Assembly (NCBI GenBank): GCA_964612745.1
Contig: CAZTCH010000001.1
Span: 77,387 to 141,386, forward strand
Length of the DNA stretch: 64,000 nt
Direction of reading: 5' to 3'
Source: an uncultured Candidatus Saccharibacteria bacterium
GTDB lineage: Bacteria > Patescibacteriota > Doudnabacteria > UBA920
Shown: positions 1 through 64,000 of the stretch, in pieces
Position numbering within the stretch: position 1 is the stretch's first letter
Layout of the letters: every line of letters starts with the position of its first letter
The notes under the pieces: generated by a model
Told to the model about the DNA's origin: nothing
Seen by the model: the letters and a program-made list of their open reading frames with translations, nothing else
Databases searched by the model: none
Translations under genes and position numbers: made by a program

Positions 1-22
1 CGAACAAGAGCTTGGTGTTATA

Positions 23-304
23 TTGTATCAAATTATTTTTTTTGTGTTACAAGGAGTCTATGTATTAATCACATTCTTTACTCCAGTAAAAAATAAAATA
101 AAAAAAATCTGGTATAGAGTATTACTTTTTGCAGCATTTCTTATGTATGCTTCATTTGTGGGTTGGTTTAATATAGCAACTGCTGGTTTTGGCATTTTAT
201 TGTTTATTCCATCTGTCTGTGTTTTTTCTGGTTTGTTATGGCTAGGGTATGTAATAGAACTGGTGCGACCTAATCAAAATGTTAGTATGTCTGAAGTTAA
301 ATAG
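23..304 (+). CDS. Small hydrophobic membrane protein of unknown function. TTG start at the window edge; may be 5-prime truncated.
   Basis: 93-aa ORF with two or three predicted TM helices. No recognisable family. Start is uncertain. Confidence 0.3.
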   Translation: MYQIIFFVLQGVYVLITFFTPVKNKIKKIWYRVLLFAAFLMYASFVGWFNIATAGFGILLFIPSVCVFSGLLWLGYVIELVRPNQNVSMSEVK

Positions 305-306
305 TT

Positions 307-1884
307 ATGTATGACCTTTTAATAAAAAAAGCGACAGTGGTTGACGGGAGTGGCCAAGCAAGTTTTGTGGCTGATGTTGCCGTGAGTGGTGACGAGATTG
401 TGCAGATCGCTCCAAATATTTCTGCTCGCGCGGTGCAGGTTATTGAAGCCGAAGGACTGGTGCTCACTCCTGGGTTTGTAGATGTACAAAATCATAGTGA
501 TAGCTTCTGGAATTTGTTCGACACCCCAGGGTTAGATAGTTTAGTGCTCCAAGGCTATACTAGTGCGCTGGTGGGGCAGTGTGGGACGAGTCTTGCGCCG
601 TTGCTCAGTCCTGCGGCACTCCGTTCGTCTCAAAAGTGGCATGCTTTGTCGGGGAGTAACTTTAACTGGGATAGCTTTGCAGATTTTGCTAAGCATTTTT
701 CCAAGTCTCATTTTGGGATTAACATTGGGAGTCTCGTGGGGTACAGCACGCTGCGCCGAGGGTTACTGTTGGATTCGCAGCGTACGTTGACTCCGCAGGA
801 AGGCGAAGTGCTCAATACAGCACTTCACCGAGCGTTAGACGAAGGCGCCTTCGGTGTTTCCAGTGGGTTGTCGTATACCCACGAAGCCAGTGTGAGTGAA
901 CTGGAACTTTTTGAACTTGCTCGTTCTGCACAGGCGCACGACGCATTATTTTCCATACATTTAAAAAGCGAAGGGTCGGGTGTTGTACGAGAAGTACGAG
1001 AAATGTTGGAAATAGCAGAGCGCTCTGGAGTGAGACTCAAGATTTCGCATTTAAAAATTCGGGGTAAACAAAATTGGCACCAGTTAGAAGAAGTGCTAAG
1101 CGAAATAGAGAACGCAGTGCACCGCGGGTTGGACATTACGTTTGATGTGTACCCGTACCCAACAACGTGGAAACCCCTTTATACCTACTTGCCATCGTGG
1201 GCTACTTTGGGTGGGCGCGAAGAGATGCTTCGGGCGTTGGCTGATCCTACGCAATACAGAAAAGTGTTGGCGCATTTACACGATACGCAACACCGGTACC
1301 AAGATATGATTGTGGCTTCGACGAGCTATCCTATGCGTGTTGTTTCGAAAACATTTGGTCAGATTGCAAAAGGGTTGGGTGTGTCGAGCGAAGAAGCAAT
1401 ATTGGAAGTGTTAAAAAATGGTGGATCAGAAATATTGGTACTCGACCATTGTCTGCACGAAGAGCATGTGGACAGCTTGCTTTCGCACCCATTGTCCATG
1501 GTAGCAACCGACGGTGGTGGGTTTGCAGAACGCGCTTCTGTCGGTAGACAAGAAAAACTCGTGCACCCTCGTTGCTACGGTACCAGCGCACAGTTTTTGG
1601 GCCGCATGAAAACTACAAAGCTACTCACACTGGAAGCTGCTATTGCAAAGTTGACTGGTATGCCAGCCCGCACGTGGGGTTTGGCGGATCGTGGGGTAAT
1701 TGCTATTGGTGCGAAAGCAGATTTAGTGCTTTTGAATCCATTGCACGTGTACGACAAAGCAACATTGGCCGATCCATTTCAGTCTCCTGCAGGTGTGGTG
1801 CATGTGTGGGTCAATGGAGCGCATGCGGTAAAAGATGGAGCTTTGACTGGAGTCCGGTCTGGTAATTTCTTACGGAAAGGGTAA
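307..1884 (+). CDS. N-acyl-D-amino-acid deacylase (D-aminoacylase) family amidohydrolase
   Basis: 525 aa. N-terminus (KKATVVDGSG...VLTPGFVDVQNHSD) and overall length match the Amidohydro_3 D-aminoacylase family. Stop overlaps the murD start (TAATG). Confidence 0.7.
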   Translation: MYDLLIKKATVVDGSGQASFVADVAVSGDEIVQIAPNISARAVQVIEAEGLVLTPGFVDVQNHSDSFWNLFDTPGLDSLVLQGYTSALVGQCGTSLAPLLSPAALRSSQKWHALSGSNFNWDSFADFAKHFSKSHFGINIGSLVGYSTLRRGLLLDSQRTLTPQEGEVLNTALHRALDEGAFGVSSGLSYTHEASVSELELFELARSAQAHDALFSIHLKSEGSGVVREVREMLEIAERSGVRLKISHLKIRGKQNWHQLEEVLSEIENAVHRGLDITFDVYPYPTTWKPLYTYLPSWATLGGREEMLRALADPTQYRKVLAHLHDTQHRYQDMIVASTSYPMRVVSKTFGQIAKGLGVSSEEAILEVLKNGGSEILVLDHCLHEEHVDSLLSHPLSMVATDGGGFAERASVGRQEKLVHPRCYGTSAQFLGRMKTTKLLTLEAAIAKLTGMPARTWGLADRGVIAIGAKADLVLLNPLHVYDKATLADPFQSPAGVVHVWVNGAHAVKDGALTGVRSGNFLRKG

Positions 1885-3323
1885 TGCATATGCAGTATAC
1901 AGATTCGCTGGTTGGAAAACATATTGGCATTGTTGGTTTTGGAAAAGAAGGTCAGGCAGTAGCACAATTTTTGCTGACTGCTGGTTTGACTGCGCACATT
2001 TTTGACGCAAAACAAGCAGCAGATTTTTCTGCTGAGCTGGTGGCGCGTTACCAAACTGCTGGGTTTACTTTTGTGTTCGGACATGACTTCTCAGACTTTG
2101 GTTCTTTGGATTGCATCTTTCGGAGCCCGGGGGTGCCGTTGGTAACAGCTGGGCTTGTACAGGCGCAAGCTCGTGGTTGTGAAATAACCAGTCAGACAAA
2201 GTTCTTTTTTAAGCACACTCCAGCAAAAATTATTGGGGTTACCGGTACAAAAGGTAAGGGGACAACTACTAGTCTTATTTATGCTTTACTCAGGCAAGCG
2301 GTAGAGTTGGGGCTACCACAAAACATTGTGGGACAGAGTGGTTCGGTTTTTCTGACTGGCAACATTGGCAAAGAAGACCCGCTGGCTTTATTGCCTACGC
2401 TTACAGAACGAGATGTTGTCGTGTTTGAAATGTCTAGTTTCCAGTTGGAAGATTTGGAGCAGAGTCCACACATTGGTGTGTGTTTAATGGTTACCAGTGA
2501 CCATTTGGACCACCATGCAAATCTTACTGAATACCACGCAGCAAAAGAAGCAATAGCAAAGTTCCAAACTCCTGCGGATACGTTACTATTTTGCGATGAC
2601 TACCCAGCGACCAAAGCGATTGGTGCTCTGGGCGCGGGGAAGAAATACGCTTTTTCCCGAACACACTCGTTACCTGAAGGCGCGTATGCACAAGGTCAAG
2701 AATTGTTTGTGCAGACTGCACAAGGTGCTCTGCATCTTGCAGTGGCCAAGCGACAATTGCGCGGTGATCACAACTTAGAAAATTTATTGGCTGCAGCGCT
2801 TGTCGGATCTGTGGTTGGGCTGCCTGAGTCACACATCAACTCGGTACTGACAGAGTTTAAAGGATTAGAGCATCGTTTGGAATATGTGGGAACATTTGCC
2901 GATGTCTCTTTTTATAACGACTCAATTGCCACTGTGCCCGAAAGTGCGATTGCTGCAGTGCGTTCGTTTCATGAGCCGATCGTGCTTATACTGGGCGGTT
3001 CGGATAAGGGCGCAGATTTTACGGGGTTAGCCACAGAAATTGCTGCGAAACCGAATGTAAAAGCAATCATAGTAGTTGGGCAAACCACCAATCAGATCGC
3101 TACTGCATTGGAAGCAGCTACTGTACCCACGGAACGTGTCTTTCGTGGAGCAGAAAACATGGGAGAGATATTTGCGCAGATAGCGAGTGTGGCATCTGCG
3201 GGCGATGTTGTGTTGCTCAGTCCCGCATGTGCATCGTTTGGTATGTTCCAAAGCTATGCAGATAGAGGACAGCAGTTCCGGTTGCACGCACAAAATTTTA
3301 AGCGACAAGACCATACAGCTTAG
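1884..3323 (+). CDS. murD: UDP-N-acetylmuramoyl-L-alanine--D-glutamate ligase
   Basis: Rossmann N-terminus GIVGFGKEG, Mur ligase P-loop GVTGTKGKGTT, length 479 aa. ftsW lies downstream, consistent with dcw-cluster context. Confidence 0.85.
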   Translation: MHMQYTDSLVGKHIGIVGFGKEGQAVAQFLLTAGLTAHIFDAKQAADFSAELVARYQTAGFTFVFGHDFSDFGSLDCIFRSPGVPLVTAGLVQAQARGCEITSQTKFFFKHTPAKIIGVTGTKGKGTTTSLIYALLRQAVELGLPQNIVGQSGSVFLTGNIGKEDPLALLPTLTERDVVVFEMSSFQLEDLEQSPHIGVCLMVTSDHLDHHANLTEYHAAKEAIAKFQTPADTLLFCDDYPATKAIGALGAGKKYAFSRTHSLPEGAYAQGQELFVQTAQGALHLAVAKRQLRGDHNLENLLAAALVGSVVGLPESHINSVLTEFKGLEHRLEYVGTFADVSFYNDSIATVPESAIAAVRSFHEPIVLILGGSDKGADFTGLATEIAAKPNVKAIIVVGQTTNQIATALEAATVPTERVFRGAENMGEIFAQIASVASAGDVVLLSPACASFGMFQSYADRGQQFRLHAQNFKRQDHTA

Positions 3324-3328
3324 TTCAC

Positions 3329-4465
3329 ATGGAAAAAAGAAAATTTTCAGATTTTTTTATAAACAAAAAGGGAAAGGTAGATGTAGCGTTAGCACTGGTA
3401 GTGGCGCTGTTGTTTGTGGTGGGCATGATCATGCTCTACTCCGCATCTACTGTTGAGTCGTTAGAGCGTTTTGGCAGTACGACACATTTTGTAAAGAACC
3501 AGTTATTGCAAGGAGGGCTTGTGGGGCTGGTGGCACTCTATATTTGCAGCAAAATGGATTATCGTATTTGGCAACGACTCGTCCCACTTGCGCTGGTGGG
3601 GAGTGTTATCCTGCTGCTATTGGTAAAAGTGCCAGGGGTTGGTTTTTCTGCGGGTGGTGCAAGTCGGTGGATTCATATTGGTCCATTATTTTTGCAGCCG
3701 GCAGAACTGGCAAAGCTTGCCATTGTAATTTATGGTGCTTCGTGGATGGCAAATAAGCGCCAGCAACTCCATCAGTTCATGGCTGGGGTGTTTCCAATGC
3801 TCGTGGTGGTTGGGTTGCTTTCGGTGCTTATTTTGTGGCAACCAGATTTTGGGACAATGTTGGTGTTGCTGGGCACAGCGTTTTTGATGCTGATTGCTGC
3901 AGGCACGCCATGGAAATGGCTTGGGGCAGTGGTGGGGGCTGGTACGCTGGTGTTGTTGCTCCTGATTTGGTTAGAACCGTACCGCGCTGCTCGGTTGTTT
4001 ACTTTTTTAAACCCACAACATGATCCTTCGGGGGCTGGGTACCAAGTGAACCAATCACTCCTTGCCGTTGGTTCTGGTGGTGTGTGGGGGTTGGGATATG
4101 GACAGTCTCGACAGAAGCATAATTTTTTACCAGAAGTCCTTGGTGACTCTATATTTCCGGTTATTGCAGAAGAGTTGGGGTATGTGCGTGTATTAGGTTT
4201 GCTGGGATTATTTGTTGCATTTTTATTGCGTGGCTTCCGAGTTGCTGCAGCAGCGCCAGACCAGTTTGGGAGATTACTTGCCGCAGGGCTTACTTCCATG
4301 ATACTGATTCAAGCGTTTATTAACATTGGGGCGAGCATTGGCTTGTTGCCGCTCACTGGAATCCCGCTTCCATTTTTTAGCTATGGGAGTAGTTCACTTA
4401 TTGTGACAATGGCTGCGTGCGGTATATTGCTGCAGATAAGTCGCCACGTAAGGGTAAGCTCGTAA
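3329..4465 (+). CDS. ftsW: SEDS-family peptidoglycan glycosyltransferase FtsW/RodA
   Basis: 378 aa, about 10 TM helices. Conserved SEDS loops (FQPAELAKL, GYGQSRQK). Immediately follows murD. Confidence 0.8.
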   Translation: MEKRKFSDFFINKKGKVDVALALVVALLFVVGMIMLYSASTVESLERFGSTTHFVKNQLLQGGLVGLVALYICSKMDYRIWQRLVPLALVGSVILLLLVKVPGVGFSAGGASRWIHIGPLFLQPAELAKLAIVIYGASWMANKRQQLHQFMAGVFPMLVVVGLLSVLILWQPDFGTMLVLLGTAFLMLIAAGTPWKWLGAVVGAGTLVLLLLIWLEPYRAARLFTFLNPQHDPSGAGYQVNQSLLAVGSGGVWGLGYGQSRQKHNFLPEVLGDSIFPVIAEELGYVRVLGLLGLFVAFLLRGFRVAAAAPDQFGRLLAAGLTSMILIQAFINIGASIGLLPLTGIPLPFFSYGSSSLIVTMAACGILLQISRHVRVSS

Positions 4466-4466
4466 T

Positions 4467-6623
4467 ATGAGATTATTTAAAAAACATACTGCAGAGGTGC
4501 GATTGCCTGGTGGACGGAGTATGGGGGCTGATACTCGCGGGTTTTGGCGCAATCTCTTCCGTATGTTTTTTTCTCTGTGCTATGCCGTGGGTGTGGCGGT
4601 AGTTTCTATTCCGAAGTTTTTTGGTTTCGCACTCGAACGAGTATGGCTTGGGTTTGTGTCTGATGTTGGACGCACAGTCGCAAGTGTGGGAAGTCGTGGG
4701 ACAAAGTTGCTTGCGCGCTCTACGGTGTTTAATATTGTTTTTCTGTTTTTGTTTGCGGTGGTCTGGGTGTTTGGATTGCAAGCAGTTTCACTCTTTGCCG
4801 AAGGGTTGGGTCTGCAGCGGGTGGTAGTAGGTCAAGCGGAAACTGCACTTGAGTCACTTGCACAAGGGACAGATAAGTTATCGCAAGAAGAATATGCAGC
4901 AGCAGGAGCTCGTTTCGCTACAGCGGTACAGAAGTTTGGGAGCGCGCAGCAGGTGCTCGCCGAATCGAATGCGTTGGTCAGGGCTCTGCTCGACGTAACA
5001 CCGCAAGGAAAAGATGCGCAGCGATTGTTGCGTGCTGGTGAGCAGGGGAGTCAGGCAGCAAAACAGTTTGGTGATTTTTTATCTACCTTAAAACAAATTT
5101 CTTTTGGGTCTACTGGTTTGGAATTGCGTAACCCTCAGGTTACCGTTGCATATGCTGGCGCACAGTTTCGTGTGCTCAGGGAGCAAGTTGACGCTGCACT
5201 TGCGCTTGTTAGGGAAGTAGACCCAGCGCATGTACCAGATAAATATGCGGACAGACTTGCAAGTGTGCAAAAACAAGTCTTGGGGCTCAAGACTTCGCTT
5301 GCGACTGTGGCGAATGCATTTTCGGTACTTGAGTATGCGGCAACGGGGAATAAAGAGCTGCTCGTATTGCTCCAAAATAGCAACGAGCTCCGCCCGAGCG
5401 GAGGCTTTATTGGGACGTATGGTGCTTTTACTGTGCAAGATGGGGTTATTCTGAATCAAACGGTGAGTAGTATTTATGACATAGACGGTCAACTGCGCAC
5501 AGTCTATGAACCACCACTTCCTATTCGAGCGGTGAATCCTCGTTGGTATATTCGTGACGCGAATTGGTTTGCTTCGTTTCCCGAGTCTGCGCGGGCGGTT
5601 TCGGAAATGTACACCGAGGTGACCCAACGTGCGCCCGATTTAGTTATGGCAATTACTCCAGCACTTGTTGTGCGTGCGCTTGAGCTGACGGGGCCAGTAG
5701 TTGTTCCGGGGTATACGACTCCACTGACTGCAGAAAATTTTGTAGAAGTCACACAAGTAGAGACTTCGGTTACGTATGACCGAACAGAAAATAAGCCAAA
5801 GAAAATGTTGTCAGAGTTCCTCCCTATTTTTTTGGAGCGACTGTCTGCAGTGGTGCAAGAAGAGCCGCTGGCAGTTTTGCAAGTGCTGGTCTCTTCGGTT
5901 GCTGCAAAAGATGTACAACTGTATTCACCAAATACGACAGTACAAGCACAGGTACGAGCGCTGGCATGGTCAGGTGAAATAGTAGAGACGGCACGAGACT
6001 ACTTCAGTATAGTTTCTGCAAATTTAGGTGGGACAAAAACAGATTTAGAGCTTGAACAAAGTGCGGTTTTGCACAGTGCCATAGATGCAAGTGGTGCTGT
6101 GGTCAATACGTTGACTCTTCGGCGGGCTAATCCATTGCCAGATAAAAAGGGGTTGGAGAACAAATCTTTTGTTCGGGTGTTGGTTCCATTGGGGAGCACG
6201 CTGCTTTCGAGTAAAGGTTTTAGCGAGGTTGTGTTAGATGAACCAAAGGAACGCGATGGCGTAGTGCACCCACAAGCACAGAGTTGGCAAAAAGCTGCGG
6301 TGCAACAGACTGCCGATGGTACCATAATTGGAGTTGAGGCAGGGAAGACTTATTTTGGCAATTGGATAGTTTTGTCCGGTGGGCAAACAGCGCGGGTGGA
6401 ATTGTCATGGCGGTTGCCGTACACGCTCTCTGCGCTTGATCGTCAAAGTTTGACTGTGCAAAAGCAGTCTGGTGCGGTAGGCTACTCTTTTCAATATAAG
6501 CTAGAGTTCCCACAGCGGCGGGTGTTGTGGTCGACACAAGATGGTATATCCACTTCCTTTGGATTAGAAAAAGAATGGCAAGTTACTACAGATAGTTTTT
6601 TTGGTGTAGTATTGAGTAAGTAA
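4467..6623 (+). CDS. Membrane-anchored extracytoplasmic protein of unknown function, possibly DUF4012-like
   Basis: 718 aa with N-terminal TM segments then a large soluble domain (motif RPSGGFIGTYGAF). Family assignment is from memory only. Confidence 0.45.
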   Translation: MRLFKKHTAEVRLPGGRSMGADTRGFWRNLFRMFFSLCYAVGVAVVSIPKFFGFALERVWLGFVSDVGRTVASVGSRGTKLLARSTVFNIVFLFLFAVVWVFGLQAVSLFAEGLGLQRVVVGQAETALESLAQGTDKLSQEEYAAAGARFATAVQKFGSAQQVLAESNALVRALLDVTPQGKDAQRLLRAGEQGSQAAKQFGDFLSTLKQISFGSTGLELRNPQVTVAYAGAQFRVLREQVDAALALVREVDPAHVPDKYADRLASVQKQVLGLKTSLATVANAFSVLEYAATGNKELLVLLQNSNELRPSGGFIGTYGAFTVQDGVILNQTVSSIYDIDGQLRTVYEPPLPIRAVNPRWYIRDANWFASFPESARAVSEMYTEVTQRAPDLVMAITPALVVRALELTGPVVVPGYTTPLTAENFVEVTQVETSVTYDRTENKPKKMLSEFLPIFLERLSAVVQEEPLAVLQVLVSSVAAKDVQLYSPNTTVQAQVRALAWSGEIVETARDYFSIVSANLGGTKTDLELEQSAVLHSAIDASGAVVNTLTLRRANPLPDKKGLENKSFVRVLVPLGSTLLSSKGFSEVVLDEPKERDGVVHPQAQSWQKAAVQQTADGTIIGVEAGKTYFGNWIVLSGGQTARVELSWRLPYTLSALDRQSLTVQKQSGAVGYSFQYKLEFPQRRVLWSTQDGISTSFGLEKEWQVTTDSFFGVVLSK

Positions 6624-6631
6624 GAGACGCT

Positions 6632-8248
6632 ATGCAAGAACAGAATACAAAAAAAGTTTCGCGGTGGGGTTCGTGGCTGCCTACAGTGTCTGGTGTGGGT
6701 GGTGCTGCTTTGGTGGTAGCACTTTTGACGTTACTTTCTCGAATCTCAGGGTTGATACGAGTGCGTATTTTTGCGAGCGAATTTGGTGCGGGTGAGGTGC
6801 TCGACATGTACTACGCGGGGTTTCGTATCCCAGATTTTTTGATGGGCGTGCTTATAGTGGGCACACTGTCTATTGCTGCTTTGCCTGTTATTTCACAAGC
6901 ACTCAAGAAGAGTGATGCAGAAGCGAGTAAACTCGTTTCGGTGTTACTCAATTATACTTTTTTGGGAATGGTTATTGTGTGCGCACTCGTTGCACTCGCT
7001 GCGCCATGGCTCGTGCGTTTAGTCGTGCCAGGGTTTACGGACGTGCAGTTAGTGCAGGTGGTGTTGCTGACTCGGATTATTTTAGTCGCACAAATCTTTT
7101 TGGCATTGGCAAATGTCATGTCAGCCACACTCAACTCGGTCAAGCGATTTTTTTGGGCTGGGTTTTCTCCGGTGTTGTATAACGCTGGGCTGATAGTGGG
7201 TGCGGTTTGGTTGTATCCTCGCTTTGGGATAGTTGGGTTAGGGTATGGAGTATTGCTGGGCGCAGTGGTGCACAGCACAGCGCAGTTAATAGATTTTTAT
7301 CGTGCGGGGTTTTCGGTTAATCCCAGCGCGTGGACATTGGGAACGTTGCGCGGGGTGGGGAAGTTGTACTTACCAAGGCTGTTTACGCTTGATTTGTCAC
7401 AAGTCATTTTAATTGTCGCGTCCGTAGTTGGTTCACACTTGGCAGCTGGTAGTATCTCTGTATTTACGTTAGGTTTTGATATCCAAGCGATGCCTGTGGG
7501 GGTGTTTGCGTTTGCGGTGGCGACGGCCTCGTTTCCGTATTTTGCCGAACATTACTCGAGCGCAGACGCGAGTGCGTTTATGCGTTTGTTGCGCGAAAGT
7601 ATAGTGCGCATATTGTTTTACATGACTCCTGTAGCAATTGCGCTCTTGTTGCTCCGTGCGCAAGCGGTGCGAATATTGTATGGTGCTGGTCAGTTTGGTT
7701 GGGACGACACCAGAGCAACATTCGAAGTGCTTGGTGTGCTGGCTTTTTCACTCATCGGACAGTCGCTCGTCCCGTTATTTTCCAGAGCATTGTTGGCGCG
7801 GCATAAGACGTGGACACCGGTCTTAGTTAATTTACTCTCTATGTGGATTGCTATTGTTGCTGGGTATGTCTTATCTGGGGCGCATGGCATAAATGGGGTT
7901 GCTGCAGCATATGTGATTGGTGTCTCTGTGAACGCTGCTGTGCTCTATGTCTTAGTGCGCAACTCGTTGCTCGAAGCAGCTGGCACGGAAGCAGCGGTAC
8001 ATGCAGAGGAGGGTAATACGTTGCAACTTATCGGAAAGGTGATTGTAGCTTCTGCAGGTTTTGCTGTTGCGCTCTATGGTGGGTTATATGCTGGATCCCT
8101 TGTGGTAAATACCCACACGTGGTTGGGGTTAGTGCTGCAAACAGCGATTGCTTCTTTCTGCGGTGGTTTGGTGTACCTGGTTATTGGCGCTACTTCTGGC
8201 CTGCCCGATGCAAAAGCACTCGTGGGAAAAGTTTTAAAAAGAGCATAA
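6632..8248 (+). CDS. murJ: Lipid II flippase MurJ (MviN)
   Basis: 538 aa polytopic membrane protein. N-terminal signature LSRISGLIRVRIFASEFGAGEVLDMYYAGFRIPDF is typical of MurJ. Confidence 0.85.
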   Translation: MQEQNTKKVSRWGSWLPTVSGVGGAALVVALLTLLSRISGLIRVRIFASEFGAGEVLDMYYAGFRIPDFLMGVLIVGTLSIAALPVISQALKKSDAEASKLVSVLLNYTFLGMVIVCALVALAAPWLVRLVVPGFTDVQLVQVVLLTRIILVAQIFLALANVMSATLNSVKRFFWAGFSPVLYNAGLIVGAVWLYPRFGIVGLGYGVLLGAVVHSTAQLIDFYRAGFSVNPSAWTLGTLRGVGKLYLPRLFTLDLSQVILIVASVVGSHLAAGSISVFTLGFDIQAMPVGVFAFAVATASFPYFAEHYSSADASAFMRLLRESIVRILFYMTPVAIALLLLRAQAVRILYGAGQFGWDDTRATFEVLGVLAFSLIGQSLVPLFSRALLARHKTWTPVLVNLLSMWIAIVAGYVLSGAHGINGVAAAYVIGVSVNAAVLYVLVRNSLLEAAGTEAAVHAEEGNTLQLIGKVIVASAGFAVALYGGLYAGSLVVNTHTWLGLVLQTAIASFCGGLVYLVIGATSGLPDAKALVGKVLKRA

Positions 8249-8351
8249 GTATATGAAGCAAGTTTGCATAACGTTTTCTTAATTTTCAACTCGTTTGGAA
8301 ATTGCGCACGATGCATCGCGGCAGTTCATGCAGTCATAGGTCTTCTTGGTA

Positions 8352-8386
8352 TAGTCCAAAAGTAGACGGTCGTCTACTTTTGGACT
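8352..8386 (+). terminator. Perfect 15-bp-stem hairpin downstream of murJ
   Basis: agtccaaaagtagacg/gtcgtctacttttggact inverted repeat followed by a T-rich stretch. Confidence 0.4.
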
Positions 8387-8485
8387 TTTGCGTTACTGGT
8401 GGCATGTGGGAATAGTGCTTAGAGATTTATATGTTTGCATGTTTTTATGCTTGTATGGTTGCATGTTTTGCCTCGCGGTGTGCCT

Positions 8486-8514
8486 TGTGGATAAGGGTTT
8501 TGGCGTGGTAGAAT
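8486..8514 (+). promoter_or_regulatory. Consensus DnaA box (TTATCCACA on the minus strand) next to an extended -10 (TGGTAGAAT) 6 nt upstream of the lepA ATG
   Basis: tgtggataa at 8486-8494; tggtagaat at 8506-8514; lepA ATG at 8521, implying a leaderless transcript. Confidence 0.35.
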
Positions 8515-8520
8515 ACTGCT

Positions 8521-10371
8521 ATGTCAGACCTCTCAAATATACGGAATTTTTGCATTATTGCTCATATTGACCACGGAAAGTCGACCCTTGCGGATCGGCT
8601 TTTAGAAATGACCAACACCGTGAGTAAACGGGAAATGAAGGATCAGTTGTTGGACAGTATGGACCTTGAGCGAGAGCGTGGAATTACCATCAAGCTGCAG
8701 CCAGCGAGAATGCAGTATCAATACGAAGGGTCAAGCGCTAAGGGCCAAGCGCTCAGTGAAGCAGAGCATATAACCTTTAGCCCTCGGAACTATATCCTCA
8801 ACTTAATCGATACTCCTGGGCATGTGGACTTTGCATATGAAGTATCACGAAGCCTTGCGTGTTGCGAAGGTGCAATTTTAGTTGTAGATAGTACGCAAGG
8901 TATTGAAGCGCAAACTTTGGCAAATGCCTACTTGGCGATGGAACACAATTTAAAGCTCATTCCAGTAGTCAACAAAATTGACCTTCCGAATAGTGATAGG
9001 GAGAAAACTGCGAGCGAACTAAAAGCTGCGTTTGGGTTTACCGATGACGAAATTTTGTACGCCTCAGGAAAGACTGGCGAAGGCGTGCTCTCTATTTTAG
9101 ATGCAGTTGTCGAACGTGTTCCAGCGCCAACGGGTAACACCGATGGTGATTTGCGCGCCCTGATTTTTGATTCTGCTTACGACATTCACCGCGGGGTGAT
9201 TTGTTTTGTTCGCGTGTTTGATGGTGTCTTGTTGCCACGGCAGAAAATTTACACGTTAGGAAGTAAAACAGAAGCAGAGAGTTTAGAGATTGGGTACTTT
9301 AAACCGAAAATGGAAAAGTCCGATGCTATTCGTTGCGGTGAAGTGGGGTATATCGTGACAGGGCTCCGAGATGTTTCCAAAGCACGTGTGGGTGACACAA
9401 TTACTTTGCATGGGCAAAGAACAACTACGCAACCACTCCCTGGGTACGAGCACGTAAAGCCAATGGTCTACGCAACCATTTTTCCTGTCTCTGGAGACGA
9501 CTATCCAAGTCTGCGGGATGCCATGGACAAGTTACGTTTGAGTGACGCGTCTTTAGAATTTGAACCAGAGCATATTCCAAGCATTGGGTTTGGGTTCCGT
9601 ACCGGCTTTTTGGGGTTGCTACACATGGATATTGTGCAGGAGCGCTTAACTCGTGAATACGATTTGGACCTTATTTTAACTGCGCCAAGCGTTGCGTACA
9701 AAGTGATTAAGACTTCTGGAGAAGAAGTAATGGTGCAATCGGCAGCGCAGTTTCCAGACCCATCTACCGTGCGGGAAGTACAAGAACCGTGGATGAAAGT
9801 AAATATCTTAACACCACAAGAGTACATCGGTCCGATATTAGAAATAGTTACGAAACGACGAGGGATTTCTGGCGACATTACCTACTTGGGACAAGACCGT
9901 GTAGATATGCACTTTGAAATGCCTTTGGGGAATATTATTATTGATTTTTACGATAAACTAAAAAGTGTTTCTAGCGGCTATGCTTCGCTGAACTACGACT
10001 TTTTGGAACTTCGCTATGGAGAATTGGTAAAAGTGGATGTATTAGTTGCAAACGAAAAAGTAGAAGCGCTTTCTACTATGATGCATCGCTCGGTTGCAGA
10101 AGTTGAAGGACGTGATTTGGTCATGAAATTAAAAGAGCTTATTCCAAGACAGCAGTTTGAAATAGCAATTCAGGCGGCTATTGGAGGCAAGGTGATTGCT
10201 CGCGAGACTATTAGCGCACTACGCAAAGATGTTACTGGCTATTTGTATGGTGGTGACGTAACCCGAAAAATGAAACTCCTGAACAAACAGAAAAAAGGAA
10301 AGAAACGGATGAAAAAGATTGGTAAGGTAGATATTCCACAAGAGGCGTTTTTGGCAATTTTGAAGAAGTAG
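8521..10371 (+). CDS. lepA: Elongation factor 4 (LepA)
   Basis: 616 aa. G1 motif AHIDHGKST, DTPGHVDF, and the unique LepA C-terminal domain (GKKRMKKIGKVDIPQEAF). Confidence 0.9.
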   Translation: MSDLSNIRNFCIIAHIDHGKSTLADRLLEMTNTVSKREMKDQLLDSMDLERERGITIKLQPARMQYQYEGSSAKGQALSEAEHITFSPRNYILNLIDTPGHVDFAYEVSRSLACCEGAILVVDSTQGIEAQTLANAYLAMEHNLKLIPVVNKIDLPNSDREKTASELKAAFGFTDDEILYASGKTGEGVLSILDAVVERVPAPTGNTDGDLRALIFDSAYDIHRGVICFVRVFDGVLLPRQKIYTLGSKTEAESLEIGYFKPKMEKSDAIRCGEVGYIVTGLRDVSKARVGDTITLHGQRTTTQPLPGYEHVKPMVYATIFPVSGDDYPSLRDAMDKLRLSDASLEFEPEHIPSIGFGFRTGFLGLLHMDIVQERLTREYDLDLILTAPSVAYKVIKTSGEEVMVQSAAQFPDPSTVREVQEPWMKVNILTPQEYIGPILEIVTKRRGISGDITYLGQDRVDMHFEMPLGNIIIDFYDKLKSVSSGYASLNYDFLELRYGELVKVDVLVANEKVEALSTMMHRSVAEVEGRDLVMKLKELIPRQQFEIAIQAAIGGKVIARETISALRKDVTGYLYGGDVTRKMKLLNKQKKGKKRMKKIGKVDIPQEAFLAILKK

Positions 10372-10533
10372 GAGGAGAGAAGAAATAGAAGAGTGAGAAG
10401 AAGTAGAAGAATTAGTAAGACGGAGAGTAGTAAAGAGTAAATGGTAAGTAGTAATTAGACAATACGTAATACGAAATTCGCAATTCGCAATTCATAATAC
10501 GCAATACGTAATTCTTAATTCCTAATTCCTCAA
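10372..10533. repeat. Intergenic low-complexity heptamer repeats (purine-rich gaagaag/tagtaag, then acgtaatacg/aattcgc family)
   Basis: Visible tandem 7-nt periodic units. Same motif family as other intergenic regions in this window. Confidence 0.6.
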
Positions 10534-11091
10534 GTGAAAGAGCAAGATTTATTGGTGCGGGTCGGCGTTGTGGCGGATGCTGCACAGCTGGCGGCAATAC
10601 AACAGCAGACGTGGGTTGCTACATATCCCAATGCGGAGTTGGGGGTGACCGCAGAAGGTATAGAGCAGTTAGGGTTTACTACCCCCGAAGCGGTGGCGCG
10701 TTGGGAGAAGATACTTGCACAGTTTACCGAAGAACGCTGTGTATTTGTCGTAGAGTGCGATGGTGTGGTTGTGGGGTATTGTTTTGTACGACGAGCTGAG
10801 ACCTTTGGTAAAATTCAAGCACTCTATGTGTTGCCAGAGCATCACGGAAAAGGGTTTGGGGGTGCTTTACTCCGTGCTGCATATGCCTATATCGGGGCGA
10901 ATATACCCATTGTGCTCTTGGTGGCTGACTACAACATCCGCAGTATCCAATTTTACGAACACCAAGGGTTCCATATGAGTGGAAAGACAAGTGTAACTCC
11001 ACCAGAACTTTCACCCAATGGAGTTCGTATTACGCAGTTGGAGATGTGCCGGCAACCTAAGAGTACAGAAGGATTACCTGCAGAATATTAG
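10534..11091 (+). CDS. GNAT family N-acetyltransferase
   Basis: 185 aa. Acetyl-CoA binding motif VLPEHHGKGFGGALL. Confidence 0.7.
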   Translation: MKEQDLLVRVGVVADAAQLAAIQQQTWVATYPNAELGVTAEGIEQLGFTTPEAVARWEKILAQFTEERCVFVVECDGVVVGYCFVRRAETFGKIQALYVLPEHHGKGFGGALLRAAYAYIGANIPIVLLVADYNIRSIQFYEHQGFHMSGKTSVTPPELSPNGVRITQLEMCRQPKSTEGLPAEY

Positions 11092-11116
11092 CTATTTATG
11101 GTATAATATACACACC

Positions 11117-11224
11117 ATGTTGCGAGATAGAAAAAAAGTACAACGATTATTCAGCATACTTGCTGCACTGATGGTGCTTGCTATGATTGCCATGGCAATT
11201 GGACCGTCCTTTTTAGGCTTTTAA
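11117..11224 (+). CDS. 35-aa small hydrophobic peptide, leaderless
   Basis: MLRDRKKVQRLFSILAALMVLAMIAMAIGPSFLGF. Preceded by the extended -10 tggtataat at 11099-11107, 9 nt before the ATG. No SD. Confidence 0.3.
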   Translation: MLRDRKKVQRLFSILAALMVLAMIAMAIGPSFLGF

Positions 11225-11258
11225 TTTTTTGTGTAGCTGGTTCTGCACATAAAACTGT

Positions 11259-11801
11259 ATGCGAAATGTAATCCTGAAGCCAAACGAAGAGATTGTAGTG
11301 GTGTTTCGCCAAAGCAGTGCAGTGCTGGTTCCTGCAGCAGTTCTTGCTTTGCTATTGCTCGTTGCCCCATTATGGTACGCTGCCCGTCATGCTGCTCTTG
11401 GGGGTTTGTTTGCGGTGTATCCAGTTTGGGCGCTGCTCGTTGTGGTGTGGTTCTTGCACAAGTTTTTTTTGTGGCACAGAGAAGTATATGTAATTTCGAC
11501 TGGCCGGTTTATAAAAATGTCTCACGAGAGCTTGTTTCGCAGAACAGTTTCTGAAACGGCGCTCGATCGAGTTTTAAATGTCAGCTTGCGCACGACTGGG
11601 CCATGGTCAATGCTCGCTGGCTTTGGGGATATAGATGTGCAAGTGGTCGGTAGGGTAGAACCGCTTGTAGTGCGCTCGGTGGCGAGACCAGCAGAGGTAA
11701 AAGAGTTCTTGTGGCGATTACACGAACAAGTATTGGAACGTTCGGGTAGGGTGCATGGTATGCAGGAGTTTTCCACGCCACAGCAAAAAATAGTAAATTA
11801 G
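11259..11801 (+). CDS. Membrane protein with bacterial PH (bPH_2, YdbS/T-like) domain
   Basis: 180 aa: two TM helices then a soluble domain. Pattern resembles bPH_2. Confidence 0.5.
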   Translation: MRNVILKPNEEIVVVFRQSSAVLVPAAVLALLLLVAPLWYAARHAALGGLFAVYPVWALLVVVWFLHKFFLWHREVYVISTGRFIKMSHESLFRRTVSETALDRVLNVSLRTTGPWSMLAGFGDIDVQVVGRVEPLVVRSVARPAEVKEFLWRLHEQVLERSGRVHGMQEFSTPQQKIVN

Positions 11802-11805
11802 TTTC

Positions 11806-12183
11806 ATGCTTCCACAAAAACCAAAAATATCTTTCATGTCGAGCCGGTTTGTGGTTGTGTTACTTTTAGGCAGTCTGGCGATTCTTTCTTTGTCCCAGTA
11901 TCAAAAGTGGGAAGCACAGAAAAAGATTCAAAAGCAAATAGACGCACTCAAAGCAGAGTCGCAAGAAATTGGTGAAAAAAATGCGCAGTTGGAAAGTTCG
12001 CTGCAGTACTTGGCAAGCGCAGCAGCTACCGAACGCTTAGCAAGGCAGCAGTTAAATATGAAAAAAGATGGAGAAGTTGCTGTGGTGTTTCTTGCGGGAA
12101 CCAAAGAGACAGCCGAGCAAGTAGCAGAATCCAAGCAAATTCCTGTTTGGAAGCAGTGGTGGGAGTATTTCTTTGTACATTAG
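11806..12183 (+). CDS. Septum formation initiator family protein (FtsB/DivIC-like)
   Basis: 125 aa: N-terminal TM, coiled coil, and conserved ERLARQQLNMKKDGE motif. Confidence 0.6.
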   Translation: MLPQKPKISFMSSRFVVVLLLGSLAILSLSQYQKWEAQKKIQKQIDALKAESQEIGEKNAQLESSLQYLASAAATERLARQQLNMKKDGEVAVVFLAGTKETAEQVAESKQIPVWKQWWEYFFVH

Positions 12184-12186
12184 TAT

Positions 12187-13029
12187 TTGCACTCTATGAA
12201 AATTGAACAGACGCATATTCGTAAGTTTCTCTTAGTGGCGGGCGGTGCGGTGTTGATTGCCTTGTTGTTTGTGTTGTGCGCGACTGCTTGGTTTTATATG
12301 GGCTCGCCCAGTGAAACCAAGGAGCGCTTTGCCGCAGCGGCTGGTATACCACTCGGTAAAGTGGGTGGAAGGTACATAGGCGCAGACGAAGTCATGGCTT
12401 GGTCTACAGCTGCTACAAAAACGACCCTCCCTGAAGGGTATTCACTTTCTGAGTCACTCTCACTCCGAGCTGTGGCAGATGGAAAAGTTGGCGTGTCTTC
12501 TGGTGATATAGTTTTGGCAACACAAGCATTGGGCCAAGACGCGGAATATGTAAAGTATTCTCAGGCTGTGGGTACAGATGTTGCTGCGCGAACGGTACTA
12601 ACTGATTTTGTTTTGGGTTATAAACTACGTCAGTGGTATGCCCAGCACTCTGAATTGGAACCGGCATTTCAAAAACAAGTAGAACAAGTGAAGACAGCTT
12701 TTACCAAAGGGCAAGACTTTAACACTGTCGCTACTGCTTATAGTGCTGATTTAGCAACCAAATATTTTTCTGGAGACTTGGGGTATATTGATGTGTCCGA
12801 AGCTGTGCCAGAGTACGCAGAGGCGGTAGAAAAATTAGAGAAAAATAAACTGACTGTTGTGTATACTCGGTATGGTGTGCACTTTGTAGAATTGCTCGAC
12901 ACTGTTTTAAACGGACAAAAGACCATGGTGAAGCTTCGTGAAGTAGTGGTAGAACCGCAGCAGTTTGATGTGTGGCTTGCCTCTGAGGTTTCCAAGCAAA
13001 AAACAACGTGGTACTATGGCCGTAAATAG
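12187..13029 (+). CDS. Membrane-anchored PpiC-type (parvulin) peptidyl-prolyl isomerase, PrsA/SurA-like
   Basis: 280 aa: N-terminal TM and a C-terminal parvulin domain (DLGYIDVSEAVPEYAEAV...YGVHFVEL). Confidence 0.7.
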   Translation: MHSMKIEQTHIRKFLLVAGGAVLIALLFVLCATAWFYMGSPSETKERFAAAAGIPLGKVGGRYIGADEVMAWSTAATKTTLPEGYSLSESLSLRAVADGKVGVSSGDIVLATQALGQDAEYVKYSQAVGTDVAARTVLTDFVLGYKLRQWYAQHSELEPAFQKQVEQVKTAFTKGQDFNTVATAYSADLATKYFSGDLGYIDVSEAVPEYAEAVEKLEKNKLTVVYTRYGVHFVELLDTVLNGQKTMVKLREVVVEPQQFDVWLASEVSKQKTTWYYGRK

Positions 13030-13092
13030 GCATTGTGCAAAGTAGTCAGAACTTGGTAAAATACGAACTGTGACCTTCAAGTGGTCACTCTT

Positions 13093-13166
13093 GCGGGATT
13101 AGTACAATGGTAGTATGAGACCTTCCCAAGGTTTAGACACGGGTTCGATTCCCGTATCCCGCTCCA
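13093..13166 (+). tRNA. tRNA-Gly (anticodon CCC)
   Basis: Hand-folded cloverleaf: acceptor GCGGGAT/ATCCCGC, D-stem GTAC, anticodon stem AGACC/GGTTT with loop TTCCCAA, T-arm ACGGG-TTCGATT-CCCGT. CCA is encoded. Confidence 0.85.
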
Positions 13167-13376
13167 ACACAAATACTCCCAAAGCGGAGTATTTGTGTTG
13201 GATAAGGCGGTAGGGAATCGAAAAGAGCGCTCCCGACGTTACGTCGGGGCTGCGCCGCGACCATTTGGAGCGGTGCAGAGCGGCGGGGTTGCGTTAGGCG
13301 TCGTACGAATCGACCATGAGCTTGTCGAATGGAAGATGAGTACAGCCGTGGGCGACCGATTCCCGTATCCCGCAAA
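13167..13376 (+). repeat. GC-rich structured spacer ending in a 17-nt direct copy of the tRNA-Gly 3-prime end (cgattcccgtatcccgc, 13360-13376)
   Basis: Exact 17-nt duplicate of the tRNA T-loop/acceptor 3-prime half about 195 bp downstream. Internal hairpins are present (acacaaatactcc/ggagtatttgtgt; cccgacgttacgtcggg). Confidence 0.5.
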
Positions 13377-13452
13377 AGCGTTTGAGTAAAGATTTGTGAC
13401 TGAACTATGCAAATCTTTCACTCCGAAGGTGTCGTCTAAAGACTACTATAGT

Positions 13453-13965
13453 ATGGAAATCACACTTTACATTGCAACTACCGCTGATGGTTTTATAGCT
13501 ACTTCTGATGGGAATTCAGACTGGGTGTCCAGTGCTGACGCTGCATCATTCGAGGCAGCTGCGAAAGAACAAGGTGCAATTATCTTAGGAAGAAAAACCT
13601 TTGAGCAATTCCAAGGTGAAATTTACCCTATCCAAGGTATTCGTAACTATGTATTAACCTCTTCTTTGCCTAGGGAGTCGTCTGAAGTATTGGTTAAGTT
13701 TGTAGGTGGGGAGCCACAAGATATAGTTAAGAGTATAGAGGTTGAGGGTGTCGTAAAAGCTTTGTTAGTAGGCGGGAGCCACGCAAATGGCGCTTTTTTC
13801 CGCGCTGGTTTGATAGATAAAGTGATCATTAGTGTGCACCCATTGTTTTTAGGGAGTGGTATGCCTGTATTTGCAGATTCTGAGATGGTGCAAAAATTAC
13901 GGTTTGATTCTTCAGAACGAATGGACGACGGCTTAATTAAACTATATTATACCGTTATCAAATAA
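13453..13965 (+). CDS. Dihydrofolate reductase family protein (RibD C-terminal domain-like)
   Basis: N-terminus MEITLYIATTADGFIATSDG...ILGRKTFEQ is typical of the DHFR-like family. The ORF could extend back to 13396. Confidence 0.65.
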   Translation: MEITLYIATTADGFIATSDGNSDWVSSADAASFEAAAKEQGAIILGRKTFEQFQGEIYPIQGIRNYVLTSSLPRESSEVLVKFVGGEPQDIVKSIEVEGVVKALLVGGSHANGAFFRAGLIDKVIISVHPLFLGSGMPVFADSEMVQKLRFDSSERMDDGLIKLYYTVIK

Positions 13966-13971
13966 CAACTT

Positions 13972-14047
13972 GCCGGCTTAGCTCATCTGGTAGAGCGAGG
14001 GTATCGTAAACCCTAGGTGATCGGTTCGAGTCCGATAGCCGGCTCCA
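13972..14047 (+). tRNA. tRNA-Thr (anticodon CGT)
   Basis: Hand-folded cloverleaf: acceptor GCCGGCT/AGCCGGC, D-arm GCTC..GAGC, anticodon stem AGGGT/ACCCT with loop ATCGTAA, T-arm ATCGG-TTCGAGT-CCGAT. CCA is encoded. Confidence 0.85.
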
Positions 14048-14051
14048 GCCT

Positions 14052-14220
14052 TCGCCAAGGCTATGGCTGGCTTACGCCACTGTAGATTTTGTGAGGATTG
14101 GCACTGCGGTTATAGTATTTACGAAAAAGAAGGCTGCGCGCCGAAGCTTCACGCGAAGGCGGGCATTTTATCGCCAAGGCTACGGCTGGCTTACGCCACT
14201 GTAGATTTTGTGAAGATTGA
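14052..14220 (+). repeat. Two 49-bp near-identical direct repeats (14052-14100 and 14172-14220) immediately 3-prime of tRNA-Thr
   Basis: cgccaaggctatggctggcttacgccactgtagattttgtgaggattg versus cgccaaggctacggctggcttacgccactgtagattttgtgaagattg. Each contains the hairpin agcctt-cgcc-aaggct. Confidence 0.7.
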
Positions 14221-14277
14221 AAACCTGTGATTATTTAGGATGTAAAGCATATTTTATAGTGTTTATTATTCCTTCTA

Positions 14278-15303
14278 ATGGATAAACAACTTTTAGCTAA
14301 GATTAATTCTCTGTATAGCCTCCCAACGCTGTCTTACAAAGGTAAAGCCAAGGGTGGTTTTTTAAGTGATAACTACGTTTTACAAACCAAGACAAGTACA
14401 TATTTTCTTAAAAAGTATCGTCAGTCTGTCGGTGATAGATTACCAGTTATAACCAAGACAGAGCAATTTTTTGCAAACGCAGATATTCCAATTATTTTAC
14501 CAATCCTCACTAAAAAGGGCAGCAGTTTTTTTAGTGTCGAAGGGTATCACTATAGTCTTTACCCATTTATTTCAGGGAAAACATTTGACCATAATAATAG
14601 AGTTCCGACCATGGCGATGGTTGCATCGATTGCAAGAAATCTTGCCAAGATGCACCAAATTAGTCGGAAGGGTTTTCCGTTGTTTTCAAAAGCACAACTG
14701 AGTGAATGGGATGTGAATAGAATAATGAGCGATGAGTCACGAGACGGCTTTTATTTGTATGCACACAAGATCCTAGACGTGCTAAAAGCAAAAAAGAGGA
14801 AAACTAAATTTGATTTGTTGGCGGCGAAAGTAGTAAAGCTGAAATTGGGAATAGTGCAGTCTGTGCCTACCTCTTTCAAAGGGTTTACTTTAGGGAAGCC
14901 GCACATTGTGCATGGAGACTATCATGCGCAAAATGTATTTCTGAACGGTAAGGGGGAAGTAACACATGTGTTTGATTTGGAAAAAACAGATGCAAGGCCA
15001 AGGAGTTTGGAGTTGGTAAGGTCCATGTTGTTAATTTGTTTTTCAGGTCAGTTTACTTCAGCGCGTTTTGCTTTAGCAAAAAAATATTTGGCTGCATATA
15101 ACGAAATATATCCAATACCTGCAATAGAAGTAGAGAGTAGCATTCGCTTGCTTTACTATAAACACACACTCAATTTGTGGATAGAAAAAGGGCACTATTT
15201 TAACGACTTTACTCGAGCAGATGTATTGCTCGATGGCGAGCTGAGGTATCTTCGGTATATGTCCAAGAATATGAACCATTTTATTAAGCGTGTTTTGTCA
15301 TAA
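14278..15303 (+). CDS. Protein-kinase-fold phosphotransferase (aminoglycoside phosphotransferase / homoserine kinase type II family)
   Basis: 341 aa. Catalytic motif HGDYHAQNVF plus VFDLEKT. By eye the gene and flanks are noticeably more AT-rich than the surroundings. Confidence 0.6.
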   Translation: MDKQLLAKINSLYSLPTLSYKGKAKGGFLSDNYVLQTKTSTYFLKKYRQSVGDRLPVITKTEQFFANADIPIILPILTKKGSSFFSVEGYHYSLYPFISGKTFDHNNRVPTMAMVASIARNLAKMHQISRKGFPLFSKAQLSEWDVNRIMSDESRDGFYLYAHKILDVLKAKKRKTKFDLLAAKVVKLKLGIVQSVPTSFKGFTLGKPHIVHGDYHAQNVFLNGKGEVTHVFDLEKTDARPRSLELVRSMLLICFSGQFTSARFALAKKYLAAYNEIYPIPAIEVESSIRLLYYKHTLNLWIEKGHYFNDFTRADVLLDGELRYLRYMSKNMNHFIKRVLS

Positions 15304-15345
15304 GGTATTGGCATGCAGCATCTTTTGGGTGTTTTTAGCTTCATC

Positions 15346-15370
15346 AACCGCGAAAGCGGTTTTAATTTTG
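15346..15370 (+). terminator. Rho-independent terminator with GAAA tetraloop
   Basis: aaccgc-gaaa-gcggtt followed by ttaattttgctcttt. Confidence 0.55.
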
Positions 15371-15384
15371 CTCTTTCTGGTACT

Positions 15385-15413
15385 TTGACCCCATAGGTGC
15401 AAAGTGCTATATT
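15385..15413 (+). promoter_or_regulatory. Sigma70-like promoter of the atp operon (TTGACC, 17 nt, TATATT), 9 nt upstream of the first ATG
   Basis: -35 at 15385-15390, -10 at 15408-15413, ATG at 15423. Leaderless-type architecture. Confidence 0.5.
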
Positions 15414-15422
15414 TAAGCTGAA

Positions 15423-15767
15423 ATGATAGAAAAAACGACCAAAATCAGCGATACGACCCAAAATCCAGTAGACATGGAGCAACTGGCGCAAGAAGAAGCT
15501 CGTCTGAAAGCTTTTACTGGAACAGACCACGCTTCTCCAGTGGCAACTGGTAAGATGTTTGTTGCGGTGTCGTTGTATGGAGCTGCGGTTGATTTTGGAC
15601 TCGCAATTTTAGTGCCATTACTTGCTGCTGTCTATGGGGGAAGGTGGCTTGCCGAACGAATTGGTCATCCCAGTATAGTGCCACTGGCAATAGTACTTGC
15701 CTTGGCAATATCGGCTGTAGCCATATATAAACAAATTCTCTCATTAAAGCGGAAGGCAGGGCTATGA
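15423..15767 (+). CDS. Small membrane protein preceding atpB (AtpI/AtpZ-like, putative)
   Basis: 114 aa with hydrophobic segments. Position at the head of the atp operon and overlap with atpB. Confidence 0.4.
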   Translation: MIEKTTKISDTTQNPVDMEQLAQEEARLKAFTGTDHASPVATGKMFVAVSLYGAAVDFGLAILVPLLAAVYGGRWLAERIGHPSIVPLAIVLALAISAVAIYKQILSLKRKAGL

Positions 15768-16630
15768 TTGTAGCGTTACCGCCACTCGCGGCAGAACAAT
15801 TATTTACTGTATCAGGATTGCCTGTTACCAACACCATGGTGAATGCATGGTTGGCTTTGGCAGTCTTTTTTGTGCTTGGAGTTTGTGTCCGGTTCTTTTG
15901 GATAAAAAATGTATCTGCACTGGGCGCTCCATTGGGCGCGCTTAATTTTATGGAACGCCTTGTCGAGCTCGTACTTGACTATATGGATAGAGTGACCAAT
16001 AACCGTGCTCGGTCGCTTCGGTTATTACCAATTGTTGGCAGCTTATTTTTGTTTATATTGACTGCGAACTGGATGGGTTTGCTCCCCGGTACGGGGTCTA
16101 TTGGACTTTGGGTGACGCATGAAGGTGCAAAAGAATTTTTACCACTCTTTAGACCAGCAAATACAGATTTAAATATGACATTGGCCATGGCGGTGTTAGC
16201 TGTGGTAGCTTCGCATGTGCTGGGTGCAGTAACGATTGGGTTTGCTTCCTATGCTGGTAGATTTCTAAAAATTGCGCCGCTCGTAAAAGCCTTCCGTGAT
16301 GTAAGTCCTGTGGGCATACTTGTCGCTGTGGTGGAATTCTTTGTGGGCATAATAGAAATTTTTTCAGAGGTTGCGAAGATGGTTTCTCTGTCGTTGCGTT
16401 TGTACGGCAACATTTTTGCAGGGGAGGTACTACTGACGGTTATCGCGTCTTTGGTGAGTTTTTTTGTGCCACTACCTTTTATGGTGTTGGAAATTATTGT
16501 CGGCTTAGTGCAAGCGACAGTATTTTCTATGTTAACGCTAGTCTATTTGAATATGGCAATGACAGAGCATGGAGGACATGTAGAAGCTCACGAAGGCCCT
16601 GTTGTGATAGAAACAGGGGTGCGTGGGTAA
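15764..16630 (+). CDS. atpB: F0F1 ATP synthase subunit a
   Basis: 288 aa. Conserved NWMGLLPG and LSLRLYGNIFAGE motifs. Confidence 0.85.
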   Translation: MIVALPPLAAEQLFTVSGLPVTNTMVNAWLALAVFFVLGVCVRFFWIKNVSALGAPLGALNFMERLVELVLDYMDRVTNNRARSLRLLPIVGSLFLFILTANWMGLLPGTGSIGLWVTHEGAKEFLPLFRPANTDLNMTLAMAVLAVVASHVLGAVTIGFASYAGRFLKIAPLVKAFRDVSPVGILVAVVEFFVGIIEIFSEVAKMVSLSLRLYGNIFAGEVLLTVIASLVSFFVPLPFMVLEIIVGLVQATVFSMLTLVYLNMAMTEHGGHVEAHEGPVVIETGVRG

Positions 16631-16762
16631 CCATTAGCGAGGTGGTCTTGGTTTAAAATATTTTAAACCAGAGCCTGCTTGTTAATTAATCAGTAAGGCA
16701 AGTCTTGACGTTAATAATACAATCATACCCGTCAGTTGGACTTTCTTACGCAAAGGAACGTT

Positions 16763-16981
16763 ATGGAGTCAGAAGCAATTATCGCAATCGCAAAAGCATT
16801 TACTATCGCCATTGGCGGTATGATTCCTGCACTCGCAATTGGTAAGACTGCATCGAAAGCGATGGAAGCAATTGGCCGAAACCCAGAAGCAGCAGACAAG
16901 GTGTTTGTACCGATGTTGCTATCTTTGGCTTTTGCTGAAGCTATTGCTATTTATGCGTTGGTCGTTACCTTTACTTTGTAA
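16763..16981 (+). CDS. atpE: F0F1 ATP synthase subunit c
   Basis: 72-aa two-helix proteolipid with GRNPE loop and the essential Glu in LAFAEAIAIYALV. RBS aagga. Upstream in-frame ATG at 16736 is less likely. Confidence 0.8.
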   Translation: MESEAIIAIAKAFTIAIGGMIPALAIGKTASKAMEAIGRNPEAADKVFVPMLLSLAFAEAIAIYALVVTFTL

Positions 16982-17058
16982 ATTTCTATCGGTGCATGAG
17001 TTGTGTACTAAGGGGTTGGCCCTTGGTGCATGCTCTCAGTAACTGATGATGTAATTTT

Positions 17059-17652
17059 ATGGACTTTTCTTTCATTGAACTTTTTATACACACTGCTCAT
17101 GCTGCAGAGGTCGCTCATGAAGCGACAGAGTCTGTTAGCGGTGTTGCTGCGCTCGGTGTAAATGGTACTTTGTTTGTCGCGCAGCTGGTTAACTTCACTA
17201 TTATATTCTTTGTGCTATGGCGTTGGGTGTTTAAGCCTATTGCGGGACATCTGGCTGAACGGACGCAAAAAATTGAGCAATCACTCAAAGACGCAGCCCT
17301 CATTAGGGAACAAAAAGAAGTATTCACCTCATGGCAAGCAGAACAGATGAAATTAGCTCGTGTTGAAGCAGCGGAGATTGTTGGAAATGCCAAGCAAGAA
17401 GCAGAACTGTTGAAGTCCGAGATACTAACCAAAGCAAAAGAAGAGCAGCAAGCGATTATAGCTTCTGGGCATGCACTGTTAGAGCGTGAACAAGAGCACA
17501 TGCTTGTAGAAGCAGAGCAAAAACTAGCTAGTCTGGTAGTACTTGCTACAGAAAAGGTCCTCCGCGAAAAACTGACAAATGAGTCAGACGCAAAACTCGT
17601 GGCACATGCAGTTCAAGCAGTTACCACAGCACAAACTAAATCAAACGTATGA
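17059..17652 (+). CDS. atpF: F0F1 ATP synthase subunit b
   Basis: 197 aa: N-terminal TM then a long charged coiled coil. Operon position. Confidence 0.7.
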   Translation: MDFSFIELFIHTAHAAEVAHEATESVSGVAALGVNGTLFVAQLVNFTIIFFVLWRWVFKPIAGHLAERTQKIEQSLKDAALIREQKEVFTSWQAEQMKLARVEAAEIVGNAKQEAELLKSEILTKAKEEQQAIIASGHALLEREQEHMLVEAEQKLASLVVLATEKVLREKLTNESDAKLVAHAVQAVTTAQTKSNV

Positions 17653-18041
17653 AGCCCACTGTAGAACACTATGCCCACGCGTTTGTTGCTGCATGTCATG
17701 ACTCTGGTGACGCAGCAGTAGATGCAATTATCGAAAACTTGTTACTGGTAGTACGCGCAGATGGCAATGAGTCGCTTATTCCTGAAATAGTACACGCAAT
17801 AGAAGCCTTGCTCGAAACAGAGCGTACTGCGCCAGAAGGTAGCGCGACATTTGCCCGAGTCACAACAGCAGATAAATCTACGTTCGATACACTGCACACT
17901 GCCGCGGGCGCTGTGCTCCGTGATCACAAAGGGGTTGATGATGCCTTGGTTGGCGGAGTGGTCATTCGAGTAGATGACACGTTGGTAGATGGTAGTATCA
18001 AGGGTGAACTTGCGCGTATGCAAGAGCAGTTGTCTGAATAA
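17649..18041 (+). CDS. atpH: F0F1 ATP synthase subunit delta (OSCP), unusually short
   Basis: 130 aa. Operon position between b and alpha, overlapping stop/start. Weak family resemblance. Confidence 0.55.
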   Translation: MKPTVEHYAHAFVAACHDSGDAAVDAIIENLLLVVRADGNESLIPEIVHAIEALLETERTAPEGSATFARVTTADKSTFDTLHTAAGAVLRDHKGVDDALVGGVVIRVDDTLVDGSIKGELARMQEQLSE

Positions 18042-18064
18042 TGTGAATTTTAAAGAGTAATACT

Positions 18065-19597
18065 ATGCAAAAAGCAGATGCAATTTTAAATACACTCAAA
18101 GCACGGCTACAAGATTATTCTGCAGCGCCGGAAGTGCAGCATGTGGGCACTGTATTGGAAGTGGGTGATGGTGTTGCGCGCGTATCTGGTCTGTTTAAAG
18201 TAGCGAGCATGGAAATGGTAGAGTTTTTGCCGAGCGAACACAGCAATGGTGACCCATCGAAAGTATATGGTGTTGCTCTGAACTTAGAAGAGCGTGTAGT
18301 TGGTGTTATTGTGCTAGGCGATTTTCATGCAATCAGACAAGGTGATACAGTACGCGCTACCGGAAGGATTTTGTCTGTGCCCGTAACCGAACTACTTATT
18401 GGACGAGTTGTATCCGCGCTTGGCGAAGCAAAAGACGGTAAGGGTGAGATTAAAAGTAAACTGACCTACCCAGTAGAAAAGTTGGCACCAGGGGTTATAG
18501 ACAGACAATCAGTCAAAATCCCTGTGCAAACAGGTGTGAAAGCAATCGACGCACTTATCCCAATTGGCCGAGGGCAACGTGAATTGATAATTGGCGACAG
18601 GCAGACAGGGAAGACCGCGTTGGCTATTGATACTATCTTAAACCAGCACAATCAAGACATGATTTGTGTCTATGTTGCGATTGGGCAAAAAGAAAGCAAA
18701 GTGGCAAAGATTGTTGCAGAATTGGAAGAGCGAGGGGCGATGCGGTATACCATTGTGGTTTCGGCATCTGCGTCTGAACCGGCGGCATTGCAGTATATTG
18801 CTCCCTACGCTGCTACATCTATGGCAGAGTATTTTATGGATCAGGGGAAAGATGTACTCATTGTGTACGACGATTTGTCTAAGCAGGCGGTGGCGTATCG
18901 CGAGATTAGTTTGCTTCTGCGTAGACCACCAGGGCGAGAAGCATACCCTGGCGATGTGTTTTACCTCCACTCCCGGTTGCTTGAACGTGCTGCAAAATTG
19001 AGTGATGCACGTGGCGGTGGGTCAATTACTGCATTGCCAATAATCGAAACGCAAGCGGGTGACGTTTCTGCGTACATTCCTACCAACGTTATTTCTATTA
19101 CTGACGGACAAATTTTCTTGGAAAGCGATTTGTTTTACAAAGGTGTGCGCCCAGCGTTGAATGTGGGTATTTCGGTGTCTCGTGTTGGATCAAGCGCACA
19201 AACCAAAGCAATGAAAAAAGTGGCTGGGAAGTTAAAGCTCGCGCTGGCGCAGTTCCGTGAGTTGGAAAGCTTTGCACAGTTCGGCTCAGATTTAGATGAA
19301 GCAACACGTAAATCGCTTGAGCTGGGAAGGCGAGTTACAGAAATTTTGAAGCAGCCACAATACTCACCAGTACCATTGGAAGAGCAGGTAGTTGTGTTGT
19401 ACGCCGTGAACAACGGTTATATGGATGCAGTCCCTGTGGAAGAGGTGCGAGCGTGGGAGAAGGGTTGTATAGAGTACATGCGTACGCAAGGCAGAGAAGT
19501 GTTAAAAGCGATTGCTACACGAAAAGAGCTTTCTGAAGACATAGAGCAACAACTTATTGCAGCATTGCAGAATTTTCAAACTACTCGAGAGGTTTAA
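18065..19597 (+). CDS. atpA: F0F1 ATP synthase subunit alpha
   Basis: 510 aa. P-loop GDRQTGKTA and a highly conserved alpha-subunit sequence throughout. Confidence 0.9.
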
Positions 19598-19615
19598 CGG
19601 AGAAGTCAAAGAGAC

Positions 19616-20518
19616 ATGCCAGGAACACAAGAACTTACACGACGAATAAAAAGCATAAAGAGTACGCGTAAAGTCACGCGCGCTATGCAAATGGTGTCTG
19701 CGAGTAAGATGCGGAAAAGCCAAGTGGCAGCGCTTGCAAGTCGCGCGTATGCGCTCCAAGCAGAAAAACTCTTGCGCGTATTGCACTACGAAGCTACTGA
19801 CGACGCTGCTACTCAAGATGACGCAGAAGAAGTTATCCCAGCCATCTCTGGGCTCTTACAGCAAAGCCCAAGTGCACGACGTGTGGCTGTGGTTGTGGTG
19901 TCTACCAATAGAGGGTTGGTCGGTAGTTTTAACGCAAACTTGTGGTATACGCTTCGTGAGCTTGAACGGCTGCATGGGGCAGATGCCATAGATTACTATA
20001 TAGTAGGTCAGAAAGCTATGGATGTGGCCGTTCGGTTAGGAAGATCTGTCGCAGCGCACTTTGTGAAAGCAGATGCGCCGCGTATGGATACAGATGTCTA
20101 TCCAATGGCGCTCTTACTTGAGAAAGGGTTTCGAGAAGGGGTATATAGTCAGGTGTGTGTGGTATATAACAAATTTATTTCTACCTTGGCGCAAAAAGTA
20201 GTAACGGAACAGCTCCTCCCATTGCAGCTGCAAGCGCATGAGACGGGGAGCGAGAATAATTCAGATTTTCTGTTTGAGCCAGACCCTGTAGGGGTTCTTA
20301 CACAGTTACTGCCGAAAGTATTTGAAAGCAGGTTGTATCAAGCGCTGCTCGAAAATGATGCGGCAGAACACAGTGCGCGGATGCTTATGATGAAGAACGC
20401 AACCGATAGTGCTGGAGATATTATTGCAGACTTAACCCTGACGTATAACCAGTTGCGACAGAATAAGATTACAACAGAGTTAAGTGAGATTACGGCGGGG
20501 AAGATAGCACTTGAGTGA
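19616..20518 (+). CDS. atpG: F0F1 ATP synthase subunit gamma
   Basis: 300 aa. N-terminus LTRRIKSIKSTRKVTRAMQMVSASKMRK and C-terminus NKITTELSEITAGKIALE are typical. Confidence 0.85.
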   Translation: MPGTQELTRRIKSIKSTRKVTRAMQMVSASKMRKSQVAALASRAYALQAEKLLRVLHYEATDDAATQDDAEEVIPAISGLLQQSPSARRVAVVVVSTNRGLVGSFNANLWYTLRELERLHGADAIDYYIVGQKAMDVAVRLGRSVAAHFVKADAPRMDTDVYPMALLLEKGFREGVYSQVCVVYNKFISTLAQKVVTEQLLPLQLQAHETGSENNSDFLFEPDPVGVLTQLLPKVFESRLYQALLENDAAEHSARMLMMKNATDSAGDIIADLTLTYNQLRQNKITTELSEITAGKIALE

Positions 20519-20552
20519 CGAGTCATCAAACATTGAAGCATTAAACATATAA

Positions 20553-22004
<1,452 letters not shown>

Positions 22005-22021
22005 ATTCAAACCATCTTTGT

Positions 22022-22477
22022 ATGAGTCAATTACAGTTAGTTTTGGTGAGTCCAGAGCGAACTATGTATAGTGGTTTTGCCGAGAGCGTGAGTTGCCAAA
22101 CAGAAGACGGCGAGATTACTATTTTACCGCACCATACGCCGTTGTTAACAACACTACGCGCTGGTGAGTTGCGCGTACTGGTAGATGGACAGGTGCAGCT
22201 ATTCCACGTTGGGGGCGGTTTTGCAGAAGTGCAAGCTGGATCTTTGGTTATTATTTTGGCAGACGCCAGTGAACGTGTCTCAGAAATTGATGCAGAACGC
22301 GCGGCAGATGCATTGCAAAGAGCGAAAGAACGGTTAGCGCAAGAATCGTTAACCGATAGGGAATATGCAGCTGTTGCATCGTTAATAGAACGAAATGCAG
22401 CTCGCTTGCAAATTACTCGAAAGCATTCACACAGAAGGCGCAGTCCGGTGACGAGTGAGGGAGTGTTGGAGGAATAG
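22022..22477 (+). CDS. atpC: F0F1 ATP synthase subunit epsilon
   Basis: 151 aa. Final gene of the operon, with a beta-sandwich plus helical C-terminal pattern. Confidence 0.75.
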   Translation: MSQLQLVLVSPERTMYSGFAESVSCQTEDGEITILPHHTPLLTTLRAGELRVLVDGQVQLFHVGGGFAEVQAGSLVIILADASERVSEIDAERAADALQRAKERLAQESLTDREYAAVASLIERNAARLQITRKHSHRRRSPVTSEGVLEE

Positions 22478-22965
22478 AGAATAGAGAATAGAGGGTAGAG
22501 GGTAGAGGGTAAAAAAACTTTTTGCATAGCAAAAAGTTTTTTTAGTACTATTTTCGAATTACGAATTACGAATTACGAATTACGCATTACGAATTACGCA
22601 TTACGAATTACGCATTACGTATTTTGATTTTCTACTTACTACTTTCTACTTACTGATTACTAATTCTTCTATTTCTTCTGTACTTATTACGCATTACGAA
22701 TTACGCATTACGTATTTTGATTTTCTACTTACTACTTTCTACTTACTGATTACTAATTCTTCTATTTCTTCTGTACTTATTACGCATTACGAATTACGCA
22801 TTACGTATTTGTAATTATCTGTTGTGGATATATTATTTTGTATTTGAATTTCTCTTTCAATTCTCTACTCTCTATTCTCTTTTTACTATTTTCTACTTAC
22901 TAATTACTCTTTACTATTCTCTACTCTCTATTCTCTACCCTCTATTTTAAAAAGTTATCAACAAT
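22478..22965. repeat. Composite intergenic repeat region: purine-rich heptamer arm, aattacg/cattacg heptamer tandem, a 91-bp tandem repeat (about 2.3 copies, 22599-22810), and a pyrimidine-rich arm that is the reverse complement of the first arm
   Basis: Direct reading. gagaata/gagggta units at 22478-22510. The 91-bp unit (ttacgcattacgaattacgcattacgtattttgattttctacttactactttctacttactgattactaattcttctatttcttctgtacttat) repeats at about 22599 and 22689. ctctaccctctatt arm at 22900-22960. Confidence 0.7.
22511..22543. terminator. Strong bidirectional rho-independent terminator after the atp operon
   Basis: aaaaactttttgc-ata-gcaaaaagttttt perfect stem, flanked by A and T runs. Confidence 0.6.
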
Positions 22966-22971
22966 TTTTTC

Positions 22972-23001
22972 TTGACATTGAATTTCGTTACTCGCTATAA
23001 T
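22972..23001 (+). promoter_or_regulatory. Consensus sigma70-like promoter (TTGACA, 18 nt, TATAAT)
   Basis: -35 at 22972-22977, -10 at 22996-23001, at the end of the repeat region. Confidence 0.5.
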
Positions 23002-23235
23002 TGATGTGTACAGTTTTTCTTTTACAAAAAAAGAAATAGAAAATATTCCTACACACGTAGGTTGATGAAAAATAAAAATCATCAAAGCGTATCACGCACT
23101 ACAAGAAACACAGAAAGAAATTTATTCTATCCTACTTGCGATCTGCTAAAAGGTTACAACCTCTCTGCAGAGCGGTAGAAAAATTAAGGAACACAATCTT
23201 TAAATTAAATTTGTGTTCCACGGAGACTCAAAAAA

Positions 23236-23319
23236 ATGGCAGCAAAGAAAAAAGCCAAAAAGGCTACAAAGAAGACCGTCAAGAAGGCAACCAAAAAGGC
23301 CTCCAAGAAGCGTCTTTAA
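23236..23319 (+). CDS. 27-aa Lys/Ala-rich basic peptide (MAAKKKAKKATKKTVKKATKKASKKRL), histone H1/Hc1-tail-like
   Basis: ATG with a GGAG SD 10 nt upstream, in-frame TAA, followed within 30 nt by a perfect terminator hairpin. Not in the supplied ORF track because it is under 60 aa. Confidence 0.45.
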   Translation: MAAKKKAKKATKKTVKKATKKASKKRL

Positions 23320-23348
23320 TTTGTTCTTCGCTTAGGCGAAAACAAATA

Positions 23349-23385
23349 TAAAACCACTAAGTTTTTACTTAGTGGTTTTATTTAT
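23349..23385 (+). terminator. Rho-independent terminator
   Basis: aaaccactaagt-tttt-acttagtggttt then tatttatg. Confidence 0.6.
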
Positions 23386-23484
23386 GCCTAAAATTGACTT
23401 GCAAAAAGTCTTAAATTGTTGTACAATATAGATTCTCTTGTGCAGAGTATTCTGCTACTAGGGAGCTCTATTATATTGAACTAT

Positions 23485-24234
23485 ATGTCTGAACCACATT
23501 TTGAGTTACCTAAAAATTTAACACCACGAGACCCTGCAGATAACGATAGGGAGATAGAAGAAATAGTAAGCCCTATCCAGCCAGAACCAAAGCACAAACA
23601 TTTTAAAAGTGGGCTTATCCCTTTGTTGTTAGTTCTTTTGTGCGCAGGTGTGGGTGCGGTTGTGCTCTACGATGCGTGGCCAAAGTTTGAGTACGGTGCA
23701 AAAGAAGCGAAAGCACCAGAAGTTGTTGCGCAAGCAGTCGTACCAACACCATCAGTCATAGAATCCGTACAAGTACCAACACCTACACCACTCGTCTCAA
23801 GCATTGCGACTGATGTACCCAGTGTAGTTGCTGTGGTGCCAGCACCAACTCCAGTAGTAAAGGTTGCAGGAACGAGTACGACTCGTACGAAAAAAGCTAC
23901 AACGTACACCGCAGTAGATGGCGTACGCATAGCGCTTGCTGCAGGGGAAACCGCTTCTACCGGCGAAGGTGTTACGGTGGTATATGCTGCTAGTGGTGCT
24001 GTATTGCTTCGTGTTGAACAGTCTGCATTCTTGCTGGACACACCAGCAGCGCTCGGGTATCAGCTTGCTTTAAGCCCAGATATCTCTCGCTTGCAGTCTA
24101 CATTCTTTGGTGATTATCCAGCGTTCTCTTATGTCCAAGCAGGGCACAAAGGCATGGCGATTATCCGTGGTCAGGTTGTGTACTATGTTACCGAACGTGC
24201 CCAAAATCAGCTTTCTAAATTTTCTGTACAATAA
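23485..24234 (+). CDS. Membrane-anchored protein with Pro/Thr/Val-rich linker and C-terminal globular domain, unknown function
   Basis: Start chosen at MSEPHFELPK, downstream of a TTGCAA, 17 nt, TACAAT promoter-like element at about 23399-23428. Single TM near residue 50. Confidence 0.45.
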   Translation: MSEPHFELPKNLTPRDPADNDREIEEIVSPIQPEPKHKHFKSGLIPLLLVLLCAGVGAVVLYDAWPKFEYGAKEAKAPEVVAQAVVPTPSVIESVQVPTPTPLVSSIATDVPSVVAVVPAPTPVVKVAGTSTTRTKKATTYTAVDGVRIALAAGETASTGEGVTVVYAASGAVLLRVEQSAFLLDTPAALGYQLALSPDISRLQSTFFGDYPAFSYVQAGHKGMAIIRGQVVYYVTERAQNQLSKFSVQ

Positions 24235-24240
24235 CAAACA

Positions 24241-24648
24241 ATGAAACATATTTTAGGAATATTTAATCCCGAATGGGAACTCGTAGCGGTTGTTGAGTTT
24301 GCAGGTAGCGATATGCATCTGCGAACACTCGGCGAGCATTCCTGTGAGCAGATTGTGGTAGACACACTCACTCGTCTCCGGGGAAACGCAGCCGAATCGA
24401 GGCAGCCAGAAAAAGATGAAACAGGTTGTGTTACAGGGTTTAAATCTTTTACTCCCGAAGAAGACGGCTATATCGGAGCAGTGGGCGATGAACTGAGAAA
24501 AGTTGGTGCTCGAGTATTTGAGTTCGACGCAGAGCTTGAAGCATTAGTCCGGCTTATCCCTGTTCCTGCTCGGCAACAATTGTTGCCCGAAGTGCTCTTT
24601 ATGGAAGCTTCGCTTGCTCGTGAAGTGCTATCGCATATTACTATGTAA
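24241..24648 (+). CDS. Hypothetical cytoplasmic protein
   Basis: 135-aa ORF with no recognisable motif. Tightly follows the previous gene. Confidence 0.45.
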   Translation: MKHILGIFNPEWELVAVVEFAGSDMHLRTLGEHSCEQIVVDTLTRLRGNAAESRQPEKDETGCVTGFKSFTPEEDGYIGAVGDELRKVGARVFEFDAELEALVRLIPVPARQQLLPEVLFMEASLAREVLSHITM

Positions 24649-24704
24649 TTATCCGTGCACATGCATGTTGGAATACAACGCACATGTGCGCATAAGGAAC
24701 TTCT

Positions 24705-25958
24705 ATGACAAAAATTTTACAAAATAAGAAAGTGTTCGCTGCCTTTTTAGGTATCGTGTTTGCACTTTCTGCGTTCCAGTTCGCTGGTGCGTCTCTGAAT
24801 TCGAATTATACTGCTATTAAAAATAGACAAGCGCGTTTTGCAGACACAACGACCGGTGGTGCGGTTATTACTGCTCCAGATCGTTTGCCAGTGGTTACAC
24901 CAACGCCTACACCAGCTGCTCCTTGTGCGATCATTCGCCCAGTTTCTGCAGTTGCTTCTGCTGTGCTTTCTGCTCCAACCGATGCAGTAAAAGCAATAGA
25001 CAACGACGTGAATACCATGTGGAATTCAGGTCAGTTTGCAACACAAGAAACACCAGTGTGGATCGAATTAAACTTAGGGGCAGTGTACGATGTGCAAGGT
25101 CTCCGAGTGCATGTTGCACAAAATCCAGATGCGAGCAGCCAACCAAAGCCTGCAGCACCTTTCCATGTCATTTTGACTGGTGAAAAGGCAAATCCAACCA
25201 CTGTTTCTACTACTTTGCACAAAGACTTGTACAACAAGACTTGGGAAGAAGTATCATTTAATACAGTCGCCACGCGAACACAATATGTACGTGTATTGAC
25301 TAAAAGCTCTCCTTCTTGGGTAGCTTGGTACGAGTTAGAAGTATGTGGAAACCCTTCTGGTCCAGTGGTAACGCTGTGCCCACAAGCACGAGTACAGATA
25401 ACGCAGCTGGCTTTGACTGTCGGTCAGACCACGACCGTTTCTGCTCCAGCGAATTGGTATGGTGGTTCCTTCCACACCACAAACCCTCAGGTAGTTACCG
25501 TAAATGGCACTACCATCACCGCAGTGGCTGCTGGTACTGCATCTATCTACGGAATGGGGTTCCGTGTTGGTCAGAACTGGCCATGTACAGCTGATGCTGT
25601 TATGGTTACCGTTACTGCGCCACAGATACAACCTTTTATTGGTGGATACGGTGTAGTCAGTACTTGTATGAGCCGCATGCATACCATTTCTGCAGTTTCT
25701 CCAGTACCAGCGGAGATTCGCTTTACTGAACTTCGCCTTGAAAAAACTCCTGCGAACCCAGGAAATTACACTGGGCCTCGGGTAGTTACTCTGACGAAGC
25801 AAGCAGATGGTGTATACCGTGGTAGTATTACGGTATCGACAAACCATTTCCCTGCAGGTACTGCTGCAATCTTTCGATTGTTTAGTACCTCTGGTGTGCA
25901 AATTCACCCAGGGTATGGTGCAGTCAGTCATGATTATGACGCACACTGCGGAAGCTAG
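24705..25958 (+). CDS. Secreted protein with F5/8 type C (discoidin) domain and a bacterial Ig-like (Big_2) domain
   Basis: Signal peptide. Discoidin motif AIDNDVNTMWNSG...WIELNLG. Big_2-like VTVNGTTITAVAAGTASI. Confidence 0.6.
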   Translation: MTKILQNKKVFAAFLGIVFALSAFQFAGASLNSNYTAIKNRQARFADTTTGGAVITAPDRLPVVTPTPTPAAPCAIIRPVSAVASAVLSAPTDAVKAIDNDVNTMWNSGQFATQETPVWIELNLGAVYDVQGLRVHVAQNPDASSQPKPAAPFHVILTGEKANPTTVSTTLHKDLYNKTWEEVSFNTVATRTQYVRVLTKSSPSWVAWYELEVCGNPSGPVVTLCPQARVQITQLALTVGQTTTVSAPANWYGGSFHTTNPQVVTVNGTTITAVAAGTASIYGMGFRVGQNWPCTADAVMVTVTAPQIQPFIGGYGVVSTCMSRMHTISAVSPVPAEIRFTELRLEKTPANPGNYTGPRVVTLTKQADGVYRGSITVSTNHFPAGTAAIFRLFSTSGVQIHPGYGAVSHDYDAHCGS

Positions 25959-26014
25959 TGTGATGAATAGCAAATATGAAACCCGTACGAATTTCGTACG
26001 GGTTTTTTGTTGGG

Positions 26015-27280
26015 CTATTCTTGGCTAACTGGTTGCCAGCGAATGGTGTAGAGGCTCGATTTTTCTGTTCTTTGATACAGTTTTGCTTTTGGGTTTTCCT
26101 CTTTGTAAGCTTGGTATGTTACGAAGTCTGCAAATGGGCGCAGCCCAGTTTGTTCGATTAAAAAGATGGTGGGATTATTTTTGAATTGCACCATGCTCCC
26201 AACTTTGATGCTTGTCGGCAATTTTGCAGGATTAGCCCTGCTGGGGAAGTTAAGGACGATGTCCATTTGGGGTTTCTGCTTGCCTTCTTCTGGCTCTATA
26301 GAAAGTGGGTAATCGCCCCACCACGGGCCGCTTGACCAGTATATGGCTCCAACGAGCTCGTCGTTGTTGTCGACTGTGTCGAGCATGTTTCGCATGATTG
26401 CGAGCGCTTGTGGGTCAGCGCTGGGGGCTCCGTATTCGGTAAGTATACCGCGTACTTTATGTGTTTTGAGCCATTGAAGGAAGGGGAGGATGCGCTCAGT
26501 GCCCAACGTGGCTGCGCTGGTGACTTTGCTTGCATATGTGCCGGTGAAATCTTTGTCAAAGTAGATGTGCGCTGCATAGAGTAGTTTTCCTGCAGGGTCA
26601 GCAATGAGCAAATCGCGGTTGTTGTCCTGCCAAAAATAGGCGCTTTGCCAGCTATATCCAGGGATAAGCAGAGTAGTTTTGGTGTCTACTTTTCGAATTT
26701 CGGTCACGGTGGTTTGCATGATGTTTTTCCATGCAGTACTACCACCCGGTAAGTCGTGTGGCTCGTTCATGAGTTCGGCTCCCCACAACGCTGGTTTTTG
26801 CTTTAACGCAGTGAGTAGCTTTACCCAAACGTCGGCAAGGGCAGCGTTATCTTCTTCTTGTAACGGTGTGTGGTAGTAGCGTCCGTAATTGTGCAGATCA
26901 AGAATTACTTTGGTGTTTGCTGTTGCAGCAGAGTCTAAAAATGCCGCAAGCGCGGTAACGCCGCTCTGGTTTAGTTCGCCAAATTTTTTTGCTTGGAGGC
27001 GTTCCCAGAGAAAGGGGAGTCGGACCACGGTTAAGCCTTTGCTGGAAAATGAGGTAAGAATTTCTGTATCGGTTGGGTATATATAGTCTTTGCCTTCTAC
27101 CCCTGGGAGCTTCTGGGGGCCGAATTCTGCTCCGCTGCGGTTAACGCCATATACTTTTTCTGGGCGGGGTGCGCTTGCTCCGTCTGCTCGGTTGCTACCG
27201 GACACAAATGGAAAAACCACCGTAAATAAGCAGAAAAGCAATAAAATTTTGTGTGATTTAGCCATTGACTTTTTTCTCAA
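26015..27280 (-). CDS. Secreted glycoside hydrolase family 5 (cellulase-like)
   Basis: Signal peptide. GH5 acid/base NEP motif (ELMNEPHD) and nucleophile TEYG motif (GILTEYGAP). Confidence 0.75.
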   Translation of the reverse strand: MRKKSMAKSHKILLLFCLFTVVFPFVSGSNRADGASAPRPEKVYGVNRSGAEFGPQKLPGVEGKDYIYPTDTEILTSFSSKGLTVVRLPFLWERLQAKKFGELNQSGVTALAAFLDSAATANTKVILDLHNYGRYYHTPLQEEDNAALADVWVKLLTALKQKPALWGAELMNEPHDLPGGSTAWKNIMQTTVTEIRKVDTKTTLLIPGYSWQSAYFWQDNNRDLLIADPAGKLLYAAHIYFDKDFTGTYASKVTSAATLGTERILPFLQWLKTHKVRGILTEYGAPSADPQALAIMRNMLDTVDNNDELVGAIYWSSGPWWGDYPLSIEPEEGKQKPQMDIVLNFPSRANPAKLPTSIKVGSMVQFKNNPTIFLIEQTGLRPFADFVTYQAYKEENPKAKLYQRTEKSSLYTIRWQPVSQE

Positions 27281-27359
27281 AATATGATTTAATTACATAA
27301 CTAAGCCAAGAATTGGCCAGTTAGTCAAGGACTCACAGTATAACCTATTTTGGCCCGCT

Positions 27360-29444
27360 ATGCACCATTCCGTAATTGTCATTCCTACATATAACGAAAA
27401 AGAGAACATTGGTACGATTGTGCCAATGATTTTTTCTGTTGCAAAAAAACTGGAACGAGAGGCGATAATTTCAATTCTGGTAGTAGACGATACTTCTCCA
27501 GACGGTACGGCAGATGTGGTTCGGGCAATGCAAGCGCAGTATCCAAACTTGCAACTAATTCTGGGGAAAAAAGAAGGCTTGGGGAAAGCCTACGTCCGAG
27601 GAATGCATCATGCGTTAACGGTCTTGGGTGCGGACTCAGTATTTGAAATGGACGCAGATTTGTCCCACGACCCAGAGGCAATCCCAAGCATGCTCAGAGA
27701 AATTTTGTCTGACAGTGCCGATTTTGTGATTGGTTCACGATACGTTTCTGGTGGGTCTATCCCACTCGAGTGGCCTTTCATGCGCAAGCTCAATTCATGG
27801 GCAGGAAACTTTGTTGCTCGCGTAGTTATTGGGCTCTATGGTATTCGTGATTGTACCGGTGGTTTTCGTGCCATTCGTGCTTCGGTGCTTCAAGCTGTGC
27901 ATTTAGAAGAAATTCCAGTTGCAGGCTACGCTTTTCAAGTTAGCTTATTGCAACGAGCTGTTTTGGTTGGAGCACGGATATTGGAAGTACCAATTACTTT
28001 TCGTGACCGCGAAATTGGTGTGTCAAAGTTGCGACTGAAAGATCAAATTGAATTTATTTATAAATCCTTTACGTTACGCATTCATAGCCTGACTGTGCGC
28101 TACGGATTATTTGCATTACTATTTTCTGTTGTTGTAGCATTTTTCGCTGCTGTATACATGTCTACTGAGCACGTTGCTGCGTTTGTGGTAGGTATTTCTG
28201 TTTTGCTGTTGGCACAAGGTGTGTGGAATTTGTGGCTCATGATCCAAGTGTGGGATAACCCACATAAGACAGGTGAATATGGTTCACCAAAGACATATGA
28301 AGCGCCACAGTATTCTTTTACCGCACTGTTGCCTGCGCTACACGAAGAAGTAGTGATTGGAGATACTATTCGCGCTGTGCATGCAGTGGATTACCCAAGC
28401 CACTTAAAGCAGATTTTAGTCATTTGCCGGTACGACGACACGGGGACAATTGCAGCAGCAGAACAAGCGATTGCAGGTCTGGGCGAAGGTGCCAATGCGA
28501 AAGTACTGGTATATAACCGTATCCCAAGCAACAAGCCGAAACAAATGAACTTTGCTTTGGCAGAAACCACTGGGGATGTCGTTGTACCATTTGACGCAGA
28601 AGATGGACCACACAAAGATTTGTACCACATTGTAAACACCACCATGATTCGCCAGAATGCAGATGTTGTGCAGTCTGGGGTACAGCTCATGAACTTTGAA
28701 AGCAACTGGTATTCGGTGTACAACGTGTTGGAGTATTTCTTCTGGTTTAAGTCTGTCCTTCCGTATTTTGCTGCGCGTGGTGCAGTGCCTTTGGGTGGAA
28801 ACACCGTATTCTTTAAACGAAAGTGGCTAGAACGAATTGGTGGCTGGGACGAAGAATGTTTAACAGAAGATGCAGAAATTGGGATGAAGTTGTCCCAAGC
28901 TGGTGCGCGTATTCGAGTTATTTACGAAGAACAGCACGCAACCCAAGAAGAAGCACCGCTTTCACTGGGCGTGTTTATTAAGCAACGTACCCGTTGGCAC
29001 CAAGGGTTCATGCAAGTTATTGGCAAGGGTCAATGGCGTAAGTTTTTGACCGTAAGGCAGCAAGCATTGTCTTTGTACGTACTGGCATGGCCAGAAATCC
29101 AAGCGGTGTTGTTCTTGTACGCTTTTGTCTCTGCGGTTGCTTTGTTCTTTATTAAGCTTCCTGCATGGGCGACGGTCGTTTCTATATTGCCGTTGTATTT
29201 ACTCGTTGTATTGTTTGTTGTGTGTGTTGTTGCACTCTACCAATTTTGCCAAAGTTACAACAAGAAGTTTCCGTGGTGGATGCCGTTTAAAATGTTAGTA
29301 GCATTTTATCCTTTTCAGATTTTACTTGGAGTATCTGCGCTGCGAGCTGTGTACCGACTATTGAAAGGTTCAACTGGTTGGGAAAAGACTGTGCACGTTG
29401 GGGCACACCGTGTGAGCGTACCGCTAGAAGTACCGTTAGAATAA
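27360..29444 (+). CDS. Polyprenol-phosphate mannose synthase (Dpm1/Ppm1-like GT2) fused to a membrane domain and a second GT2 domain
   Basis: N-terminus VIVIPTYNEKENI, DDTSPDGT, MDADLSHDP, DCTGGFR matches DPM synthase. TM region at residues about 240-300. Second GT2 with FDAEDGP DXD motif. C-terminal TM helices. Confidence 0.75.
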   Translation: MHHSVIVIPTYNEKENIGTIVPMIFSVAKKLEREAIISILVVDDTSPDGTADVVRAMQAQYPNLQLILGKKEGLGKAYVRGMHHALTVLGADSVFEMDADLSHDPEAIPSMLREILSDSADFVIGSRYVSGGSIPLEWPFMRKLNSWAGNFVARVVIGLYGIRDCTGGFRAIRASVLQAVHLEEIPVAGYAFQVSLLQRAVLVGARILEVPITFRDREIGVSKLRLKDQIEFIYKSFTLRIHSLTVRYGLFALLFSVVVAFFAAVYMSTEHVAAFVVGISVLLLAQGVWNLWLMIQVWDNPHKTGEYGSPKTYEAPQYSFTALLPALHEEVVIGDTIRAVHAVDYPSHLKQILVICRYDDTGTIAAAEQAIAGLGEGANAKVLVYNRIPSNKPKQMNFALAETTGDVVVPFDAEDGPHKDLYHIVNTTMIRQNADVVQSGVQLMNFESNWYSVYNVLEYFFWFKSVLPYFAARGAVPLGGNTVFFKRKWLERIGGWDEECLTEDAEIGMKLSQAGARIRVIYEEQHATQEEAPLSLGVFIKQRTRWHQGFMQVIGKGQWRKFLTVRQQALSLYVLAWPEIQAVLFLYAFVSAVALFFIKLPAWATVVSILPLYLLVVLFVVCVVALYQFCQSYNKKFPWWMPFKMLVAFYPFQILLGVSALRAVYRLLKGSTGWEKTVHVGAHRVSVPLEVPLE

Positions 29445-29445
29445 T

Positions 29446-32130
29446 ATGAACGAACAAGAGATTTCACAATTACGCGCGGTTGGGTTACTCCCACAGTCTG
29501 AACAGACTGTGGCTCCTTCGGCGCACCCAACAGCGGCACCGACACATGTGCAGCATGTGCTTGCCACAGCAGACGATGCACTGGTGACCGAGCGTGGGGT
29601 GGTGACAACTCCAAAGATTTCTAAAATGTGGGAAATTGCACTGGTGGCAATCTTGCTCATTATTACTGCAGTAGCACATGGTACCAACATGTTGCAGTAC
29701 CCATACTACGAAAACGACGAAGGGACTTATATGTCACAAGCGTGGTCCGTGGTTACCTCTGGAACTTTGAGCCCGTACACGTACTGGTATGACCATGCAC
29801 CTGCTGGGTGGTTCTTTATTGCTGCATTTACCAAATTGGTTGGCGGATTCTTTGCATTTGGCACGAGCATAGACACGGGCCGAGTATTTATGTGGCTACT
29901 GCACGTGGTATCTGTATTTTTCGTCTATAGTATTGCCAAGCAACTCACCAAGGGGCGAGTACTGGCTGGGCTTGTCGCTGGATTAGTGTTTGCGTTATCT
30001 CCTCTGGCTCTCTACTTTGGCAGACGGGTGTTGCTAGATAATATGATGGTGTTCTGGGTGTTGTTGTCCTTGTGGACGTTAGTACGGGCAAAGGTGACCT
30101 TGCGCGCAACAGTGTTTGCAGCAGCTGCGTTTGGGGTTGCGGTGCTTACCAAAGAAACTGCGGTGTTTTTCTTGCCAGCATTTCTCTATGTGGTTTGGGC
30201 TGGTGTGCATAAATCACACCGTGTGTTTGGTTTGTCGCTCTGGGTGACTATCTCTGGCTTAGTGATTTCGCTGTATCCGTTGTACGCACTTATAAAGTCA
30301 GAATTCTTTCCTGCAAGCTGGTTTGGTTCGGGAAAGCACGTGAGTCTTTTGGAAACACTCAAGTTTCAGGCAGGGCGTGGTTCAGGGTTGCCGTTTTGGA
30401 ATACCCAGAGTGAGTTTTACACCAACTTGGTAGAGTGGTTTCACCGCGATACCGCACTTATGGTTATAGGTGGGAGCGCCCTGCTCCTTGGGCTTGTGTT
30501 TGCATATGCACGCAAAGAGTTTCGCGCGCCGTTGCTATTTGCAGTGTGTATGCTGTGGTTTTTGATGCGTGGTGGTATTATTATCAACTTTTACATTTTG
30601 CCACTGATTCCATTTCTCGCTTTGCTGATTGGTCTTGTGGTGTCACTGCTTGCAGAATCATTTAGTAAATTTTTGGTGAGCATAGACTGGGCGAAAGGAA
30701 TTGCGTATACGTATGCCGGTGCTGCAGTGGTTGCATGTGCGTTGTTCGTGGTGCCAATGCTTGCACAGTCTGGGGCGATTTACACAACAGACGAAACCGC
30801 GCCAATGAAACAGGCGCTCGAGTGGACCAAGCAAAACTTAGATCCGACTGCAGTTATGGTAGTGGACAACGCTATTTTTGTGGATTTGCGTGAAAGCCGT
30901 TTTGCTGGGGACCCTGCATTCAGCAATGCCGAGTGGTTTTGGAAAGTAGAAAAAGACCCAACAGTGTTTGCAGAGCGTATTGGTGGTGACTGGTTACACG
31001 TTGACTACGTGTTGTTGTCTCACGAAATGGTTCGCCAAATTAGTGACTATCAAATAACGTTGACCAAAGACATTTTGCCGCACACAAGTCTGGTGACTGG
31101 GTGGACTGGTGGGGGAGCGTTCTTGGATTTAGATAAATATATAAGTACAAATGGTGACTGGATGCGGGTGTACAAAGTGCATAGCCAAGAAGAGTTTGTA
31201 GGGGAAACACTCTGGCGTGCAGATGTAGCGCAGTATGTGCACAGCTATGGCCAAGTTGTGCCAGAGTCTGGTGTGACTACTGCAAGCACCCAAGCAGATA
31301 TGCTGCTTCGTGCAGTGCTGGTAGATGACCAGAAGACTTTTGCTGGGTTGTGGGCATGGACCCGTGACCATATGCAACACCGACAAGGGGATAAGCTCGT
31401 TTCCGAAGGCTGGCAGAATGGTTCTGCTGCAGTAGATTACAACGCGTACCTTGCCCCAAATCAAGATATCGCTACTGCGCTTATTTTGGCAGGACGCAAG
31501 TGGAAACAAGCAGAGTACACAACAGCAGGAACAGAAATTGTTGCAGACATTTGGAACAAACTCGCTATTTCTGCAAATGGACAAACACTGCTTGCAAGTT
31601 CTACGAAGCAAGGTGTGCAAGAAAGCAGACTGGTTAACACCAGCTTGCTTGCTCCGGCGTCCTACCGACTCTTTGCGCAAGTGGATAAAAGCCGCCCATG
31701 GGCTACACTAGCAGACCAAAGCTATACGTTGTTGCCAAACACAACTGCAACACTTACGAAAGAACTTACTGTTTCTAAATCCGGGGTAATTACCAAAGTT
31801 ACTTCTGGTGCATATGCACCTGCTGTTGTAGAGAAGCATGTAGCACAAGATGCTGTGTGGTTCGAAACTGATACTGCTCAGGCTTGGTTTACTACAAGCA
31901 CTGGCGAAGTTGCAAGTCTGACTACGGCAACTGTGAAAGACAAGCAATTGGCACAAGAGCTGTACGCGGAAGCCATTGCAACACACTTTAACAGAACAGA
32001 AAAAGCATGGGCTACAGAACTCGGATTTACAGAAAAGAGTGCTCTGTGGCAAGCATTTAGTTTGTTTGCTCCAGACCAGCGACTTATATCGGTTCTGCGA
32101 AATATAACCCCAGTAGTAGCAACGAAATAG
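29446..32130 (+). CDS. GT-C fold glycosyltransferase family 39 (PMT/ArnT-like) with large C-terminal extracytoplasmic domain, possibly an (alpha/alpha)6 glycosidase-like fold
   Basis: DE motif just after the first TM (YYENDEGTYMSQAW), about 11 TM helices, then about 450 aa soluble domain with GH8-like hints (DIATALILAGRKW). Confidence 0.65.
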   Translation: MNEQEISQLRAVGLLPQSEQTVAPSAHPTAAPTHVQHVLATADDALVTERGVVTTPKISKMWEIALVAILLIITAVAHGTNMLQYPYYENDEGTYMSQAWSVVTSGTLSPYTYWYDHAPAGWFFIAAFTKLVGGFFAFGTSIDTGRVFMWLLHVVSVFFVYSIAKQLTKGRVLAGLVAGLVFALSPLALYFGRRVLLDNMMVFWVLLSLWTLVRAKVTLRATVFAAAAFGVAVLTKETAVFFLPAFLYVVWAGVHKSHRVFGLSLWVTISGLVISLYPLYALIKSEFFPASWFGSGKHVSLLETLKFQAGRGSGLPFWNTQSEFYTNLVEWFHRDTALMVIGGSALLLGLVFAYARKEFRAPLLFAVCMLWFLMRGGIIINFYILPLIPFLALLIGLVVSLLAESFSKFLVSIDWAKGIAYTYAGAAVVACALFVVPMLAQSGAIYTTDETAPMKQALEWTKQNLDPTAVMVVDNAIFVDLRESRFAGDPAFSNAEWFWKVEKDPTVFAERIGGDWLHVDYVLLSHEMVRQISDYQITLTKDILPHTSLVTGWTGGGAFLDLDKYISTNGDWMRVYKVHSQEEFVGETLWRADVAQYVHSYGQVVPESGVTTASTQADMLLRAVLVDDQKTFAGLWAWTRDHMQHRQGDKLVSEGWQNGSAAVDYNAYLAPNQDIATALILAGRKWKQAEYTTAGTEIVADIWNKLAISANGQTLLASSTKQGVQESRLVNTSLLAPASYRLFAQVDKSRPWATLADQSYTLLPNTTATLTKELTVSKSGVITKVTSGAYAPAVVEKHVAQDAVWFETDTAQAWFTTSTGEVASLTTATVKDKQLAQELYAEAIATHFNRTEKAWATELGFTEKSALWQAFSLFAPDQRLISVLRNITPVVATK

Positions 32131-32137
32131 TTACTAT

Positions 32138-32192
32138 GCATACTCGGGCAGTGCTGTGTGTGTAAAACTTGCACCCACGGCACTGCCCGAGT
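32138..32192 (+). terminator. Long hairpin (15-bp stem) after the GT-C gene
   Basis: atactcgggcagtgc ... gcactgcccgagtat inverted repeat. Confidence 0.5.
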
Positions 32193-32438
32193 ATGGGGCT
32201 TTGCAAATCTAGCATTTGTGCTAAAATATCCGCTGGTAAAAATGCCGTTTGAAACGTGCACGTAAGACTCTGGACGCCCAGAAATACTTGCGTTTGCGAA
32301 CAGATGGTAGCACTGATTCCGCTACAATTTGTTGGGTGCCATACAGGTAGCCCGCCTCCACTCATTGTTTCCCAGAAATATGGGCCGACAATGTTTCGGA
32401 TAGTGTCCACGAATCCATAAAAGCCGAAGGAGGCAATT

Positions 32439-33188
32439 ATGAAACGCAGTTTATTTCGGTTGCTGCTGGTATTATTGATGAGCACAACTGCTCTCGCACA
32501 ATATCAGATACCTGAAAGAGTAAGCGCAGCGCTCCCTGAGCGCATGTGCAACTCTTGCACAACACAGATTGCGCCACTGACCTGCTCGCCGATTATTGAA
32601 TTTGATTTCTTTAGCGGCAACTCGGGCGGCGATCAACCGCGCCAGCTTGGCCACTTCGTTTTTAACCAGTTTTCCGAAGATTGGAAAACGGAATACTTCA
32701 CGACAGATACATTCACTAACGCTTATGGCAAGACAGTAATCGGCCGTGACGAAGCGAAAAGTTGGGTGAAGTATAAAATCAGCATGAGTGGCTGGGTAGA
32801 GATTGAAGCCTGGCTCCAAGGGGCGAGTGTCCAAACAAGCGGAGAAAACCATTTTAGCGGGGGCGCTATCGAAATGCGCCTACGCGGGTATAAGAACACT
32901 CTTGGCGGCTTTACAGTTGTTGAGATGTGGTCTTCACCAGAGGGTTTTCGTCTCAGTTCATTTGGTTCGACATTGAATTATGGGAGCTTCGCTGGACTTC
33001 CCAGTATGCAATGTTGGAGCAATATGTCCATTAATGCGCCGGCGTACGGCGGATACAACCGGGTTGTTTTGAATCAAATCTTAAACGACTGGGACATGTT
33101 GTATTACCGGCCAGTCGAAGTTGGAAAGCCTGGGACGGACGTTTTGTTCAATTTTTTACCGGTTAAGATCACTTTTCCTGGCTGTTAA
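32439..33188 (+). CDS. Secreted protein of unknown function
   Basis: Signal peptide MKRSLFRLLLVLLMSTTALAQ. 249 aa, Cys-containing, no known motif. Confidence 0.5.
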   Translation: MKRSLFRLLLVLLMSTTALAQYQIPERVSAALPERMCNSCTTQIAPLTCSPIIEFDFFSGNSGGDQPRQLGHFVFNQFSEDWKTEYFTTDTFTNAYGKTVIGRDEAKSWVKYKISMSGWVEIEAWLQGASVQTSGENHFSGGAIEMRLRGYKNTLGGFTVVEMWSSPEGFRLSSFGSTLNYGSFAGLPSMQCWSNMSINAPAYGGYNRVVLNQILNDWDMLYYRPVEVGKPGTDVLFNFLPVKITFPGC

Positions 33189-33459
33189 AATCTGCGCGTT
33201 TCGCAGGGGGTGGTTTAGCTATTTGGTTTGTTAGTTAGTGTTAAAACTAATGTAACAACCAAAGATGCTAAGCCACCCACCTTTTCCATTTCTGGTTAGT
33301 AGAGGTTTGTGCGTAAAGTATTTGCGCATGTACCTGTATTCAAACCAGTATATAGTTTCAAAAAACAAATATACACGTTTGCATGCAAAACTTCGACGCC
33401 TATGAAGTTATAGGATTGTTGGAGTTGTCCTTTCTCAATTCTCAGGGGGAGAAAAAGAA

Positions 33460-34236
33460 ATGAAACAGTTCATTGTTTCAGTATTGCTTTGCGTGCTTCT
33501 ATCGTTTGCTGTATTTGCACAAAGCTCAATCTTAGAGCGTCGTGTAGTAAATGCAGCGAGCTTTGAAGACGCAGTAGCGCCTGGGTCAATCGCAGCGATT
33601 TTTACCAATCCTACGCTTCATACCTCGGCTTCACTCAAAAACACGAAAATTACAATCACGGATCGCAGAAAAATTGCGCATTCGATTGAGACGATTTTCT
33701 TTTCAGCGCCTACGCAGACAAATTTCTACATTCCGAAAAATGTGGCAACTGGCCCTGCGGAGGTTGAAGTAAAAACTGGTGCTTTTGAGATTTCAAAAAC
33801 TACGATAATCCTAACGCATATCGCACCTGGCCTGTTTTCCGCAAACTCCAACGGTGTTGGGGTTCCGGCGGCGGTTCTACTGCGTGTGTCACCTGGAGGA
33901 GTACAGACGTACATCCCTCTGTTTCGCTTTAGTGAAATAGAGCGGAAGTATGTACCTATTCCTATTGACCTTGCGACTGACAAAGTATTTTTGGTTCTGT
34001 TTGGAACTGGAATACGGAACAATCCTGCTTTAGAGGATGTAAAAGTCTTTTTGGGAAACGTGAGCGTGCCAGTGTATTACGCTGGCTCACAAGGACTACC
34101 AAGTACCGAACGGGAATTTTTGGGGTTGGATCAAGTTAATGTGTTGTTGCCGACAAACTTACCCTCTGGGCAGTATGTCGTGTCAATGAACACCGCCAAT
34201 CTGCCAACTAACAACCTTGTCATACAAGTTCGCTAA
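33460..34236 (+). CDS. Secreted protein with Ig-like domain resembling TIGR03437 (Soli_cterm) family
   Basis: Signal peptide. Motif RRVVNAASFEDAVAPGSIAAIFTN is typical of that Ig-like family. Confidence 0.5.
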   Translation: MKQFIVSVLLCVLLSFAVFAQSSILERRVVNAASFEDAVAPGSIAAIFTNPTLHTSASLKNTKITITDRRKIAHSIETIFFSAPTQTNFYIPKNVATGPAEVEVKTGAFEISKTTIILTHIAPGLFSANSNGVGVPAAVLLRVSPGGVQTYIPLFRFSEIERKYVPIPIDLATDKVFLVLFGTGIRNNPALEDVKVFLGNVSVPVYYAGSQGLPSTEREFLGLDQVNVLLPTNLPSGQYVVSMNTANLPTNNLVIQVR

Positions 34237-34248
34237 AGGAGCATCGTC

Positions 34249-34917
34249 ATGAACAGATTATTCGCAGCCGTACTTCTTAGTGCGGTATGTTTTTATTCAT
34301 CTTCAGAGCAAGTATCTGCGCAAACAGCTCCTACGATAAGAATCACAGTCGTCAATGATTCTGAAGGAGTAAATAGGACCGCTCAGGGGCCGGTGCTTAC
34401 AGTGCCTGCGTATGGTAAGGTGATCGCTATTTCAAACGCAGAAGCATACGGAAGATTGCCCAACGGTGGGTACGTGTGGAACGACGACCCTTCTAACCCA
34501 TCACCGGGGATGAACGAAGAGTTGGTGGCGTTTATTGCCTGGGTCACCCCAAATATTTTTGACGTATGGCTTTCGGTGGAAAAGTTTTATCTTCCAACGA
34601 AAGACATTTTTCCAAGAGGCTTTGGCCCAGAGGTTGCCCTGCGTGTGACAATAAGCCACAAAGATGGCAAGCCACAGCTTCTTGTTCAAAACAAGCAGAC
34701 TAAAATGGGGTTCCTGCAGTTTAACGTTCCAGGTGGTGATGCAACATTACCTCAAACGTTGAAAGACAGGCAACTCTCGGGGGTTGTGTGGACAACGCCT
34801 GACGGTACACAATTGATTTGTGGTCTTCAAACAAGTCCCGAAACATATACAGCCATGAGGATTAAAAAACCTGATGGTAAGTTTGTTGACTTTGTCACAC
34901 TCACTCTTGAGCCGTGA
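34249..34917 (+). CDS. Secreted protein of unknown function
   Basis: Signal peptide MNRLFAAVLLSAVCF. 222 aa. Confidence 0.5.
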   Translation: MNRLFAAVLLSAVCFYSSSEQVSAQTAPTIRITVVNDSEGVNRTAQGPVLTVPAYGKVIAISNAEAYGRLPNGGYVWNDDPSNPSPGMNEELVAFIAWVTPNIFDVWLSVEKFYLPTKDIFPRGFGPEVALRVTISHKDGKPQLLVQNKQTKMGFLQFNVPGGDATLPQTLKDRQLSGVVWTTPDGTQLICGLQTSPETYTAMRIKKPDGKFVDFVTLTLEP

Positions 34918-35123
34918 TTCGGTTGTTTCATTTCAAAACAAAAGCGATTGCTAGTTCTGGGGTGTTTATCCTAGAGTTAGTAATCGCTTTTTCCTTTTTT
35001 ACTCTAGCCAGAGGTGCGAACTTCTGGCATACTGAAGGCAAACAAACAGTGCTGGTAAGCGAAGTGCTTGCCCATGCACTGTTTATTTATTTTCAAAATA
35101 AAATCACATACTGAGGAGGGGTG

Positions 35124-35297
35124 ATGACTAAAAGAGAGATAGTATTTTGGTTTGTTGTTTTGTTCTTGCTAACGGCGCTGTTCTGCTTTGGGCCGTTAGT
35201 GGTTCAGATGATGATTGAATCTAAGAATACGAGCGCTGCTATGCCTTCGTATACGTTCTCAACACAAAAGGGTTACCCTTGCGCTTTGCATGGGTAA
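35124..35297 (+). CDS. 57-aa small membrane peptide
   Basis: Strong SD (gaggagg) 4-5 nt upstream of the ATG, one TM helix. Stop lies inside the terminator hairpin. Under 60 aa, so absent from the ORF track. Confidence 0.35.
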   Translation: MTKREIVFWFVVLFLLTALFCFGPLVVQMMIESKNTSAAMPSYTFSTQKGYPCALHG

Positions 35298-35306
35298 CCC
35301 TTTTTC
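35268..35306. terminator. Bidirectional terminator hairpin (aaagggttaccc...gggtaaccctttt)
   Basis: 12-bp stem with T-run on the + strand and A-run (T-run on the minus strand). Serves the convergent genes. The same gggttaccc motif recurs at 55664-55700. Confidence 0.6.
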
Positions 35307-35317
35307 TTTTTTATACT

Positions 35318-37423
35318 TTATTTTATTGTTGTGCCGGTGCGGTAGGTGACGAATTCTGCTTGGTTTACGGTGACTACTTTTGCGGGGTCAATGTTCAGTC
35401 TGGTTGCAGCTGCAGGTGTGATGTAGCGTTTAACGCTGCCTTCTATTTTGTAGACTCTGGCGTTGTTCGCTACTTTTATGTATTCCACATCGTCGTACGA
35501 GTCGAGGATTTCTTGGTTTACCATAACCACGTCTTCCCATTTCCCGCCGTAGCTCAAGAATATTTGTGCATTGAGTACGGGCATTTTTGCGCCCCACAAG
35601 GTTACCCAGTATACAGTTGGGTCACCATCTACTCGCACATATTTACCCATTGGGGAGTTTGGGGTGTTGCTACCAATCGTAAATGCCTGTTTTGCTGTTT
35701 CGCTTAAGGTAAGTGCGAATGAGTCTAAAGTTGCTTGGGTCAAGCGATAGGTGCCAGTTTGTCCAATGAGCACTGTTGGGTTTAGGGTGAAGCCAGTAGC
35801 TGTACTAAATGCATTCACGCCGTATTTTGTTTGCAAGTAGTTTGCAACGTCGGTGCGCACTTGTGTTGGTGCCCAAGATGTAGCAACCACTGCGCCGGTT
35901 ATCGTGTTCTGAAACGAAAAGACAATGACCGGAGTAAGGATGTTTGCGCTATTGTACGCCCAGCCAGACAATGTAGTCGCGCTGACGCTGTCTACATATC
36001 CTTCTGCTACTTTGGCGGTAGGAGTGGTTGCAGGCTTCACGACAAATGTAAATACTTTTTGAGCGGTTGCGCCAGTAGCATCAGTGACTTTTACGGGTAC
36101 TTGGTAAGTGCCGGCAAAGGGCATTATTTGTCCGGAGTTTATCGAAACAAATGTACCATTGCTATTTAGCTGCGTGTAGCAGCAAGGGTAGGCGTTGTAT
36201 TGCCCCGAAAGAGTGCTCCAAGTGTATGGAGCGGTGCCCCCAGAAGCAGCAAGGGAGATGCTGTACGCTGCACCAACCATGCCATCTTGGAGTTGGTCAG
36301 GAGTGGTAATGGCAAGTATTTGCGAGGTTGTACCGGTAATAGTGAATGTTGGGCCGTAGAATGGCGTTGCAGGTGTGCTGGTGACTGGTGTGCCATTGTT
36401 TTGTAGCGCGTCTAACCCAAGTCGCATAGTGCCAGCACTCGCTGCGCCAATAGATGCACTGACTTCGAGGCTCACGGTGGTGTTCGCCGGAATAGTCAGG
36501 GCAGGAGAAAAGGTAATGGTGGCATAGCGAGTAGCACCTTCTACCATGTTCAGTGTGATCGCTGTCGTGCCGACAAATGCAGTGCGATCTTTGTACAGTC
36601 TCATGTTGCTAAACTGGTCGCGGCTCGCAGAGTCAGAAACAACACGCAGAGAAGTGACAGTTGCAGGAGTGTTCCCAGCGCGTAGTCCGAAGTTGGCAAA
36701 AGTGTAGTTGCTGGTGCTGGCAGGGATAACGGTGGCAACACCAGACAATGACTCGCTCAGAGTAAGGGTACCGTTCGCGAGAGTGCCCGCAGCTGCGACT
36801 GGAATGCTTCTGCTACTGCTAGTGCCAGATTGGTTTGTAACGGCGAACGTAGCAGTACCTGTGCCATTACCCAGCAGTACATTGATTTGTGTTGCGCTTT
36901 GGAAGCTAATGGTACCAGTGATAGTCCCAGTAGAAACGAGCTGGTTACCGGTTGCTGCAAACGTGCCATAGAGCACGACGAATGCGCCGCTAGTTGCTTG
37001 CGAGTTGTTGTACTGTGGAGTGGCGTTTGGGTCAAAGCCTTGAATGCCGGTGAGTGTTGGGGCAGTGCTTGTGGTCCCACTGGCATTTACTTTCCAAGGG
37101 ATAATACTGTACACACCAAGACCACTTCCGTCAGTCACGTGGACACCAAGTTCAAACGTGCCTGCTTGGGTTGGGGTGCCACTAAACACGCCAGAGCTTG
37201 CAAGCGTCATGCTTGTTCCGGGGTGTGTCAGGTACCATTTTTCAAAAACAATAGTGCCACTTCCAGTTGCAGAAAGCTGGGAGGAGTACGCTTGACCGAC
37301 GGTGCCGTCTGGTAAACTTGTGGTGACTACCATGGGGGCAGCAAGGGCAGCGCGAGGTACGCCGGCGAGAGTCAAGGCGCACACCAGCGAAAATAGCCCA
37401 AAAACCTTTAGAAATCTGTGCAT
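35318..37423 (-). CDS. Large secreted cell-surface protein with He_PIG (putative Ig) domains, Thr/Ser/Gly-rich
   Basis: Signal peptide. Two motifs LPDGTVGQAYSSQLSATGSG and GMVGAAYSISLAASGGTAPYTW are typical of PF05345. 701 aa, beta-rich. Confidence 0.6.
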   Translation of the reverse strand: MHRFLKVFGLFSLVCALTLAGVPRAALAAPMVVTTSLPDGTVGQAYSSQLSATGSGTIVFEKWYLTHPGTSMTLASSGVFSGTPTQAGTFELGVHVTDGSGLGVYSIIPWKVNASGTTSTAPTLTGIQGFDPNATPQYNNSQATSGAFVVLYGTFAATGNQLVSTGTITGTISFQSATQINVLLGNGTGTATFAVTNQSGTSSSRSIPVAAAGTLANGTLTLSESLSGVATVIPASTSNYTFANFGLRAGNTPATVTSLRVVSDSASRDQFSNMRLYKDRTAFVGTTAITLNMVEGATRYATITFSPALTIPANTTVSLEVSASIGAASAGTMRLGLDALQNNGTPVTSTPATPFYGPTFTITGTTSQILAITTPDQLQDGMVGAAYSISLAASGGTAPYTWSTLSGQYNAYPCCYTQLNSNGTFVSINSGQIMPFAGTYQVPVKVTDATGATAQKVFTFVVKPATTPTAKVAEGYVDSVSATTLSGWAYNSANILTPVIVFSFQNTITGAVVATSWAPTQVRTDVANYLQTKYGVNAFSTATGFTLNPTVLIGQTGTYRLTQATLDSFALTLSETAKQAFTIGSNTPNSPMGKYVRVDGDPTVYWVTLWGAKMPVLNAQIFLSYGGKWEDVVMVNQEILDSYDDVEYIKVANNARVYKIEGSVKRYITPAAATRLNIDPAKVVTVNQAEFVTYRTGTTIK

Positions 37424-37451
37424 AAAATCAAATATTACGAATGAGTGTACC

Positions 37452-39092
37452 TTATTGTACCAGATATTTGGTCACAACAATCCATGTGCCAGAATATGGC
37501 CTGACATCGGCAAAACCGGCTTCGTCGGCCTGCTTCCAATTGCTGGGCACTGTTGGTTTGTTGCTCCCAAACGCGTTGGTCCATAACAGCCACACGGTGT
37601 CACCTGTTTTTACTGCATCGGCAAAGGAGGGGAGTAAATCTGCATCTGTGAGAATGGCGGTACCTACAAAGTGAGGCAGATTTTTTACAGATGTATTGCC
37701 GCCAGAGTAGAGCATGGGTCTGGGCCATTCTGCAGTCCGGTCCAAGGTTCGTATTTGTGCGGGCGGTGCGTCATCGCTTAAATCTTCGAGGCTGTATCGC
37801 GAAGACGACATGGTAGTGGTTTGGGTGACGATTGCTGCGGGTGGGGTAAGTTGCGATAAGTAGTATTTTAGGTTAAAGAATTCAAAGCTCGTCCCTACAT
37901 AGAGTTTGTCGGTTGGTGTCGCGTGACTCTGTAAGTAGGTCGCAGCTCCAGCCATACCAGTTTTTTTAGTAATGTCTAACTTCTGCCAGTTATTGGCAAA
38001 CACAAGTACACACACAATGGCGTATGCAGCTGTTGCGGTCCAAATAAGCCACGAACGTTTCCACGAGTCTATCCAGAGTGCGAGAGCTGCCAGAAGAAAA
38101 GCTGATGCGTACAAAAAGTATCGCACAAGGTAAACCGAAGAGCTTTGGCCTTTTACAAATGCAAGCAGTGCAAACAGGAGAGAGCCTGCAAAGGGTGCGG
38201 CAAACAGAAATGCCACGAGCCACACGTGAGTATTTTTTTGTTTTTTGAGAAGGAGGGCAAAAATACTGACGAGTACAATGGTGGTAACTGCCAAAGTGAT
38301 TTTGGTCGTTGTTTTTGCAATGTCCGACTCAAGGCCAAATGTGACCTGCCACAGTGTGGAAGGAATGCTCCACCAATTGAGTGGTGGAATCCAATACCCC
38401 GCACCAACTTGTTTAAACTGGAAGATAAACCAATTTGTCCACGGTAAAAACAAGAGGATTGTGGTCAGGTATCCAGTGGCGAGTGGTGCGTAGGCGCGTA
38501 TATCTTTTTTGAAATGCACTGCGGTGTAGAGTAAGGCGTACACGCATGCAGCTACCACAGAAAAAAGTAAGTAGTAGTGGGTGAGCGCAGCAATCCCTGC
38601 CAGAGCTCCAAACGCGACAAATAATTTGAATTTATTTTTTATTTCCGTGCTGTTCAGGGCTTTTGCCAGCACCCACGCCATGCTTACCGCGAGAAATGCG
38701 CCAAATGTGTACATACGTGCTTCGGTGGCGTATTGGATTTGAAATGGGTTGACGACTATAGCAAGTGCGGCGATTGTCGCAGCTCTGGGGCTTTTAAAGA
38801 TATCTCGCACAAATCCGTACGTAGTTGCTGCTGTTGCCAGCCCAAAGAATACCGAAAAGCCACGCAGGGCGAGCAGTGAGTCGCCAAGCAGCATGCTCCA
38901 TAACCGGAGCGCAACGTAATACGCTGGTGGGTGCACGTCCAGACCGATACGGTAGAACATCTCACCCCACGGGTAGTGAATGAGCAGTGCGGAAAATGCT
39001 TCGTCATGCCACAAAGAAATGCTCGTGTTGTGGTAGAGGCGAAGGAAAAGACCAAAGGCAAGGATAGAGACGAGAGCGAGGTATTTTTTCAT
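37452..39092 (-). CDS. GT-C fold glycosyltransferase family 39 (ArnT/PMT-like)
   Basis: N-terminal TM then a DE motif (LWHDEAFSALL). About 12 TM helices plus a C-terminal soluble domain. Confidence 0.7.
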   Translation of the reverse strand: MKKYLALVSILAFGLFLRLYHNTSISLWHDEAFSALLIHYPWGEMFYRIGLDVHPPAYYVALRLWSMLLGDSLLALRGFSVFFGLATAATTYGFVRDIFKSPRAATIAALAIVVNPFQIQYATEARMYTFGAFLAVSMAWVLAKALNSTEIKNKFKLFVAFGALAGIAALTHYYLLFSVVAACVYALLYTAVHFKKDIRAYAPLATGYLTTILLFLPWTNWFIFQFKQVGAGYWIPPLNWWSIPSTLWQVTFGLESDIAKTTTKITLAVTTIVLVSIFALLLKKQKNTHVWLVAFLFAAPFAGSLLFALLAFVKGQSSSVYLVRYFLYASAFLLAALALWIDSWKRSWLIWTATAAYAIVCVLVFANNWQKLDITKKTGMAGAATYLQSHATPTDKLYVGTSFEFFNLKYYLSQLTPPAAIVTQTTTMSSSRYSLEDLSDDAPPAQIRTLDRTAEWPRPMLYSGGNTSVKNLPHFVGTAILTDADLLPSFADAVKTGDTVWLLWTNAFGSNKPTVPSNWKQADEAGFADVRPYSGTWIVVTKYLVQ

Positions 39093-39378
39093 GGTAACTA
39101 AGTTACAAATACGTAATTCGTAATGCGCAATGTGAAATCAGAATTCAGAACTCCGAAACAAACTCCAATCCACAATCCGCCAAACGGCGGAGGCGGACGA
39201 AATCTAAGTTTTAAACATTGGGATTTATTCTTGATGGGCTCTGTGTATAGTTTACAGTTTTGAGTTGAAGTTTTGCGTTTTGACTTTTGAATTTTGAGTT
39301 ACATTTGTATTTATTTGGGCTTTGTCCGCCAGCTGGCGGATTGGAATTTATTTGAATTTGTTGTTTGTTATTTGGTAT
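39093..39378. repeat. Dispersed intergenic element containing a 52-bp conserved motif (39250-39301) flanked by an internal inverted repeat (ccaatccgcc...ggcggattgg)
   Basis: gtttacagttttgagttgaagttttgcgttttgacttttgaattttgagtta is identical to 44719-44770. Heptamer ttttgNN periodicity. Confidence 0.55.
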
Positions 39379-41190
39379 TTACTGTATTTCATACACTGCC
39401 AACACTGCTTGACCGAATTTGTTGCGCATTTCTGTTTGCAACTTGGCGTTGGGGTAAAATGCTTTAAACTTTTTTACATCGAACATGCTGGATTGGGTGA
39501 AGACCACTTGCATACCAGGGAGTAAGCCGTGAGGGTAGGTTGATTTGCCGCGGATAATGTCGGAAGGGGCAAGCCACGCATCTTCTGGGTCCACTTGCAT
39601 GTACGGCATGTTTTTTGGATTATCGACGCAGTTTGGTACACGGAATGCTTCGGTGCGGTCACAGGCACGTGCGCCATCTACTGTGGTGAGGTAGTCAACG
39701 GTTTGCACAGAAAACTTGTCGAGTACTAAATATGTAGTGTTTCTATCTCCATGCTTTTTCAAGTAGTCACTCACGACTGTTAAGTCACTGCGAAAAGCAA
39801 AATAATTTTCTGGGCTATGTGCTGCACCAATAAAATAGTGGGCGTACGTTTGGATAGGTACCCCAATAAAGAAACACACTGCAAGTATTTGCAAAGAAAT
39901 TTGCACTGCTCGTTCCATGCGCGGGCTGCCATGGGGGTGTTTGGTTACTACGTGCCAGACAAACGACCCAACGGTGTGCAAGCCATATGCGGTGATTATG
40001 AACACTGCAGGAATAGTCCCAATAGCTCTGAGGCCGTGGGGGATTCCTTCTGCAGTCGTAATGACCGGTAAAAGGAAAGAAACGAACCAGCCTGCCAAAA
40101 CAAAGCTTGGGTAATGTCGTTTCTGTTGGATAGGGGAGAACATGTAGCGCAGTGCATTCCAAATCACCAGTAACAACCCAAACGCAAAGAATGGGGAAAC
40201 GAGAGGGGAGAGGAAGGCAAGCCCAGAAATATTGTGTCGCCAGTTTAGGTCGCCTTCGGTAAAGTAGCCAAGAAAACTAACTCGCGTTACTTCCAGTACC
40301 GTGCCAATCAAATCACCCTTGTTCAGTTCTGGGTTAAATACGCTTACTTGGCCGCTTCTACCAATAAAGGCATCTGGGTGTGTGTAAAAATAGTGCGCTA
40401 AAGGAGTTATACAAATCGCAAAAGCAATAATTGCCAGAGCGGTCGCTTTCCAGTATGGCGAAAGAGTGGCAACGAGTCCTCGTTCTTTTAAGTGCGCAAG
40501 GAGTGGCCAAATAATGTACAAAGCAAGCAGTGGGGCGAGTACCCGATAGGCAATGTATGTGTAAAACCCAAGTGCAAAGCTTGCACCGAGCGCAATAGCA
40601 TATGCATATTGTGTTTTGCGAGGTTGGTCGCTTTGGTATGTTTTGAGGAGGAAGAGTACAGTGGCGGTAACAAAGAGCGGAATCATGTTTGCACGAAACG
40701 CAGTGCGAGAAAGTACTACATGCCATGTAGAAGTTGCCATGATAAACGTGGCGAGCAGGGCTACTATATTTGCAGATCCAACAGTTTGCTGCACTTGCTC
40801 TACCAATGTTTGTCTGCCAATTTGTACGGTGCGTTCTGCGTGTGTGTCTTCTTCTCTTCCGACTAGTTTTCTAAACAGAGCCTTTGTGACATAAAAACAA
40901 AGTACTGTGGCGCCAATGCCAACGAGGGCGGAGACGACGTGGTGCGCAAATGGGCTTCTGCCGAATAGCTTTACAGAAGCGTACAAGAAGTAAAAGAATA
41001 AAGCTTCACGACCATTGCCTCGTTCGTAAAACGGCTGGAAGAAGCCTTGGTCCATCGAGTTTATGTCTAGTCCATTTGCTGCTTCGTCAGGGAATAAACC
41101 GCCCGGAAGACTGCCAATATGGTACAGTCGAAAGAATAGAGCAAGGGCAAACGTGAGGATTGTTATGGCGAGAAATATCTTTTTATTCAT
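39379..41190 (-). CDS. GT-C fold glycosyltransferase family 39 (ArnT/PMT-like)
   Basis: N-terminal TM then a DE motif (GLFPDEAANGLD). Polytopic, 603 aa. Confidence 0.7.
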   Translation of the reverse strand: MNKKIFLAITILTFALALFFRLYHIGSLPGGLFPDEAANGLDINSMDQGFFQPFYERGNGREALFFYFLYASVKLFGRSPFAHHVVSALVGIGATVLCFYVTKALFRKLVGREEDTHAERTVQIGRQTLVEQVQQTVGSANIVALLATFIMATSTWHVVLSRTAFRANMIPLFVTATVLFLLKTYQSDQPRKTQYAYAIALGASFALGFYTYIAYRVLAPLLALYIIWPLLAHLKERGLVATLSPYWKATALAIIAFAICITPLAHYFYTHPDAFIGRSGQVSVFNPELNKGDLIGTVLEVTRVSFLGYFTEGDLNWRHNISGLAFLSPLVSPFFAFGLLLVIWNALRYMFSPIQQKRHYPSFVLAGWFVSFLLPVITTAEGIPHGLRAIGTIPAVFIITAYGLHTVGSFVWHVVTKHPHGSPRMERAVQISLQILAVCFFIGVPIQTYAHYFIGAAHSPENYFAFRSDLTVVSDYLKKHGDRNTTYLVLDKFSVQTVDYLTTVDGARACDRTEAFRVPNCVDNPKNMPYMQVDPEDAWLAPSDIIRGKSTYPHGLLPGMQVVFTQSSMFDVKKFKAFYPNAKLQTEMRNKFGQAVLAVYEIQ

Positions 41191-41228
41191 TTGCTTTTTA
41201 GTTCAATTTTTTGTATAATTATTTTTAA

Positions 41229-41570
41229 GTGACACTCATGACTCAGCATAAATACTATTTCATTTTGTTGTTTCTACTTGCCGTTGTTATACATATCATA
41301 ACATGGCTCTTAATTGTGAGTTATGCACCAACCAGTGGGCAACTCGTTCCAATCCACTACAACGTTATTAGCGGGTACGACGAACTGGGTAGCAGAGCAG
41401 ATTTATTGCAAGTACCAGTGTTTGGGATGCTCGTTGTGGTGGTGAATGCGGTCATTGCGTGGCTGTTTCGTTCAACTGGCCGGTTTGTGGGATCGCTTGC
41501 AGTAGGAGTGGCTTTAGCAGTGTCTCTGGTGTTGTTGCTCAGTACCTTGTTGCTTGTGGTACAAGCTTAA
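41229..41570 (+). CDS. Small membrane protein, unknown function
   Basis: 113 aa, 3 TM helices. tgtataatt -10 at about 41200. Confidence 0.4.
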   Translation: MTLMTQHKYYFILLFLLAVVIHIITWLLIVSYAPTSGQLVPIHYNVISGYDELGSRADLLQVPVFGMLVVVVNAVIAWLFRSTGRFVGSLAVGVALAVSLVLLLSTLLLVVQA

Positions 41571-41591
41571 TTTTGAATATATCTATATTGT

Positions 41592-43259
41592 ATGTTTCGT
41601 AAACGCACGCTCACAGAACGTTTTTGGGAAGTACTCCCTGGTTTGCAGTTTTGGTCTGCTTTTTTAGGTGCCATTGCACTTGCAAAGTACCAACCTGTTT
41701 GGGCAGCGTTATTTATTATTTGTTTTGATTTATATTGGGTGCTCAAAGCCTGCAATGTTGGCTTGCACCTGCTTTCCAGTTACCGCAAGTTTCGTGTGCA
41801 TGTAACCATCGATTGGCTTTCGGAAGTACGTGCGATAACGACAGATGTAACGTCGTACATTGCGAAGCTAACACAACAAGCAGAGACGGATACTCGCGTG
41901 GTAGCGAGGCACTACTTTGCGCATGAAGTAGAAAGACTCCAAAAGCTTCTTGCTTCGGGTAAGACGATACGGTCGTACGAAGACATCGTGCATTTGGTGT
42001 TGTTTCCTTTTGTAGACGAGTCGGTAGAAGTGTTGTCTTCGACGTTGGACGCCATGCTCGCAGTGAACTACCCGAAAGAGAAGATCTTTATTATATTGGC
42101 GAGCGAAGGACGCATGGGCGAGCCTGCGCAAGAAACAGCCCGGATACTGAGAGAAAAATACGCCAAGCACTTTGGCAATTTCTTTGTCACCGTGCACCCC
42201 GATGGTTTGGAAGGGGAAATAAAAGGGAAAAGTGCCAATGCGAGCTGGGCTGTGCAAGCAGTTATGCCAGAGTTGGAGCGTTTAGGCATAGCTGTGCCTG
42301 ACTGTATGGTGTCGAACTTCGACAGTGACACGGTGGTGCACCCACAATATTTTGCGCGCGTGACCTACGAGTTTTTGACCGCAGAAAAGCCATATCGTTC
42401 CAGCTACCAACCAATCGCTATCTACAACAACAACATTTGGGACGCACCAGCATTTATTCGGGTGATTAGCGTATCCAACTCTTTTTGGCAGTTTACTGAA
42501 AGCAGCAGGCCAGACCGATTACGTACGTTTAGCTCTCATTCCATGACGCTGCAAGCACTGGTAGAGGTTGGTTTTTGGAAAAAAGATTTGGTGAACGAAG
42601 ACGGGTTTATTTTCTGGCAATGCTACTTGCACTACGAAGGGGATTACTCCGTCGTGCCTTTGTTTATCCCTATTAGCTTGGACACCTGTTTAGCAGAGAC
42701 AACGTGGCAAACGTTTAAGAACCAGTACTTACAAAAGCGTCGTTGGGCGTACAACGTAGAGTATTACCCACACTTAATTTGGCCACTCATACGTTCGAAA
42801 GCGCCATTTTGGGATAAGTTTTTGAAGCTCTACCAGTATGTGGAAGGGAACTTTAACTGGGCAACTGCTAGTGTTTTGATTTCTACGCTCGGACTTTTAC
42901 CACTGTTCTTGGGTGGTCCAGAGTTTTTGGATAGTGTTGTGGCGTACAACTTGCCACACGTGACCCAAACGTTATTGCGCGTGTCGTTGGTGTTTATTTC
43001 TGCGAGTGTGTACGTGAACTTGGTGTTATTACCTCCACGTCCAGCAAAATATGGCCGTTTCCGCAGCGTCATGATGTACTTGCAGTGGTTGCTAGTTCCT
43101 TTTGTGTCACTTATTTTTGGAAGTATTCCTGCGATTGAAGCGCATACACGGTTAATGCTGGGTAAGTATTTAGAGTTCTGGGTGACCCCGAAAGTTCGCA
43201 AAGGGGAGAGTACAGGGTTGACCATGAAAGAAATGCAAAAAGTTGGGGAGAATAAGTAG
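41592..43259 (+). CDS. Membrane-embedded processive family 2 glycosyltransferase (cellulose/chitin synthase-like)
   Basis: Ordered motifs D, DSD (NFDSDTV), ED (NEDGF), and QKRRW (QxxRW), with flanking TM helices. Confidence 0.65.
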   Translation: MFRKRTLTERFWEVLPGLQFWSAFLGAIALAKYQPVWAALFIICFDLYWVLKACNVGLHLLSSYRKFRVHVTIDWLSEVRAITTDVTSYIAKLTQQAETDTRVVARHYFAHEVERLQKLLASGKTIRSYEDIVHLVLFPFVDESVEVLSSTLDAMLAVNYPKEKIFIILASEGRMGEPAQETARILREKYAKHFGNFFVTVHPDGLEGEIKGKSANASWAVQAVMPELERLGIAVPDCMVSNFDSDTVVHPQYFARVTYEFLTAEKPYRSSYQPIAIYNNNIWDAPAFIRVISVSNSFWQFTESSRPDRLRTFSSHSMTLQALVEVGFWKKDLVNEDGFIFWQCYLHYEGDYSVVPLFIPISLDTCLAETTWQTFKNQYLQKRRWAYNVEYYPHLIWPLIRSKAPFWDKFLKLYQYVEGNFNWATASVLISTLGLLPLFLGGPEFLDSVVAYNLPHVTQTLLRVSLVFISASVYVNLVLLPPRPAKYGRFRSVMMYLQWLLVPFVSLIFGSIPAIEAHTRLMLGKYLEFWVTPKVRKGESTGLTMKEMQKVGENK

Positions 43260-43576
43260 GGGGTAAGAGAGAATAGAGAGTAGAGGTTAGAGAATAGTAA
43301 GACAGGAATGAGGAGTTAGGAATTAGGTTGTCGTTCGACCCTGAGCTCACGGCCTAAGGGTAGGGAGTAGTAAAATAAATTCCAAATCTCAAGCACCAAA
43401 TAACAATAAATTCCAAAATCCAAAGTAAAAACTAGTAAGTCAAAACTGTAAACTTTCAATACATTTCAGTTTTGAGTTTACAGTTGCAGTTTTGCGTTTT
43501 GACCTTTCAGTTCTCAGTTTTATGCTTTTATTTAGCATTTAGCATTTAGCACTTAGCACTTAGTACTCGTTCAACT
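43260..43576. repeat. Intergenic heptamer-repeat element (purine arm, 52-bp motif variant at 43467-43522, ttagcat/ttagcac tandem)
   Basis: Direct reading. Same architecture as 39093-39378 and 44633-44930. Confidence 0.55.
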
Positions 43577-44632
43577 ATGAACTACTTACTCTATTGCGGT
43601 ATTGCATGTGTGTTGGCACTGGTGATTACGCCTTTGGTGCGTAAGCTGGCTTTTCGCCTTGGGTGCGTCGATAGACCGCAGGGCGGCAGGCATATTCACA
43701 CGAAAGAAACTGCTTTACTGGGCGGTTTAGCTGTTATCTTCTCTATGGTGTTAGCGGGTGGACTCTATGTGCTTTCTGGTAGTTTTGATTTTTCTGTGGT
43801 TCCTACCAAATTTGTGGTTGGCATTGTCACCGGCGTGTTCCTGCTAGTGTTGGGTGGATTTTTTGATGATAAATATACGCTACCCGCTCGCTACTCGTTT
43901 GTGTTTCCAGCGCTTGCTGCGGCGGCGGTAGTAGCTTCGGGGGTAGGTGTGGGGATCACTATATTGACCAACCCATTTGGTGGCGTAGTCCACTTGGGTA
44001 CTCTGTGGTTGGGTGTGCCAATCTCCGCGGTCTTCGTGTGGTTGTGGATTGTAGGTATGACGTACACCACCAAGCTACTGGACGGCTTAGATGGTTTAGC
44101 TGCAGGAGTGTCGCTCATTGGTGGTTTGGTTATGTTTGCTCTGTCACTCACAGATAAAGTTAACCAACCAGTCACGGCAACCCTGGCAATAATTTTTGTG
44201 GGGGCACTTGCTGGCTACTTGTTTTACGCGTTTAATCCTGCCTCTATCTTTTTAGGTGAAATTGGCAGCACATTTCTTGGCTTCTTTCTCGCGGTGCTCG
44301 CGGTGTTAACGGGAGCAAAAATTGCTACTGCGGTACTTGTGATGGGGATTCCGATTTTTGATGTAGCTTGGGCAATTGTCCGCAGACTCTGGCGACGACA
44401 AAATCCATTTGTGGGGGATAGAGAGCATTTGCATTTTCTGCTACTCGATGCAGGGCTTTCACAGCGACAAGCGGTGTTGGTGTTTTACGCACTTGCAGGC
44501 TTGTTTGGCTTTGTAGCAGTGTTCCTACAAAGCATGGGTAAGCTGGTGGCGCTATTTTTACTTTTGGCAGTCATGGTGGGGATTGTAGGGGCTCTGGCGA
44601 GAGTGTATAGGAAGAAGACTAGTAACGAGTAA
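43577..44632 (+). CDS. Glycosyltransferase family 4 polyprenyl-phosphate sugar-1-phosphate transferase (WecA/MraY family)
   Basis: 351 aa, 10-11 TM helices. The N-terminal pattern and conserved cytoplasmic loops match the MraY/WecA superfamily. Confidence 0.7.
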   Translation: MNYLLYCGIACVLALVITPLVRKLAFRLGCVDRPQGGRHIHTKETALLGGLAVIFSMVLAGGLYVLSGSFDFSVVPTKFVVGIVTGVFLLVLGGFFDDKYTLPARYSFVFPALAAAAVVASGVGVGITILTNPFGGVVHLGTLWLGVPISAVFVWLWIVGMTYTTKLLDGLDGLAAGVSLIGGLVMFALSLTDKVNQPVTATLAIIFVGALAGYLFYAFNPASIFLGEIGSTFLGFFLAVLAVLTGAKIATAVLVMGIPIFDVAWAIVRRLWRRQNPFVGDREHLHFLLLDAGLSQRQAVLVFYALAGLFGFVAVFLQSMGKLVALFLLLAVMVGIVGALARVYRKKTSNE

Positions 44633-44930
44633 CTAGTTGCGAGTTGCGAGAAAGATTAAGGAAAAGAGAGTAGAGAGTAGAGAATAGAGAGTAGAACTCA
44701 AAACTGTATTGCATTGAAGTTTACAGTTTTGAGTTGAAGTTTTGCGTTTTGACTTTTGAATTTTGAGTTAAGCTTGTGTTTATTTGTGCTTTTGATATTG
44801 TAATTTATTTGATATTTCGTGCTTGTTATTTGGTGCTTCTTGCAACCTACCCTCTATTTCTTCTAACTCTTCTAACTCTTCTCCTTCTAAAACTCTCCTA
44901 AAACTGGGCATTTTGGCTTACCACCCCTAA
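44633..44930. repeat. Intergenic heptamer-repeat element with the 52-bp motif (44719-44770)
   Basis: Purine arm gagagtagagaatagag, the exact 52-bp motif, a T-rich middle, and a pyrimidine arm ctctatttcttctaactcttc. Confidence 0.55.
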
Positions 44931-44931
44931 T

Positions 44932-44960
44932 TTGACATAATTTATACCAAAAGGTATAAT
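44932..44960 (+). promoter_or_regulatory. Consensus sigma70-like promoter for rplU (TTGACA, 17 nt, TATAAT)
   Basis: -35 at 44932-44937, -10 at 44955-44960. Confidence 0.55.
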
Positions 44961-45028
44961 ATTTGGGCAATTTGTTGAGGTTTTTCTCATTTTTGTTTTA
45001 CGATAAATATTTTTAAATTCCTGCATTT

Positions 45029-45334
45029 ATGATCGCTGTATTCGAAACTGGTGGAAAGCAATACTTGGTTTCCAAAGGAACAAAAGTCCAGGTGGAAAAG
45101 CTCCCGGGCGTAAAAGGTGACAAACTTGTTTTTGACAAAGTATTGTTTACTGCTGAAGGTACTGATTACTCCGTTGGCAAGCCATACATTTCTGGCGCAA
45201 GCGTAGAAGCAGAGATCTCCAAGCAGGGCCGTGGCAAAAAGATCGAAGTGCTCAAGTACAAGGCAAAGTCCAAGTACCGCCGCAAGATTGGTCATCGCCA
45301 AGCATATACTGAAGTAGAAATCACCAAGATATAA
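45029..45334 (+). CDS. rplU: 50S ribosomal protein L21
   Basis: 101 aa. MIAVFETGGKQYLVSKGTKV is a conserved L21 N-terminus. No rpmA follows. Confidence 0.9.
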   Translation: MIAVFETGGKQYLVSKGTKVQVEKLPGVKGDKLVFDKVLFTAEGTDYSVGKPYISGASVEAEISKQGRGKKIEVLKYKAKSKYRRKIGHRQAYTEVEITKI

Positions 45335-45336
45335 AA

Positions 45337-45367
45337 AAACGACTCCCTCGAGGAGTCTTTTTTTATA
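45337..45367. terminator. Bidirectional rho-independent terminator
   Basis: aaaaaacgactcc-tcgagg-agtcttttttt. Confidence 0.6.
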
Positions 45368-45529
45368 GCTTCTTAGCTTTCAGCTTCTTAGCTTACAGCT
45401 TCTCAGGCGAGCTCCTAACTCCTATCTTACTATTCTCTAACCTCTACTCTCTACTCTCTCATTCGTCATTACCCCCATCGTTACCTGTATTCCTAAAAGC
45501 TAAGAAGCTAAAAAGCTAGCAGCTAGCTT

Positions 45530-46153
45530 TTAGTATTCTCTCCGTCCTTCCATCGCGCGGGAGAGCGTAATTTCGTCTGCGTATTCTAAATCTCCACCCA
45601 TAGGAAGTCCGCGAGCGATGCGGGTAATGCTCAGGTCAGGGAATTGCGTGCGCAGCTGTTTGGAAAGGTGGAGCGCAGTTGTTTCGCCTTCGAGTGTTGG
45701 ATTTGTAGCAATGATTATTTCTGTAATAGGGGTACCGCTTTCTGCTCTGCTCGTTTCTATGCGGTGGAGTAGAGAGCGGATGTTTAGCTTGTCTGGGCCA
45801 ATTCCTTCCATAGGGTTCAGAACACCACCCAAGACGTGGAATGCCCCTTTAAAGCTCCCTGGTTTGTCTATAGCAATGGCATCCATGGATTCTTCTACAA
45901 CACACACCAGTTGCTGGTCGCGACTGGTGTTGGCGCATGTAGCGCATGTAGTGCTATCTGCCATAATGTGGCACGTGGCACAGTACTGCACCCCATCTTT
46001 CAGTCTACGGACACTTTCGGAAAACATGTCTAGTTCAACAGCGTCACGCTTTAACAGGTAAAAGACGAGGCGTTGTGCAGACTTGGGGCCAACACCGGGG
46101 AGTTTTGCAAATTCATTTATTGCTCGTTCGAGCGATTGTGGTAGGGAAGTCAT
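45530..46153 (-). CDS. recR: Recombination protein RecR
   Basis: 207 aa. HhH LPGVGPKSAQRL, C4 zinc finger CATCHIMADSTTCATC, and a Toprim domain. Confidence 0.85.
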   Translation of the reverse strand: MTSLPQSLERAINEFAKLPGVGPKSAQRLVFYLLKRDAVELDMFSESVRRLKDGVQYCATCHIMADSTTCATCANTSRDQQLVCVVEESMDAIAIDKPGSFKGAFHVLGGVLNPMEGIGPDKLNIRSLLHRIETSRAESGTPITEIIIATNPTLEGETTALHLSKQLRTQFPDLSITRIARGLPMGGDLEYADEITLSRAMEGRREY

Positions 46154-46199
46154 AATAAGAGGGCTAAGTAAAAAATGCTGAGTGCGAAGTGCTTAGTGC

Positions 46200-46562
46200 T
46201 TAGTGAATGCCGGAGATTAGCTTGTTGAGCATTTTCTGGATTTCTATGGTTAGTGGTAGTGCCTTATCGTTTGGAACTGTTGGATACATCATTTGTATAA
46301 TAAGAAGCTGAGTTTCCACTTCCGCAGCAGAAGCATCTGCAATTTTTAGGAATTGCTTAAACTCAGCTCTGCCATTTCTTTTGAAACCCTCTGCAATGTT
46401 TGAGGGTATAGAGATTGCTGCCCTTGTGATTTGAGCACTGAGAATGTATGTTTCTGTGCGAGGGAGCATATTTGTGATCTTGTAGATTTCTCTTACAAGG
46501 ACCATACCTTTTTGCCAGACAACTAAGTCTTTAAAATTGGTAATAGGCATATTTGTAATCAC
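46200..46562 (-). CDS. Four-helix-bundle protein (TIGR02436 family, as often found in rRNA intervening sequences)
   Basis: 120 aa. Motif ISIPSNIAEGFKRNGRAEFKQFLKIADASAAEVETQLLI. Confidence 0.6.
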   Translation of the reverse strand: MITNMPITNFKDLVVWQKGMVLVREIYKITNMLPRTETYILSAQITRAAISIPSNIAEGFKRNGRAEFKQFLKIADASAAEVETQLLIIQMMYPTVPNDKALPLTIEIQKMLNKLISGIH

Positions 46563-46575
46563 TAAGCACTAAGAA

Positions 46576-47985
46576 CTAAGCACTTTCTTCTGTTGGGGGC
46601 GCAGACACGCTATTCATCACCGCTTGTGGGCTGGTGTCGAACGTGCGGTCGAGGTTTTTGAAGCTCGCTTTTTCTGCGTCAAAGAACAAGTCGACTTGGC
46701 CGACTGGTCCGTTTCTATGCTTGCGAACATGGATTTCTGCTACGTTTGGTCGTCTGGAGTCGCGACCCTTGTACATGTCTTCACGGTAAATAAACATAAC
46801 GACGTCCGCATCTTGTTCAATAGATCCAGATTCACGAAGGTCAGATAGCTGTGGCACTTTGTCTGGTCTGTTTTCTACGTTACGAGACAGCTGGGAGAGT
46901 GCGAGTACTGGTACGTTTAACTCACGAGCCAGAATTTTTAAGTTACGAGAAATTTCGCTTACTTCTTGTACGCGGTTGTCGCCACCTGCGTTCTTACCTT
47001 GCATAAGCTGCAAGTAGTCAATTACCAGCAAGCTAATACCGTGCTCGCTTTGCAAACGTCTGGCTTTGGTGCGGACTTCCATAACGTTGGCACCAGCAGC
47101 ATCATCAATATAAATAGGAGCTTCGGACAGCGCACCCATAGCTTCGCCCAGAAGGCTAAAGTCGTCGTCGGTCAGGTGTCCTGTTCGAATTTTAAATAAG
47201 TTTACGCCACTCTGGGACGAGAGGAGACGGTCTACCAATTCGTCCTTACCCATTTCTAGAGAAAATATAGCTACTGGCTTTTTGCTGTGCACACCGACAT
47301 GGCGAATAATGTCCAACGCGAGGGACGTTTTACCCATGGAAGGACGAGCAGCCAAAATAACAAGGTTGGATTTTTGCAGCCCACTCAGGAGTTTGTCCAA
47401 GTCCAAAAAGCCGGTTGGGACACCACGGAGTGCGCCTGCGTCACGGTGGAGCTCGTCAATTCGCTCAAACGTTTCGTGCAAAATAGTATTAATTGCAACA
47501 AAGTTTTGCTTTAAGTGTTTTTGCGAAACGCCATACAACCGTTGTTCTGCTGTGTCTAAAATGTCTTCTACTTCACCTTCTTCGCGGTAGGCGAGTCGGG
47601 TAATTTCTGTGGCGCTATCTATCAGTCTTCTGAGTGTTCCTTTTTTTCTGACAATGCCAGCGTAGTGCACCACGTGAGCAGAGGTTGGCACGGCATTTAC
47701 CAGACTGGTGATGTAGCCAGCGCCACCAGCACGTTCCAAAAGTCCTTGCTCTTCCAGCAAGTTAGACACGGTCAAGATGTCTATGGAAATGCTTTTTTCG
47801 AACAAATCTAAAATGGCACCGTACACCGTTCTGTGCCGTACATCGTAAAAATCTTCTTGAATAACTAAATCCGCCACTTTAATAATGGCGTCTTTGTCGA
47901 GCATTAAACAACCCAAAACAGATTGCTCTGCTTCGAGGTTTTGTGGGGGGAGTTTGTCCAGTGCGGAAATGGTGACTTGGTTCAT
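46576..47985 (-). CDS. dnaB: Replicative DNA helicase DnaB
   Basis: 469 aa. Walker A ARPSMGKTS and conserved DnaB N-terminal and C-terminal domains. Confidence 0.9.
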   Translation of the reverse strand: MNQVTISALDKLPPQNLEAEQSVLGCLMLDKDAIIKVADLVIQEDFYDVRHRTVYGAILDLFEKSISIDILTVSNLLEEQGLLERAGGAGYITSLVNAVPTSAHVVHYAGIVRKKGTLRRLIDSATEITRLAYREEGEVEDILDTAEQRLYGVSQKHLKQNFVAINTILHETFERIDELHRDAGALRGVPTGFLDLDKLLSGLQKSNLVILAARPSMGKTSLALDIIRHVGVHSKKPVAIFSLEMGKDELVDRLLSSQSGVNLFKIRTGHLTDDDFSLLGEAMGALSEAPIYIDDAAGANVMEVRTKARRLQSEHGISLLVIDYLQLMQGKNAGGDNRVQEVSEISRNLKILARELNVPVLALSQLSRNVENRPDKVPQLSDLRESGSIEQDADVVMFIYREDMYKGRDSRRPNVAEIHVRKHRNGPVGQVDLFFDAEKASFKNLDRTFDTSPQAVMNSVSAPPTEESA

Positions 47986-48193
47986 ACGGAAGTAGTGCTA
48001 AGTGCTCAGTGCTCAGTGTCTAGTCAGGAAGAAGACGAAGGAACACTCCAGTTGTCTGTATGGATTGTAGCAATTTACCGGTAGAATAGCTATTGACTTT
48101 TGTGCACATTTTCTGCATAATACAAGAAAATGCAATGGTTTTTTTGCAAGCGCAAATAAAGCTGTTGTCCCCAAAAATCTGTGGAGGAGAATT

Positions 48194-48493
48194 ATGAGAC
48201 AAATGACAACTCGTGAGCACATCCTTTTTACTATTGTTCTTACGCTAGCTACTTACTTAATCTGCCTAGGGGTAGTCGATCTCGCTAAGCGGTATAACCT
48301 CAATATGTACGCGACTACACAAGGATGCCAGATCCAGTCACTAGTACCATTAGTATGCGCCGAGCATCCTGATGCTGCCTCTCACGGTTGCGCAAAAAAT
48401 GACGTCATTATATACCATATTTTGTGCAAAAATGGTCGAAAGGCTGTGTACAAAACTGCGAAAGATGGCTCCACTTGGAGCTGGAAAAAATAG
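48194..48493 (+). CDS. Small membrane-anchored or secreted Cys-containing protein, unknown function
   Basis: 99 aa: N-terminal TM then an extracytoplasmic domain with 6 Cys. Confidence 0.4.
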   Translation: MRQMTTREHILFTIVLTLATYLICLGVVDLAKRYNLNMYATTQGCQIQSLVPLVCAEHPDAASHGCAKNDVIIYHILCKNGRKAVYKTAKDGSTWSWKK

Positions 48494-48567
48494 CGCGGTA
48501 TTTGAACTGTGCTAACTAAAATCTCAACTCGCAAGCGTTTGCTTGCTTTTCCTTTGGAGGTCGGTTT

Positions 48568-48897
48568 ATGTCCACTGAGAGAGCTTTTATTGCATTCCTG
48601 GTCTGTTTTACGGTGGTTGCGTGTGGTTGCGTGATGGCGCTTTTATTTGTAACCCCGAGGACTGATCCTTCACCCGTGCCGGCTTACCGCTCAGAGCTGG
48701 AGCTAAAAATGAAGCCTAAAGGCTATGCTCCGGTTACTATTGTTATTCACCAATGCCCTGCTAGTCAGGACTGTGAGCCGGGTGACAGGTTGTGGATTGA
48801 AGGACGCACAGCTGGCGCAGACTGTTATTCTATTCACGCCTCAATCAAGACTGGACTGGAAGGCAGGGAGGTCAAAATTTTTCCTTGCAAAAAATGA
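48568..48897 (+). CDS. Small membrane-anchored or secreted Cys-rich protein, unknown function
   Basis: 109 aa: N-terminal TM, 7 Cys. RBS tggaggtcgg. Confidence 0.4.
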   Translation: MSTERAFIAFLVCFTVVACGCVMALLFVTPRTDPSPVPAYRSELELKMKPKGYAPVTIVIHQCPASQDCEPGDRLWIEGRTAGADCYSIHASIKTGLEGREVKIFPCKK

Positions 48898-48908
48898 TTG
48901 CAGCTCTC

Positions 48909-48955
48909 GAAAGCTTGTGTTTGTACATTGTACGGACACAAGCTTTCTTTTTAAT
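48909..48955 (+). terminator. Rho-independent terminator (11-bp stem with internal tgtacattgtaca palindrome, then T-run)
   Basis: gaaagcttgtg ... cacaagctttc then tttttaatt. Confidence 0.45.
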
Positions 48956-49146
48956 TACCAGCAAACCACGGACGCGTGCCCCTATAGAAACCCCGCAGTC
49001 AACCGTTGCATCAGCACGAGTCCGTGGATGAATGGAACCGCTCTTTTCAAAACCATCCCCGTTTTGAAAAGCACGTTACGTATTCCTGAATGCGCCATTA
49101 AAAGGATACCCCGGGTAAAGGCTTTGCGGTACCCGGGGAGGAGGTC

Positions 49147-49181
49147 ATTTTTGTAAAACAAAAGACGAGGGGTATCCTCGT
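49147..49181 (-). terminator. Rho-independent terminator of cysS
   Basis: gacgagg-ggtat-cctcgtc hairpin with a T-run on the minus strand. Confidence 0.5.
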
Positions 49182-49187
49182 CAGTTG

Positions 49188-50600
49188 TTATTGTGGTTTG
49201 ATAGTTTGGCCGTCTTTGGTGTCTAGTACACTGAAGCCGGCTTTTTCTATTTCTACTCGGAGTCTATCTGATTCCGCAAAGTCTTTGGTCGCTCGAGCGG
49301 TTTCGCGCTGCGAGGCGAGCTCGAGGATTCCTGCGGGGAGTGTTGCGAGTTCTCTTTTGTCTGCAAGTCCTAGTCCGAGTACTTCGTCGAACGAAAGGAG
49401 GAGTGCGCGTTTGCCTGCGGGTGGTAGCGTGTGGTCGCCAACGGCTTCCCAGAGTACAGCGAGTGCTTTGGAAGTATTTAAGTCTGCTTCGAGCGCTTCT
49501 CGGAATGCTGTTTCGTATGCGGTGAGATTACCTCCGTTGGTGTCTGCAGGTGCGTCACCAAGGTTATCTATGTGTGCGTACAACCGTTCGAGAGTTGTTT
49601 TGGCTGCGTGTAGGCTCTCTTCGGTAAAGTTAAACGCTTTGCGGAAATCTGTTTGCAAGCACAAGTATCGAAATGCCAGAGGGTAGAGCGGACCTTTATC
49701 TACGAGATCTTTCAGAGTTATGTAGTTGCCGTCCCGCTTCGCCATTTTTTTGCCATTGACCTGTAGATGTTCGCAGTGTGCCCAGAACTTGGCAAATGGT
49801 TTGCCGAACGGTTGGCTTTGTGCGATTTCGTTGGTGTGGTGGGGGAAGATTAAATCTACACCGCCGGTGTGGATATCTGTGGGCTTGCCGCCAAACGCCA
49901 CTTGGTTAATAACCGAGCATTCAATGTGCCACCCAGGGCGACCTTTGCCCAGTGTGGGGTGGTCCCAAAAAATTTGCCCGTCGTCCTCGGTGTGTGCTTT
50001 CCAGAGCGCAAAGTCGCTTAGGTTTTCTTTTTCGTAGTCGTCTACTTTTACGCGCGCTCCGACTTGCTTGCCTTCTAAAAACTTTGTGCCCACGAGTTCG
50101 CCGTAATCACCAAAATCGGCTTGGTATCTTTCTATACTAAAGAACACGCCGTCTTCTGTCGTGTAGGCGTATCCTTTTTCTATAAGCGCGAGGATAAACT
50201 CCTGAATCTGGGGGATAACATCGGCAACACGAATTATGGAAATTGCACTGTGGTCAATGTGAAGTGTAGACAGTTCCTTTAGGAAAATATCTAGGTAGGT
50301 GTTCGTGTAGGTGCGCAAATCATCCACGCTGCTGGCAGGTCCGAACTGTTTGATGCTGTCCCGAATAGTTTTGTCGTCTACATCGGTAATGTTCATAGCC
50401 CATGTCGTCGGGATGCCGACATACCGCAAACTGCGAACAAGAATATCGGTAAAGAGATAGGAACGAAAGTTGCCAATGTGAGCGTAGTTATACACGGTAG
50501 GACCACAGGAGTACAACCGAAGAGAATCTTTGGTCCCGTGGAGATGGTAATAGTCGTCCAGTGAGTCTGCGTGCTTGGTGAGCGTGTTATATAACTTCAT
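49188..50600 (-). CDS. cysS: Cysteine--tRNA ligase
   Basis: 470 aa. HIGH motif (YAHIGNFR), KMSKS-region equivalent, and conserved CysRS N-terminus. Confidence 0.9.
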   Translation of the reverse strand: MKLYNTLTKHADSLDDYYHLHGTKDSLRLYSCGPTVYNYAHIGNFRSYLFTDILVRSLRYVGIPTTWAMNITDVDDKTIRDSIKQFGPASSVDDLRTYTNTYLDIFLKELSTLHIDHSAISIIRVADVIPQIQEFILALIEKGYAYTTEDGVFFSIERYQADFGDYGELVGTKFLEGKQVGARVKVDDYEKENLSDFALWKAHTEDDGQIFWDHPTLGKGRPGWHIECSVINQVAFGGKPTDIHTGGVDLIFPHHTNEIAQSQPFGKPFAKFWAHCEHLQVNGKKMAKRDGNYITLKDLVDKGPLYPLAFRYLCLQTDFRKAFNFTEESLHAAKTTLERLYAHIDNLGDAPADTNGGNLTAYETAFREALEADLNTSKALAVLWEAVGDHTLPPAGKRALLLSFDEVLGLGLADKRELATLPAGILELASQRETARATKDFAESDRLRVEIEKAGFSVLDTKDGQTIKPQ

Positions 50601-50773
50601 ATTCAGATAGTACCATACCAGCCCACACCCGCCAACTCATTTATTGGATTGTATATGTCTATCAAATTCGAAAACTGTGCATGTTAGTAGTACATTGCAT
50701 TTGAAGAGTGGTTAGTTTTATGTGCCAATGTATTTTTGTCTTGTGTGATAGTCTTTCACCTTATTCGTTCTGT

Positions 50774-50807
50774 GGACCTAATTGTGACGGCCGTCACAAT
50801 TAGGTCC
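50774..50807. promoter_or_regulatory. 34-bp perfect palindrome (GGACCTAATTGTGACGGCCGTCACAATTAGGTCC), copy 1, overlapping the 3-prime end of the regulator gene
   Basis: Exact palindrome. Identical copy at 51377-51410. Confidence 0.6.
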
Positions 50808-51360
50808 TAACACGAAACAGCTTACGAAGGTCTGTGTCGTCTTCAAAGTTTGCGCGAGCAATACGGATATATCGTAACAGTCCTGATTTTTTAAGTAGCG
50901 CTAGCGCTTCTGGGCTAATTGGATGTGGGCTTACATAGATACTTGCTTGCAGGCACAAAAACCCTAAATCGCGTAATGAGTGGCGTAGCTGTGCTCGTAT
51001 GCTGCGCGCTTGTTCGGGTATATCGAACATAATCAGTCGCCAACTACCATCCCAAATTACCGGTTTAGGGTGCATGTGTACAGCAGCGATGAGTGCTTCT
51101 ATTTCTCCTTTGTTTGTGAGACGAAAGATTTTTCGCGCTTCTTTGTATTCAGTTTTAATCCAGCCTTGGTTATGCAGTCTGCGAAGTGTTCGGTCTAGTT
51201 TCTTTTCTCGAAAGTAGCGAGCAACCTCAGGAGCGGCTGCACTGCTCAGTGACTTGCGTCCTAGTGTATCTCCAAAAGCTGATTGGGCAGCTAAAAGGTA
51301 TAAAAGAACGTGAGTGGTCTTGGTTAACTGTTTGCTGTCTCGTACATAAAGTGTCTGCAT
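50800..51360 (-). CDS. PaaX-like winged-helix transcriptional regulator (Cas2-fold C-terminal domain)
   Basis: 186 aa. C-terminal motif WDGSWRLIMFDIPEQARSIRAQLRHSLRDLGFLCLQASIYVSP matches the PaaX_C pattern. N-terminal wHTH. Confidence 0.55.
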   Translation of the reverse strand: MQTLYVRDSKQLTKTTHVLLYLLAAQSAFGDTLGRKSLSSAAAPEVARYFREKKLDRTLRRLHNQGWIKTEYKEARKIFRLTNKGEIEALIAAVHMHPKPVIWDGSWRLIMFDIPEQARSIRAQLRHSLRDLGFLCLQASIYVSPHPISPEALALLKKSGLLRYIRIARANFEDDTDLRKLFRVRT

Positions 51361-51376
51361 ATAGTATTTTTCTTTT

Positions 51377-51410
51377 GGACCTAATTGTGACGGCCGTCAC
51401 AATTAGGTCC
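51377..51410. promoter_or_regulatory. 34-bp perfect palindrome, copy 2, 17 nt upstream of the regulator start codon
   Basis: Identical to 50774-50807. Candidate operator. Confidence 0.6.
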
Positions 51411-51571
51411 TGAGTTAATTGATAGGGCGCTGCAGAGTTTGGTGTGTGGTGAATTTGTTTTGCATCAAGACTGAAGTATCTAACGTATGCTCAGTTTGTA
51501 TCGGCCAATGTTTCTGAGCTTGTGCTGGTATGTAGTTCTTTTAGCTGCTGTTAAACATAAAAGCACTGGCC

Positions 51572-53266
51572 TTAGAGGGCGAGTGCTTTTAAGTGTTGTG
51601 TTTTTAGGTGAGAGAGTTGTTGGTGGGGGTGGGGGTGTTTCAGAATTTTGCTTAAGTGTAGTCCGTTAATGTAGTGAGGTAACAGCACATAGTCCACTTC
51701 GTATTGGTAGAGTGCCCGTGCGTCTGCCTCGTTTTGTGCAGTTACGATGAGCTTAGCGTGGAGGTGCTGGTTTTTGACTGACTCCGCTATTGCCCGGTTA
51801 TCGGATGCACCAGGGAGGGTAGACACAATCATACGCGCGGAACGCAGGTTGGCAAGCTCTTGGATGTACGGGTCAGATGCATCACCACAAATAGCAGGTA
51901 CGCCAAGGCGTGAGTAGTGTTCGGCAACTTCTGGGTTAAAGTCTATTATTACAAATTTCTGTCCATGCCGGAGGAATGACTCTGCTAACTCTTTTCCGGT
52001 ACGGTGCGCGCCAAGGAGGACGATGTGATTTTTGAGTGCTGTAATTTTCAGGTGGCGTTCTGCGCTGCCATCTTTAAAGTCAAACCAATCGAGCATACCA
52101 GCAAGTCGGTCGTAGATGGATTCACCACGCATAATAAAGAATGAGGAAATGGCAATGGTGACAATTGCAACCAGCGTCATGAGACTGCCAATGGTACTGT
52201 CGACGTGGCCAATCTTAATAGCAAGGGCGAGCAAGATTAAGCTAAACTCGGAGACTTGCCCCACAGTAAGCCCAGTCATGAACCCTGTGCGTGGTTTGTA
52301 CCCAAGGGTGGACATGATTACCAGCACGATGAGTGGCTTGCCAATCAGTACAAACAAAGACAGTAGTATTGCTGGAATAATTAAATTGCCCATGCCGGCA
52401 AACTGCAGCTGACTACCGAGTACCACAAAGAAAATCATAATAAAGAAGTCGCGCAAGCTGCGAATGCGCGCAGATACTTCGTGGTGTAAACTGCTGCGGG
52501 AGAGTGCGAGCCCAGCCAAGAATCCGCCAATCTCCAAAGAGAAACCCATGAAAGGGAGTTTTACAAACGACGCAAAACCAATTGCCCATGCAAGGGAGAA
52601 TATTAGGAGGAGTTCGTCTGACTTGCCAATAAATTTGAGCAGCCGAGGGAAGACGAATTTGCTTACCAGAGCGATAATAGCTACAAGTACCGTTGCTTTG
52701 CCTGCAGTAAACAGCAACGTGCCCCATAAAGGGAGTGCGTTTCCTGCCGTGTCGCTCCCACCTGCGCTCGACAGTGTCATGAGCATGACCAGTGCGACCA
52801 AATCTTGCACGAGAAATATTCCCAGTGCGAGTCTACCGTACAGACTTTGCAGTTCACGTTTTTCCGAAAGGAGCTTTACGACAATAATGGTAGAAGAGAA
52901 GCTCAAGCCTACTGCTACATAAATTGCAGCAATAGGCGGCAGTCCAAACCCGAGTGCGAGTACTAAACCCAGTGCGCCCGTTATAGTGACTTGTGCAGCT
53001 CCGGCAATAAGTGCTTTCCTGCCGATTTTTTTCAGTTCAGAAATATCTAACTCAAGTCCTACCATGAACAAAAGTAGTGTAATACCGATTTCCGAAAGAG
53101 AGTGTAAGATTTCGCCTTGGTTTATTTTCCACAATCCGAGTGGGCCAAGTAAAAGACCAGCGAAGATGTAGGCGAGTACCGTTGGCTGCTTAAACAAATT
53201 AACGAGCAACGCACAGCCGCCAGCAACAAGGAGGACAAGTGTGAGTTCTGCAAATAAATTTTCCAT
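51572..53266 (-). CDS. Monovalent cation:proton antiporter-2 (CPA2, KefB/KefC-like) with C-terminal RCK/TrkA-N domain
   Basis: 564 aa, 12-13 TM helices. Rossmann motif VLLGAHRTGKEL...VIIDFNPE. Confidence 0.8.
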   Translation of the reverse strand: MENLFAELTLVLLVAGGCALLVNLFKQPTVLAYIFAGLLLGPLGLWKINQGEILHSLSEIGITLLLFMVGLELDISELKKIGRKALIAGAAQVTITGALGLVLALGFGLPPIAAIYVAVGLSFSSTIIVVKLLSEKRELQSLYGRLALGIFLVQDLVALVMLMTLSSAGGSDTAGNALPLWGTLLFTAGKATVLVAIIALVSKFVFPRLLKFIGKSDELLLIFSLAWAIGFASFVKLPFMGFSLEIGGFLAGLALSRSSLHHEVSARIRSLRDFFIMIFFVVLGSQLQFAGMGNLIIPAILLSLFVLIGKPLIVLVIMSTLGYKPRTGFMTGLTVGQVSEFSLILLALAIKIGHVDSTIGSLMTLVAIVTIAISSFFIMRGESIYDRLAGMLDWFDFKDGSAERHLKITALKNHIVLLGAHRTGKELAESFLRHGQKFVIIDFNPEVAEHYSRLGVPAICGDASDPYIQELANLRSARMIVSTLPGASDNRAIAESVKNQHLHAKLIVTAQNEADARALYQYEVDYVLLPHYINGLHLSKILKHPHPHQQLSHLKTQHLKALAL

Positions 53267-53530
53267 TTTTTATTTCTGTAGTGAACTAGATATGTAAGTA
53301 TTGTATCAAGAAAGTTTACTTGGGGGAATGGAGAAGGCGATAGAGAATAGAGAGTAGAGAGTAGAGAATAGTAAGATAGAAATAAGGAGTTAGGAATTAG
53401 AAATTAGTAACGAGTAACCAGTAGCTAGTAACGAGACAGAAAAAATTGAAAATTAAAAATTAAAAATTATATTCTCTCTAACTCTTCTATTTCTTCTAGC
53501 TTCCTAATACCTAGAAAGCTGAAAAGCTAA
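53267..53530. repeat. Intergenic heptamer-repeat region (purine arm gagaatagagagtag, then aaattaaaaatt, then pyrimidine arm)
   Basis: Direct reading. Confidence 0.5.
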
Positions 53531-53545
53531 CAAGCTAGTAAAATT

Positions 53546-53574
53546 TGCTCAAAAGCCCTCCAAACTGGTATAAT
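53546..53574 (+). promoter_or_regulatory. Promoter with extended -10 (TTGCTC, 17 nt, TGGTATAAT) 6 nt upstream of the ATG, implying a leaderless transcript
   Basis: tggtataat at 53566-53574. ATG of MNTPDAIFFIG at 53581. Confidence 0.45.
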
Positions 53575-53580
53575 TTACAC

Positions 53581-54156
53581 ATGAATACACCTGATGCAAT
53601 ATTTTTTATAGGACGGTCTGGTGCTGGAAAAGGAACTCAAGCACGTGAACTTTCCGAGCGACTTGGGTTTTTTTATTGGGAGATGGGCGCAATTTTGCGT
53701 GCCGAAATTTCTCGTGGTACGCCTATTGGCAAGGAAATCCAAGCACTTGTGAACCAAGGGTTGTTTTTGGGTGACCACCACATGTTCAAAGTTATTGCGA
53801 GTCATATCGACGAAATCCCCGAAGGCAAAGGCATTATTTTCGACGGACTACCACGGCGCATGAGCCAAGCACCATATGTTATCGGCTTACTCCATGGTTT
53901 GGGTCGCAAAGATTTGGCAACGTTGTTTTTAGATGTTCCCCGAGAAGACTCAGTTGAACGTTTGCTCAAGCGAGCAACTGTCGAACACCGACCAGACGAC
54001 ACAGAAGAAGTAATCAACCGTAGACTCGACCAGTTCGAACAAGAAACGTTACCTGTGCTGGACTTCTTGCAAGAGATGACACGTTTTTATCGGATAGATG
54101 GCAGGCCAGCAATTCCAGAAGTGACTACCGCCATTAACACACTGCTCGAAATCTAA
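53581..54156 (+). CDS. Adenylate kinase family nucleoside monophosphate kinase (short LID type)
   Basis: P-loop GRSGAGKGTQA, NMP-binding and FDGLPRRMSQA motifs. Start chosen at the leaderless ATG rather than 53545. Confidence 0.7.
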   Translation: MNTPDAIFFIGRSGAGKGTQARELSERLGFFYWEMGAILRAEISRGTPIGKEIQALVNQGLFLGDHHMFKVIASHIDEIPEGKGIIFDGLPRRMSQAPYVIGLLHGLGRKDLATLFLDVPREDSVERLLKRATVEHRPDDTEEVINRRLDQFEQETLPVLDFLQEMTRFYRIDGRPAIPEVTTAINTLLEI

Positions 54157-54806
54157 TGCCAACAGCGCGTACCAAAGTAGCGAAGAAGACACCAGCGAAG
54201 GCGGAGCAGCCGCTCAATATTTTTGTGCTCGGTGACTTAGGTGCGGGTAAAGGGACGCAGTCGGTGCTACTGCAAAATCTGTTTCCGTTGTACGAAATAG
54301 ACATGGGGATAGAGCAAGAGCTGCAGCGACGTAAAGATCCAAAGCTCGATGCGCTGCTTAAGCGAACTGTGGATCAAGGTAAGCTGAATAACACTACCGT
54401 GTACCGACGCTTAGTGAAAAACGCAGTGTTGCGGGCACCGAAGAGTAAAGGTATTTTGTTTGCTGGGCATCCGAAAATGCCAGACGAAGTGCGCTATGTA
54501 AATCGCTTTTTGCGCACTCTGGGTAGGACTCGGGCGATCGCTGTGTACATTACGATTCCATGGAAAGAAACAGTGCGCAGAAATTCGCAACGCAAAGGTT
54601 ACTTCGGAAACAAGAAGCGGCCAGACGATTCGCTTGCTGCAATCGCAGTTCGCAGGAAAAATGCCCAAGCTAGTTTGCGCCAGTCGCGCAGTGTGTACAA
54701 AGAGTTGTACCCGTACTTGCAGATTAGTGGCATGGGGACTGTGCGCGGTGTGCACGGCAGAGTCATGCAGGCAATACAAAAGCTGACTAAAAAGCTGGAC
54801 TCGTAA
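54156..54806 (+). CDS. Second, divergent adenylate kinase-like NMP kinase paralog
   Basis: P-loop LGDLGAGKGTQS. Divergent NMP-binding region (FAGHPKMPDEV). Start overlaps the stop of the previous gene. Confidence 0.55.
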   Translation: MPTARTKVAKKTPAKAEQPLNIFVLGDLGAGKGTQSVLLQNLFPLYEIDMGIEQELQRRKDPKLDALLKRTVDQGKLNNTTVYRRLVKNAVLRAPKSKGILFAGHPKMPDEVRYVNRFLRTLGRTRAIAVYITIPWKETVRRNSQRKGYFGNKKRPDDSLAAIAVRRKNAQASLRQSRSVYKELYPYLQISGMGTVRGVHGRVMQAIQKLTKKLDS

Positions 54807-54820
54807 TTGGAATATATTTT

Positions 54821-55582
54821 ATGAAACATGGTCAGATTAAAACCGCATCAGAGATAGAAATCATTGCCGAAGGAGGCGCGCTCCTGCGGGATATTTTGCA
54901 TAAGACAGCAGCACGAGTCGCTCCGGGGGTTTCTACTTTGGAGTTGAGCGATTTTGCAGATGCAGCTATTCGAGCGATTGGTGGTAGGCCAAGCTTTGTT
55001 GGGTATGGTGAAAAGAATAATCCATTTCCAGCTGCATTGTGTACGTCACCAAATGACGTAGTCGTGCATGGCATTCCCAGTGCGAAAGTAATTTTGCAAG
55101 CAGGGGATATTATTGGGCTCGACATTGGCATGGAGTACAAAGGTTTGTTTACCGACACCGCAATTACCGTGCCGGTTGGCACGATTACCCCTGCAGTGCA
55201 GAAGTTGGTGGAAGCAACCAAGCGCAGTATGGAGCTGGGCATTGCGCAAGCGGTGGCTGGTAACCGCATAGGCGATATTGGTTTTGCGGTACAACAATAT
55301 GCTGAGAAAAATGGTTTTTCTGTGGTGCGCGATTTAGTTGGGCATGGGGTTGGTTACGATGTGCACGAAGATCCCCAAGTACCAAACTATGGAAAAAAAG
55401 GAAGTGGTGCCAAGTTGGTAGAAGGCATGGTCATAGCTATAGAACCAATGTTGTGCACTGGTGGGTACCATGTGTATTTTGAAGATGACGACTGGACTAT
55501 TCGTACCGAAGACGGTGGGCTTTCTGCTCATTTTGAGCACACTGTGGCGGTAACGAAAAAGGGACCGAGGATTTTAACCTAA
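54821..55582 (+). CDS. map: Methionine aminopeptidase type I
   Basis: 253 aa. Metal-binding residues in VVVHGIPS, DIGMEYKG, and HGVGYDVHEDP. Confidence 0.85.
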   Translation: MKHGQIKTASEIEIIAEGGALLRDILHKTAARVAPGVSTLELSDFADAAIRAIGGRPSFVGYGEKNNPFPAALCTSPNDVVVHGIPSAKVILQAGDIIGLDIGMEYKGLFTDTAITVPVGTITPAVQKLVEATKRSMELGIAQAVAGNRIGDIGFAVQQYAEKNGFSVVRDLVGHGVGYDVHEDPQVPNYGKKGSGAKLVEGMVIAIEPMLCTGGYHVYFEDDDWTIRTEDGGLSAHFEHTVAVTKKGPRILT

Positions 55583-55663
55583 GCACAAAATTCGAAAATA
55601 GATAATTTAAAACTCAAAAGTCAAAACTTCAGGTCAAAACTTTAAACTCTTGAAAAGGGTTAC

Positions 55664-55700
55664 CCTTGTGCAGCACAAAGGTAACCCTTTTGCGTTCTCT
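55664..55700 (+). terminator. Rho-independent terminator after map (gggttaccc hairpin family)
   Basis: aaaagggttacccttgtgcagcacaaaggtaaccctttt. Confidence 0.55.
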
Positions 55701-55901
55701 ACGTTCCATCTGTCAGTGCATGTTAGATGGTGCCCTCAAGTCCTAACTGAAAGTTTCTAACTTTTGAGTTGCAGTTTTGCGTTTTGACTTTTGATTTTTG
55801 GGTTAAAGGTTTAAGTCTTTATCTATCTTTTCAAGCCCATATTTCTTTGTTTTTCCGCTATAATTGGACATATTTTCCATATTGCCGTGTTCCTGAATGT
55901 G

Positions 55902-55910
55902 TGGTATAAT
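55902..55910 (+). promoter_or_regulatory. Extended -10 element TGGTATAAT, with about 190-nt structured 5-prime UTR before the RRM protein gene
   Basis: gtggtataatttaca. The same 14-mer type is seen at 11099 and 53566. Confidence 0.4.
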
Positions 55911-56102
55911 TTACATATCATCTTAAGTCTAGTTTCTTTACATTTGTTCGGGCTACTTTTTGGTTAGTGATTTTGAGACTGCGTTGCAGTCCAGCTCATC
56001 GTACGGTCTGTGAGCCAGTGGGCAATAGATAGTGAGAACGAAACTTGTTTTATATATATAGTTAGAGTGGAAGATGAGCTCTAACCAAAGGAAGCCAAAC
56101 AA

Positions 56103-56501
56103 ATGGCAGTAAAATTATACGTCGGTAACCTCTCTTACGGTGCTACCGATCAGGCTCTTGAAGAAGCTTTTGGTAAAGCTGGTAAAGTAGAGTCTGCACA
56201 AGTTGTCATCGACAAAATGACCGGTCGCTCTCGCGGTTTCGGTTTTGTAGAGATGGACACCAAAGAAGCAGCAGATGCAGCTATCGAACTTTGGAATGGC
56301 AAAGAACTCGATGGTCGCACCTTGACTGTAAACGAAGCTCGTCCTCGTGAAGAACGCCCAGCAGGCGGTCGCGGTGGATTCGGCGGCGGTAACCGTGGCG
56401 GTTTCGGCGGCGGTCGCGGTGGTGACCGTGGTGGCCGTGGTGGTTTTGGTGGTGGTCAAAACGACAACAACCAAGACGGCGGACGCACTTGGCAGTTCTA
56501 G
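56103..56501 (+). CDS. RRM-type glycine-rich RNA-binding protein
   Basis: RNP2 LYVGNL and RNP1 RGFGFVEM motifs. C-terminal GGRGGFGGG repeats. Confidence 0.8.
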   Translation: MAVKLYVGNLSYGATDQALEEAFGKAGKVESAQVVIDKMTGRSRGFGFVEMDTKEAADAAIELWNGKELDGRTLTVNEARPREERPAGGRGGFGGGNRGGFGGGRGGDRGGRGGFGGGQNDNNQDGGRTWQF

Positions 56502-56610
56502 TTCTTTTCAGAACTTTAGAAGAGTCTCGCAGCAATGCGAGGCTCTTTTTTATATGTAAACTGTTTTCAATTTGCTATACTAGTTTGGTAACTAATCAAA
56601 CATAATTTCC

Positions 56611-56982
56611 ATGGCAGACATTCAATCTGTATTTAACCGGATAAAAGAAACAAAGCGTAAAGCAAAAGAAATAAAGCGCATGTACAAAGATGCGCTGGAA
56701 TCCAGTTTTGAATATCGCGAAGTGTTAGAAAAGCTCGAAAATATTAAAGCACGCAAAAAGCAGTTGGAAACGCAGATCAAAGAAGAATCCGCAGGGGAGT
56801 TTGCCAAACTCGATGCGTACAAGATGCACATTAAAACAGATAACGAACTGTTGTCCGACCTTGCAATGAACACGCTCATGGCAGGGGAGACAGTCACCGT
56901 AAAAGACGAAAACGAAGAAGCCTACGAACCAATATTCTCCGTACGTTTTAAGAAAGCCGGCTTGGTCCAGAAAGAACAATAA
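56611..56982 (+). CDS. Charged coiled-coil protein, unknown function
   Basis: 123 aa, K/E-rich, no recognisable motif. Confidence 0.4.
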   Translation: MADIQSVFNRIKETKRKAKEIKRMYKDALESSFEYREVLEKLENIKARKKQLETQIKEESAGEFAKLDAYKMHIKTDNELLSDLAMNTLMAGETVTVKDENEEAYEPIFSVRFKKAGLVQKEQ

Positions 56983-57150
56983 AAGCTTCTTAGCTTGCTA
57001 GAAGCAGAAGAAATAGAAGAAATAGAAGAGTTAGAAAAAGGCGCTTAGAGATTGGTTTTTCTACTCTCCCCGCACTTTGCGGGGTCTCGATACTGCATCG
57101 GGGCTAATCTCTACTCTCTACTCTCTATTCTCTCGTTATTTACTCCTAAT
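56983..57150. repeat. Intergenic heptamer repeats (purine arm agaagaaatagaag, pyrimidine arm tctactctctattctc)
   Basis: Direct reading. Confidence 0.5.
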
Positions 57151-57152
57151 TT

Positions 57153-57488
57153 ATGTCTTTACTCCTCAATTGGTTTTTGTCCGCTCTTGCGGTGTTGGTT
57201 ACGTCCTACGTGCTCCCAGGGGTGCATGTCTCTGGGTTATTTGCCGCGCTTGTTGTGGTGATTGTGCTTGGGCTCATTAACCTCGTGGTCAAGCCGCTGC
57301 TCCTGCTTTTGACTTTGCCAGTAAATATTTTGACCCTGGGGTTGTTTACTTTTGTTATAAACGCGGCACTTATTTTGCTCGCAAGTAAAATAGTAGAAGG
57401 GTTTGCAGTAGACGGCTTTGGTTGGGCGCTGCTGTTTAGCGTGGTGCTCTCCTTGGTCAACGCAGTCCTCCGCCAGTTCCAGAAATAG
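57153..57488 (+). CDS. DUF360 / phage holin 4_2 family membrane protein (YvlD-like)
   Basis: 111 aa, 4 TM. Motif LPGVHVSGLFAALVVVIVLGLINLVVKPLLLLLTLPVNILTLGLF closely resembles that family. Confidence 0.6.
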   Translation: MSLLLNWFLSALAVLVTSYVLPGVHVSGLFAALVVVIVLGLINLVVKPLLLLLTLPVNILTLGLFTFVINAALILLASKIVEGFAVDGFGWALLFSVVLSLVNAVLRQFQK

Positions 57489-57532
57489 CCAAAGTCCCAA
57501 CAAATACTGTGTAAAAAGCCAATACGAAAGTA

Positions 57533-57561
57533 TTGACTTTTTTTGTTCTTTTCAGTATAAT
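57533..57561 (+). promoter_or_regulatory. Consensus sigma70-like promoter (TTGACT, 17 nt, TATAAT) overlapping a short terminator hairpin
   Basis: -35 at 57533-57538, -10 at 57556-57561. caatac-gaaa-gtattg hairpin just upstream. Confidence 0.5.
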
Positions 57562-57757
57562 GCCAATCGGTACATTTACAAATTGGCGCAACACTGAAGA
57601 TTTGGCTTGTTAATATGCAAAAAGCATCTATTTACCAGCCAAACCTTCAGTGTATATGAGGTAGTATTTCTGGAATCCGAAACCGCTCGGACTTTCTGAA
57701 AAAAACTACAGTCATAGCCACATATGGAGGAAACATGTCGATAAGGAGACATTTTAT

Positions 57758-58678
57758 ATGAGTAAGCCTACTGACAACAACCTGTTTACGCAAAACCCCT
57801 TTGCTCGGCTATTCGGTAGTGAGGGTGAAGGTGAAGGCGGCGTCCCTGCTGGATTTCGGATTCTATTTAGCGTTGCTAGTGATGGTGGCGCTGAGGATGC
57901 GTTTGAGCCGAAAAGTGAAGAGCCCCCCAATGGTCGTTGGTATGATGCTGCGACTCGCTTGGAAGCCGATGGCATCACCAAAGGTTACAATATCAAACAA
58001 GCGATTGATATGGCTTTTGGCCAAGAAATATTTAACGCTATTCGTGCGCAGTGGAAAAATGCTTCAGATGGAACTGATTGGATTGAATTAATTCAGCAAC
58101 GCTTGGGAGCTTTGGCATCTTCCAACGCGCACTTAGAAGCAGAAAATAAAGATCTTCGCAAAAACGTAGGTGAATTGCTTCAATACCTGTCGGAAGCAAA
58201 AGCCGACAAAGACGCAATGATTGAGCGGGTGGATGAGCTAGTTGAAATGCTCGACGAACGTGGGAAACACTACAGACGCAAGTTGGTAGTCCAACTCTTA
58301 CGGTTTGCGACAGGTCAAGAGGCAATGCCTGAACTACCTACCAAGGCACTGAAAGTAGAGAAAGAAGCGGCTCGTTTTGCTGAGGTCGCCGAGTTCTTGT
58401 CGGATAAAAATAGCGTCCCTGCTGATTTTGTTATGTCAGCCTATCTTTCGGAAACGCCTTTAGCAGACCTCTGGGTCGCTTATCAGAACATCCAAGAACC
58501 TGCTCAGGTGGTCGTTGACGAAGAGCAAGCCGTTCCCGAAGCTGGGCTGGAAACCGATGGCGCAGTCGCGGCAGAAGCAGTGCCGCAAATTGCTGAAGAA
58601 ATGCCTGTGGTTTCGGAAGAAGCACCAGCACCACCCTCGGCAAGCGAGCCGGCGGACGAAAAAGGCGACTATATTTAA
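57758..58678 (+). CDS. Acidic coiled-coil protein of unknown function
   Basis: 306 aa. Very acidic C-terminus. SD aggag. Preceded by about 195-nt leader. Confidence 0.5.
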   Translation: MSKPTDNNLFTQNPFARLFGSEGEGEGGVPAGFRILFSVASDGGAEDAFEPKSEEPPNGRWYDAATRLEADGITKGYNIKQAIDMAFGQEIFNAIRAQWKNASDGTDWIELIQQRLGALASSNAHLEAENKDLRKNVGELLQYLSEAKADKDAMIERVDELVEMLDERGKHYRRKLVVQLLRFATGQEAMPELPTKALKVEKEAARFAEVAEFLSDKNSVPADFVMSAYLSETPLADLWVAYQNIQEPAQVVVDEEQAVPEAGLETDGAVAAEAVPQIAEEMPVVSEEAPAPPSASEPADEKGDYI

Positions 58679-58893
58679 AGTCGCAAATATCAACCTTATC
58701 AAACCCAAGAGGCGTTCGTACATTTTGTGCGAACGTCTTTTGCTTTTTCTGGAATCGATTTTTGTAAAGTATTGTTTATCTGTAACTTATCCACCGTACT
58801 CGTGCGAAATACTGCTGCGCATGCGATATACTACTAGCAGTAGAAGTTAACGTGTAAAAGTTACCTTCATTAATTGAGGGGAGGTGAATACGT

Positions 58894-59103
58894 TTGAAAT
58901 TTTTACATAAGCTTGCGTTTACCTTGTTGGTAGTAGGTGGGTTGAACTGGTTACTCCTTGGTGTCTTCTGGTGGGACATTGGTCACTTGTTTGCAGGAGA
59001 CATGATGAGCATTCCAGCTCGCGTTATTTACACAGTAGTAGGTATTGCTACTATCTATGTAGTTGCTACTCACAAATCTGACTGTAAGGCATGCGCAATG
59101 TAG
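58894..59103 (+). CDS. DUF378 family small membrane protein (TTG start)
   Basis: 69 aa. Motif VVGGLNWLLLGVFWWDI...RVIYTVVGIATIYVV is typical of DUF378. SD gaggggagg. Confidence 0.5.
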   Translation: MKFLHKLAFTLLVVGGLNWLLLGVFWWDIGHLFAGDMMSIPARVIYTVVGIATIYVVATHKSDCKACAM

Positions 59104-59149
59104 TCGATGCAATTTCGACAGCGCCCCTGGACAAAAACAGAACTGCGAT

Positions 59150-59187
59150 AACAAAACACTTGTAGCAATAGCCGCAAGTGTTTTGTT
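59150..59187 (+). terminator. Rho-independent terminator (13-bp stem)
   Basis: aacaaaacacttg ... caagtgttttgtt then ttcttt. Confidence 0.5.
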
Positions 59188-59201
59188 TTCTTTACCACTC
59201 C

Positions 59202-59248
59202 GTTACAATGGTCACCTTCGTAACGGTTACGAAGGTGACCATTGTAAC
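59202..59248. promoter_or_regulatory. 47-bp perfect palindrome (23-bp arms) about 90 bp upstream of the ABC-F gene
   Basis: gttacaatggtcaccttcgtaac g gttacgaaggtgaccattgtaac. Exact reverse-complement arms. Confidence 0.6.
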
Positions 59249-59339
59249 CAGTTGCAAAAAGAGCAGAAAGTTCGTATACTATGTGGAGTAAAAGAGCCCG
59301 TTTTGGGGCTTTTGTGTATTCTGAATTTAGAATCTATCT

Positions 59340-60803
59340 ATGGCAAACGAAGTTGTATTACGTTTCTCCGAAGTCACTTTTGAATACTCACACCAGCGTC
59401 ACCTGCTAGAAGAGGCGTCTTTTTCTGTGCGTTCAGGAAGCCGTATGGCACTGATGGGTCAGAATGGGGCAGGGAAGTCCACGTTGTTCAAAATGATTAC
59501 CGGTGAACTGCAACCAAACGAAGGACAGGTTATTTTAACCCCGCGCGACACCACTGTAGCGATTGCAAGGCAAGTCATGCCTGCAGAGCACATGGATTTG
59601 TCTGTACGCGATTACTTTGCGACTGCGTTTACCGAGAAGAAATACAACCTAGACAAGCTTATTGTCAACGTGTTTGCTGTGGTGAACTTGGACGTTCCTC
59701 TGGAAAAAACTATCCGAGAGTTTTCCGGTGGGCAACAGGCACGATTGCTTTTGGCGTACGCTATTATCCAAGAGCCGGACATTCTGCTGCTCGACGAGCC
59801 TACCAACAACCTAGACCAAGCAGGTATAGAACACCTGACAGGGTTTTTGATGATGTACGAAAAGACCTGTATTGTTATTTCCCACGATGCGGATTTCTTG
59901 AACGCATTTACCGATGGTGTGTTGTACTTGGATTCATTTACTAAAAAAGTAGAACAGTACACAGGGAACTACTACGACGTGGTAGAAGAAATTGGCAAAC
60001 GGATTGAGCGAGAAAACATGCAGAATGCTCGAGCAGAAGGGGAAGTTAAACGCCTCAAAGCACAAGCAGAACAATTCGCCCACAAAGGGGGAAAACTGCG
60101 TGCAGTAGCAAAGCGTATGCGTGAGTCTGCCGAAGAAGCAGAAGACACCATGGTAGATGTGCGCAAAGAAGATAAGACAATTCGCGAGTTTACTATTCCT
60201 ACACAAGAGTATCCGAACTTCTTTAATGGACAAGTAGTGCAAGTTACTTCTGTCTTTGCAGTAAAGCACGGCAAAGTGCAAGAAAAAGAAAAAGAGATTA
60301 CTGTCCGCCGTGGGAGCCATATCCTTATTTCTGGACCAAACGGTATTGGCAAGAGCACATTTTTGGACGCACTCGCACATGGTAAAGCAGCTGGCGCAAA
60401 GATTGCCGATGGCATTGTGACTGGCTACTACAAACAAGATTTCTCCATGCTCAATTTTGCGGAGACTGGCTTGGACTCGCTCCTTGGGGTTATGCAGGAA
60501 AAGGATGAGCAGTTTGCTCGCTCTGTGGCAGCAGGATTTTTGCTTGATGGAAAAGTGTTGGCAACAGATATCGGTGCTATGTCCGAAGGGCAAAAAGGTT
60601 TGCTTGCGTTCTGCCGACTGGTGTTAATGAAACCAGGGTTGCTAATATTGGACGAGCCGACCAACCATATTAACTTCCGCCACTTACCGGTAATCGCCAA
60701 AGCGCTGGATGAATTCGAAGGCGCGCTGATAATGGTGTCCCATATTCCTGATTTCGTGTCGCAGATTCGCATAGACGAAGTAGTAGATTTGAGTACCATA
60801 TAA
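59340..60803 (+). CDS. ABC-F family ATPase (tandem ABC domains, no TMD; EttA/Uup/YbiT-like)
   Basis: Two Walker A motifs (GQNGAGKST; GPNGIGKST), two signature motifs (SGGQQ; SEGQK), and a charged inter-domain linker of about 80 aa. Confidence 0.8.
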   Translation: MANEVVLRFSEVTFEYSHQRHLLEEASFSVRSGSRMALMGQNGAGKSTLFKMITGELQPNEGQVILTPRDTTVAIARQVMPAEHMDLSVRDYFATAFTEKKYNLDKLIVNVFAVVNLDVPLEKTIREFSGGQQARLLLAYAIIQEPDILLLDEPTNNLDQAGIEHLTGFLMMYEKTCIVISHDADFLNAFTDGVLYLDSFTKKVEQYTGNYYDVVEEIGKRIERENMQNARAEGEVKRLKAQAEQFAHKGGKLRAVAKRMRESAEEAEDTMVDVRKEDKTIREFTIPTQEYPNFFNGQVVQVTSVFAVKHGKVQEKEKEITVRRGSHILISGPNGIGKSTFLDALAHGKAAGAKIADGIVTGYYKQDFSMLNFAETGLDSLLGVMQEKDEQFARSVAAGFLLDGKVLATDIGAMSEGQKGLLAFCRLVLMKPGLLILDEPTNHINFRHLPVIAKALDEFEGALIMVSHIPDFVSQIRIDEVVDLSTI

Positions 60804-60964
60804 GAGAGAGTAGAGAATAGAGAATAGGGTATACAAAAAGACCGCTTAAGCGGTCTTTTTGTTTTACTACAACCTAGCTCCTAATTCCTAGCTCCTTTTT
60901 TCTTGTGTATACTGAACGTACTTGTAGGATCAAAAATAAGGCACACTCAAAGAAAGGAGGAGTT

Positions 60965-61117
60965 ATGTCTGAACTAGTAATCATTCGACCAATCGACATG
61001 GAGCGAGCCGGTAGAGAGTTACTGGCAGGGCTTGAAGCTTTGGAGTTGTCTCTGGCTGAGCAGGAAGTAACAAAATTGGTTAGCACAAAGCTGACTTTGT
61101 ATCGCTTTACTGTGTAG
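60965..61117 (+). CDS. 50-aa small protein of unknown function
   Basis: Strong SD aaggagg 4-9 nt upstream. Extended -10 tgtgtatact at about 60905. Confidence 0.4.
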   Translation: MSELVIIRPIDMERAGRELLAGLEALELSLAEQEVTKLVSTKLTLYRFTV

Positions 61118-61275
61118 TAAGGCACTCTCTGTTTTGGGGAAGAGATTCCCCATTTTTTTATGTTATACTAAGGTAGACGAGAGTACACCCTAAACACATA
61201 TAAACATAGAGCATGTAAGCATTTAAGCAAGGAAAAGAAACTTATGTTTAGATGTTTATATGATTCAATGTTAAA

Positions 61276-62493
61276 ATGACTCCTATGCAGCCTCTTGCAG
61301 CACGGCTCCGGCCAAACAATTTAGATGAGTATGTAGGCCAAGAACACTTGGTCGCTTTGGGTAAGCCGTTGCGCATGGCAATAGAGCAGAAGCATTTGTT
61401 TAGTTTTATTCTTTGGGGGCCACCAGGGGTGGGTAAGACTACCTTGGCGCGCATATATGCACAGGCGCTCGGTGCAGAATTCTACGAGCTCTCTGCAGTC
61501 TCTGCCGGCAAAGAAGATATAAGAAAAATTGTAGAGCCATCCAAATCTACGAATGAGACGAATCTACAGATACCTACAAATAAATCCCAAATACTTTTTT
61601 TAGATGAAATCCACCGCTTTAACAAAGCACAGCAAGATTTTTTGCTGCCATATGTAGAAAGTGGAAAGCTGACTTTAATTGGTGCGACTACAGAAAATCC
61701 GAGCTTCGAAGTTATCCCTGCACTCCTGTCCCGTTGCAGAGTATTTACCTTAAAGGAGCTTACGGAAAGCCAGATGCGCGAAGTTATTACTCGTGCGCTT
61801 GCATCACTGCAAACTGATCCCTCAGGTTCCTCCCCTAAAATAGGGGAGGGTAGGTGGGGTATGGACGAAGAAGCAATCACGTGGCTGGTATCCATGGCAA
61901 ATGGCGATGCGCGCCAAGCTTTGACCATGTTGGACAACACCGCACAGCTGTACTCAGAAATTACCATAGAGACACTGAAAGAAACATTGCAGTCGAAAAC
62001 GCTGCGCTACGACAAAGCAGGGGAAGAGCACTACAATACCATTAGCGCGTTTATTAAAAGCATGCGCGCTTCGCAGCCAGATGCAGCGCTCTACTACTTG
62101 GCGCGCATGGTGGAAGCAGGGGAAGACCCTCTGTTTATTGCCAGACGTATGGTGATTTTTGCTTCGGAGGACATTGGGCTTGCGCAACCAACTGCACTTG
62201 TTGTTGCCAACGCTGTGTTTGCAGCGTGCCAGAGTATTGGGTATCCTGAATGCGCTATTAATCTTGCGCATGGGGTGGCGTATCTTGCCCAGTGCAAAAA
62301 AGACCGCAGCGCGTACGACGGCCTGCGAGCGGCGCAAGCTGACGTAAAGAACATGGGTAACTTGCCCATTCCACTTAAGGTACGCAACGCACCCACCAAG
62401 CTTATGAAGGCAGAGGGGTATGGCAAAGGGTACGAAATGTATTCAGACGAAAGCTTTTTGCCAGAAGAATTGAACAAGCGCAAGTATTTGTAA
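61276..62493 (+). CDS. rarA: Replication-associated recombination protein A (AAA+ ATPase RarA/MgsA)
   Basis: 405 aa. RLRPNNLDEYVGQEHL, Walker A GPPGVGKTT, and conserved C-terminal MgsA domains. Confidence 0.85.
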   Translation: MTPMQPLAARLRPNNLDEYVGQEHLVALGKPLRMAIEQKHLFSFILWGPPGVGKTTLARIYAQALGAEFYELSAVSAGKEDIRKIVEPSKSTNETNLQIPTNKSQILFLDEIHRFNKAQQDFLLPYVESGKLTLIGATTENPSFEVIPALLSRCRVFTLKELTESQMREVITRALASLQTDPSGSSPKIGEGRWGMDEEAITWLVSMANGDARQALTMLDNTAQLYSEITIETLKETLQSKTLRYDKAGEEHYNTISAFIKSMRASQPDAALYYLARMVEAGEDPLFIARRMVIFASEDIGLAQPTALVVANAVFAACQSIGYPECAINLAHGVAYLAQCKKDRSAYDGLRAAQADVKNMGNLPIPLKVRNAPTKLMKAEGYGKGYEMYSDESFLPEELNKRKYL

Positions 62494-62498
62494 TATAT

Positions 62499-63032
62499 AT
62501 GAAAATAATTGACCTCACACAAACTATTGAAAGCGGGATGCAGGTGTACACAGGAGATCCGAAAGTCGAAATAGAGACAGTACAGTCGGGGGGCGCGGAA
62601 GGGTGGCGATTGCAGAAACTAACTCTTGGCTCGCACACTGGTTCGCATGTAGATGCGCCGTACCATATGGCGGAAGCTGGTGCGACACTCGACACGTTAC
62701 CACTCGAACGCTTTTTTGGTGATGCCGTTATTGCAAGTACGGACACAGAATTTCCCAAACATGTGGGACTCGTGTTTCGAGACGAGCAGTTGGGCGAAGA
62801 CTTGTTGCCACGATTTATTTTGGCTGGTACGCCTTTTGTGGTAGTAGGGGACAAAGCGCATATGGAGCTAGCGCTCGAACGGCAACTGCTGAGCCGAGAT
62901 ATTTTAACGTTTACTGATTTGATTAATTTGTCCGAACTGCCTTCCGAAAAGCACTTTGCGTTTTACGGTATTCCACTAAAGATAAAGAATAGTGATGGCT
63001 CACCTATACGCGCGTTTGCGATTGTGGACTAA
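62499..63032 (+). CDS. Cyclase family protein (kynurenine formamidase-like)
   Basis: 177 aa. Metal-binding motif HTGSHVDAPYH. Confidence 0.65.
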   Translation: MKIIDLTQTIESGMQVYTGDPKVEIETVQSGGAEGWRLQKLTLGSHTGSHVDAPYHMAEAGATLDTLPLERFFGDAVIASTDTEFPKHVGLVFRDEQLGEDLLPRFILAGTPFVVVGDKAHMELALERQLLSRDILTFTDLINLSELPSEKHFAFYGIPLKIKNSDGSPIRAFAIVD

Positions 63033-63121
63033 GTAGGCAGAAGTAGCGAGTAACTAGTAGCTAGTAACGAGAAAGAAAAGAGTCGTTACACCATAAAGAA
63101 TAATAAATAAGATACAAATCC

Positions 63122-63152
63122 TATTAAAAAAGCCGGCATGTGTCTCGCCGGC
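63122..63152 (-). terminator. Rho-independent terminator for the minus-strand gene
   Basis: gccggc-atgtgtctc-gccggc hairpin with a T-run on the minus strand. Confidence 0.5.
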
Positions 63153-63177
63153 ATTAGCTTTTCTAGAATTTTACCCA

Positions 63178-63438
63178 CTACTGAATTGATTTTACTGCTT
63201 CGCTGGCACTTACTATTAACATGTGCCATTTCTTTCCAAAAGCTTTTGTGAGAACTGGTACGATTTGTTCTTCTGTCTCAATAATATGGTCAGCAGTTGT
63301 GGCTTTGGTGGCATTCTTTGCCACCACAAGCGCAGTTGCTGTTCGGTTTTCATCAAGGCTGCATTGCACAAAGGCTTGCATATTTTTATGAGCTAAGAAG
63401 ATTGTAAAATGGTATGGTGGTAATTCCTCGTTCATCAT
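63178..63438 (-). CDS. Hypothetical protein
   Basis: 86-aa ORF with its own terminator. No recognisable motif. Confidence 0.4.
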   Translation of the reverse strand: MMNEELPPYHFTIFLAHKNMQAFVQCSLDENRTATALVVAKNATKATTADHIIETEEQIVPVLTKAFGKKWHMLIVSASEAVKSIQ

Positions 63439-63696
63439 CGCTCCTTTTGCGCCAAAGAATAGATTTGGTTCATTCCAAACGTATAAATTGACAAATTATT
63501 GTATATCTTTTACCTTAGTCTGTAAATATTTGTTTTTAGATGGTGCCCTTCTAAATATTTTGTTGTTGAATAGTATTTTGTATAGTCGTGCAGCGCTGGA
63601 CATAAATCTGGTGAGGGTGTATACCGTTTGTAAGGACAACACTAGACGAGCGTCTAGTACTATATTACTCTGTTTGCTTTAGCCAAGGAGGCTGAT

Positions 63697-63813
63697 ATGA
63701 GCTTGAAATTCACAATTGAGAGAAAACCAAGCAAGGTCTTTCCGATTGCTGTTGGTGTTGCGCTAATCGGGACTGCCCTAGTTGCGCTAGGGCATGCATT
63801 TCACTTGTTCTGA
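63697..63813 (+). CDS. 38-aa small membrane peptide
   Basis: Strong SD aaggagg 6 nt upstream. Single TM helix (VFPIAVGVALIGTALVALG). Confidence 0.35.
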   Translation: MSLKFTIERKPSKVFPIAVGVALIGTALVALGHAFHLF

Positions 63814-64000
63814 TTTTCTTCATTTCGAAAGGCTTGGTTGCAGTGGTGTCCATTGCAGTCAAGCCTTTTCATTTGGGTGCTTGTCTGCATTAGGAAAGCT
63901 TAACTCCCCTAACCCCTCTTTGGAAAAGAGGGGGACAAGAGAATCACATAGCAGGTGAGGGGTTTTGACAGGTTGGGCAAAAGAGAGGAAAATATGAAGG

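Follow-up and report, generated by a model that had tools for sequence, protein, structure and literature searches.

The window examined here, that is the whole 64-kb stretch of DNA that was analysed, contains two adjacent genes, A and B, and a divergently oriented GH5 glycoside hydrolase gene, which we interpret as a compact form of a conserved four-module envelope-polysaccharide system. The four modules are a processive polysaccharide synthase, a DPM synthase (DPMS)-like enzyme, a GT-C glycosyltransferase and a GH8 domain, and we give this reading, with the full model set out below, a probability of about 0.45. Gene A (27360..29444, + strand) encodes a 694-aa tandem glycosyltransferase composed of a DPMS-like GT2 domain (GT2a), two TM helices, a processive synthase-type GT2 domain (GT2b) and C-terminal TM helices. 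Gene B (29446..32130, + strand) encodes 894 aa, in which a linker domain and a GH8 domain that has degenerated are fused to a GT-C glycosyltransferase. The coordinates and lengths given for both genes in a preliminary description of this DNA match the open reading frames exactly, and all motifs quoted there (PTYNEKENI, DDTSPDGT, DADLSHDP, DCTGGFR, YENDEGTY and DIATALILAGRKW) were found in the two proteins. The tight adjacency of the genes was also described correctly; the spacer is 1 nt (junction 29442..29448, + strand: TAA, 1 nt, ATG, reading GAA TAA T ATG). A terminator scan found no terminator-like site between both genes. The Pfam domain assignments in A and B are far above chance.

The GT2a domain (27360..28079, + strand, residues 1-240) represents a polyprenyl-phosphate-sugar synthase-like catalytic domain of the DPMS type. 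Residues 6-178 match PF00535 (E 2e-31), and residues 6-239 align with the DPM synthase PfDPMS (5mlz) with an E-value of 1.2e-32 for the single sequence query and 1.5e-50 for the profile. Together with the motifs this bears out the DPM synthase-like catalytic domain that had been recognized in the 694-aa protein. The alignment that had been proposed as a check places GT2a with the DPMS-type and not with the GtrB-type enzymes: the profile reaches 175.7 bits with DPMS, against 88 with ArnC and 57.6 with GtrB. GT2a is a GT-A domain with a DXD motif, and DPMS is a closer relative of it than either ArnC or GtrB. The residues D98, A99 and D100 of this DAD motif (27651..27659, + strand, residues 98-100) are nearly invariant among the homologues and present in the window protein, which has kept the other invariant and nearly invariant GT2a residues of the family as well. 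No NCBIfam equivalog threshold is reached by GT2a (AglJ: 75.8, cut-off 325).

Between the two GT2 domains a hydropathy scan indicates only two TM helices, which form a membrane hairpin (28095..28250, + strand, approximately residues 246-297), and Pfam finds no match to the four-helix GtrA/DPMS_TM domain (PF04138) in the gene A protein. Three relatives (P0236, P0237, P0239) possess the full 4-TM domain PF04138 in place of the hairpin. Some relatives have a complete DPMS unit including GtrA/DPMS_TM fused to the synthase, with a GT-C gene downstream of it, which points to a flipped lipid-linked donor. A check for Gtr-type components in the window found a GT2 and a GT-C adjacent to each other and no GtrA-family ORF among the small multi-TM ORFs, so that no GtrA-type flippase is seen near the A-B pair in this set. 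Two candidates were ruled out: a 113-aa ORF (41229..41570), which has no Pfam match, and the ORF 57153..57488, which is a PF04020 holin-like protein.

GT2b (28257..29054, + strand, residues 300-565) belongs to the processive membrane GT2 enzymes of the BcsA/PgaC/NodC class, as both the motifs and the flanking TM helices are present. Residues 320-616 match PF13641/PF13632 (E 1e-38). The DAED (28593..28604, residues 412-415), TED (28863..28871, residues 502-504) and QRTRW (28983..28997, residues 542-546) motifs, all on the + strand, are invariant among 92 homologues, and BcsA (4hg6) is the nearest solved structure, to which GT2b aligns motif by motif. The domain is followed by the C-terminal membrane helices of the synthase (29073..29351, + strand, approximately residues 572-664) and by a conserved WEKTxHxxAHR tail. 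A second DXD-containing GT2 domain behind TM segments had been proposed before and is confirmed by these matches. However, GT2b is not a cellulose synthase BcsA proper. PilZ and BcsB were found neither in A or B nor in the neighbouring genes, and the equivalog scores of gene A are below the cut-offs (CelA TIGR03030: 45.7, cut-off 699; PgaC: 96.8, cut-off 422). Where BcsA has FFCGS, the acceptor motif specific for cellulose, the alignment shows PLGGN in GT2b, so that its product may be something other than a glucan. As judged from the conserved motifs, gene A encodes two catalytically intact GT2 domains within a single membrane protein, and hydropathy places both in the cytoplasm.

In gene B the GT-C membrane domain (29617..30780, + strand, residues 58-445) consists of about 11 TM helices and carries an invariant D91-E92 motif (29716..29721, + strand) in the first outside loop. 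Residues 116-275 match PMT_2 with 50.9 bits (cut-off 26.1), and the multi-span domain, the acidic DE motif and the GT-C fold of the PMT/ArnT clan are all present; as judged from these features, the glycosyltransferase is intact. The profile of the B family retrieves only GH8 entries from the PDB chains, no GT-C and no solved PMT, so that the GT-C assignment is based on Pfam and fold searches. In the latter Pmt4 precedes ALG12, AglB and ArnT by a marginal lead. The membrane domain is followed by a conserved extracytoplasmic alpha/beta linker domain of 130 aa (30781..31170, + strand, residues 446-575), which is predicted with a pLDDT above 90 and has no Pfam match. This linker always accompanies the GT-C domain, also in relatives devoid of GH8 (L047, L048, L062-L064, L070, L075), and belongs to the GT-C module. 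The whole soluble C-terminal part comprises 449 aa (residues 446-894) according to hydropathy. A domain of this size had been described, there as periplasmic. A DNA identity of 94% to a Ca. Saccharibacteria MAG places the organism among the Saccharibacteria/CPR relatives, and since these are monoderm, the domain is extracytoplasmic instead.

The linkage of the modules was surveyed in 80 species-level loci. Whether fused or encoded by separate genes, synthase, DPMS-like enzyme, GT-C and GH8 are linked to each other in four phyla: Patescibacteria, Chloroflexota, Dormibacterota and Actinomycetota. In these phyla the GT-C is fused to the GH8 fold or is followed by it. The split version with four genes occurs in culturable members of Curtobacterium, Frigoribacterium, Plantibacter, Microbacterium and Mycolicibacterium; in the actinobacterial clusters GT2a is the most distal gene. 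Proteins with two GT2 domains, whose architecture had been called unusual, are not rare, with at least 120 full-length clusters in Patescibacteria. The synthase gene lies directly upstream of the GT-C gene, abutting or overlapping it, in 72 of 89 related loci, whereas many related loci have a stand-alone synthase and no DPMS-like gene within 10 kb. The core pairing is therefore that of the synthase with GT-C/GH8 and not a Ppm1/Pmt protein-mannosylation pair. This modifies the preliminary description, which saw a Ppm1-like fusion and a PMT-like GT-C as a functional pair. We found no description of the A-type fusion or of the four-module cluster in the literature. The gsf cluster of Actinoplanes, considered as a described counterpart, is a different system, having neither a GT-C nor a synthase (PMC13390465).

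The C-terminal domain of gene B (31171..32127, + strand, residues 576-894) is a member of the GH8 family which has lost the catalytic residues. Residues 576-767 match GH8 (PF01270) with 64.7 bits (cut-off 24), the predicted fold of residues 446-894 (pLDDT 94.2) comprises the 130-aa alpha/beta linker and an (alpha/alpha)6 barrel, and the top Foldseek matches of the C-terminal domain are CMCax and BcsZ; the HMM match above threshold and the (alpha/alpha)6 fold together identify a GH8 member. An (alpha/alpha)6 glycosidase-like fold had been suspected and is found, not a beta-sandwich. The domain lies outside the membrane according to a hydropathy-based topology. The stretch DIATALILAGRKW, which had been compared to the GH8 signature, does reflect a relation to GH8, but the signature itself is degenerate: ASDADxDIA reads YLAPNQDIA in the window protein. 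At the position of the catalytic acid Glu stands Ser614 (31285..31287), the two Asp residues of the signature have become Ala670 (31453..31455) and Asn672 (31459..31461; all + strand), and a deletion of about 20 residues has removed the LPPNW...YGYDAFR segment with the base Asp. None of the canonical catalytic motifs of GH8 (TSEGQ, ASDADxD, YDAxR) is present.

This state is not that of the family as a whole. Its consensus is canonical: of 120 members 105 have the Glu, and 102 and 108 have the signature Asp residues. Most members have thus kept the canonical catalytic residues, and the loss is a feature of the clade to which the window protein belongs. The proposal that glycan transfer is coupled with trimming may apply to the majority of the family; it does not apply to the window protein, in which acid, signature Asp and base are gone. 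Within the clade the core residues of the degenerate domain are kept in 11/11 members, the cleft and catalytic residues in 0/11. The putative cleft aromatics Y618, W654, Y734 and W866 were lost along with the catalytic residues, which weakens the case for an inactive GH8 domain that still binds the same glycan. Strictly kept in the clade are the polar residues D628, D641, H642, R646, D649, D674, D747 and D802; of these, D641, H642, R646 and D649 are putative surface residues, as is S653, which is kept just as strictly. By Fitch parsimony the state of the acid Glu changed at least 14 times, two of these changes being E to D, which makes at least 12 losses of the catalytic Glu in the family. Nevertheless the degenerate domain is still under purifying selection, as judged from clade relatives: four genes of a sister sub-branch of the same clade, and not the window gene, gave a dN of 0.10-0.16 and, with dS saturated, an omega of about 0.06 or less. 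The sequence of L007, the sole close DNA relative (94% identity), stops short of the GH8 domain, and for this reason the sister sub-branch was used. For such an inactive GH8 domain a search of the pseudoenzyme literature yielded general analogies only. In the databases relatives of gene B are labelled "glycosyl hydrolase family 8" or "endo-1,4-beta-D-glucanase Y", so that the GT-C half is missed; in the window clade these labels also wrongly suggest a hydrolase activity.

Upstream of gene A and divergent from it lies a gene for a secreted GH5 endo-beta-1,4-glucanase-like enzyme of 421 aa (26015..27280, - strand), whose stop codon is followed by a 12-bp hairpin terminator (26005..25979). This gene, which tracks the degenerate GH8 state, was not mentioned in the preliminary description. 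The protein has a hydrophobic signal-like segment at the N-terminus, matches PF00150 (E 3.7e-37) and is, by its sequence, close to characterised endo-beta-1,4-glucanases, with the endoglucanase 4lx4 as best PDB match (E 4.8e-72), fungal EGI-type endoglucanases such as 1gzj also near, and the catalytic Glu motifs NEP and TEYG intact. Between gene A and the GH5 gene, a scan for sigma-70 promoters gave 8 sites, which is no improvement on the 7.9 expected in shuffled sequence. For the C-terminal extension (residues 345-421) a wall-anchoring module shared with a 701-aa surface protein was considered and rejected (BLASTP E 0.12 over 7 residues; no Pfam domain).

We propose that this GH5 enzyme stands in for the lost GH8 activity. 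A GH5 gene is found within 10 kb in 6 of 25 rows with degenerate GH8 and in 0 of 53 with intact GH8 (Fisher p = 7e-4, in a table of 78 loci that ignores kinship, the association being concentrated in Saccharibacteria-like lineages), and two further degenerate-GH8 loci with GH5 exist beyond this table. That the GH5 gene has nothing to do with the A-B pair, being a nutritional or host-directed cellulase that is nearby by chance, we regard as unlikely. In its favour, degradative enzymes of the secreted GH5 endoglucanase type are common, the gene lies on the opposite strand with a terminator of its own, and a GH5 gene is absent from the 10 kb around some of the loci with degenerate GH8. However, the gene stays beside the pair although position and strand vary among relatives. 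In the window and in L001, L088 and L091 it lies upstream in divergent orientation; L002 and L029 have it immediately downstream and on the strand of the pair, and in L033 and L034 the distance is 2 kb. Moreover, it was never seen beside an intact GH8 locus (0 of 53).

In the four-module model a glycan with beta linkages would be polymerised and exported by GT2b, whose nearest relatives, like those of the GH8 domain and of GH5, all act on beta-1,4-glucans. GT2a would put a sugar, probably mannose, on polyprenyl phosphate, and the lipid-linked sugar would flip and, on the outer side of the membrane, be moved by the GT-C to the polymer as it emerges, in the manner of the Gtr or CsbB-GtcA-YfhO systems. 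The GH8 domain, tethered to the GT-C beside the synthase, may originally have trimmed or released the polymer like BcsZ. In this Saccharibacteria clade it would be a pseudoenzyme with a non-catalytic role, either in polymer handling or in holding the complex together, and cleavage would have been taken over by the secreted GH5 endoglucanase encoded alongside. The decoration of a synthase polymer by a GT-C, the central step, is one that we infer; it has no direct precedent, and in the literature we found no GT-C reported to decorate a synthase-dependent polysaccharide.

The same modules could also be arranged in a lipid-primed route, in which the polyprenyl-phosphate-sugar made by GT2a primes GT2b, the lipid-linked polymer is exported, and the GT-C transfers the chain to wall, protein or lipid, or GH8/GH5 cuts it from the primer. 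The many loci having a stand-alone synthase and no DPMS-like gene nearby, and the most distal position of GT2a in Actinomycetota, make this quite improbable; in addition, the GtrA/DPMS_TM domain of the relatives is typical of monosaccharide carrier systems. GT-Cs of the oligosaccharyltransferase type use diphosphate-linked donors, but the products of DPMS are monophosphate-linked monosaccharides. There is little chance that the pair serves protein O-mannosylation of the Ppm1/Pmt kind, where GT2a provides polyprenyl-phosphate-mannose, the GT-C mannosylates secreted proteins, and synthase and GH8 are passengers. Against it stand the constant partnership of the GT-C with the processive synthase, even where no DPMS-like gene is nearby, the polysaccharide-active GH8 fold fused to or following the GT-C in four phyla, and the marginal lead of Pmt4 in the fold search with no solved PMT retrieved by the sequence profile; besides gene B the window has two other PMT-type GT-C genes that could do protein mannosylation. 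Very slim is the chance that the GH8-like domain remains an enzyme with a re-invented active site (transglycosylase, lyase, or hydrolase with other residues), because the strong purifying selection, the strictly kept polar residues and the fact that GH8 subfamilies already vary in the position of the catalytic base are opposed by the loss of three canonical carboxylates, of about 20 residues including the base and of the putative cleft aromatics, by the recruitment of an intact GH5 alongside, and by the variation at the acid site, where clade members have S, N, G, R or Q, which speaks against a new catalytic residue fixed there.

A more far-reaching version of the four-module model, which we consider tentative and rather doubtful, is that the modules represent an unrecognised pathway of CPR bacteria, Chloroflexota, Dormibacterota and Actinomycetota, in which the GT-C glycosylates the emerging synthase polymer and the GH8 domain is essential but non-catalytic. 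Such a role would explain a dozen catalytic losses under continued purifying selection. If this pathway exists, it would be the first in which a GT-C glycosylates a synthase-dependent polysaccharide, and an essential non-catalytic GH8 would bear on the question why cellulose-type synthases need a "cellulase".

The proposed four-module surface-polymer system is widespread but unstudied. CPR bacteria, the Saccharibacteria among them, live attached to host cells, and their genomes are tiny; as many of them keep the system nonetheless, it probably makes a surface polymer of importance. The separate four genes in culturable Actinomycetota open the pathway to ordinary genetics. If the four-module model is true, two textbook glycan routes are joined, synthase-dependent secretion and decoration by lipid carrier and GT-C. 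Furthermore, the repeated change of GH8 into a selected pseudoenzyme with GH5 recruited is a natural experiment on the structural versus catalytic role of synthase-associated glucanases, which is still debated for BcsZ.

Comparison with known systems shows parallels to several of them. In mycobacterial Ppm1 the Ppm synthase domain is fused to an Lnt-like (CN-hydrolase) domain. The architecture of gene A had been called a Ppm1-like fusion, but Pfam finds no Lnt-like domain in it, and the partner is instead a BcsA-like processive synthase. In comparison to PfDPMS (5mlz), GT2a is followed by two TM helices and not by the 4-TM DPMS domain, and unlike in the actinobacterial Ppm1-Pmt pair the constant genomic partner of the GT-C is a polysaccharide synthase. 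Three-component systems of extracytoplasmic glycosylation, GtrA/GtrB/GtrC, CsbB-GtcA-YfhO and GacI-GacL (PMC11127046, PMC7389260; summarised in PMC13390465), likewise pair a membrane polyprenyl-phosphate-sugar GT2 with a GT-C working outside the cell, and share the GtrA/DPMS_TM domain with some of the relatives analysed here. They differ in that GT2a is of the DPMS and not of the GtrB type, that a stand-alone GtrA gene was not found among the small multi-TM ORFs of the window, that the target would be a synthase-dependent polymer and not O-antigen, teichoic acid or rhamnan, and that the GT-C carries a GH8 domain. BcsA and the GH8 enzyme BcsZ (CMCax) are, as here, a genetically coupled pair of a processive membrane GT2, with the motifs DxD, TED and QxxRW, and an (alpha/alpha)6 GH8 protein outside. 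However, in the window FFCGS is not conserved, PilZ and BcsB were not found in the pair or its neighbours, the synthase is fused to a lipid-sugar synthase, and GH8 is not free but fused to the GT-C and catalytically dead. In the clostridial cellulose synthase operon ccsABZHI the GH5 enzyme CcsZ is the hydrolase in place of the GH8 enzyme BcsZ (PMC7710045); no structure under the name CcsZ is among the 45 PDB matches of the window GH5. The presence of a GH5 gene beside the degenerate GH8 domain parallels this replacement, but whereas GH8 is absent in Clostridia, here the GH8 fold is kept, inactive and selected, alongside the GH5 enzyme.

Genes A (27360..29444, + strand, 694 aa) and B (29446..32130, + strand, 894 aa) have exactly the coordinates assigned to them in the preliminary description, and all sequence motifs quoted there were found. 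The junction reads GAA TAA T ATG with a spacer of only 1 nt, and a scan for a terminator-like site at this junction found none. The window encodes MurD, FtsW, MurJ, LepA, ATP synthase, DnaB and CysS and is bacterial chromosome; the DNA of the locus is 94% identical across 3.8 kb to a contig of a Candidatus Saccharibacteria MAG. The GC skew is positive in all 2-kb bins of the 64 kb (0.01 to 0.23) despite genes on both strands, which suggests that the window lies wholly within one replichore. In the cell-wall gene cluster a 718-aa DUF4012 protein (4467..6623) is encoded between FtsW and MurJ.

According to Pfam, gene A encodes a classical GT2 domain (GT2a; residues 6-178, PF00535, E 2e-31) and a synthase-type GT2 domain (GT2b; residues 320-616, PF13641/PF13632, E 1e-38), with two TM helices between them and about three after the second in a hydropathy scan. 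With the single sequence as query, the best solved relative of GT2a is the P. furiosus DPMS (5mlz, E 1.2e-32), whose DADLQH aligns with DADLSH of GT2a. A profile of the 92-sequence family scores 175.7 bits with DPMS, 88 bits with ArnC and 57.6 bits with GtrB, so that the proposed DPM-synthase-like nature of the N-terminal GT2 was upheld against GtrB. GT2b has BcsA as its nearest solved relative and matches it motif by motif (KAGN, DxD, TED, QRxRW); these motifs are family-invariant, all are present in the window protein, and GT2b is of the processive-synthase type. Nevertheless, it is not demonstrable as a cellulose synthase, because a Pfam search of gene A for a PilZ domain found none, the BcsA acceptor motif FFCGS is PLGGN in the alignment, and the scores with NCBIfam equivalog models are nowhere near any threshold. 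Since a DPMS-like GT2a is combined with a processive-type GT2b, the earlier label "Ppm1-like" is correct for the catalytic domain of GT2a only; the architecture is, judged by sequence, that of a lipid-sugar synthase fused with a polymer synthase. Some relatives of A carry a full GtrA/DPMS_TM domain between both GT2s, and a GT-C gene is still next. Two others (P0231, P0240), tandem GT2 variants of about 900 aa, have an FHA domain at the N-terminus, a hint of phospho-threonine-dependent regulation.

Gene B combines a PMT_2 domain (residues 116-275, 50.9 bits, cut-off 26.1) with a GH8 domain (residues 576-767, PF01270, 64.7 bits, cut-off 24); in the hydropathy scan a soluble part of 449 residues comes after about 11 TM helices. 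The AlphaFold models of the full-length protein (pLDDT 92.1, pTM 0.86) and of the C-terminal part (pLDDT 94.2) are confident. A conserved alpha/beta linker domain spans residues 446-575; it has no match in Pfam and accompanies the GT-C invariably, even in relatives without GH8. Ahead of the first TM helix, residues 1-57 (29446..29616) are weakly conserved in the family alignment, and the pLDDT of residues 20-49 is below 50, consistent with the N-terminal ~57 residues being a disordered cytoplasmic tail.

The GH8 consensus of 120 homologues is canonical, with the acid Glu of TTSEGQSYAMLR in 105 and the Asp residues of ASDADxDIA in 102 and 108 of them. The window protein has Ser614, Ala670 and Asn672 at these Glu/Asp/Asp sites, and a deletion has removed LPPNW...YGYDAFR, the segment in which we place the base Asp by family convention. 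Its nearest relatives (P0002-P0011 and P0013) show the same losses. In this clade, all 11 members keep the GH8 core (W590, Y601, W638, D641, H642, R646, D649, W686, W703, Y740, W752, W868), and none keeps the catalytic or putative cleft residues E614, Y618, W654, D670, D672, Y734, D791, R798 and W866. From these residues the domain is predicted to be catalytically dead in the clade; the window protein has a GH8 by the definition of fold and fails the definition by catalysis. It diverges faster relative to the GT-C in the clade (GH8/GT-C identity ratio 0.62, versus 0.95 in the canonical clade). However, the degenerate domain is not in decay but under purifying selection, since among four related clade genes its omega is about 0.06 or less (dN 0.10-0.16, dS saturated), resembling that of the GT-C domain. 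On an NJ tree computed for 168 fused proteins from their GT-C and linker regions, with Glu at the root, Fitch parsimony requires the acid-Glu state to have changed at least 14 times, two of these changes being E to D.

The B-type fusion comprises 721 clusters at E below 1e-5 and the A-type at least 120 full-length clusters, nearly all from Patescibacteria. Among species-representative genomes, a scan yielded 80 loci, annotated with HMMs from our own alignments, in which the same four modules (processive synthase, DPMS-like lipid-sugar synthase, GT-C and GH8) are found repeatedly. The GT-C and GH8 of CPR and Chloroflexota form one fusion protein; their DPMS-like domain is joined to the synthase, encoded by a separate upstream gene or absent within 10 kb. 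Curtobacterium, Frigoribacterium, Plantibacter, Microbacterium, Mycolicibacterium and other Actinomycetota possess four separate genes, arranged as synthase, GT-C, GH8, DPMS-like. In 72 of 89 cases the synthase gene ends where the GT-C ORF starts; four further cases lie at contig edges, and the remaining non-abutting ones are mostly explained by tandem paralogy or by artefacts of ORF calling in high-GC DNA. Direct inspection of three loci with canonical GH8 (L003-L005) revealed a stand-alone synthase of 458-502 aa upstream of the fusion gene. The linkage of the four modules is conserved.

Among the CPR relatives, tandem GT-C/GH8 fusion genes occur at L024 (8843..14517), where one copy misses the catalytic Glu, and at L026 (8455..13775), where both are intact; at L045 (8810..13610) the fused GH8 is degenerate, and downstream of it comes a separate protein of 728 aa whose GH8 domain is intact. 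Four degenerate-clade relatives (L002, L088, L089, L091) encode a CarboxypepD_reg protein of ~440-450 aa directly downstream of the GT-C/GH8 gene on the opposite strand; a Pfam search of the window ORFs downstream of gene B found no such domain. L088 and L091 additionally have a weak GH26 match and more synthase-type GT2 genes.

Divergent to A lies a secreted GH5 gene (26015..27280) close to characterised endo-beta-1,4-glucanases (best relative 4lx4, E 4.8e-72), with both catalytic Glu motifs intact. Immediately upstream of it, two secreted proteins with Pro/Thr-rich linkers are encoded (23416..24234 and 24705..25958), the second with a sugar-binding domain of the F5/8 type C (discoidin) kind; in Actinomycetota, linkers of this sort are typically targets of O-mannosylation. 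A GH5 occurs within 10 kb in 6 of the 25 degenerate-GH8 rows of the locus table and in none of the 53 intact ones (p = 7e-4 by Fisher's test, kinship ignored), and beyond the table in two later-found degenerate-GH8 loci (L088, L091). Loci with GH5 belong mostly to Saccharibacteria-like lineages. The position and strand of the GH5 differ among relatives, which argues for selection on its linkage. The clostridial cellulose synthase operon, with the GH5 CcsZ in place of the GH8 BcsZ (PMC7710045), is a precedent. A separate possibility, that the GH5 is a degradative enzyme with no relation to the A-B pair, we consider unlikely.

A second envelope-glycan cluster (37452..44632) includes two PMT-type GT-C genes on the - strand (37452..39092 and 39379..41190), a 555-aa GT2 of the processive type (41592..43259), ahead of which lies a three-TM ORF of 113 aa without Pfam match (41229..41570), and a GT4 MraY/WecA-like gene (43577..44632). 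The window also has a 111-aa four-TM ORF (57153..57488) that matches the mycobacterial phage holin superfamily IV (PF04020, E 9e-34) and two adjoining adenylate-kinase-like genes (53545..54806).

We tentatively propose, with a probability of about 0.45, that GT2b synthesizes and exports a beta-linked polymer, onto which the GT-C would transfer, outside the cell, a sugar, probably mannose, supplied by GT2a as polyprenyl-phosphate sugar. The ancestral GH8 would have trimmed or released the polymer; in the clade it would persist as a pseudoenzyme whose role is in structure or handling, and cutting would be the job of the GH5. Lipid-primed synthesis, with release by the GT-C or by a hydrolase, is distinctly less probable. 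The constant pairing of synthase and GT-C speaks against protein O-mannosylation of the Ppm1/Pmt type, and we rate it slightly lower still. That the GH8 domain has re-invented its active site is very improbable.

Our literature search turned up no account of either the fusion or the cluster, and database labels of the B family read only "glycosyl hydrolase family 8" or "endoglucanase Y". Of interest are an uncharacterised pathway spanning phyla, which culturable relatives make testable, and the repeated, selected catalytic loss in a synthase-associated glucanase. Gene A differs from Ppm1 in architecture and does not belong to BcsA proper, as the PilZ, BcsB and FFCGS features, when tested, were lacking. 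The A-B system would rather act as a cross between a synthase/hydrolase pair of the Bcs type and a three-component glycosylation system of the Gtr type.

Follow-up and report, generated by a model that had tools for sequence, protein, structure and literature searches.

What do three consecutive genes for small signal-peptide proteins do in a neighbourhood that is rich in glycosyltransferases? The genes, P1, P2 and P3, lie in a stretch of 64,000 nucleotides of Candidatus Saccharibacteria DNA, all of which was analysed here (the window). An initial annotation had proposed them as candidates for novel secreted glycoprotein substrates or binding proteins. We favour a different answer: with a probability of roughly 0.5, the trio is a co-evolving, exposed extracellular recognition module under diversifying or frequency-dependent selection.

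The P1–P3 genes are genuine and under purifying selection. All three ORFs are on the plus strand, at exactly the positions first assigned to them (Table 1), and Shine-Dalgarno-like sites can be read from the sequence ahead of each: GGAGG for P1, GGGGGAG for P2 and AGGAG for P3. Order and orientation of the trio are kept in L006/L011 (Ca. Saccharibacteria MAG, CAZZBG010000077), L002-L005 and L013-L016, and the P2-like/P3-like pair is kept in the shortened contigs L009, L010 (Ca. Saccharibacteria MAG, CAZKVS010000057) and L017. Amino-acid identity to these homologues in other Candidatus Saccharibacteria assemblies is 32–59%. The GGAGG of P1 is 7 nt 5ʹ of the start codon, and the L006 homologue starts at the identical Met; because this Met is shared, we prefer the 249-aa start of P1 to the one recorded in the database, which gives 236 aa. 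With tblastn, P1, P2 and P3 were all recovered in unchanged order in other assemblies (E 1e-26 to 1e-91), and L002 and L010, two close relatives, give a dN/dS of 0.117 in the P2-like gene and 0.12 in the P3-like gene. The syntenic matches and the dN/dS of 0.12 demonstrate that these are not chance ORFs. Invariant motifs are kept in the homologues despite 32–50% identity. When P1, P2 and P3 were compared with one another by hhalign, only the signal peptides aligned.

Table 1. Features of the trio locus and its nearest glycosyltransferase genes (positions in the window).
Feature	Position	Strand	Properties
GT-C (PMT_2) fused to GH8	29446-32130		upstream neighbour of P1
Terminator-like hairpin	32139..32195	+	inverted repeat, 27-nt arms, 89% complementary, 3-nt loop
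P1	32439-33188	+	249 aa; predicted exported, new family, predicted monocistronic; mature ~229 aa, pI 5.2, 5 Cys
Long intrinsic-terminator hairpin 3ʹ of P1	33208..33278	+	predicted RNA fold, then U-rich tract
Putative promoter/leader region of P2-P3 operon	33240..33440	+	conserved anchor between variable units
P2	33460-34236	+	258 aa; predicted exported, stand-alone TIGR03437 protein, pI 8.9
P3	34249-34917	+	222 aa; predicted exported, new family; mature ~198 aa, pI 5.9
Intrinsic terminator of P2-P3 operon	34940..34991	+	20-22-pair stem, then TTTTTCCTTTTT
Nearest downstream GT-C	37452-39092	-	

Each protein begins with a basic n-region, a hydrophobic h-region of 12–17 residues and a small-x-small cleavage site followed by Gln. 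Cleavage is predicted between ALA and Q in P1, VFA and Q in P2, and VSA and Q in P3; the P1 signal peptide is MKRSLFRLLLVLLMSTTALA, with Q as the next residue. A like signal peptide is present in every homologue found, with Gln at +1 wherever the cleavage site is assignable. These calls come from inspection of the sequence and from conservation among homologues, and they agree with the original description of Sec signal peptides on all three ORFs: the n-, h- and c-regions and the small residues at −3 and −1 are conserved in homologues. We found no conserved lipobox, LPXTG motif or C-terminal hydrophobic segment in the translations of P1–P3 and their homologues, and P1–P3 are without membrane anchor or sortase signal in their translations. 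P1–P3 would leave the cytoplasm by the Sec route and be processed by signal peptidase I; lacking an anchor motif, they may simply be released from the cell.

P2 genuinely belongs to the Ig-type TIGR03437 family. The TIGR03437-like motif noticed earlier in the middle ORF was correct and understated, in that P2 covers the entire NCBIfam model: the score is 85.6 bits (cut-off 29.05; E 3.9e-24), and P2 residues 29–258 align to profile positions 1–225 of 225. P2 has the motifs VxxAASF, APGSI..IFG, APGLF and LFGTG...GLDQVN of this "Solibacter uncharacterized C-terminal domain" (an NCBIfam paralog_domain), for whose accession, TIGR03437, a full-text literature search found no paper. Some relatives are named Blastocatellia (Acidobacteria) or come from JGI metagenomes. 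Among 77 relatives, 27 including P2 (about one third) are no longer than 280 aa and the others reach as much as 451 aa, some of them with further Pfam domains; many of the relatives found are longer proteins with the domain C-terminal to passengers (FG-GAP/VCBS, PKD, beta-helix, SBBP). P2 is unlike many of them, since the domain makes up the whole mature protein, ending at the C-terminus and preceded by the signal peptide alone, and since the gene belongs to a Saccharibacteria genome and is always found with a P3-family gene.

The IPT/TIG tandem Ig fold is typical of extracellular and surface proteins. Structure prediction, which the initial annotation had suggested, gave a P2 model with pLDDT 92, in which two tandem IPT/TIG-type Ig domains (residues about 28–118 and 122–257) form a beta-sandwich that superposes on solved IPT/TIG domains. 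The N-terminal domain is the more variable, with 15 invariant positions out of 91 versus 46 out of 137 in the second. P2 is similar to the Ig-like spacers in surface glycan-binding proteins of Bacteroides, and likewise to E-set domains found in amylases and pullulanases. To the IPT/TIG (E-set) Ig domains of plexin/Met, of SGBP-B (BACOVA_02650) and of S-layer proteins it is alike in fold only; sequence identity to such structures is 5–16%, and the likeness of fold tells nothing about the ligand. The Pfam TIG models do not match P2, and weak Pfam matches to DUF4469 and ILVD_EDD_N were under the cut-off and disregarded.

P1 and P3, as far as sequence searches reach, each define a family without a described relative. 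Neither has a significant match in Pfam, NCBIfam, PHROGs or PDB, and sequence and profile searches of PDB with all three families returned nothing significant; a weak Pfam match of P1 to A24_N_bact was under the cut-off and disregarded. A word-indexed search of 5.8 billion proteins gave self matches only, as if P1 and P3 were true orphans. This is a sensitivity limit, because the neighbourhoods of P2 homologues hold P1-like and P3-like genes at 32–49% identity. P1-like genes sit 5ʹ of P2-like genes (about 49–51% identity in L006, 34% in L002), with a P1 paralogue at L002:3693-4568 (30% identity), and a P3-like gene is always immediately 3ʹ of the P2-like gene. For P3, a set of 1.84 billion representative proteins contains just three clusters of small proteins as relatives; the family has two invariant motifs, GY..(x)DDPxNP and [YF]PRG[FY]GPE. 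JGI metagenome scans with patterns for the P1 and P3 families yielded no relatives. A scan of GTDB species representatives yielded two Saccharibacteria contigs, together with one Holophagaceae match that is spurious, being inside a gene on the opposite strand. The single-sequence model of P1 (pLDDT 47; no Foldseek match at E < 0.1) suggests, with low confidence, a beta-rich fold. In phmmer searches, P3 gave weak multi-repeat matches (E 3e-7 to 9e-6) to giant SpaA/Cna_B and InlB-B-repeat proteins. A SpaA/Cna_B identity was rejected, as no family member has a Pfam match and hhalign of the P3 family against aligned SpaA repeats gave a probability of 0.4%, and we treat the phmmer matches as chance similarity amplified by repeats. 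The trio had been said to lack recognisable catalytic motifs, and P1–P3 are indeed non-catalytic by every test run, and novel.

How are the genes transcribed? They had been described as co-oriented, which is right, and as tightly spaced, which is true of P2 and P3, 12 nt apart, but not of P1 and P2, between which there are 271 nt and a strong terminator hairpin. Because this gap carries a strong terminator, we assign two transcription units, P1 alone and P2-P3. The hairpin 3ʹ of P1 has a predicted dG of −45.7 kcal/mol (z −6.6), and 0 of 200 shuffles fold as well. In L006, its outer stem is kept, and the inner stem and loop are swapped for a different pairing sequence. The leader region that follows is 92–95% identical to L006 and 93–98% identical to L009, folds better than shuffles (z −4.3) and matches no Rfam family; a sub-threshold Rfam match to ftsZ-DE (35225-35304) shares sequence with a terminator hairpin and probably arose by chance. 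Upstream, the hairpin at 32139..32195 ends the PMT_2+GH8 gene and parts it from P1. Downstream, the terminator of the P2-P3 operon is also the 3ʹ edge of the variable block. The gap between P2-like and P3-like genes is 9 nt in L006 and L009, and in L002 no gap is left, the start codon adjoining or overlapping the stop codon. Predicted pI keeps to a pattern across alleles (P1 5.2–5.9, P3 5.4–6.1, P2 7.0–8.9), which is a weak sign of coupling.

Compared with L006 and L009, the trio behaves as a hypervariable allelic cassette in near-identical backgrounds, a divergence of the sort that exposed surface or recognition proteins show: overall, non-coding flanks and the P1-P2 intergenic region are 92–100% identical, the coding bodies 40–65%. 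Four allele lineages are known. The backgrounds are judged over short flanks (~150 nt upstream, 650 nt downstream and 190 nt between P1 and P2) on contigs of 3.4 kb (L006) and 1.5 kb (L009), from which genome-wide relatedness is extrapolated. This variation between near-identical genomes is the trait that tells most about the trio, and it could not have been seen in the initial annotation. Between the window and L006, identity is 93% upstream (32310-32369), 92–95% in the intergenic region (33247-33426) and 88–100%, mostly at least 95%, downstream (35040-35636); in the coding bodies it is 28–68%. At the 3ʹ edge it climbs from 45% at 34922-34979 to 97% from 35040 on. The comparison with L009 gives 93–98% in the intergenic region, 33–82% (mostly 55–67%) in P2 and 40–58% in P3. 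Synonymous sites are saturated in all three genes (pS 0.69–0.84), pN is well under pS, and the ORFs are intact in every lineage. For the flanking He_PIG C-terminus, dS is 0.18, as compared with a pS of 0.77–0.82 for the genes, dN is 0.012 and amino-acid identity is 98%; the small ORF beside the trio is 91% identical.

Relatedness of alleles does not follow relatedness of genomes. L006, which has the flanks of the window, bears the most distant P2 (41%) and P3 (35%), whereas L002, whose flanks have no detectable nucleotide similarity to the window, bears a closer P2 (49%) and P3 (40%). This disagreement points to recombination at the conserved flanks. For P1, the closest allele is that of L006 (51%), and the discordance between P2/P3 and P1 implies that the units flanking the conserved intergenic region have had distinct histories of recombination. 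The saturated divergence fits both long-term balancing selection and import from unsampled, more distant lineages. The site directly 3ʹ of P3 is likewise replaced between L002 and L010. GC and GC3 of the trio are within about 1.5 sd of the genes of the window. A diversity-generating retroelement was rejected as the source of variation: the differences run through the entire coding sequences, including the signal peptides, and have saturated the synonymous sites. The window ORFs of at least 150 aa that we scanned include no reverse transcriptase, and there are no long or flanking repeats around the locus. Phage or mobile cargo was also rejected, there being no PHROGs match, no flanking repeats, and neighbours that are chromosomal housekeeping genes.

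The trio has the features of a replacement island, namely a shared locus where deeply divergent content is set off sharply from conserved flanks. Replacement flexible islands of aquatic prokaryotes code for exposed structures and are swapped through homologous recombination, with phage predation as the proposed driver (PMC4033161); the S-layer cassette of C. difficile behaves similarly (PMC7677006, PMC10100898). With both, the trio shares a common locus, conserved flanks and exported products, as well as sharp boundaries and allele relationships at odds with genome relationships. It differs from them in that the block is tiny (~2.5 kb, three genes), in that divergent homologues rather than different gene sets are swapped, and in that an internal anchor between P1 and P2 splits the block into two units that appear separately exchangeable. 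Moreover, the trio proteins are not S-layer or glycan-synthesis proteins, and their exposure on the cell and any link to phage are putative.

Could the neighbourhood explain the trio? The locus was first described as lying in a glycosylation island, and the surroundings are glycosyltransferase-rich: an 18-kb GT/GH-rich stretch includes a GT2-GT2 fusion, the PMT_2+GH8 protein, two more PMT-type GT-Cs, a GT2, a GT4-family (MraY/WecA-type) protein and a GH5. The statement that GT-C genes bracket the trio holds upstream, where PMT_2+GH8 adjoins, but downstream a small ORF and a He_PIG Ig-domain protein of 701 aa intervene before the nearest GT-C. P1–P3 might then serve the GT-C and GT2 enzymes around them, either as dedicated acceptor substrates or as partners that bind glycans, and be glycosylated by PMT-like enzymes after export. 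Their position between PMT_2+GH8 and two PMT-type GT-C genes in this stretch would suit such a role, as would the export of all three and the presence of IPT/TIG domains in known glycan-binding surface proteins. However, P1, P2 and P3 have 1, 1 and 2 N-x-S/T sequons (0.4–0.9 per 100 aa), which is the background of the window (mean 0.41 ± 0.44), and across alleles there are 0–2 per protein, none conserved. Ser+Thr content is 14–16%, and P1–P3 have no Ser/Thr/Pro-rich linkers. The adjacent He_PIG protein, with 24% Ser+Thr and 10 sequons, is by composition a much better candidate for a glycosylation substrate. Terminators on either side part the trio from its neighbours. The genes around the trio in the L002/L010 lineage share nothing with the window, and no glycosyltransferase occurs in 9 kb downstream, the side on which the L002 neighbourhood is seen (upstream the contig breaks off, and the other contigs are short). 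With sequons and Ser/Thr at background and a second lineage that carries the trio among unrelated genes, the idea of glycoprotein substrates gains no support, and we regard a role as substrates or partners of these enzymes as unlikely. The companion suggestion of binding proteins is still a reasonable reading.

It is also improbable that P1–P3 are accessory parts of a putative exopolysaccharide (beta-glucan-like) machine encoded upstream that bind, guide or anchor its polymer on the cell surface. Such a machine is suggested by the double, synthase-like GT2 protein, which matches Glyco_tranf_2_3 and Glyco_trans_2_3 above threshold and Cellulose_synt weakly, below it, and by the adjoining GH8 and GH5 domains; the likeness of P2 to Bacteroides glycan-binding Ig spacers and to amylase/pullulanase E-set domains would be in keeping with a part in it. 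Nonetheless, no carbohydrate-binding module or catalytic domain was detected in P1–P3, the trio is transcribed apart from GH5/GT2/PMT_2+GH8, and synteny with these genes is missing in the L002 lineage. The extreme divergence of alleles would be unexpected for proteins that handle a conserved polymer.

Adjacent genes with co-varying, deeply divergent alleles in near-identical backgrounds could instead form a strain-specific secreted set for antagonism or kin discrimination, with one effector and its cognate partners, in which hypervariability separates self from non-self; the replacement just 3ʹ of P3 between L002 and L010 would agree with this. Yet P1–P3 carry no toxin, peptidase, nuclease or pore-forming signature, and no dedicated secretion or transport genes are adjacent. 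Immunity proteins usually stay in the cytoplasm or the membrane, but all three proteins here have signal peptides; the alleles, moreover, are homologous over their full length and do not join a constant N-terminus to exchanged toxin domains at the C-terminus. We consider an antagonistic function quite improbable. Least credible is an artefact of chimeric metagenome assemblies or the neutral decay of drifting or dying genes: although the comparison contigs are short metagenomic assemblies, many of them breaking near the locus, at least three independently assembled data sets (the window and Logan SRR12762304; NCBI/ENA L006/L007; ENA L009) share the pattern of conserved flanks around divergent gene bodies, and intact ORFs in all lineages, pN well below pS and a dN/dS of 0.12 between close relatives argue against decay.

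We therefore return to an exposed recognition module. We propose that the trio is a self-contained Candidatus Saccharibacteria module in which P1 would be one unit and P2-P3 a second, closely coupled one. Outside the cell, the three proteins together would form an exposed binding or recognition structure whose specificity differs by strain. Diversifying or negative frequency-dependent selection would maintain highly divergent alleles of all three, the likely pressures being phage adsorption or the epibiont's recognition of its host bacterium, and recombination in the conserved flanks and in the P1-P2 intergenic region would shift alleles between near-identical genomes. Here we infer a physical interaction of P1–P3, their surface exposure, the selective agent and the ligand; as to exposure, the sequences offer export signals and a predicted extracellular-type fold. 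A more specific version, in which the trio is a previously unrecognised three-component recognition system, with a minimal tandem-Ig protein of TIGR03437 type and two proteins of new fold as its parts, whose allele type sets host attachment or phage adsorption at the strain level, with balancing selection and swaps at the internal anchor, is tentative.

Saccharibacteria and other Patescibacteria are found attached to host bacteria, and to our knowledge very little is known about the determinants of their host range and phage susceptibility. Epibiotic growth of Saccharibacteria needs multiple adhesins (PMC10633639). The adhesins identified by Tn-seq in Southlakia epibionticum come from the same phylum as the trio, and adhesion to the host bacterium is essential there (PMC10633639). 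The trio proteins are likewise predicted to be exported and non-enzymatic, and include an Ig-containing member, but they come only from uncultivated environmental Saccharibacteria and the likeness is one of description.

What would such a module mean for these organisms? The small, cleanly bounded locus is a candidate specificity determinant and a handy strain marker. It adds two protein families that appear to be without described relatives, and it presents TIGR03437 as a minimal protein on its own, genetically linked to partners that can be tested. Even if the function proves mundane, the locus offers a clear case of replacement-type hypervariation in a reduced-genome symbiont. If the trio is indeed a recognition system, it would provide the first functional handle on the large, uncharacterised TIGR03437 family.

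The three consecutive genes encoding P1, P2 and P3 lie exactly at the coordinates that the initial annotation had assigned to them, all on the + strand, and each follows a Shine-Dalgarno-like site. Every product begins with the signal peptide that was claimed for it, having a basic n-region, a hydrophobic core and a small-x-small site followed by Gln, with cleavage after ALA in P1, VFA in P2 and VSA in P3. In public gene calls the start of P1 is placed at Met14 (236 aa); we favour the 249-aa form, which includes the signal peptide, because of its GGAGG site and because the homologue in L006, a Saccharibacteria MAG locus, starts with MKRSILLWLLVLLMGVPALA, with QYQ after the cleavage site. The tight spacing described earlier holds for P2 and P3 (12 nt) but not for P1 and P2, which are separated by a 271-nt gap containing a hairpin, and the trio thus forms two units. 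This hairpin is very stable (-45.7 kcal/mol, z -6.6) and is followed by a U-rich tract. The leader of P2 (33290-33462, +) is 92-98% identical in L006 and in L009, an aquatic metagenome locus; its folding is more stable than that of shuffled sequences (z -4.3), and it matches no Rfam family.

Features in and around the trio, and nucleotide identity of window segments to L006
Feature or segment	Position	Strand	Details
GH5 cellulase-family gene	26015-27280	-	
Double-GT2 fusion protein	within 27360-32130	+	694 aa
PMT_2 GT-C + GH8 fusion	29446-32130	+	894 aa
Hairpin closing the gene upstream of the trio	32139-32195		
Upstream non-coding	32310-32369		93% identity
P1, first ~110 nt	32430-32549		70-80% identity
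P1	32439-33188	+	249 aa ORF
Remainder of P1	32550-33187		32-60% identity
P1-P2 intergenic	33247-33426		92-95% identity
P2	33460-34236	+	258 aa ORF
P2 and P3, just past P2 start codon to terminator	33477-34979		28-68% identity
P3	34249-34917	+	222 aa ORF
P2-P3 terminator	34940-34991		20-22-bp stem, 3' of P3
Downstream flank	35040-35636		88-100% identity (mostly 95% or more)
57-aa membrane ORF	35124-35297	+	GAGGAGG site, one predicted transmembrane helix, MTKREIVFWFVVLFLLTALFCFGPLVV...
He_PIG/PKD-like Ig-domain protein	35318-37423	-	701 aa, exported
Two more PMT-type GT-Cs		-	
GT2 gene; GT4-family (MraY/WecA-type) gene	within about 26.0-44.6 kb		

The gene bodies of the trio are hypervariable against conserved flanks. 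Between the window and L009, identity is 93-98% in the intergenic region, 33-82% (mostly 55-67%) in P2 and 40-58% in P3, and the signal peptides of P2 are completely different between alleles. Whichever allele is set against the window, synonymous differences are saturated in all three genes (pS 0.70-0.82), whereas the C-terminus of the flanking He_PIG protein has a dS of 0.18 and a dN of 0.012 between the window and L006 (98% amino acid identity over 104 aa). Hence, the alleles long predate the genomes in which they occur. The trio is a set of deeply divergent alleles, compared here across only four allele lineages, in near-identical genomes, a background measured across just ~1 kb of flank; in pattern it is a replacement-type hypervariable locus, a category already known for surface structures. 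Just past the variable block, the conserved flank includes a 57-aa ORF that is 91% identical in L006, where it is called with a longer start; it is uncalled in the Logan contig.

Word-indexed searches with P1 and P3 returned only self matches. Nonetheless, the neighbourhoods of the closest relatives of P2 contain all three genes in an unchanged order; the genes are inherited together, with P2 and P3 always closely coupled. Identities to the window are 49%, 40% and 32% for P1, P2 and P3 in L006/L007/L011 (Saccharibacteria MAG), and 34%, 48% and 38% in a second lineage (Logan loci L002-L005 and L013-L017, and L010 from a Saccharibacteria MAG), which has an additional P1 paralogue downstream (30% identity). 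In L009 (ENA), P1 is not on the contig, P2 is 59% identical and a partial P3 37%. Searched exhaustively with HMMER, 1.84 billion representative proteins contained only three small-protein clusters of the P3 family, and scans of JGI metagenomes found no relatives of P1 or P3; the module is therefore rare, and known so far only from Saccharibacteria. Within an allele lineage it is under purifying selection (L002 versus L010 dN/dS of 0.12 for the P3-like and 0.117 for the P2-like gene).

The relationships among alleles disagree with those of the flanks. L006 has the flanks of the window, and the P1 nearest to that of the window (51% in this comparison), yet the most distant P2 and P3 (41% and 35%); the flanks of L002 have no detectable nucleotide similarity to the window, yet its P2 and P3 are closer (49% and 40%). 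This is most simply explained by two units, P1 and P2-P3, which can be exchanged separately and have a conserved anchor between them, with homologous recombination moving the alleles. In the second lineage, a second replacement site adjoins the module just 3' of P3 (L002 3688-4756 versus L010 1743-2576): L002 has the P1 paralogue and L010 an unrelated exported 239-aa ORF, with 86-89% identity on either side. Many of the related contigs break off at the limits of the trio locus, which would fit the effect of strain-level variation on assemblies. Several independent Logan contigs of the second lineage (L002, L003, L013, L015 and others) share one end point, ~600 nt 5' of their P1-like gene, suggesting a repeat or a strain-variable junction there.

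P1-P3 are three exported, apparently non-enzymatic proteins, with no anchor motif present in any of them. P2 is a minimal TIGR03437 protein with tandem IPT/TIG Ig domains. Neither P1 nor P3 had a significant match in Pfam, NCBIfam, PHROGs or PDB sequences, singly or as family alignments, and comparison of the three families with one another detected similarity only in the signal peptides. Weak phmmer matches of P3 to SpaA/Cna_B-like repeat giants were lost at profile level. The single-sequence model of P1 is beta-rich, unreliable (pLDDT 47) and gave no fold match. One charge pattern holds in every allele (acidic P1 and P3, neutral to basic P2), and motifs are invariant in P1 (NHxSGGAxE, SSPEGF) and P3 (GY..DDPxNP, [YF]PRG[FY]GPE).

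The window is ordinary chromosome (MurD, FtsW, MurJ, LepA, ATP synthase operon, DnaB, RecR, CysS, adenylate kinase) of a Candidatus Saccharibacteria; contig CAZZBG010000077, from a MAG so named, matches the locus flanks at 92-100% identity. GC skew is positive in all 2-kb bins (1-64000), and cumulative skew climbs without a turning point. GC falls locally, reaching 0.39 at 22-24 kb; this dip has the ATP synthase operon on one side and, on the other, a 272-aa ORF without annotation (23416-24234), whose only match is a weak one to a Zot-like PHROG. The cell-wall cluster contains a 718-aa DUF4012 protein (4467-6623, +) as an insertion separating FtsW from MurJ. Glycan genes are abundant between about 26.0 and 44.6 kb. 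The GT2-GT2 and PMT_2+GH8 genes (27360-32130, +) are unusual fusions, back to back and a single base apart; together with GH5 they look like a beta-glucan-type exopolysaccharide locus.

What, then, is the trio for? A secreted antagonism or kin-recognition set would account for the hypervariability, but the trio has no toxin-like feature. A role as accessory proteins of the GT2/GH8/GH5 exopolysaccharide machine is possible on the grounds of fold; against it, terminators isolate the trio, and the second lineage lacks that context over the 9 kb downstream of its trio. There, the neighbours share nothing with the window and include no glycosyltransferase; they are unknown proteins and a giant GSDH-PKD-PA14 protein. 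In L002 this exported protein of 1323 aa (4818-8789, downstream of the trio; GSDH beta-propeller, PKD and several PA14 domains) is followed by two large proteins without a Pfam match. Both objections also apply to the initial proposal that P1-P3 are candidate glycoprotein substrates, for which adjacency to glycan genes is the one argument. Moreover, sequons and Ser/Thr content are at background in P1-P3, the sequons are not conserved, and the He_PIG protein (24% Ser+Thr, 10 N-x-S/T sequons; the L006 contig ends inside its gene) is the best candidate substrate in the island. The trio is exported, novel and possibly binding, as proposed, but a link to glycosylation is unsupported. Four other readings fail specific tests: artefact, neutral decay (by the dN/dS values), phage cargo and DGR targeting.

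We propose that the hypervariable trio forms an exposed binding or recognition structure. The constant coupling of P2 and P3 and the charge pattern kept in every allele suggest that the products act together outside the cell, and the N-terminal Ig domain, the more variable of the two in P2, would be the natural specificity surface. Diversity may be kept by frequency-dependent selection, from phages or from a need to recognise particular host bacteria. This is in line with published work on replacement flexible islands (PMC4033161) and on the S-layer cassette of C. difficile, which encodes a phage receptor (PMC7677006, PMC10100898). Epibiotic Saccharibacteria require multiple adhesins (PMC10633639), which fits the proposed recognition role. 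What is new is a rare, conserved three-gene Saccharibacteria module in which a minimal TIGR03437 protein is combined with members of two new protein families; its significance would be greater if the module does set host or phage specificity.

Follow-up and report, generated by a model that had tools for sequence, protein, structure and literature searches.

Which kind of element is repeated between the genes of this uncultured Candidatus Saccharibacteria bacterium? The original prediction had described a conserved 52-bp motif in four intergenic regions of the analyzed stretch of 64,000 nt (the window, to whose first letter all coordinates refer) and had offered a gene for a small ncRNA, a miniature mobile element and a regulatory or origin-like module as possible identities. 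The basic description proved correct: the 52-mer occurs in two exact copies on the plus strand, at 39250–39301 (copy 1) and 44719–44770 (copy 3), and yielded 0 matches across 100 shuffles. Close variants are located on the same strand at 43468–43522 (copy 2; 85% over 40 nt at 43468–43507) and at 55759–55805 (copy 4; 93% over 44 nt at 55762–55805), both containing the 21-nt core GTTGCAGTTTTGCGTTTTGAC, and all four copies lie within gene spacers. Copies 1 and 3 agree by 93% over 75 nt (39249–39323 versus 44718–44792); with one indel allowed the similarity reaches ~120–135 nt in the alignment, and the homologous modules span ~39249–39381 and ~44718–44838. The uniform orientation that had been claimed holds for the G/T-rich arms constituting the motif (4/4 on the plus strand, a chance of 1/8) but not for the A/C-rich arms, for the extended T/G-rich tail of ~75 nt, which occurs inverted at ~43370–43450 (ggaatttatt...ttatttggtgctt, minus strand, by alignment), or for the hairpin centres, which are inverted between copies 2 and 3 (43440–43478 versus 44695–44732, minus strand, 90%).

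The motif is a tandem array of TTTTGNN units with a period of 7 nt, and its partner arm consists of AAAACNN units. TRF reports period 7 with 6.3–6.6 copies at 39256–39300, 44725–44769 and 55762–55804, with matches within these arrays of only 67–71%. Three consecutive TTTTGNN units were found 10 times compared to 0.85 expected. For intergenic DNA in general, identity at lag 7 amounts to 0.358 versus 0.28–0.30 at neighbouring lags, and coding sequence shows no such peak. With head-to-tail 7-nt units in non-coding DNA at a frequency above chance the motif is a heptanucleotide repeat; however, it is not a homogeneous one, as its units differ, follow a fixed order and include one unit of 6 nt. The original prediction had been silent on this periodicity.

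A complementary A/C-rich arm of the same heptad family adjoins the G/T arm in three of the four copies, each time on the plus strand. The A/C arm of copy 3 (44695–44708) pairs with 44722–44735 over 14 nt with 100% complementarity, and that of copy 2 (43441–43454) pairs with 43475–43494 over 11 nt (91–100% complementary) in two registers 7 nt apart. The arm of copy 4 (55604–55642) pairs with 55759–55797 over 39 nt; complementarity is 77% in total and 95% in the inner 19 nt, and the loop between the arms comprises 116 nt. Copy 1 is without an adjacent A/C partner, and the inverted repeat described around it was recovered at 39173–39191 and 39325–39343 (19 nt, 84% complementary), together with three further nested pairs. 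The left half of this nested repeat (39156–39201, plus strand) includes a CCGCC-N4-GGCGG mini-hairpin and pairs with the right half at 39321–39369 (plus strand). Folding of the regions gave z = −2.96 for copy 3 (44633–44900), −1.95 for copy 2, −2.98 for copy 1 and −6.39 for copy 4. For copies 1–3 the scores are only −2 to −3. The heptad spacer at 53320–53545 folds no better than its shuffles (z = −0.38), and shuffling of the left arm leaves fairly good pairing between low-complexity A/C-rich and G/U-rich arms. RNAalifold found 0 compensatory pairs over 13 elements, a test that is uninformative because an invariant core was the criterion by which these loci had been chosen. At the level of sequence we demonstrate that the motif represents the G/T-rich 3′ half of an inverted repeat phased in heptads, the A/C-rich arm of which lies 5′; together the two constitute a quasi-palindrome of ~90–130 nt.

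This inverted repeat does not stand alone. As judged from the sequence, at least five dispersed heptad-phased modules, the motif being one of them, compose the enlarged spacers of this chromosome. BLAST self-comparison of the window revealed the GT module in 4 copies, an AG module that occurs on both strands in ~6 copies, and further modules, among them AACGAGT. An AG array of the GAGAGTA type (44660–44696, plus strand) forms the outer 5′ layer of copy 3 and pairs with a CT array (44846–44891, plus strand) that forms its outer 3′ layer; other copies of the AG module are located at 43267–43326 and 53342–53400 on the plus strand and at 45412–45460, 57104–57134 and 22904–22945 on the minus strand. 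All motif copies had been placed at the junction between purine and pyrimidine repeat arms, which applies strictly to the 44.7-kb copy only: at the 43.4-kb copy an AG array is present on the left side only, and the copies at 39 kb and 55 kb carry no AG or CT array. The recR|rplU spacer contains an ORF-less stem cassette (45363–45529, minus strand), in which AGCTTCT and AGAAGCT arrays pair (z = −2.74) around a loop of ~95 nt. A PF05635 gene is found at this very spacer in three relatives (L017, L018 and L020).

Genes of the PF05635 family (23S_rRNA_IVP, an Avd-like four-helix bundle; IVP genes in the following) turned out to be bracketed by heptad stems as well, in Saccharibacteria as in other CPR genomes. 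In the window such a gene (46200–46550, minus strand, E = 4.8e-32) lies between dnaB and recR. Its 5′ arm of GTGCTTA units (46555–46585, minus strand) carries the dnaB stop codon in the first unit, its 3′ arm of TAAGCAC units (46180–46209, minus strand) contains the IVP stop codon, and the two arms form a stem of ~27 bp (z = −3.43). Heptad arrays are present at the ends of all 14 IVP genes examined, the one in the window included, and two-sided arrays are complementary in at least 11 of the 14. Flank duplexes have a median of −23.2 kcal/mol for 9 IVP genes versus −11.9 kcal/mol for 97 other genes (Mann–Whitney p = 2.6e-4). Among orthologous dnaB|IVP|recR cassettes, those of the window, L018 and L019 have GTGCTTA/TAAGCAC arms, L017 has GGGCTAA/TTAGCCC arms and L020 has the latter pair with a weaker 3′ arm; both arms have changed together between orthologs. 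At two loci in distant genomes, L003 and L011, the motif itself is involved: a PF05635-type gene has the core directly 3′ of its stop codon, the A/C arm is located at the 5′ end of that gene, and the arm–arm duplexes reach −37.4 and −43.0 kcal/mol (z = −5.2 and −7.0), respectively.

Since heptad stems bracket PF05635 genes, twice with the motif itself, the four window copies look like ORF-less ('empty') members of a class of stem cassettes resembling the intervening sequences (IVS) of rRNA. A long stem from terminal complementary arms, as in an IVS, is present in 3/4 motif copies and in the IVP cassette at 46180–46585. An enclosed S23p/PF05635 ORF is found between the arms at L003 and L011 and in none of the four motif copies. 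Speaking against this reading, an IVP gene is enclosed by only 2 of 13 core elements outside the window, a tblastn search with 124 IVP proteins (E ≤ 1) detected no IVP remnant in the four window copies, and the heptad family of the window's IVP cassette differs from that of the motif. These observations point to a link between motif and IVP genes at the level of the stem class and not necessarily to derivation of one from the other. We found no description in the literature of a stem-class link to 'intervening-sequence protein' genes, nor a report of such heptad arrays in CPR or Saccharibacteria.

We compared the spacers with those of relatives sharing the gene order, and the blocks behaved like insertions. 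Three spacers of 286, 317 and 396 nt in the window correspond to 25–116, 35–76 and 67–141 nt in these relatives (137–176 nt in L018); overall the syntenic spacers span 12–176 nt and are motif-free, and none of the relatives L013–L020 has an array of three TTTTGNN units. The block is likewise missing upstream of the L009 ortholog, although the protein encoded there is 96% identical to that of the window gene. In contrast, distant genomes do contain the exact 21-nt core: a search of 185,579 species genomes found it at only 9 loci, 2 metagenome records contain it as well, and all of these are CPR-type MAGs or contigs with a locus GC of 26–48%. The core loci share a consensus of ~50 nt with the unit order GTTTTGA-GTTGMA-GTTTTGC-GTTTTGA-CTTTTGA, in which the irregular 6-nt unit GTTGMA has a mirror counterpart, TACAAC, in the opposite arm. 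In a few distant CPR genomes this consensus forms palindromes of 87–110 nt within short spacers, and every paired element shows the polarity A/C then G/T. One element (L012) is located within an operon, between rplP and rpmC. The Parcubacteria elements (L001 and L002) occupy nearly the whole spacer between divergent genes, which hints that the element must at least tolerate, and perhaps supply, promoter function there.

Our preferred explanation, held at a probability of roughly 0.5, is that the motif is an ORF-less member of an IVS-like class of heptad-phased stem cassettes that is probably selfish, turns over fast and would loop out as double-stranded RNA. RNase III cuts IVS with an S23p/PF05635 ORF out of 23S rRNA, and a selfish nature has been ascribed to them (PMC4990558). 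Like the 23S rRNA IVS of Coxiella burnetii and Leptospira, the cassettes are inserts with complementary arms on either side, which pair into a long stem; in both, a PF05635 four-helix-bundle ORF may be enclosed, as it often is in IVS, and the distribution is sporadic and seemingly acquired horizontally. Unlike these IVS, the cassettes are located between protein-coding genes and not in helix 25 or 45 of 23S rRNA, their stems consist of 7-nt units in tandem, and most copies, including all four of the motif, are ORF-less. Whereas RNase III is the enzyme that excises the rRNA IVS, excision of the cassettes described here would follow by analogy. A location within 23S rRNA (helix 9, 25 or 45) was considered and rejected: the window is free of rRNA according to Rfam, and the copies lie between protein-coding genes. 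The proposed small ncRNA gene received no support from known ncRNAs, as Rfam 15 returned no match at the gathering score and no relevant match at E ≤ 1 over 39000–57200.

Cyanobacterial STRR are intergenic heptanucleotide tandem repeats, and a plain microsatellite of the LSSR/STRR type is an alternative that we consider rather unlikely. The arrays would then be local, functionless and immobile products of slippage, resembling each other through a small vocabulary of T-rich heptads and local gene conversion. The spacers are indeed full of period-7 arrays with many different units, the units at one site vary between relatives, and syntenic relatives are devoid of conserved blocks. Heptanucleotide repeats are the commonest long simple-sequence repeats in prokaryotes and have been ascribed to slippage (Mrazek 2007, as summarized in PMC4679880). 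LSSR and the TAACTGA repeats of Beggiatoaceae, Cyanobacteria and Bacteroidetes are, like our arrays, intergenic 7-nt tandem arrays with a patchy phylogenetic distribution; these repeats, too, often run into the 3′ end of the preceding ORF or sit shortly before start codons, and they carry stop codons in their units (PMC4679880). However, LSSR, STRR and TAACTGA repeats are described as arrays in which one unit is directly repeated and which lack a systematically occurring complementary partner, whereas the arrays described here consist of different units in fixed order, form complementary pairs and bracket IVP genes. Independent slippage would not be expected to yield the same 52-mer at two loci, nor to set different units, among them an irregular one of 6 nt, into a fixed order that is conserved over ~50 nt at loci of 26–48% GC; nor would it be expected to yield a systematic complementary arm or the joint change of both arms between orthologous cassettes.

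The selfish stem cassette also has to be weighed against a cis-regulatory site, in which the G/T arm would serve as upstream promoter element, −35 donor or protein-binding site in the 5′ leader; we regard this as improbable. At the loci outside Saccharibacteria the core ends roughly 17–36 nt 5′ of a start codon, according to our reading of the sequences, and the genes 3′ of it look like gyrA, rpmC, rnhB and uvrD-type genes; L001 and L002, with their nearly filled divergent spacers, fit as well. The units contain TTGAC, the arrangement TTGACC-N16-TATGCT in copy 2 matches 9/12 positions, and a gene for an RRM RNA-binding protein lies downstream of copy 4. Precedents are the TAACTGA repeats upstream of Beggiatoaceae start codons (PMC4679880) and the TTTTGAT heptads of the Vibrio cholerae ctxAB promoter (10.1101/2021.05.14.444153), a tandem unit upstream of genes that is nearly identical to TTTTGAC/A/G here. 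The ctx heptads, however, are a promoter-regulator site at a single locus, undispersed and without a complementary arm. In the window the proposed regulatory module found no support as a promoter, because sigma-70-like sites (hexamers 16–18 nt apart) are not in excess (27 versus 24.3 expected from shuffles), copy 2 alone giving the 9/12 match, and the strong consensus promoters, situated outside the blocks on their downstream side, persist in block-less relatives. For instance, the rplU promoter (TTGACA-N17-TATAAT, 44932–44960, plus strand) is kept immediately beyond the position of the heptad block in the relative L013. Moreover, copy 1 is antisense between two minus-strand genes, an arm is located at the 3′ end of a gene in L003 and L011 and inside a ribosomal-protein operon in L012, and relatives do without the element at the same spacers.

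Enterobacterial BIMEs combine a few types of module, in either orientation, into mosaics, and the window modules, too, are intergenic imperfect palindromes in mosaic arrangement and both orientations. A dispersed miniature element was the closest of the identities proposed at the outset: the motif is multi-copy, absent from the spacers of relatives and present in distant CPR genomes, but the defining features of a MITE are not evident. A classical MITE or REP-type element, mobilized in trans by a DDE or Y1/RAYT transposase encoded elsewhere in the genome, is quite improbable. In favour of it, the element is a short intergenic palindrome in multiple copies, its presence differs between relatives and its distribution over CPR genomes is patchy; as in REPINs, short imperfect palindromes reside in spacers, in many copies per genome that evolve within that genome (PMC3116915). 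However, the junctions of copies 1 and 3 show no target-site duplication, a scan of ~50 window proteins found no transposase family, and the modules have ragged, mosaic boundaries without defined termini. The element is itself a palindrome, yet its ends differ from copy to copy, and the 'terminal inverted repeat' that had suggested a MITE-like 39-kb copy is one nested palindrome layer such as most spacers here contain. REP units are G+C-rich palindromes of 20–40 nt without 7-nt periodicity and are tied to RAYT; no RAYT (Y1 transposase) gene was found in the window. In favour of a REP-type element, a weak Y1_Tnp-like gene was found in the unrelated L021, surrounded by an inverted repeat of ~30 bp and located 1.1 kb from an IVP cassette.

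An intrinsic, possibly bidirectional terminator or insulator (an A/T-rich hairpin with a U-rich tract behind it) is very improbable, for although copy 3 has a perfect 14-bp hairpin (44695–44735) followed by U-rich heptads directly after a GT4 gene, and the polarity A-rich then T-rich matches bidirectional terminators, the stems are almost entirely A–U with nearly no G–C pairs, were missed by the terminator scan, and have homologs within operons (dnaB-IVP-recR included) and between divergent genes. Separate canonical G+C hairpins are found in or beside the blocks (55653–55691, 45341–45357 and after atpC); the first of these (AAAAGGGTTACCC...GGGTAACCCTTTT, plus strand) sits in the loop of copy 4, and the heptad stem is therefore distinct from a terminator.

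Returning to the IVS-like stem cassette, we propose that replication slippage by 7 nt would let the arrays grow and shrink, with arm complementarity being maintained through selection for pairing or through one arm templating the other. Whole modules would be copied from spacer to spacer and occasionally from genome to genome. In a transcript of either strand the arms could pair and loop out the enclosed segment as a long double-stranded stem, which RNase III would cut out by analogy with rRNA intervening sequences (no RNase III was found among the window proteins scanned); so removed, the stem would hardly impair the genes on either side. Stop codons would recur every 7 nt and hence in all three frames, so that translation of the upstream gene would end at any copy number. 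On this reading, the element would be essentially selfish or neutral to its Saccharibacteria host, and not a promoter, a terminator or an ncRNA gene.

The original prediction of a dispersed 52-nt motif in four intergenic regions was confirmed by sequence search and alignment, which yielded an exact pair and two close variants, all four of them intergenic. The exact 52-mer is found at 39250–39301 (copy 1) and 44719–44770 (copy 3), both on the + strand, with 0 matches in 100 shuffles; these two copies are 93% identical across 75 nt, and the match extends to ∼120–135 nt once one indel is allowed. Both variants, at 43468–43507 (copy 2, 85% identity across 40 nt) and 55762–55805 (copy 4, 93% identity across 44 nt), retain the 21-nt core GTTGMAGTTTTGCGTTTTGAC. 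Analysis with TRF identified the motif as a tandem array with period 7, built of TTTTGNN units, a point missing from the earlier description, and a search for three such heptads in succession returned 10 matches vs 0.85 expected. Around the 39-kb copy, the inverted repeat described earlier was recovered at 39173–39191/39325–39343 (19 nt, 84% complementary) together with three nested pairs. Each arm of this outer repeat carries a CCGCC-N4-GGCGG mini-hairpin (39176–39190 and 39326–39339), and in the module alignment the right-hand one is a ∼12-nt insertion relative to the other copies.

The motif had also been described as lying always on the + strand. This holds only for the better-conserved G/T arm, that is the TTTTGNN half, and with n = 4 is not significant; a complementary A/C arm of AAAACNN units adjoins copies 2, 3 and 4, which places the heptad family on the – strand too, right beside the motif. 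The A/C arm spans 14 nt with 100% complementarity beside copy 3 (44695–44708), lies at 43441–43454 beside copy 2 and spans 39 nt with 77% complementarity beside copy 4 (55604–55642). A T/G-rich tail is found in inverted form to the left of copy 2, and the hairpin centres of copies 2 and 3 are inverted relative to each other. The spacer modules are arranged as nested quasi-palindromes. Between GT4 and rplU, an AG array comes first, followed by the A/C arm, the loop, the motif itself as G/T arm, the T/G-rich tail and a CT array. RNA folding compared with shuffled sequences gave z = –2.96 for 44633–44900, –2.98 for 39093–39378 (minus strand), –6.39 for 55583–55830, –6.56 for 22460–22960 and –2.74 for 45335–45535 (minus strand); the value was weaker for 43260–43576 (–1.95), and 53320–53545 folded no better than shuffles (–0.38). 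RNAalifold found no compensatory changes in the 14 pairs of the motif stem among 13 elements, which is uninformative since these were selected by the exact 21-mer and the arm does not vary. Duplex formation of each element's own arms vs shuffled left arms (z from 0 to –7) discriminated only partly, because low-complexity A/C-rich and G/U-rich arms pair anyway.

The window is a segment of a Saccharibacteria (TM7) chromosome, and one of its proteins is 95.9% identical to one on a contig of the MAG uncultured Candidatus Saccharibacteria bacterium SRP278252_co1_100. Its gene content is of the usual housekeeping kind: murD, ftsW, murJ, lepA, the atp operon, PMT-type and GT2/GT4 glycosyltransferases, rplU, recR, dnaB, cysS, adk, map and a gene for an RRM protein. 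As CPR genomes, those of Saccharibacteria included, are very small and gene-dense, spacers of 300–650 nt made of ordered 7-nt units were unexpected. Intergenic identity at lag 7 was 0.358 vs 0.28–0.30 at adjacent lags, with minor peaks at lags 14 and 21; nothing comparable was seen in the coding DNA of the window. Heptad arrays, thirty-odd in all and with many different units (e.g. GAGARTA, CGAATTA, TTAGCAC, AGTAACG and AGCTTCT), were found, every one of them intergenic. BLAST self-comparison of the window showed the 52-mer to be only one of several dispersed modules, among them an AG module with about six copies on both strands and an AACGAGT module with at least two. Upstream genes often stop within the first heptad (atpC, GT4 and dnaB, and by reading of the sequence GT2). 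In 31 of 32 arrays, which are not independent of one another, the unit has a stop codon on one or both strands, vs 76% expected (p = 0.002), and owing to the 7-nt period these stops land in all three reading frames.

Several spacers and repeats of the window deserve separate mention. The 658-nt spacer after atpC (22478–23135) consists almost wholly of heptad arrays; it includes 2.3 copies of a 93-nt unit (22593–22810, 100% identity), AG and CT arrays that pair across about 45 bp (z = –6.56) and, beyond the arrays, a consensus promoter at about 22975–23003 (by reading of the sequence). A 520-nt spacer (55583–56102) precedes the RRM_1 gene at 56103–56501, which encodes a glycine-rich RNA-binding protein. 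The Phage_holin_4_2 family gene at 57153–57488 starts directly 3′ of a CT heptad array; no promoter was recognisable between the two. A perfect 34-bp palindrome, GGACCTAATTGTGACGGCCGTCACAATTAGGTCC, at 50774–50807 and 51377–51410 flanks a minus-strand gene (50800–51360) with PaaX_M/Cas2-like and weak PadR-like domains; if the gene is autoregulated, these palindromes may act as its operators or terminators. Just 3′ of tRNA-Thr (13972–14047) lies a 49-nt direct repeat with 96% identity (14052–14100 and 14171–14219).

Comparison with relatives sharing the gene order PMT-PMT-x-GT2-GT4-rplU-recR-dnaB...cysS-Na/H-adk-adk-map-RRM, whose GT4 proteins are 68–72% identical to that of the window, revealed much shorter spacers. 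The PMT/PMT spacer has 286 nt in the window vs 116 nt in L013 and 25 nt in L017, with an extra gene at this place in L015; for the relatives L013, L015 and L017, respectively, the GT2/GT4 spacer has 35, 62 and 76 nt vs 317 nt in the window, and the GT4/rplU spacer 141, 67 and 90 nt vs 396 nt. The matching spacers of L018 measure 137–176 nt. The TTTTGNN array of three units was absent from all syntenic relatives examined. The rplU promoter TTGACA-N17-TATAAT (44932–44960, 12/12 match) is kept in L013 and conserved directly past the end of the window's ∼270-nt block. Upstream of the 96%-identical gene shared with the Saccharibacteria locus L009, homology ends at the promoter; the motif-bearing block is present in L009 and missing from the window. 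In L015 the map/RRM spacer carries a palindrome of other sequence, A/C on the left and G/T on the right, at the equivalent place upstream of the RRM gene. Given short syntenic spacers that lack the TTTTGNN array and differing blocks in relatives, we read the heptad blocks as lineage-specific, fast-turning-over insertions or expansions and not as conserved regulatory DNA.

Outside the window, the exact 21-nt core was found at 9 loci among 185,579 species (one genome per species) and in 2 of 241 million metagenome records. Among the genomes, a Parcubacteria MAG has five copies in four loci and the Saccharibacteria relative has three; the others are an unclassified ‘bacterium’ MAG and a MAG of 36% GC labelled Gammaproteobacteria. 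Of the two metagenome matches, one is on a contig of 26% GC and the other on a contig with a ribosomal operon. Beyond the selected 21 nt, conservation extends about 14 nt upstream and 16 nt downstream, giving the consensus AGTTTTAAGTTTTGA-GTTGMAGTTTTGCGTTTTGAC-TTTTGAGTTTTGAGTTA in a sample of few loci that were ascertained by the exact core. The non-Saccharibacteria element is a compact palindrome of 87–110 nt in which an irregular 6-nt unit is mirrored in the A/C arm (TACAAC opposite GTTGMA). Such elements fill short spacers, including those of divergent genes, at 5–65 nt from the ORFs; one lies between rplP and rpmC. The polarity is A/C then G/T in every paired element. Since independent slippage would not give a shared order of differing units, the conservation of the arm between CPR lineages of such different genome composition indicates common descent with horizontal spread or else strong sequence constraint. 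A further small motif, TAGATGGTGCCC(ATC), forms inverted pairs beside the G/T module of the Saccharibacteria relative (L005, 1972–1986/2049–2063; L009, about 1308–1404) and occurs as degenerate single copies in the window (55722–55738 and 63535–63551); it may be another small hairpin element.

Several other roles were considered for the motif. A promoter role is conceivable for the compact Parcubacteria elements, which fill divergent spacers, and by eye these contain no convincing –10 boxes 3′ of their TTGAC units; within the window, where the promoter/terminator scan placed promoter-like sites at chance level, such a role is unlikely. The same scan did not classify the motif hairpins as terminator-like. 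Termination is unlikely because separate canonical G+C hairpin terminators lie inside or by the blocks (55653–55691, 45341–45357 and after atpC) and cassettes occur within operons. The terminator-like hairpin AAAAGGGTTACCC...GGGTAACCCTTTT is present twice, at 35261–35304 and, inverted and 84% identical, at 55653–55696. The suggested MITE-like element is not supported: no target-site duplication was seen at the junctions of copies 1 and 3, and no transposase among the window proteins scanned. The suggested small ncRNA gene belongs to no known family: Rfam returned two tRNAs and one chance snoRNA match only (whole window at the gathering threshold; 39000–57200 at E ≤ 1), and a known ncRNA was ruled out. 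Phage or plasmid origin left no sign, with 0 matches to the exact core in viral contigs and none to the motif in phage and plasmid records, where part of the query may have been hidden by low-complexity masking in BLAST.

A different context emerged from two distant loci (L003 and L011), in which the core lies immediately 3′ of the stop codon of a PF05635 gene (23S-rRNA-IVS/Avd-like four-helix bundle) and the A/C arm at the 5′ end of that gene. The arms are 350–470 nt apart and pair with –37.4 and –43.0 kcal/mol (z = –5.2 and –7.0). A PF05635 gene is also present in the window (46200–46550, minus strand, E = 4.8e-32), inserted between dnaB and recR, which are just 11 nt apart in L013. It is flanked by GTGCTTA-type and TAAGCAC-type arrays (46555–46585 and 46180–46209, respectively) that can form a ∼27-bp stem (z = –3.43). 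A third array upstream of dnaB (47992–48024) can pair with the middle one, so that two alternative stems are possible. Orthologous dnaB/PF05635/recR cassettes have arrays at both gene ends, and the arms co-vary between them: L018 and L019 use the unit family of the window (GTGCTTA/TAAGCAC), L017 has GGGCTAA/TTAGCCC, with two positions per unit changed in both arms together, and L020 has GGGCTAA units at the 5′ end and a complementary but weaker 3′ arm. Similar arrays bracket a second cassette, next to recR, in L017, L018 and L020, and one between gap and rpiB in L021, where the 5′ arm consists of TAGTTTT units. A Sungbacteria MAG has CCACTAG/CTAGTGG (–44 kcal/mol), a Proteobacteria MAG the 5′ array only, and L024 matched only partially. 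Overall, heptad arrays were found at the ends of 14/14 PF05635 genes and were complementary on both sides in at least 11. The median flank duplex was –23.2 kcal/mol for 9 PF05635 genes vs –11.9 kcal/mol for 97 other genes of the same loci (p = 2.6e-4). At the site of the PF05635 gene in three relatives, the recR/rplU spacer of the window contains AGCTTCT/AGAAGCT arms around an ORF-less loop. A tblastn search of the window with 124 PF05635 proteins (E ≤ 1) detected the intact gene and noise only, with no remnant in the four motif copies or the ORF-less stems. In L021, 1.1 kb from the cassette, a weak Y1_Tnp match (644–1336, minus strand) lies inside a ∼30-bp inverted repeat (–46.4 kcal/mol).

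RNase III excises the IVS elements of rRNA, which carry an S23p/PF05635 ORF and are viewed as selfish (PMC4990558). A likeness of PF05635 proteins to Avd, which is an accessory protein in diversity-generating retroelements (PMC10053308), hints at nucleic-acid binding. From its sequence context, the motif is best read as one arm, the 3′ one, of a heptad-phased stem cassette that contains no ORF and belongs to an IVS-like class. Arrays would lengthen by slippage in 7-nt steps, the mechanism put forward for heptanucleotide repeats in general (Mrazek 2007, as cited in PMC4679880), and modules would be copied from site to site; the stems would loop out in RNA, with removal by RNase III by analogy with the rRNA elements. 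We tentatively propose, with a probability of about 0.3, that complementary heptad arrays and PF05635 genes form an unrecognised selfish, IVS-like cassette class in CPR mRNA operons and spacers, with ORF-less derivatives such as the 52-bp palindrome, and that the ∼50-nt G/T arm, kept in genomes of 26–48% GC, is a recognition site for the cassette's protein or a processing or mobility enzyme.

Heptanucleotide repeats (STRR, LSSR, TAACTGA), IVS elements with S23p ORFs and REP/BIME mosaics are precedents for the components. We have not found described their combination, namely ordered complementary heptad stems around PF05635 genes or around nothing, in CPR mRNA spacers, with one arm conserved over large distances; no top-ranked open-access paper contained both CPR and heptamer repeats. 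The analysis links a ‘mystery motif’ to a testable architecture in which complementary heptad arrays enclose PF05635/Avd-like genes, or may once have enclosed them, with orthologous insertions whose arms co-vary and one arm sequence common to very distant CPR lineages. In CPR MAGs, such blocks are particularly prone to assembly errors and to length variation at strain level. If general, the proposal would also suggest, in a form that can be tested, where the long-unexplained heptanucleotide arrays of cyanobacteria, Bacteroidota and Beggiatoaceae come from. Should RNase III processing or protein binding be confirmed, this would explain how the cassettes are tolerated inside essential operons (dnaB-recR, ribosomal-protein genes), and ‘four helix bundle protein’ genes, which are widespread but function-less, would share a context with heptanucleotide repeats.
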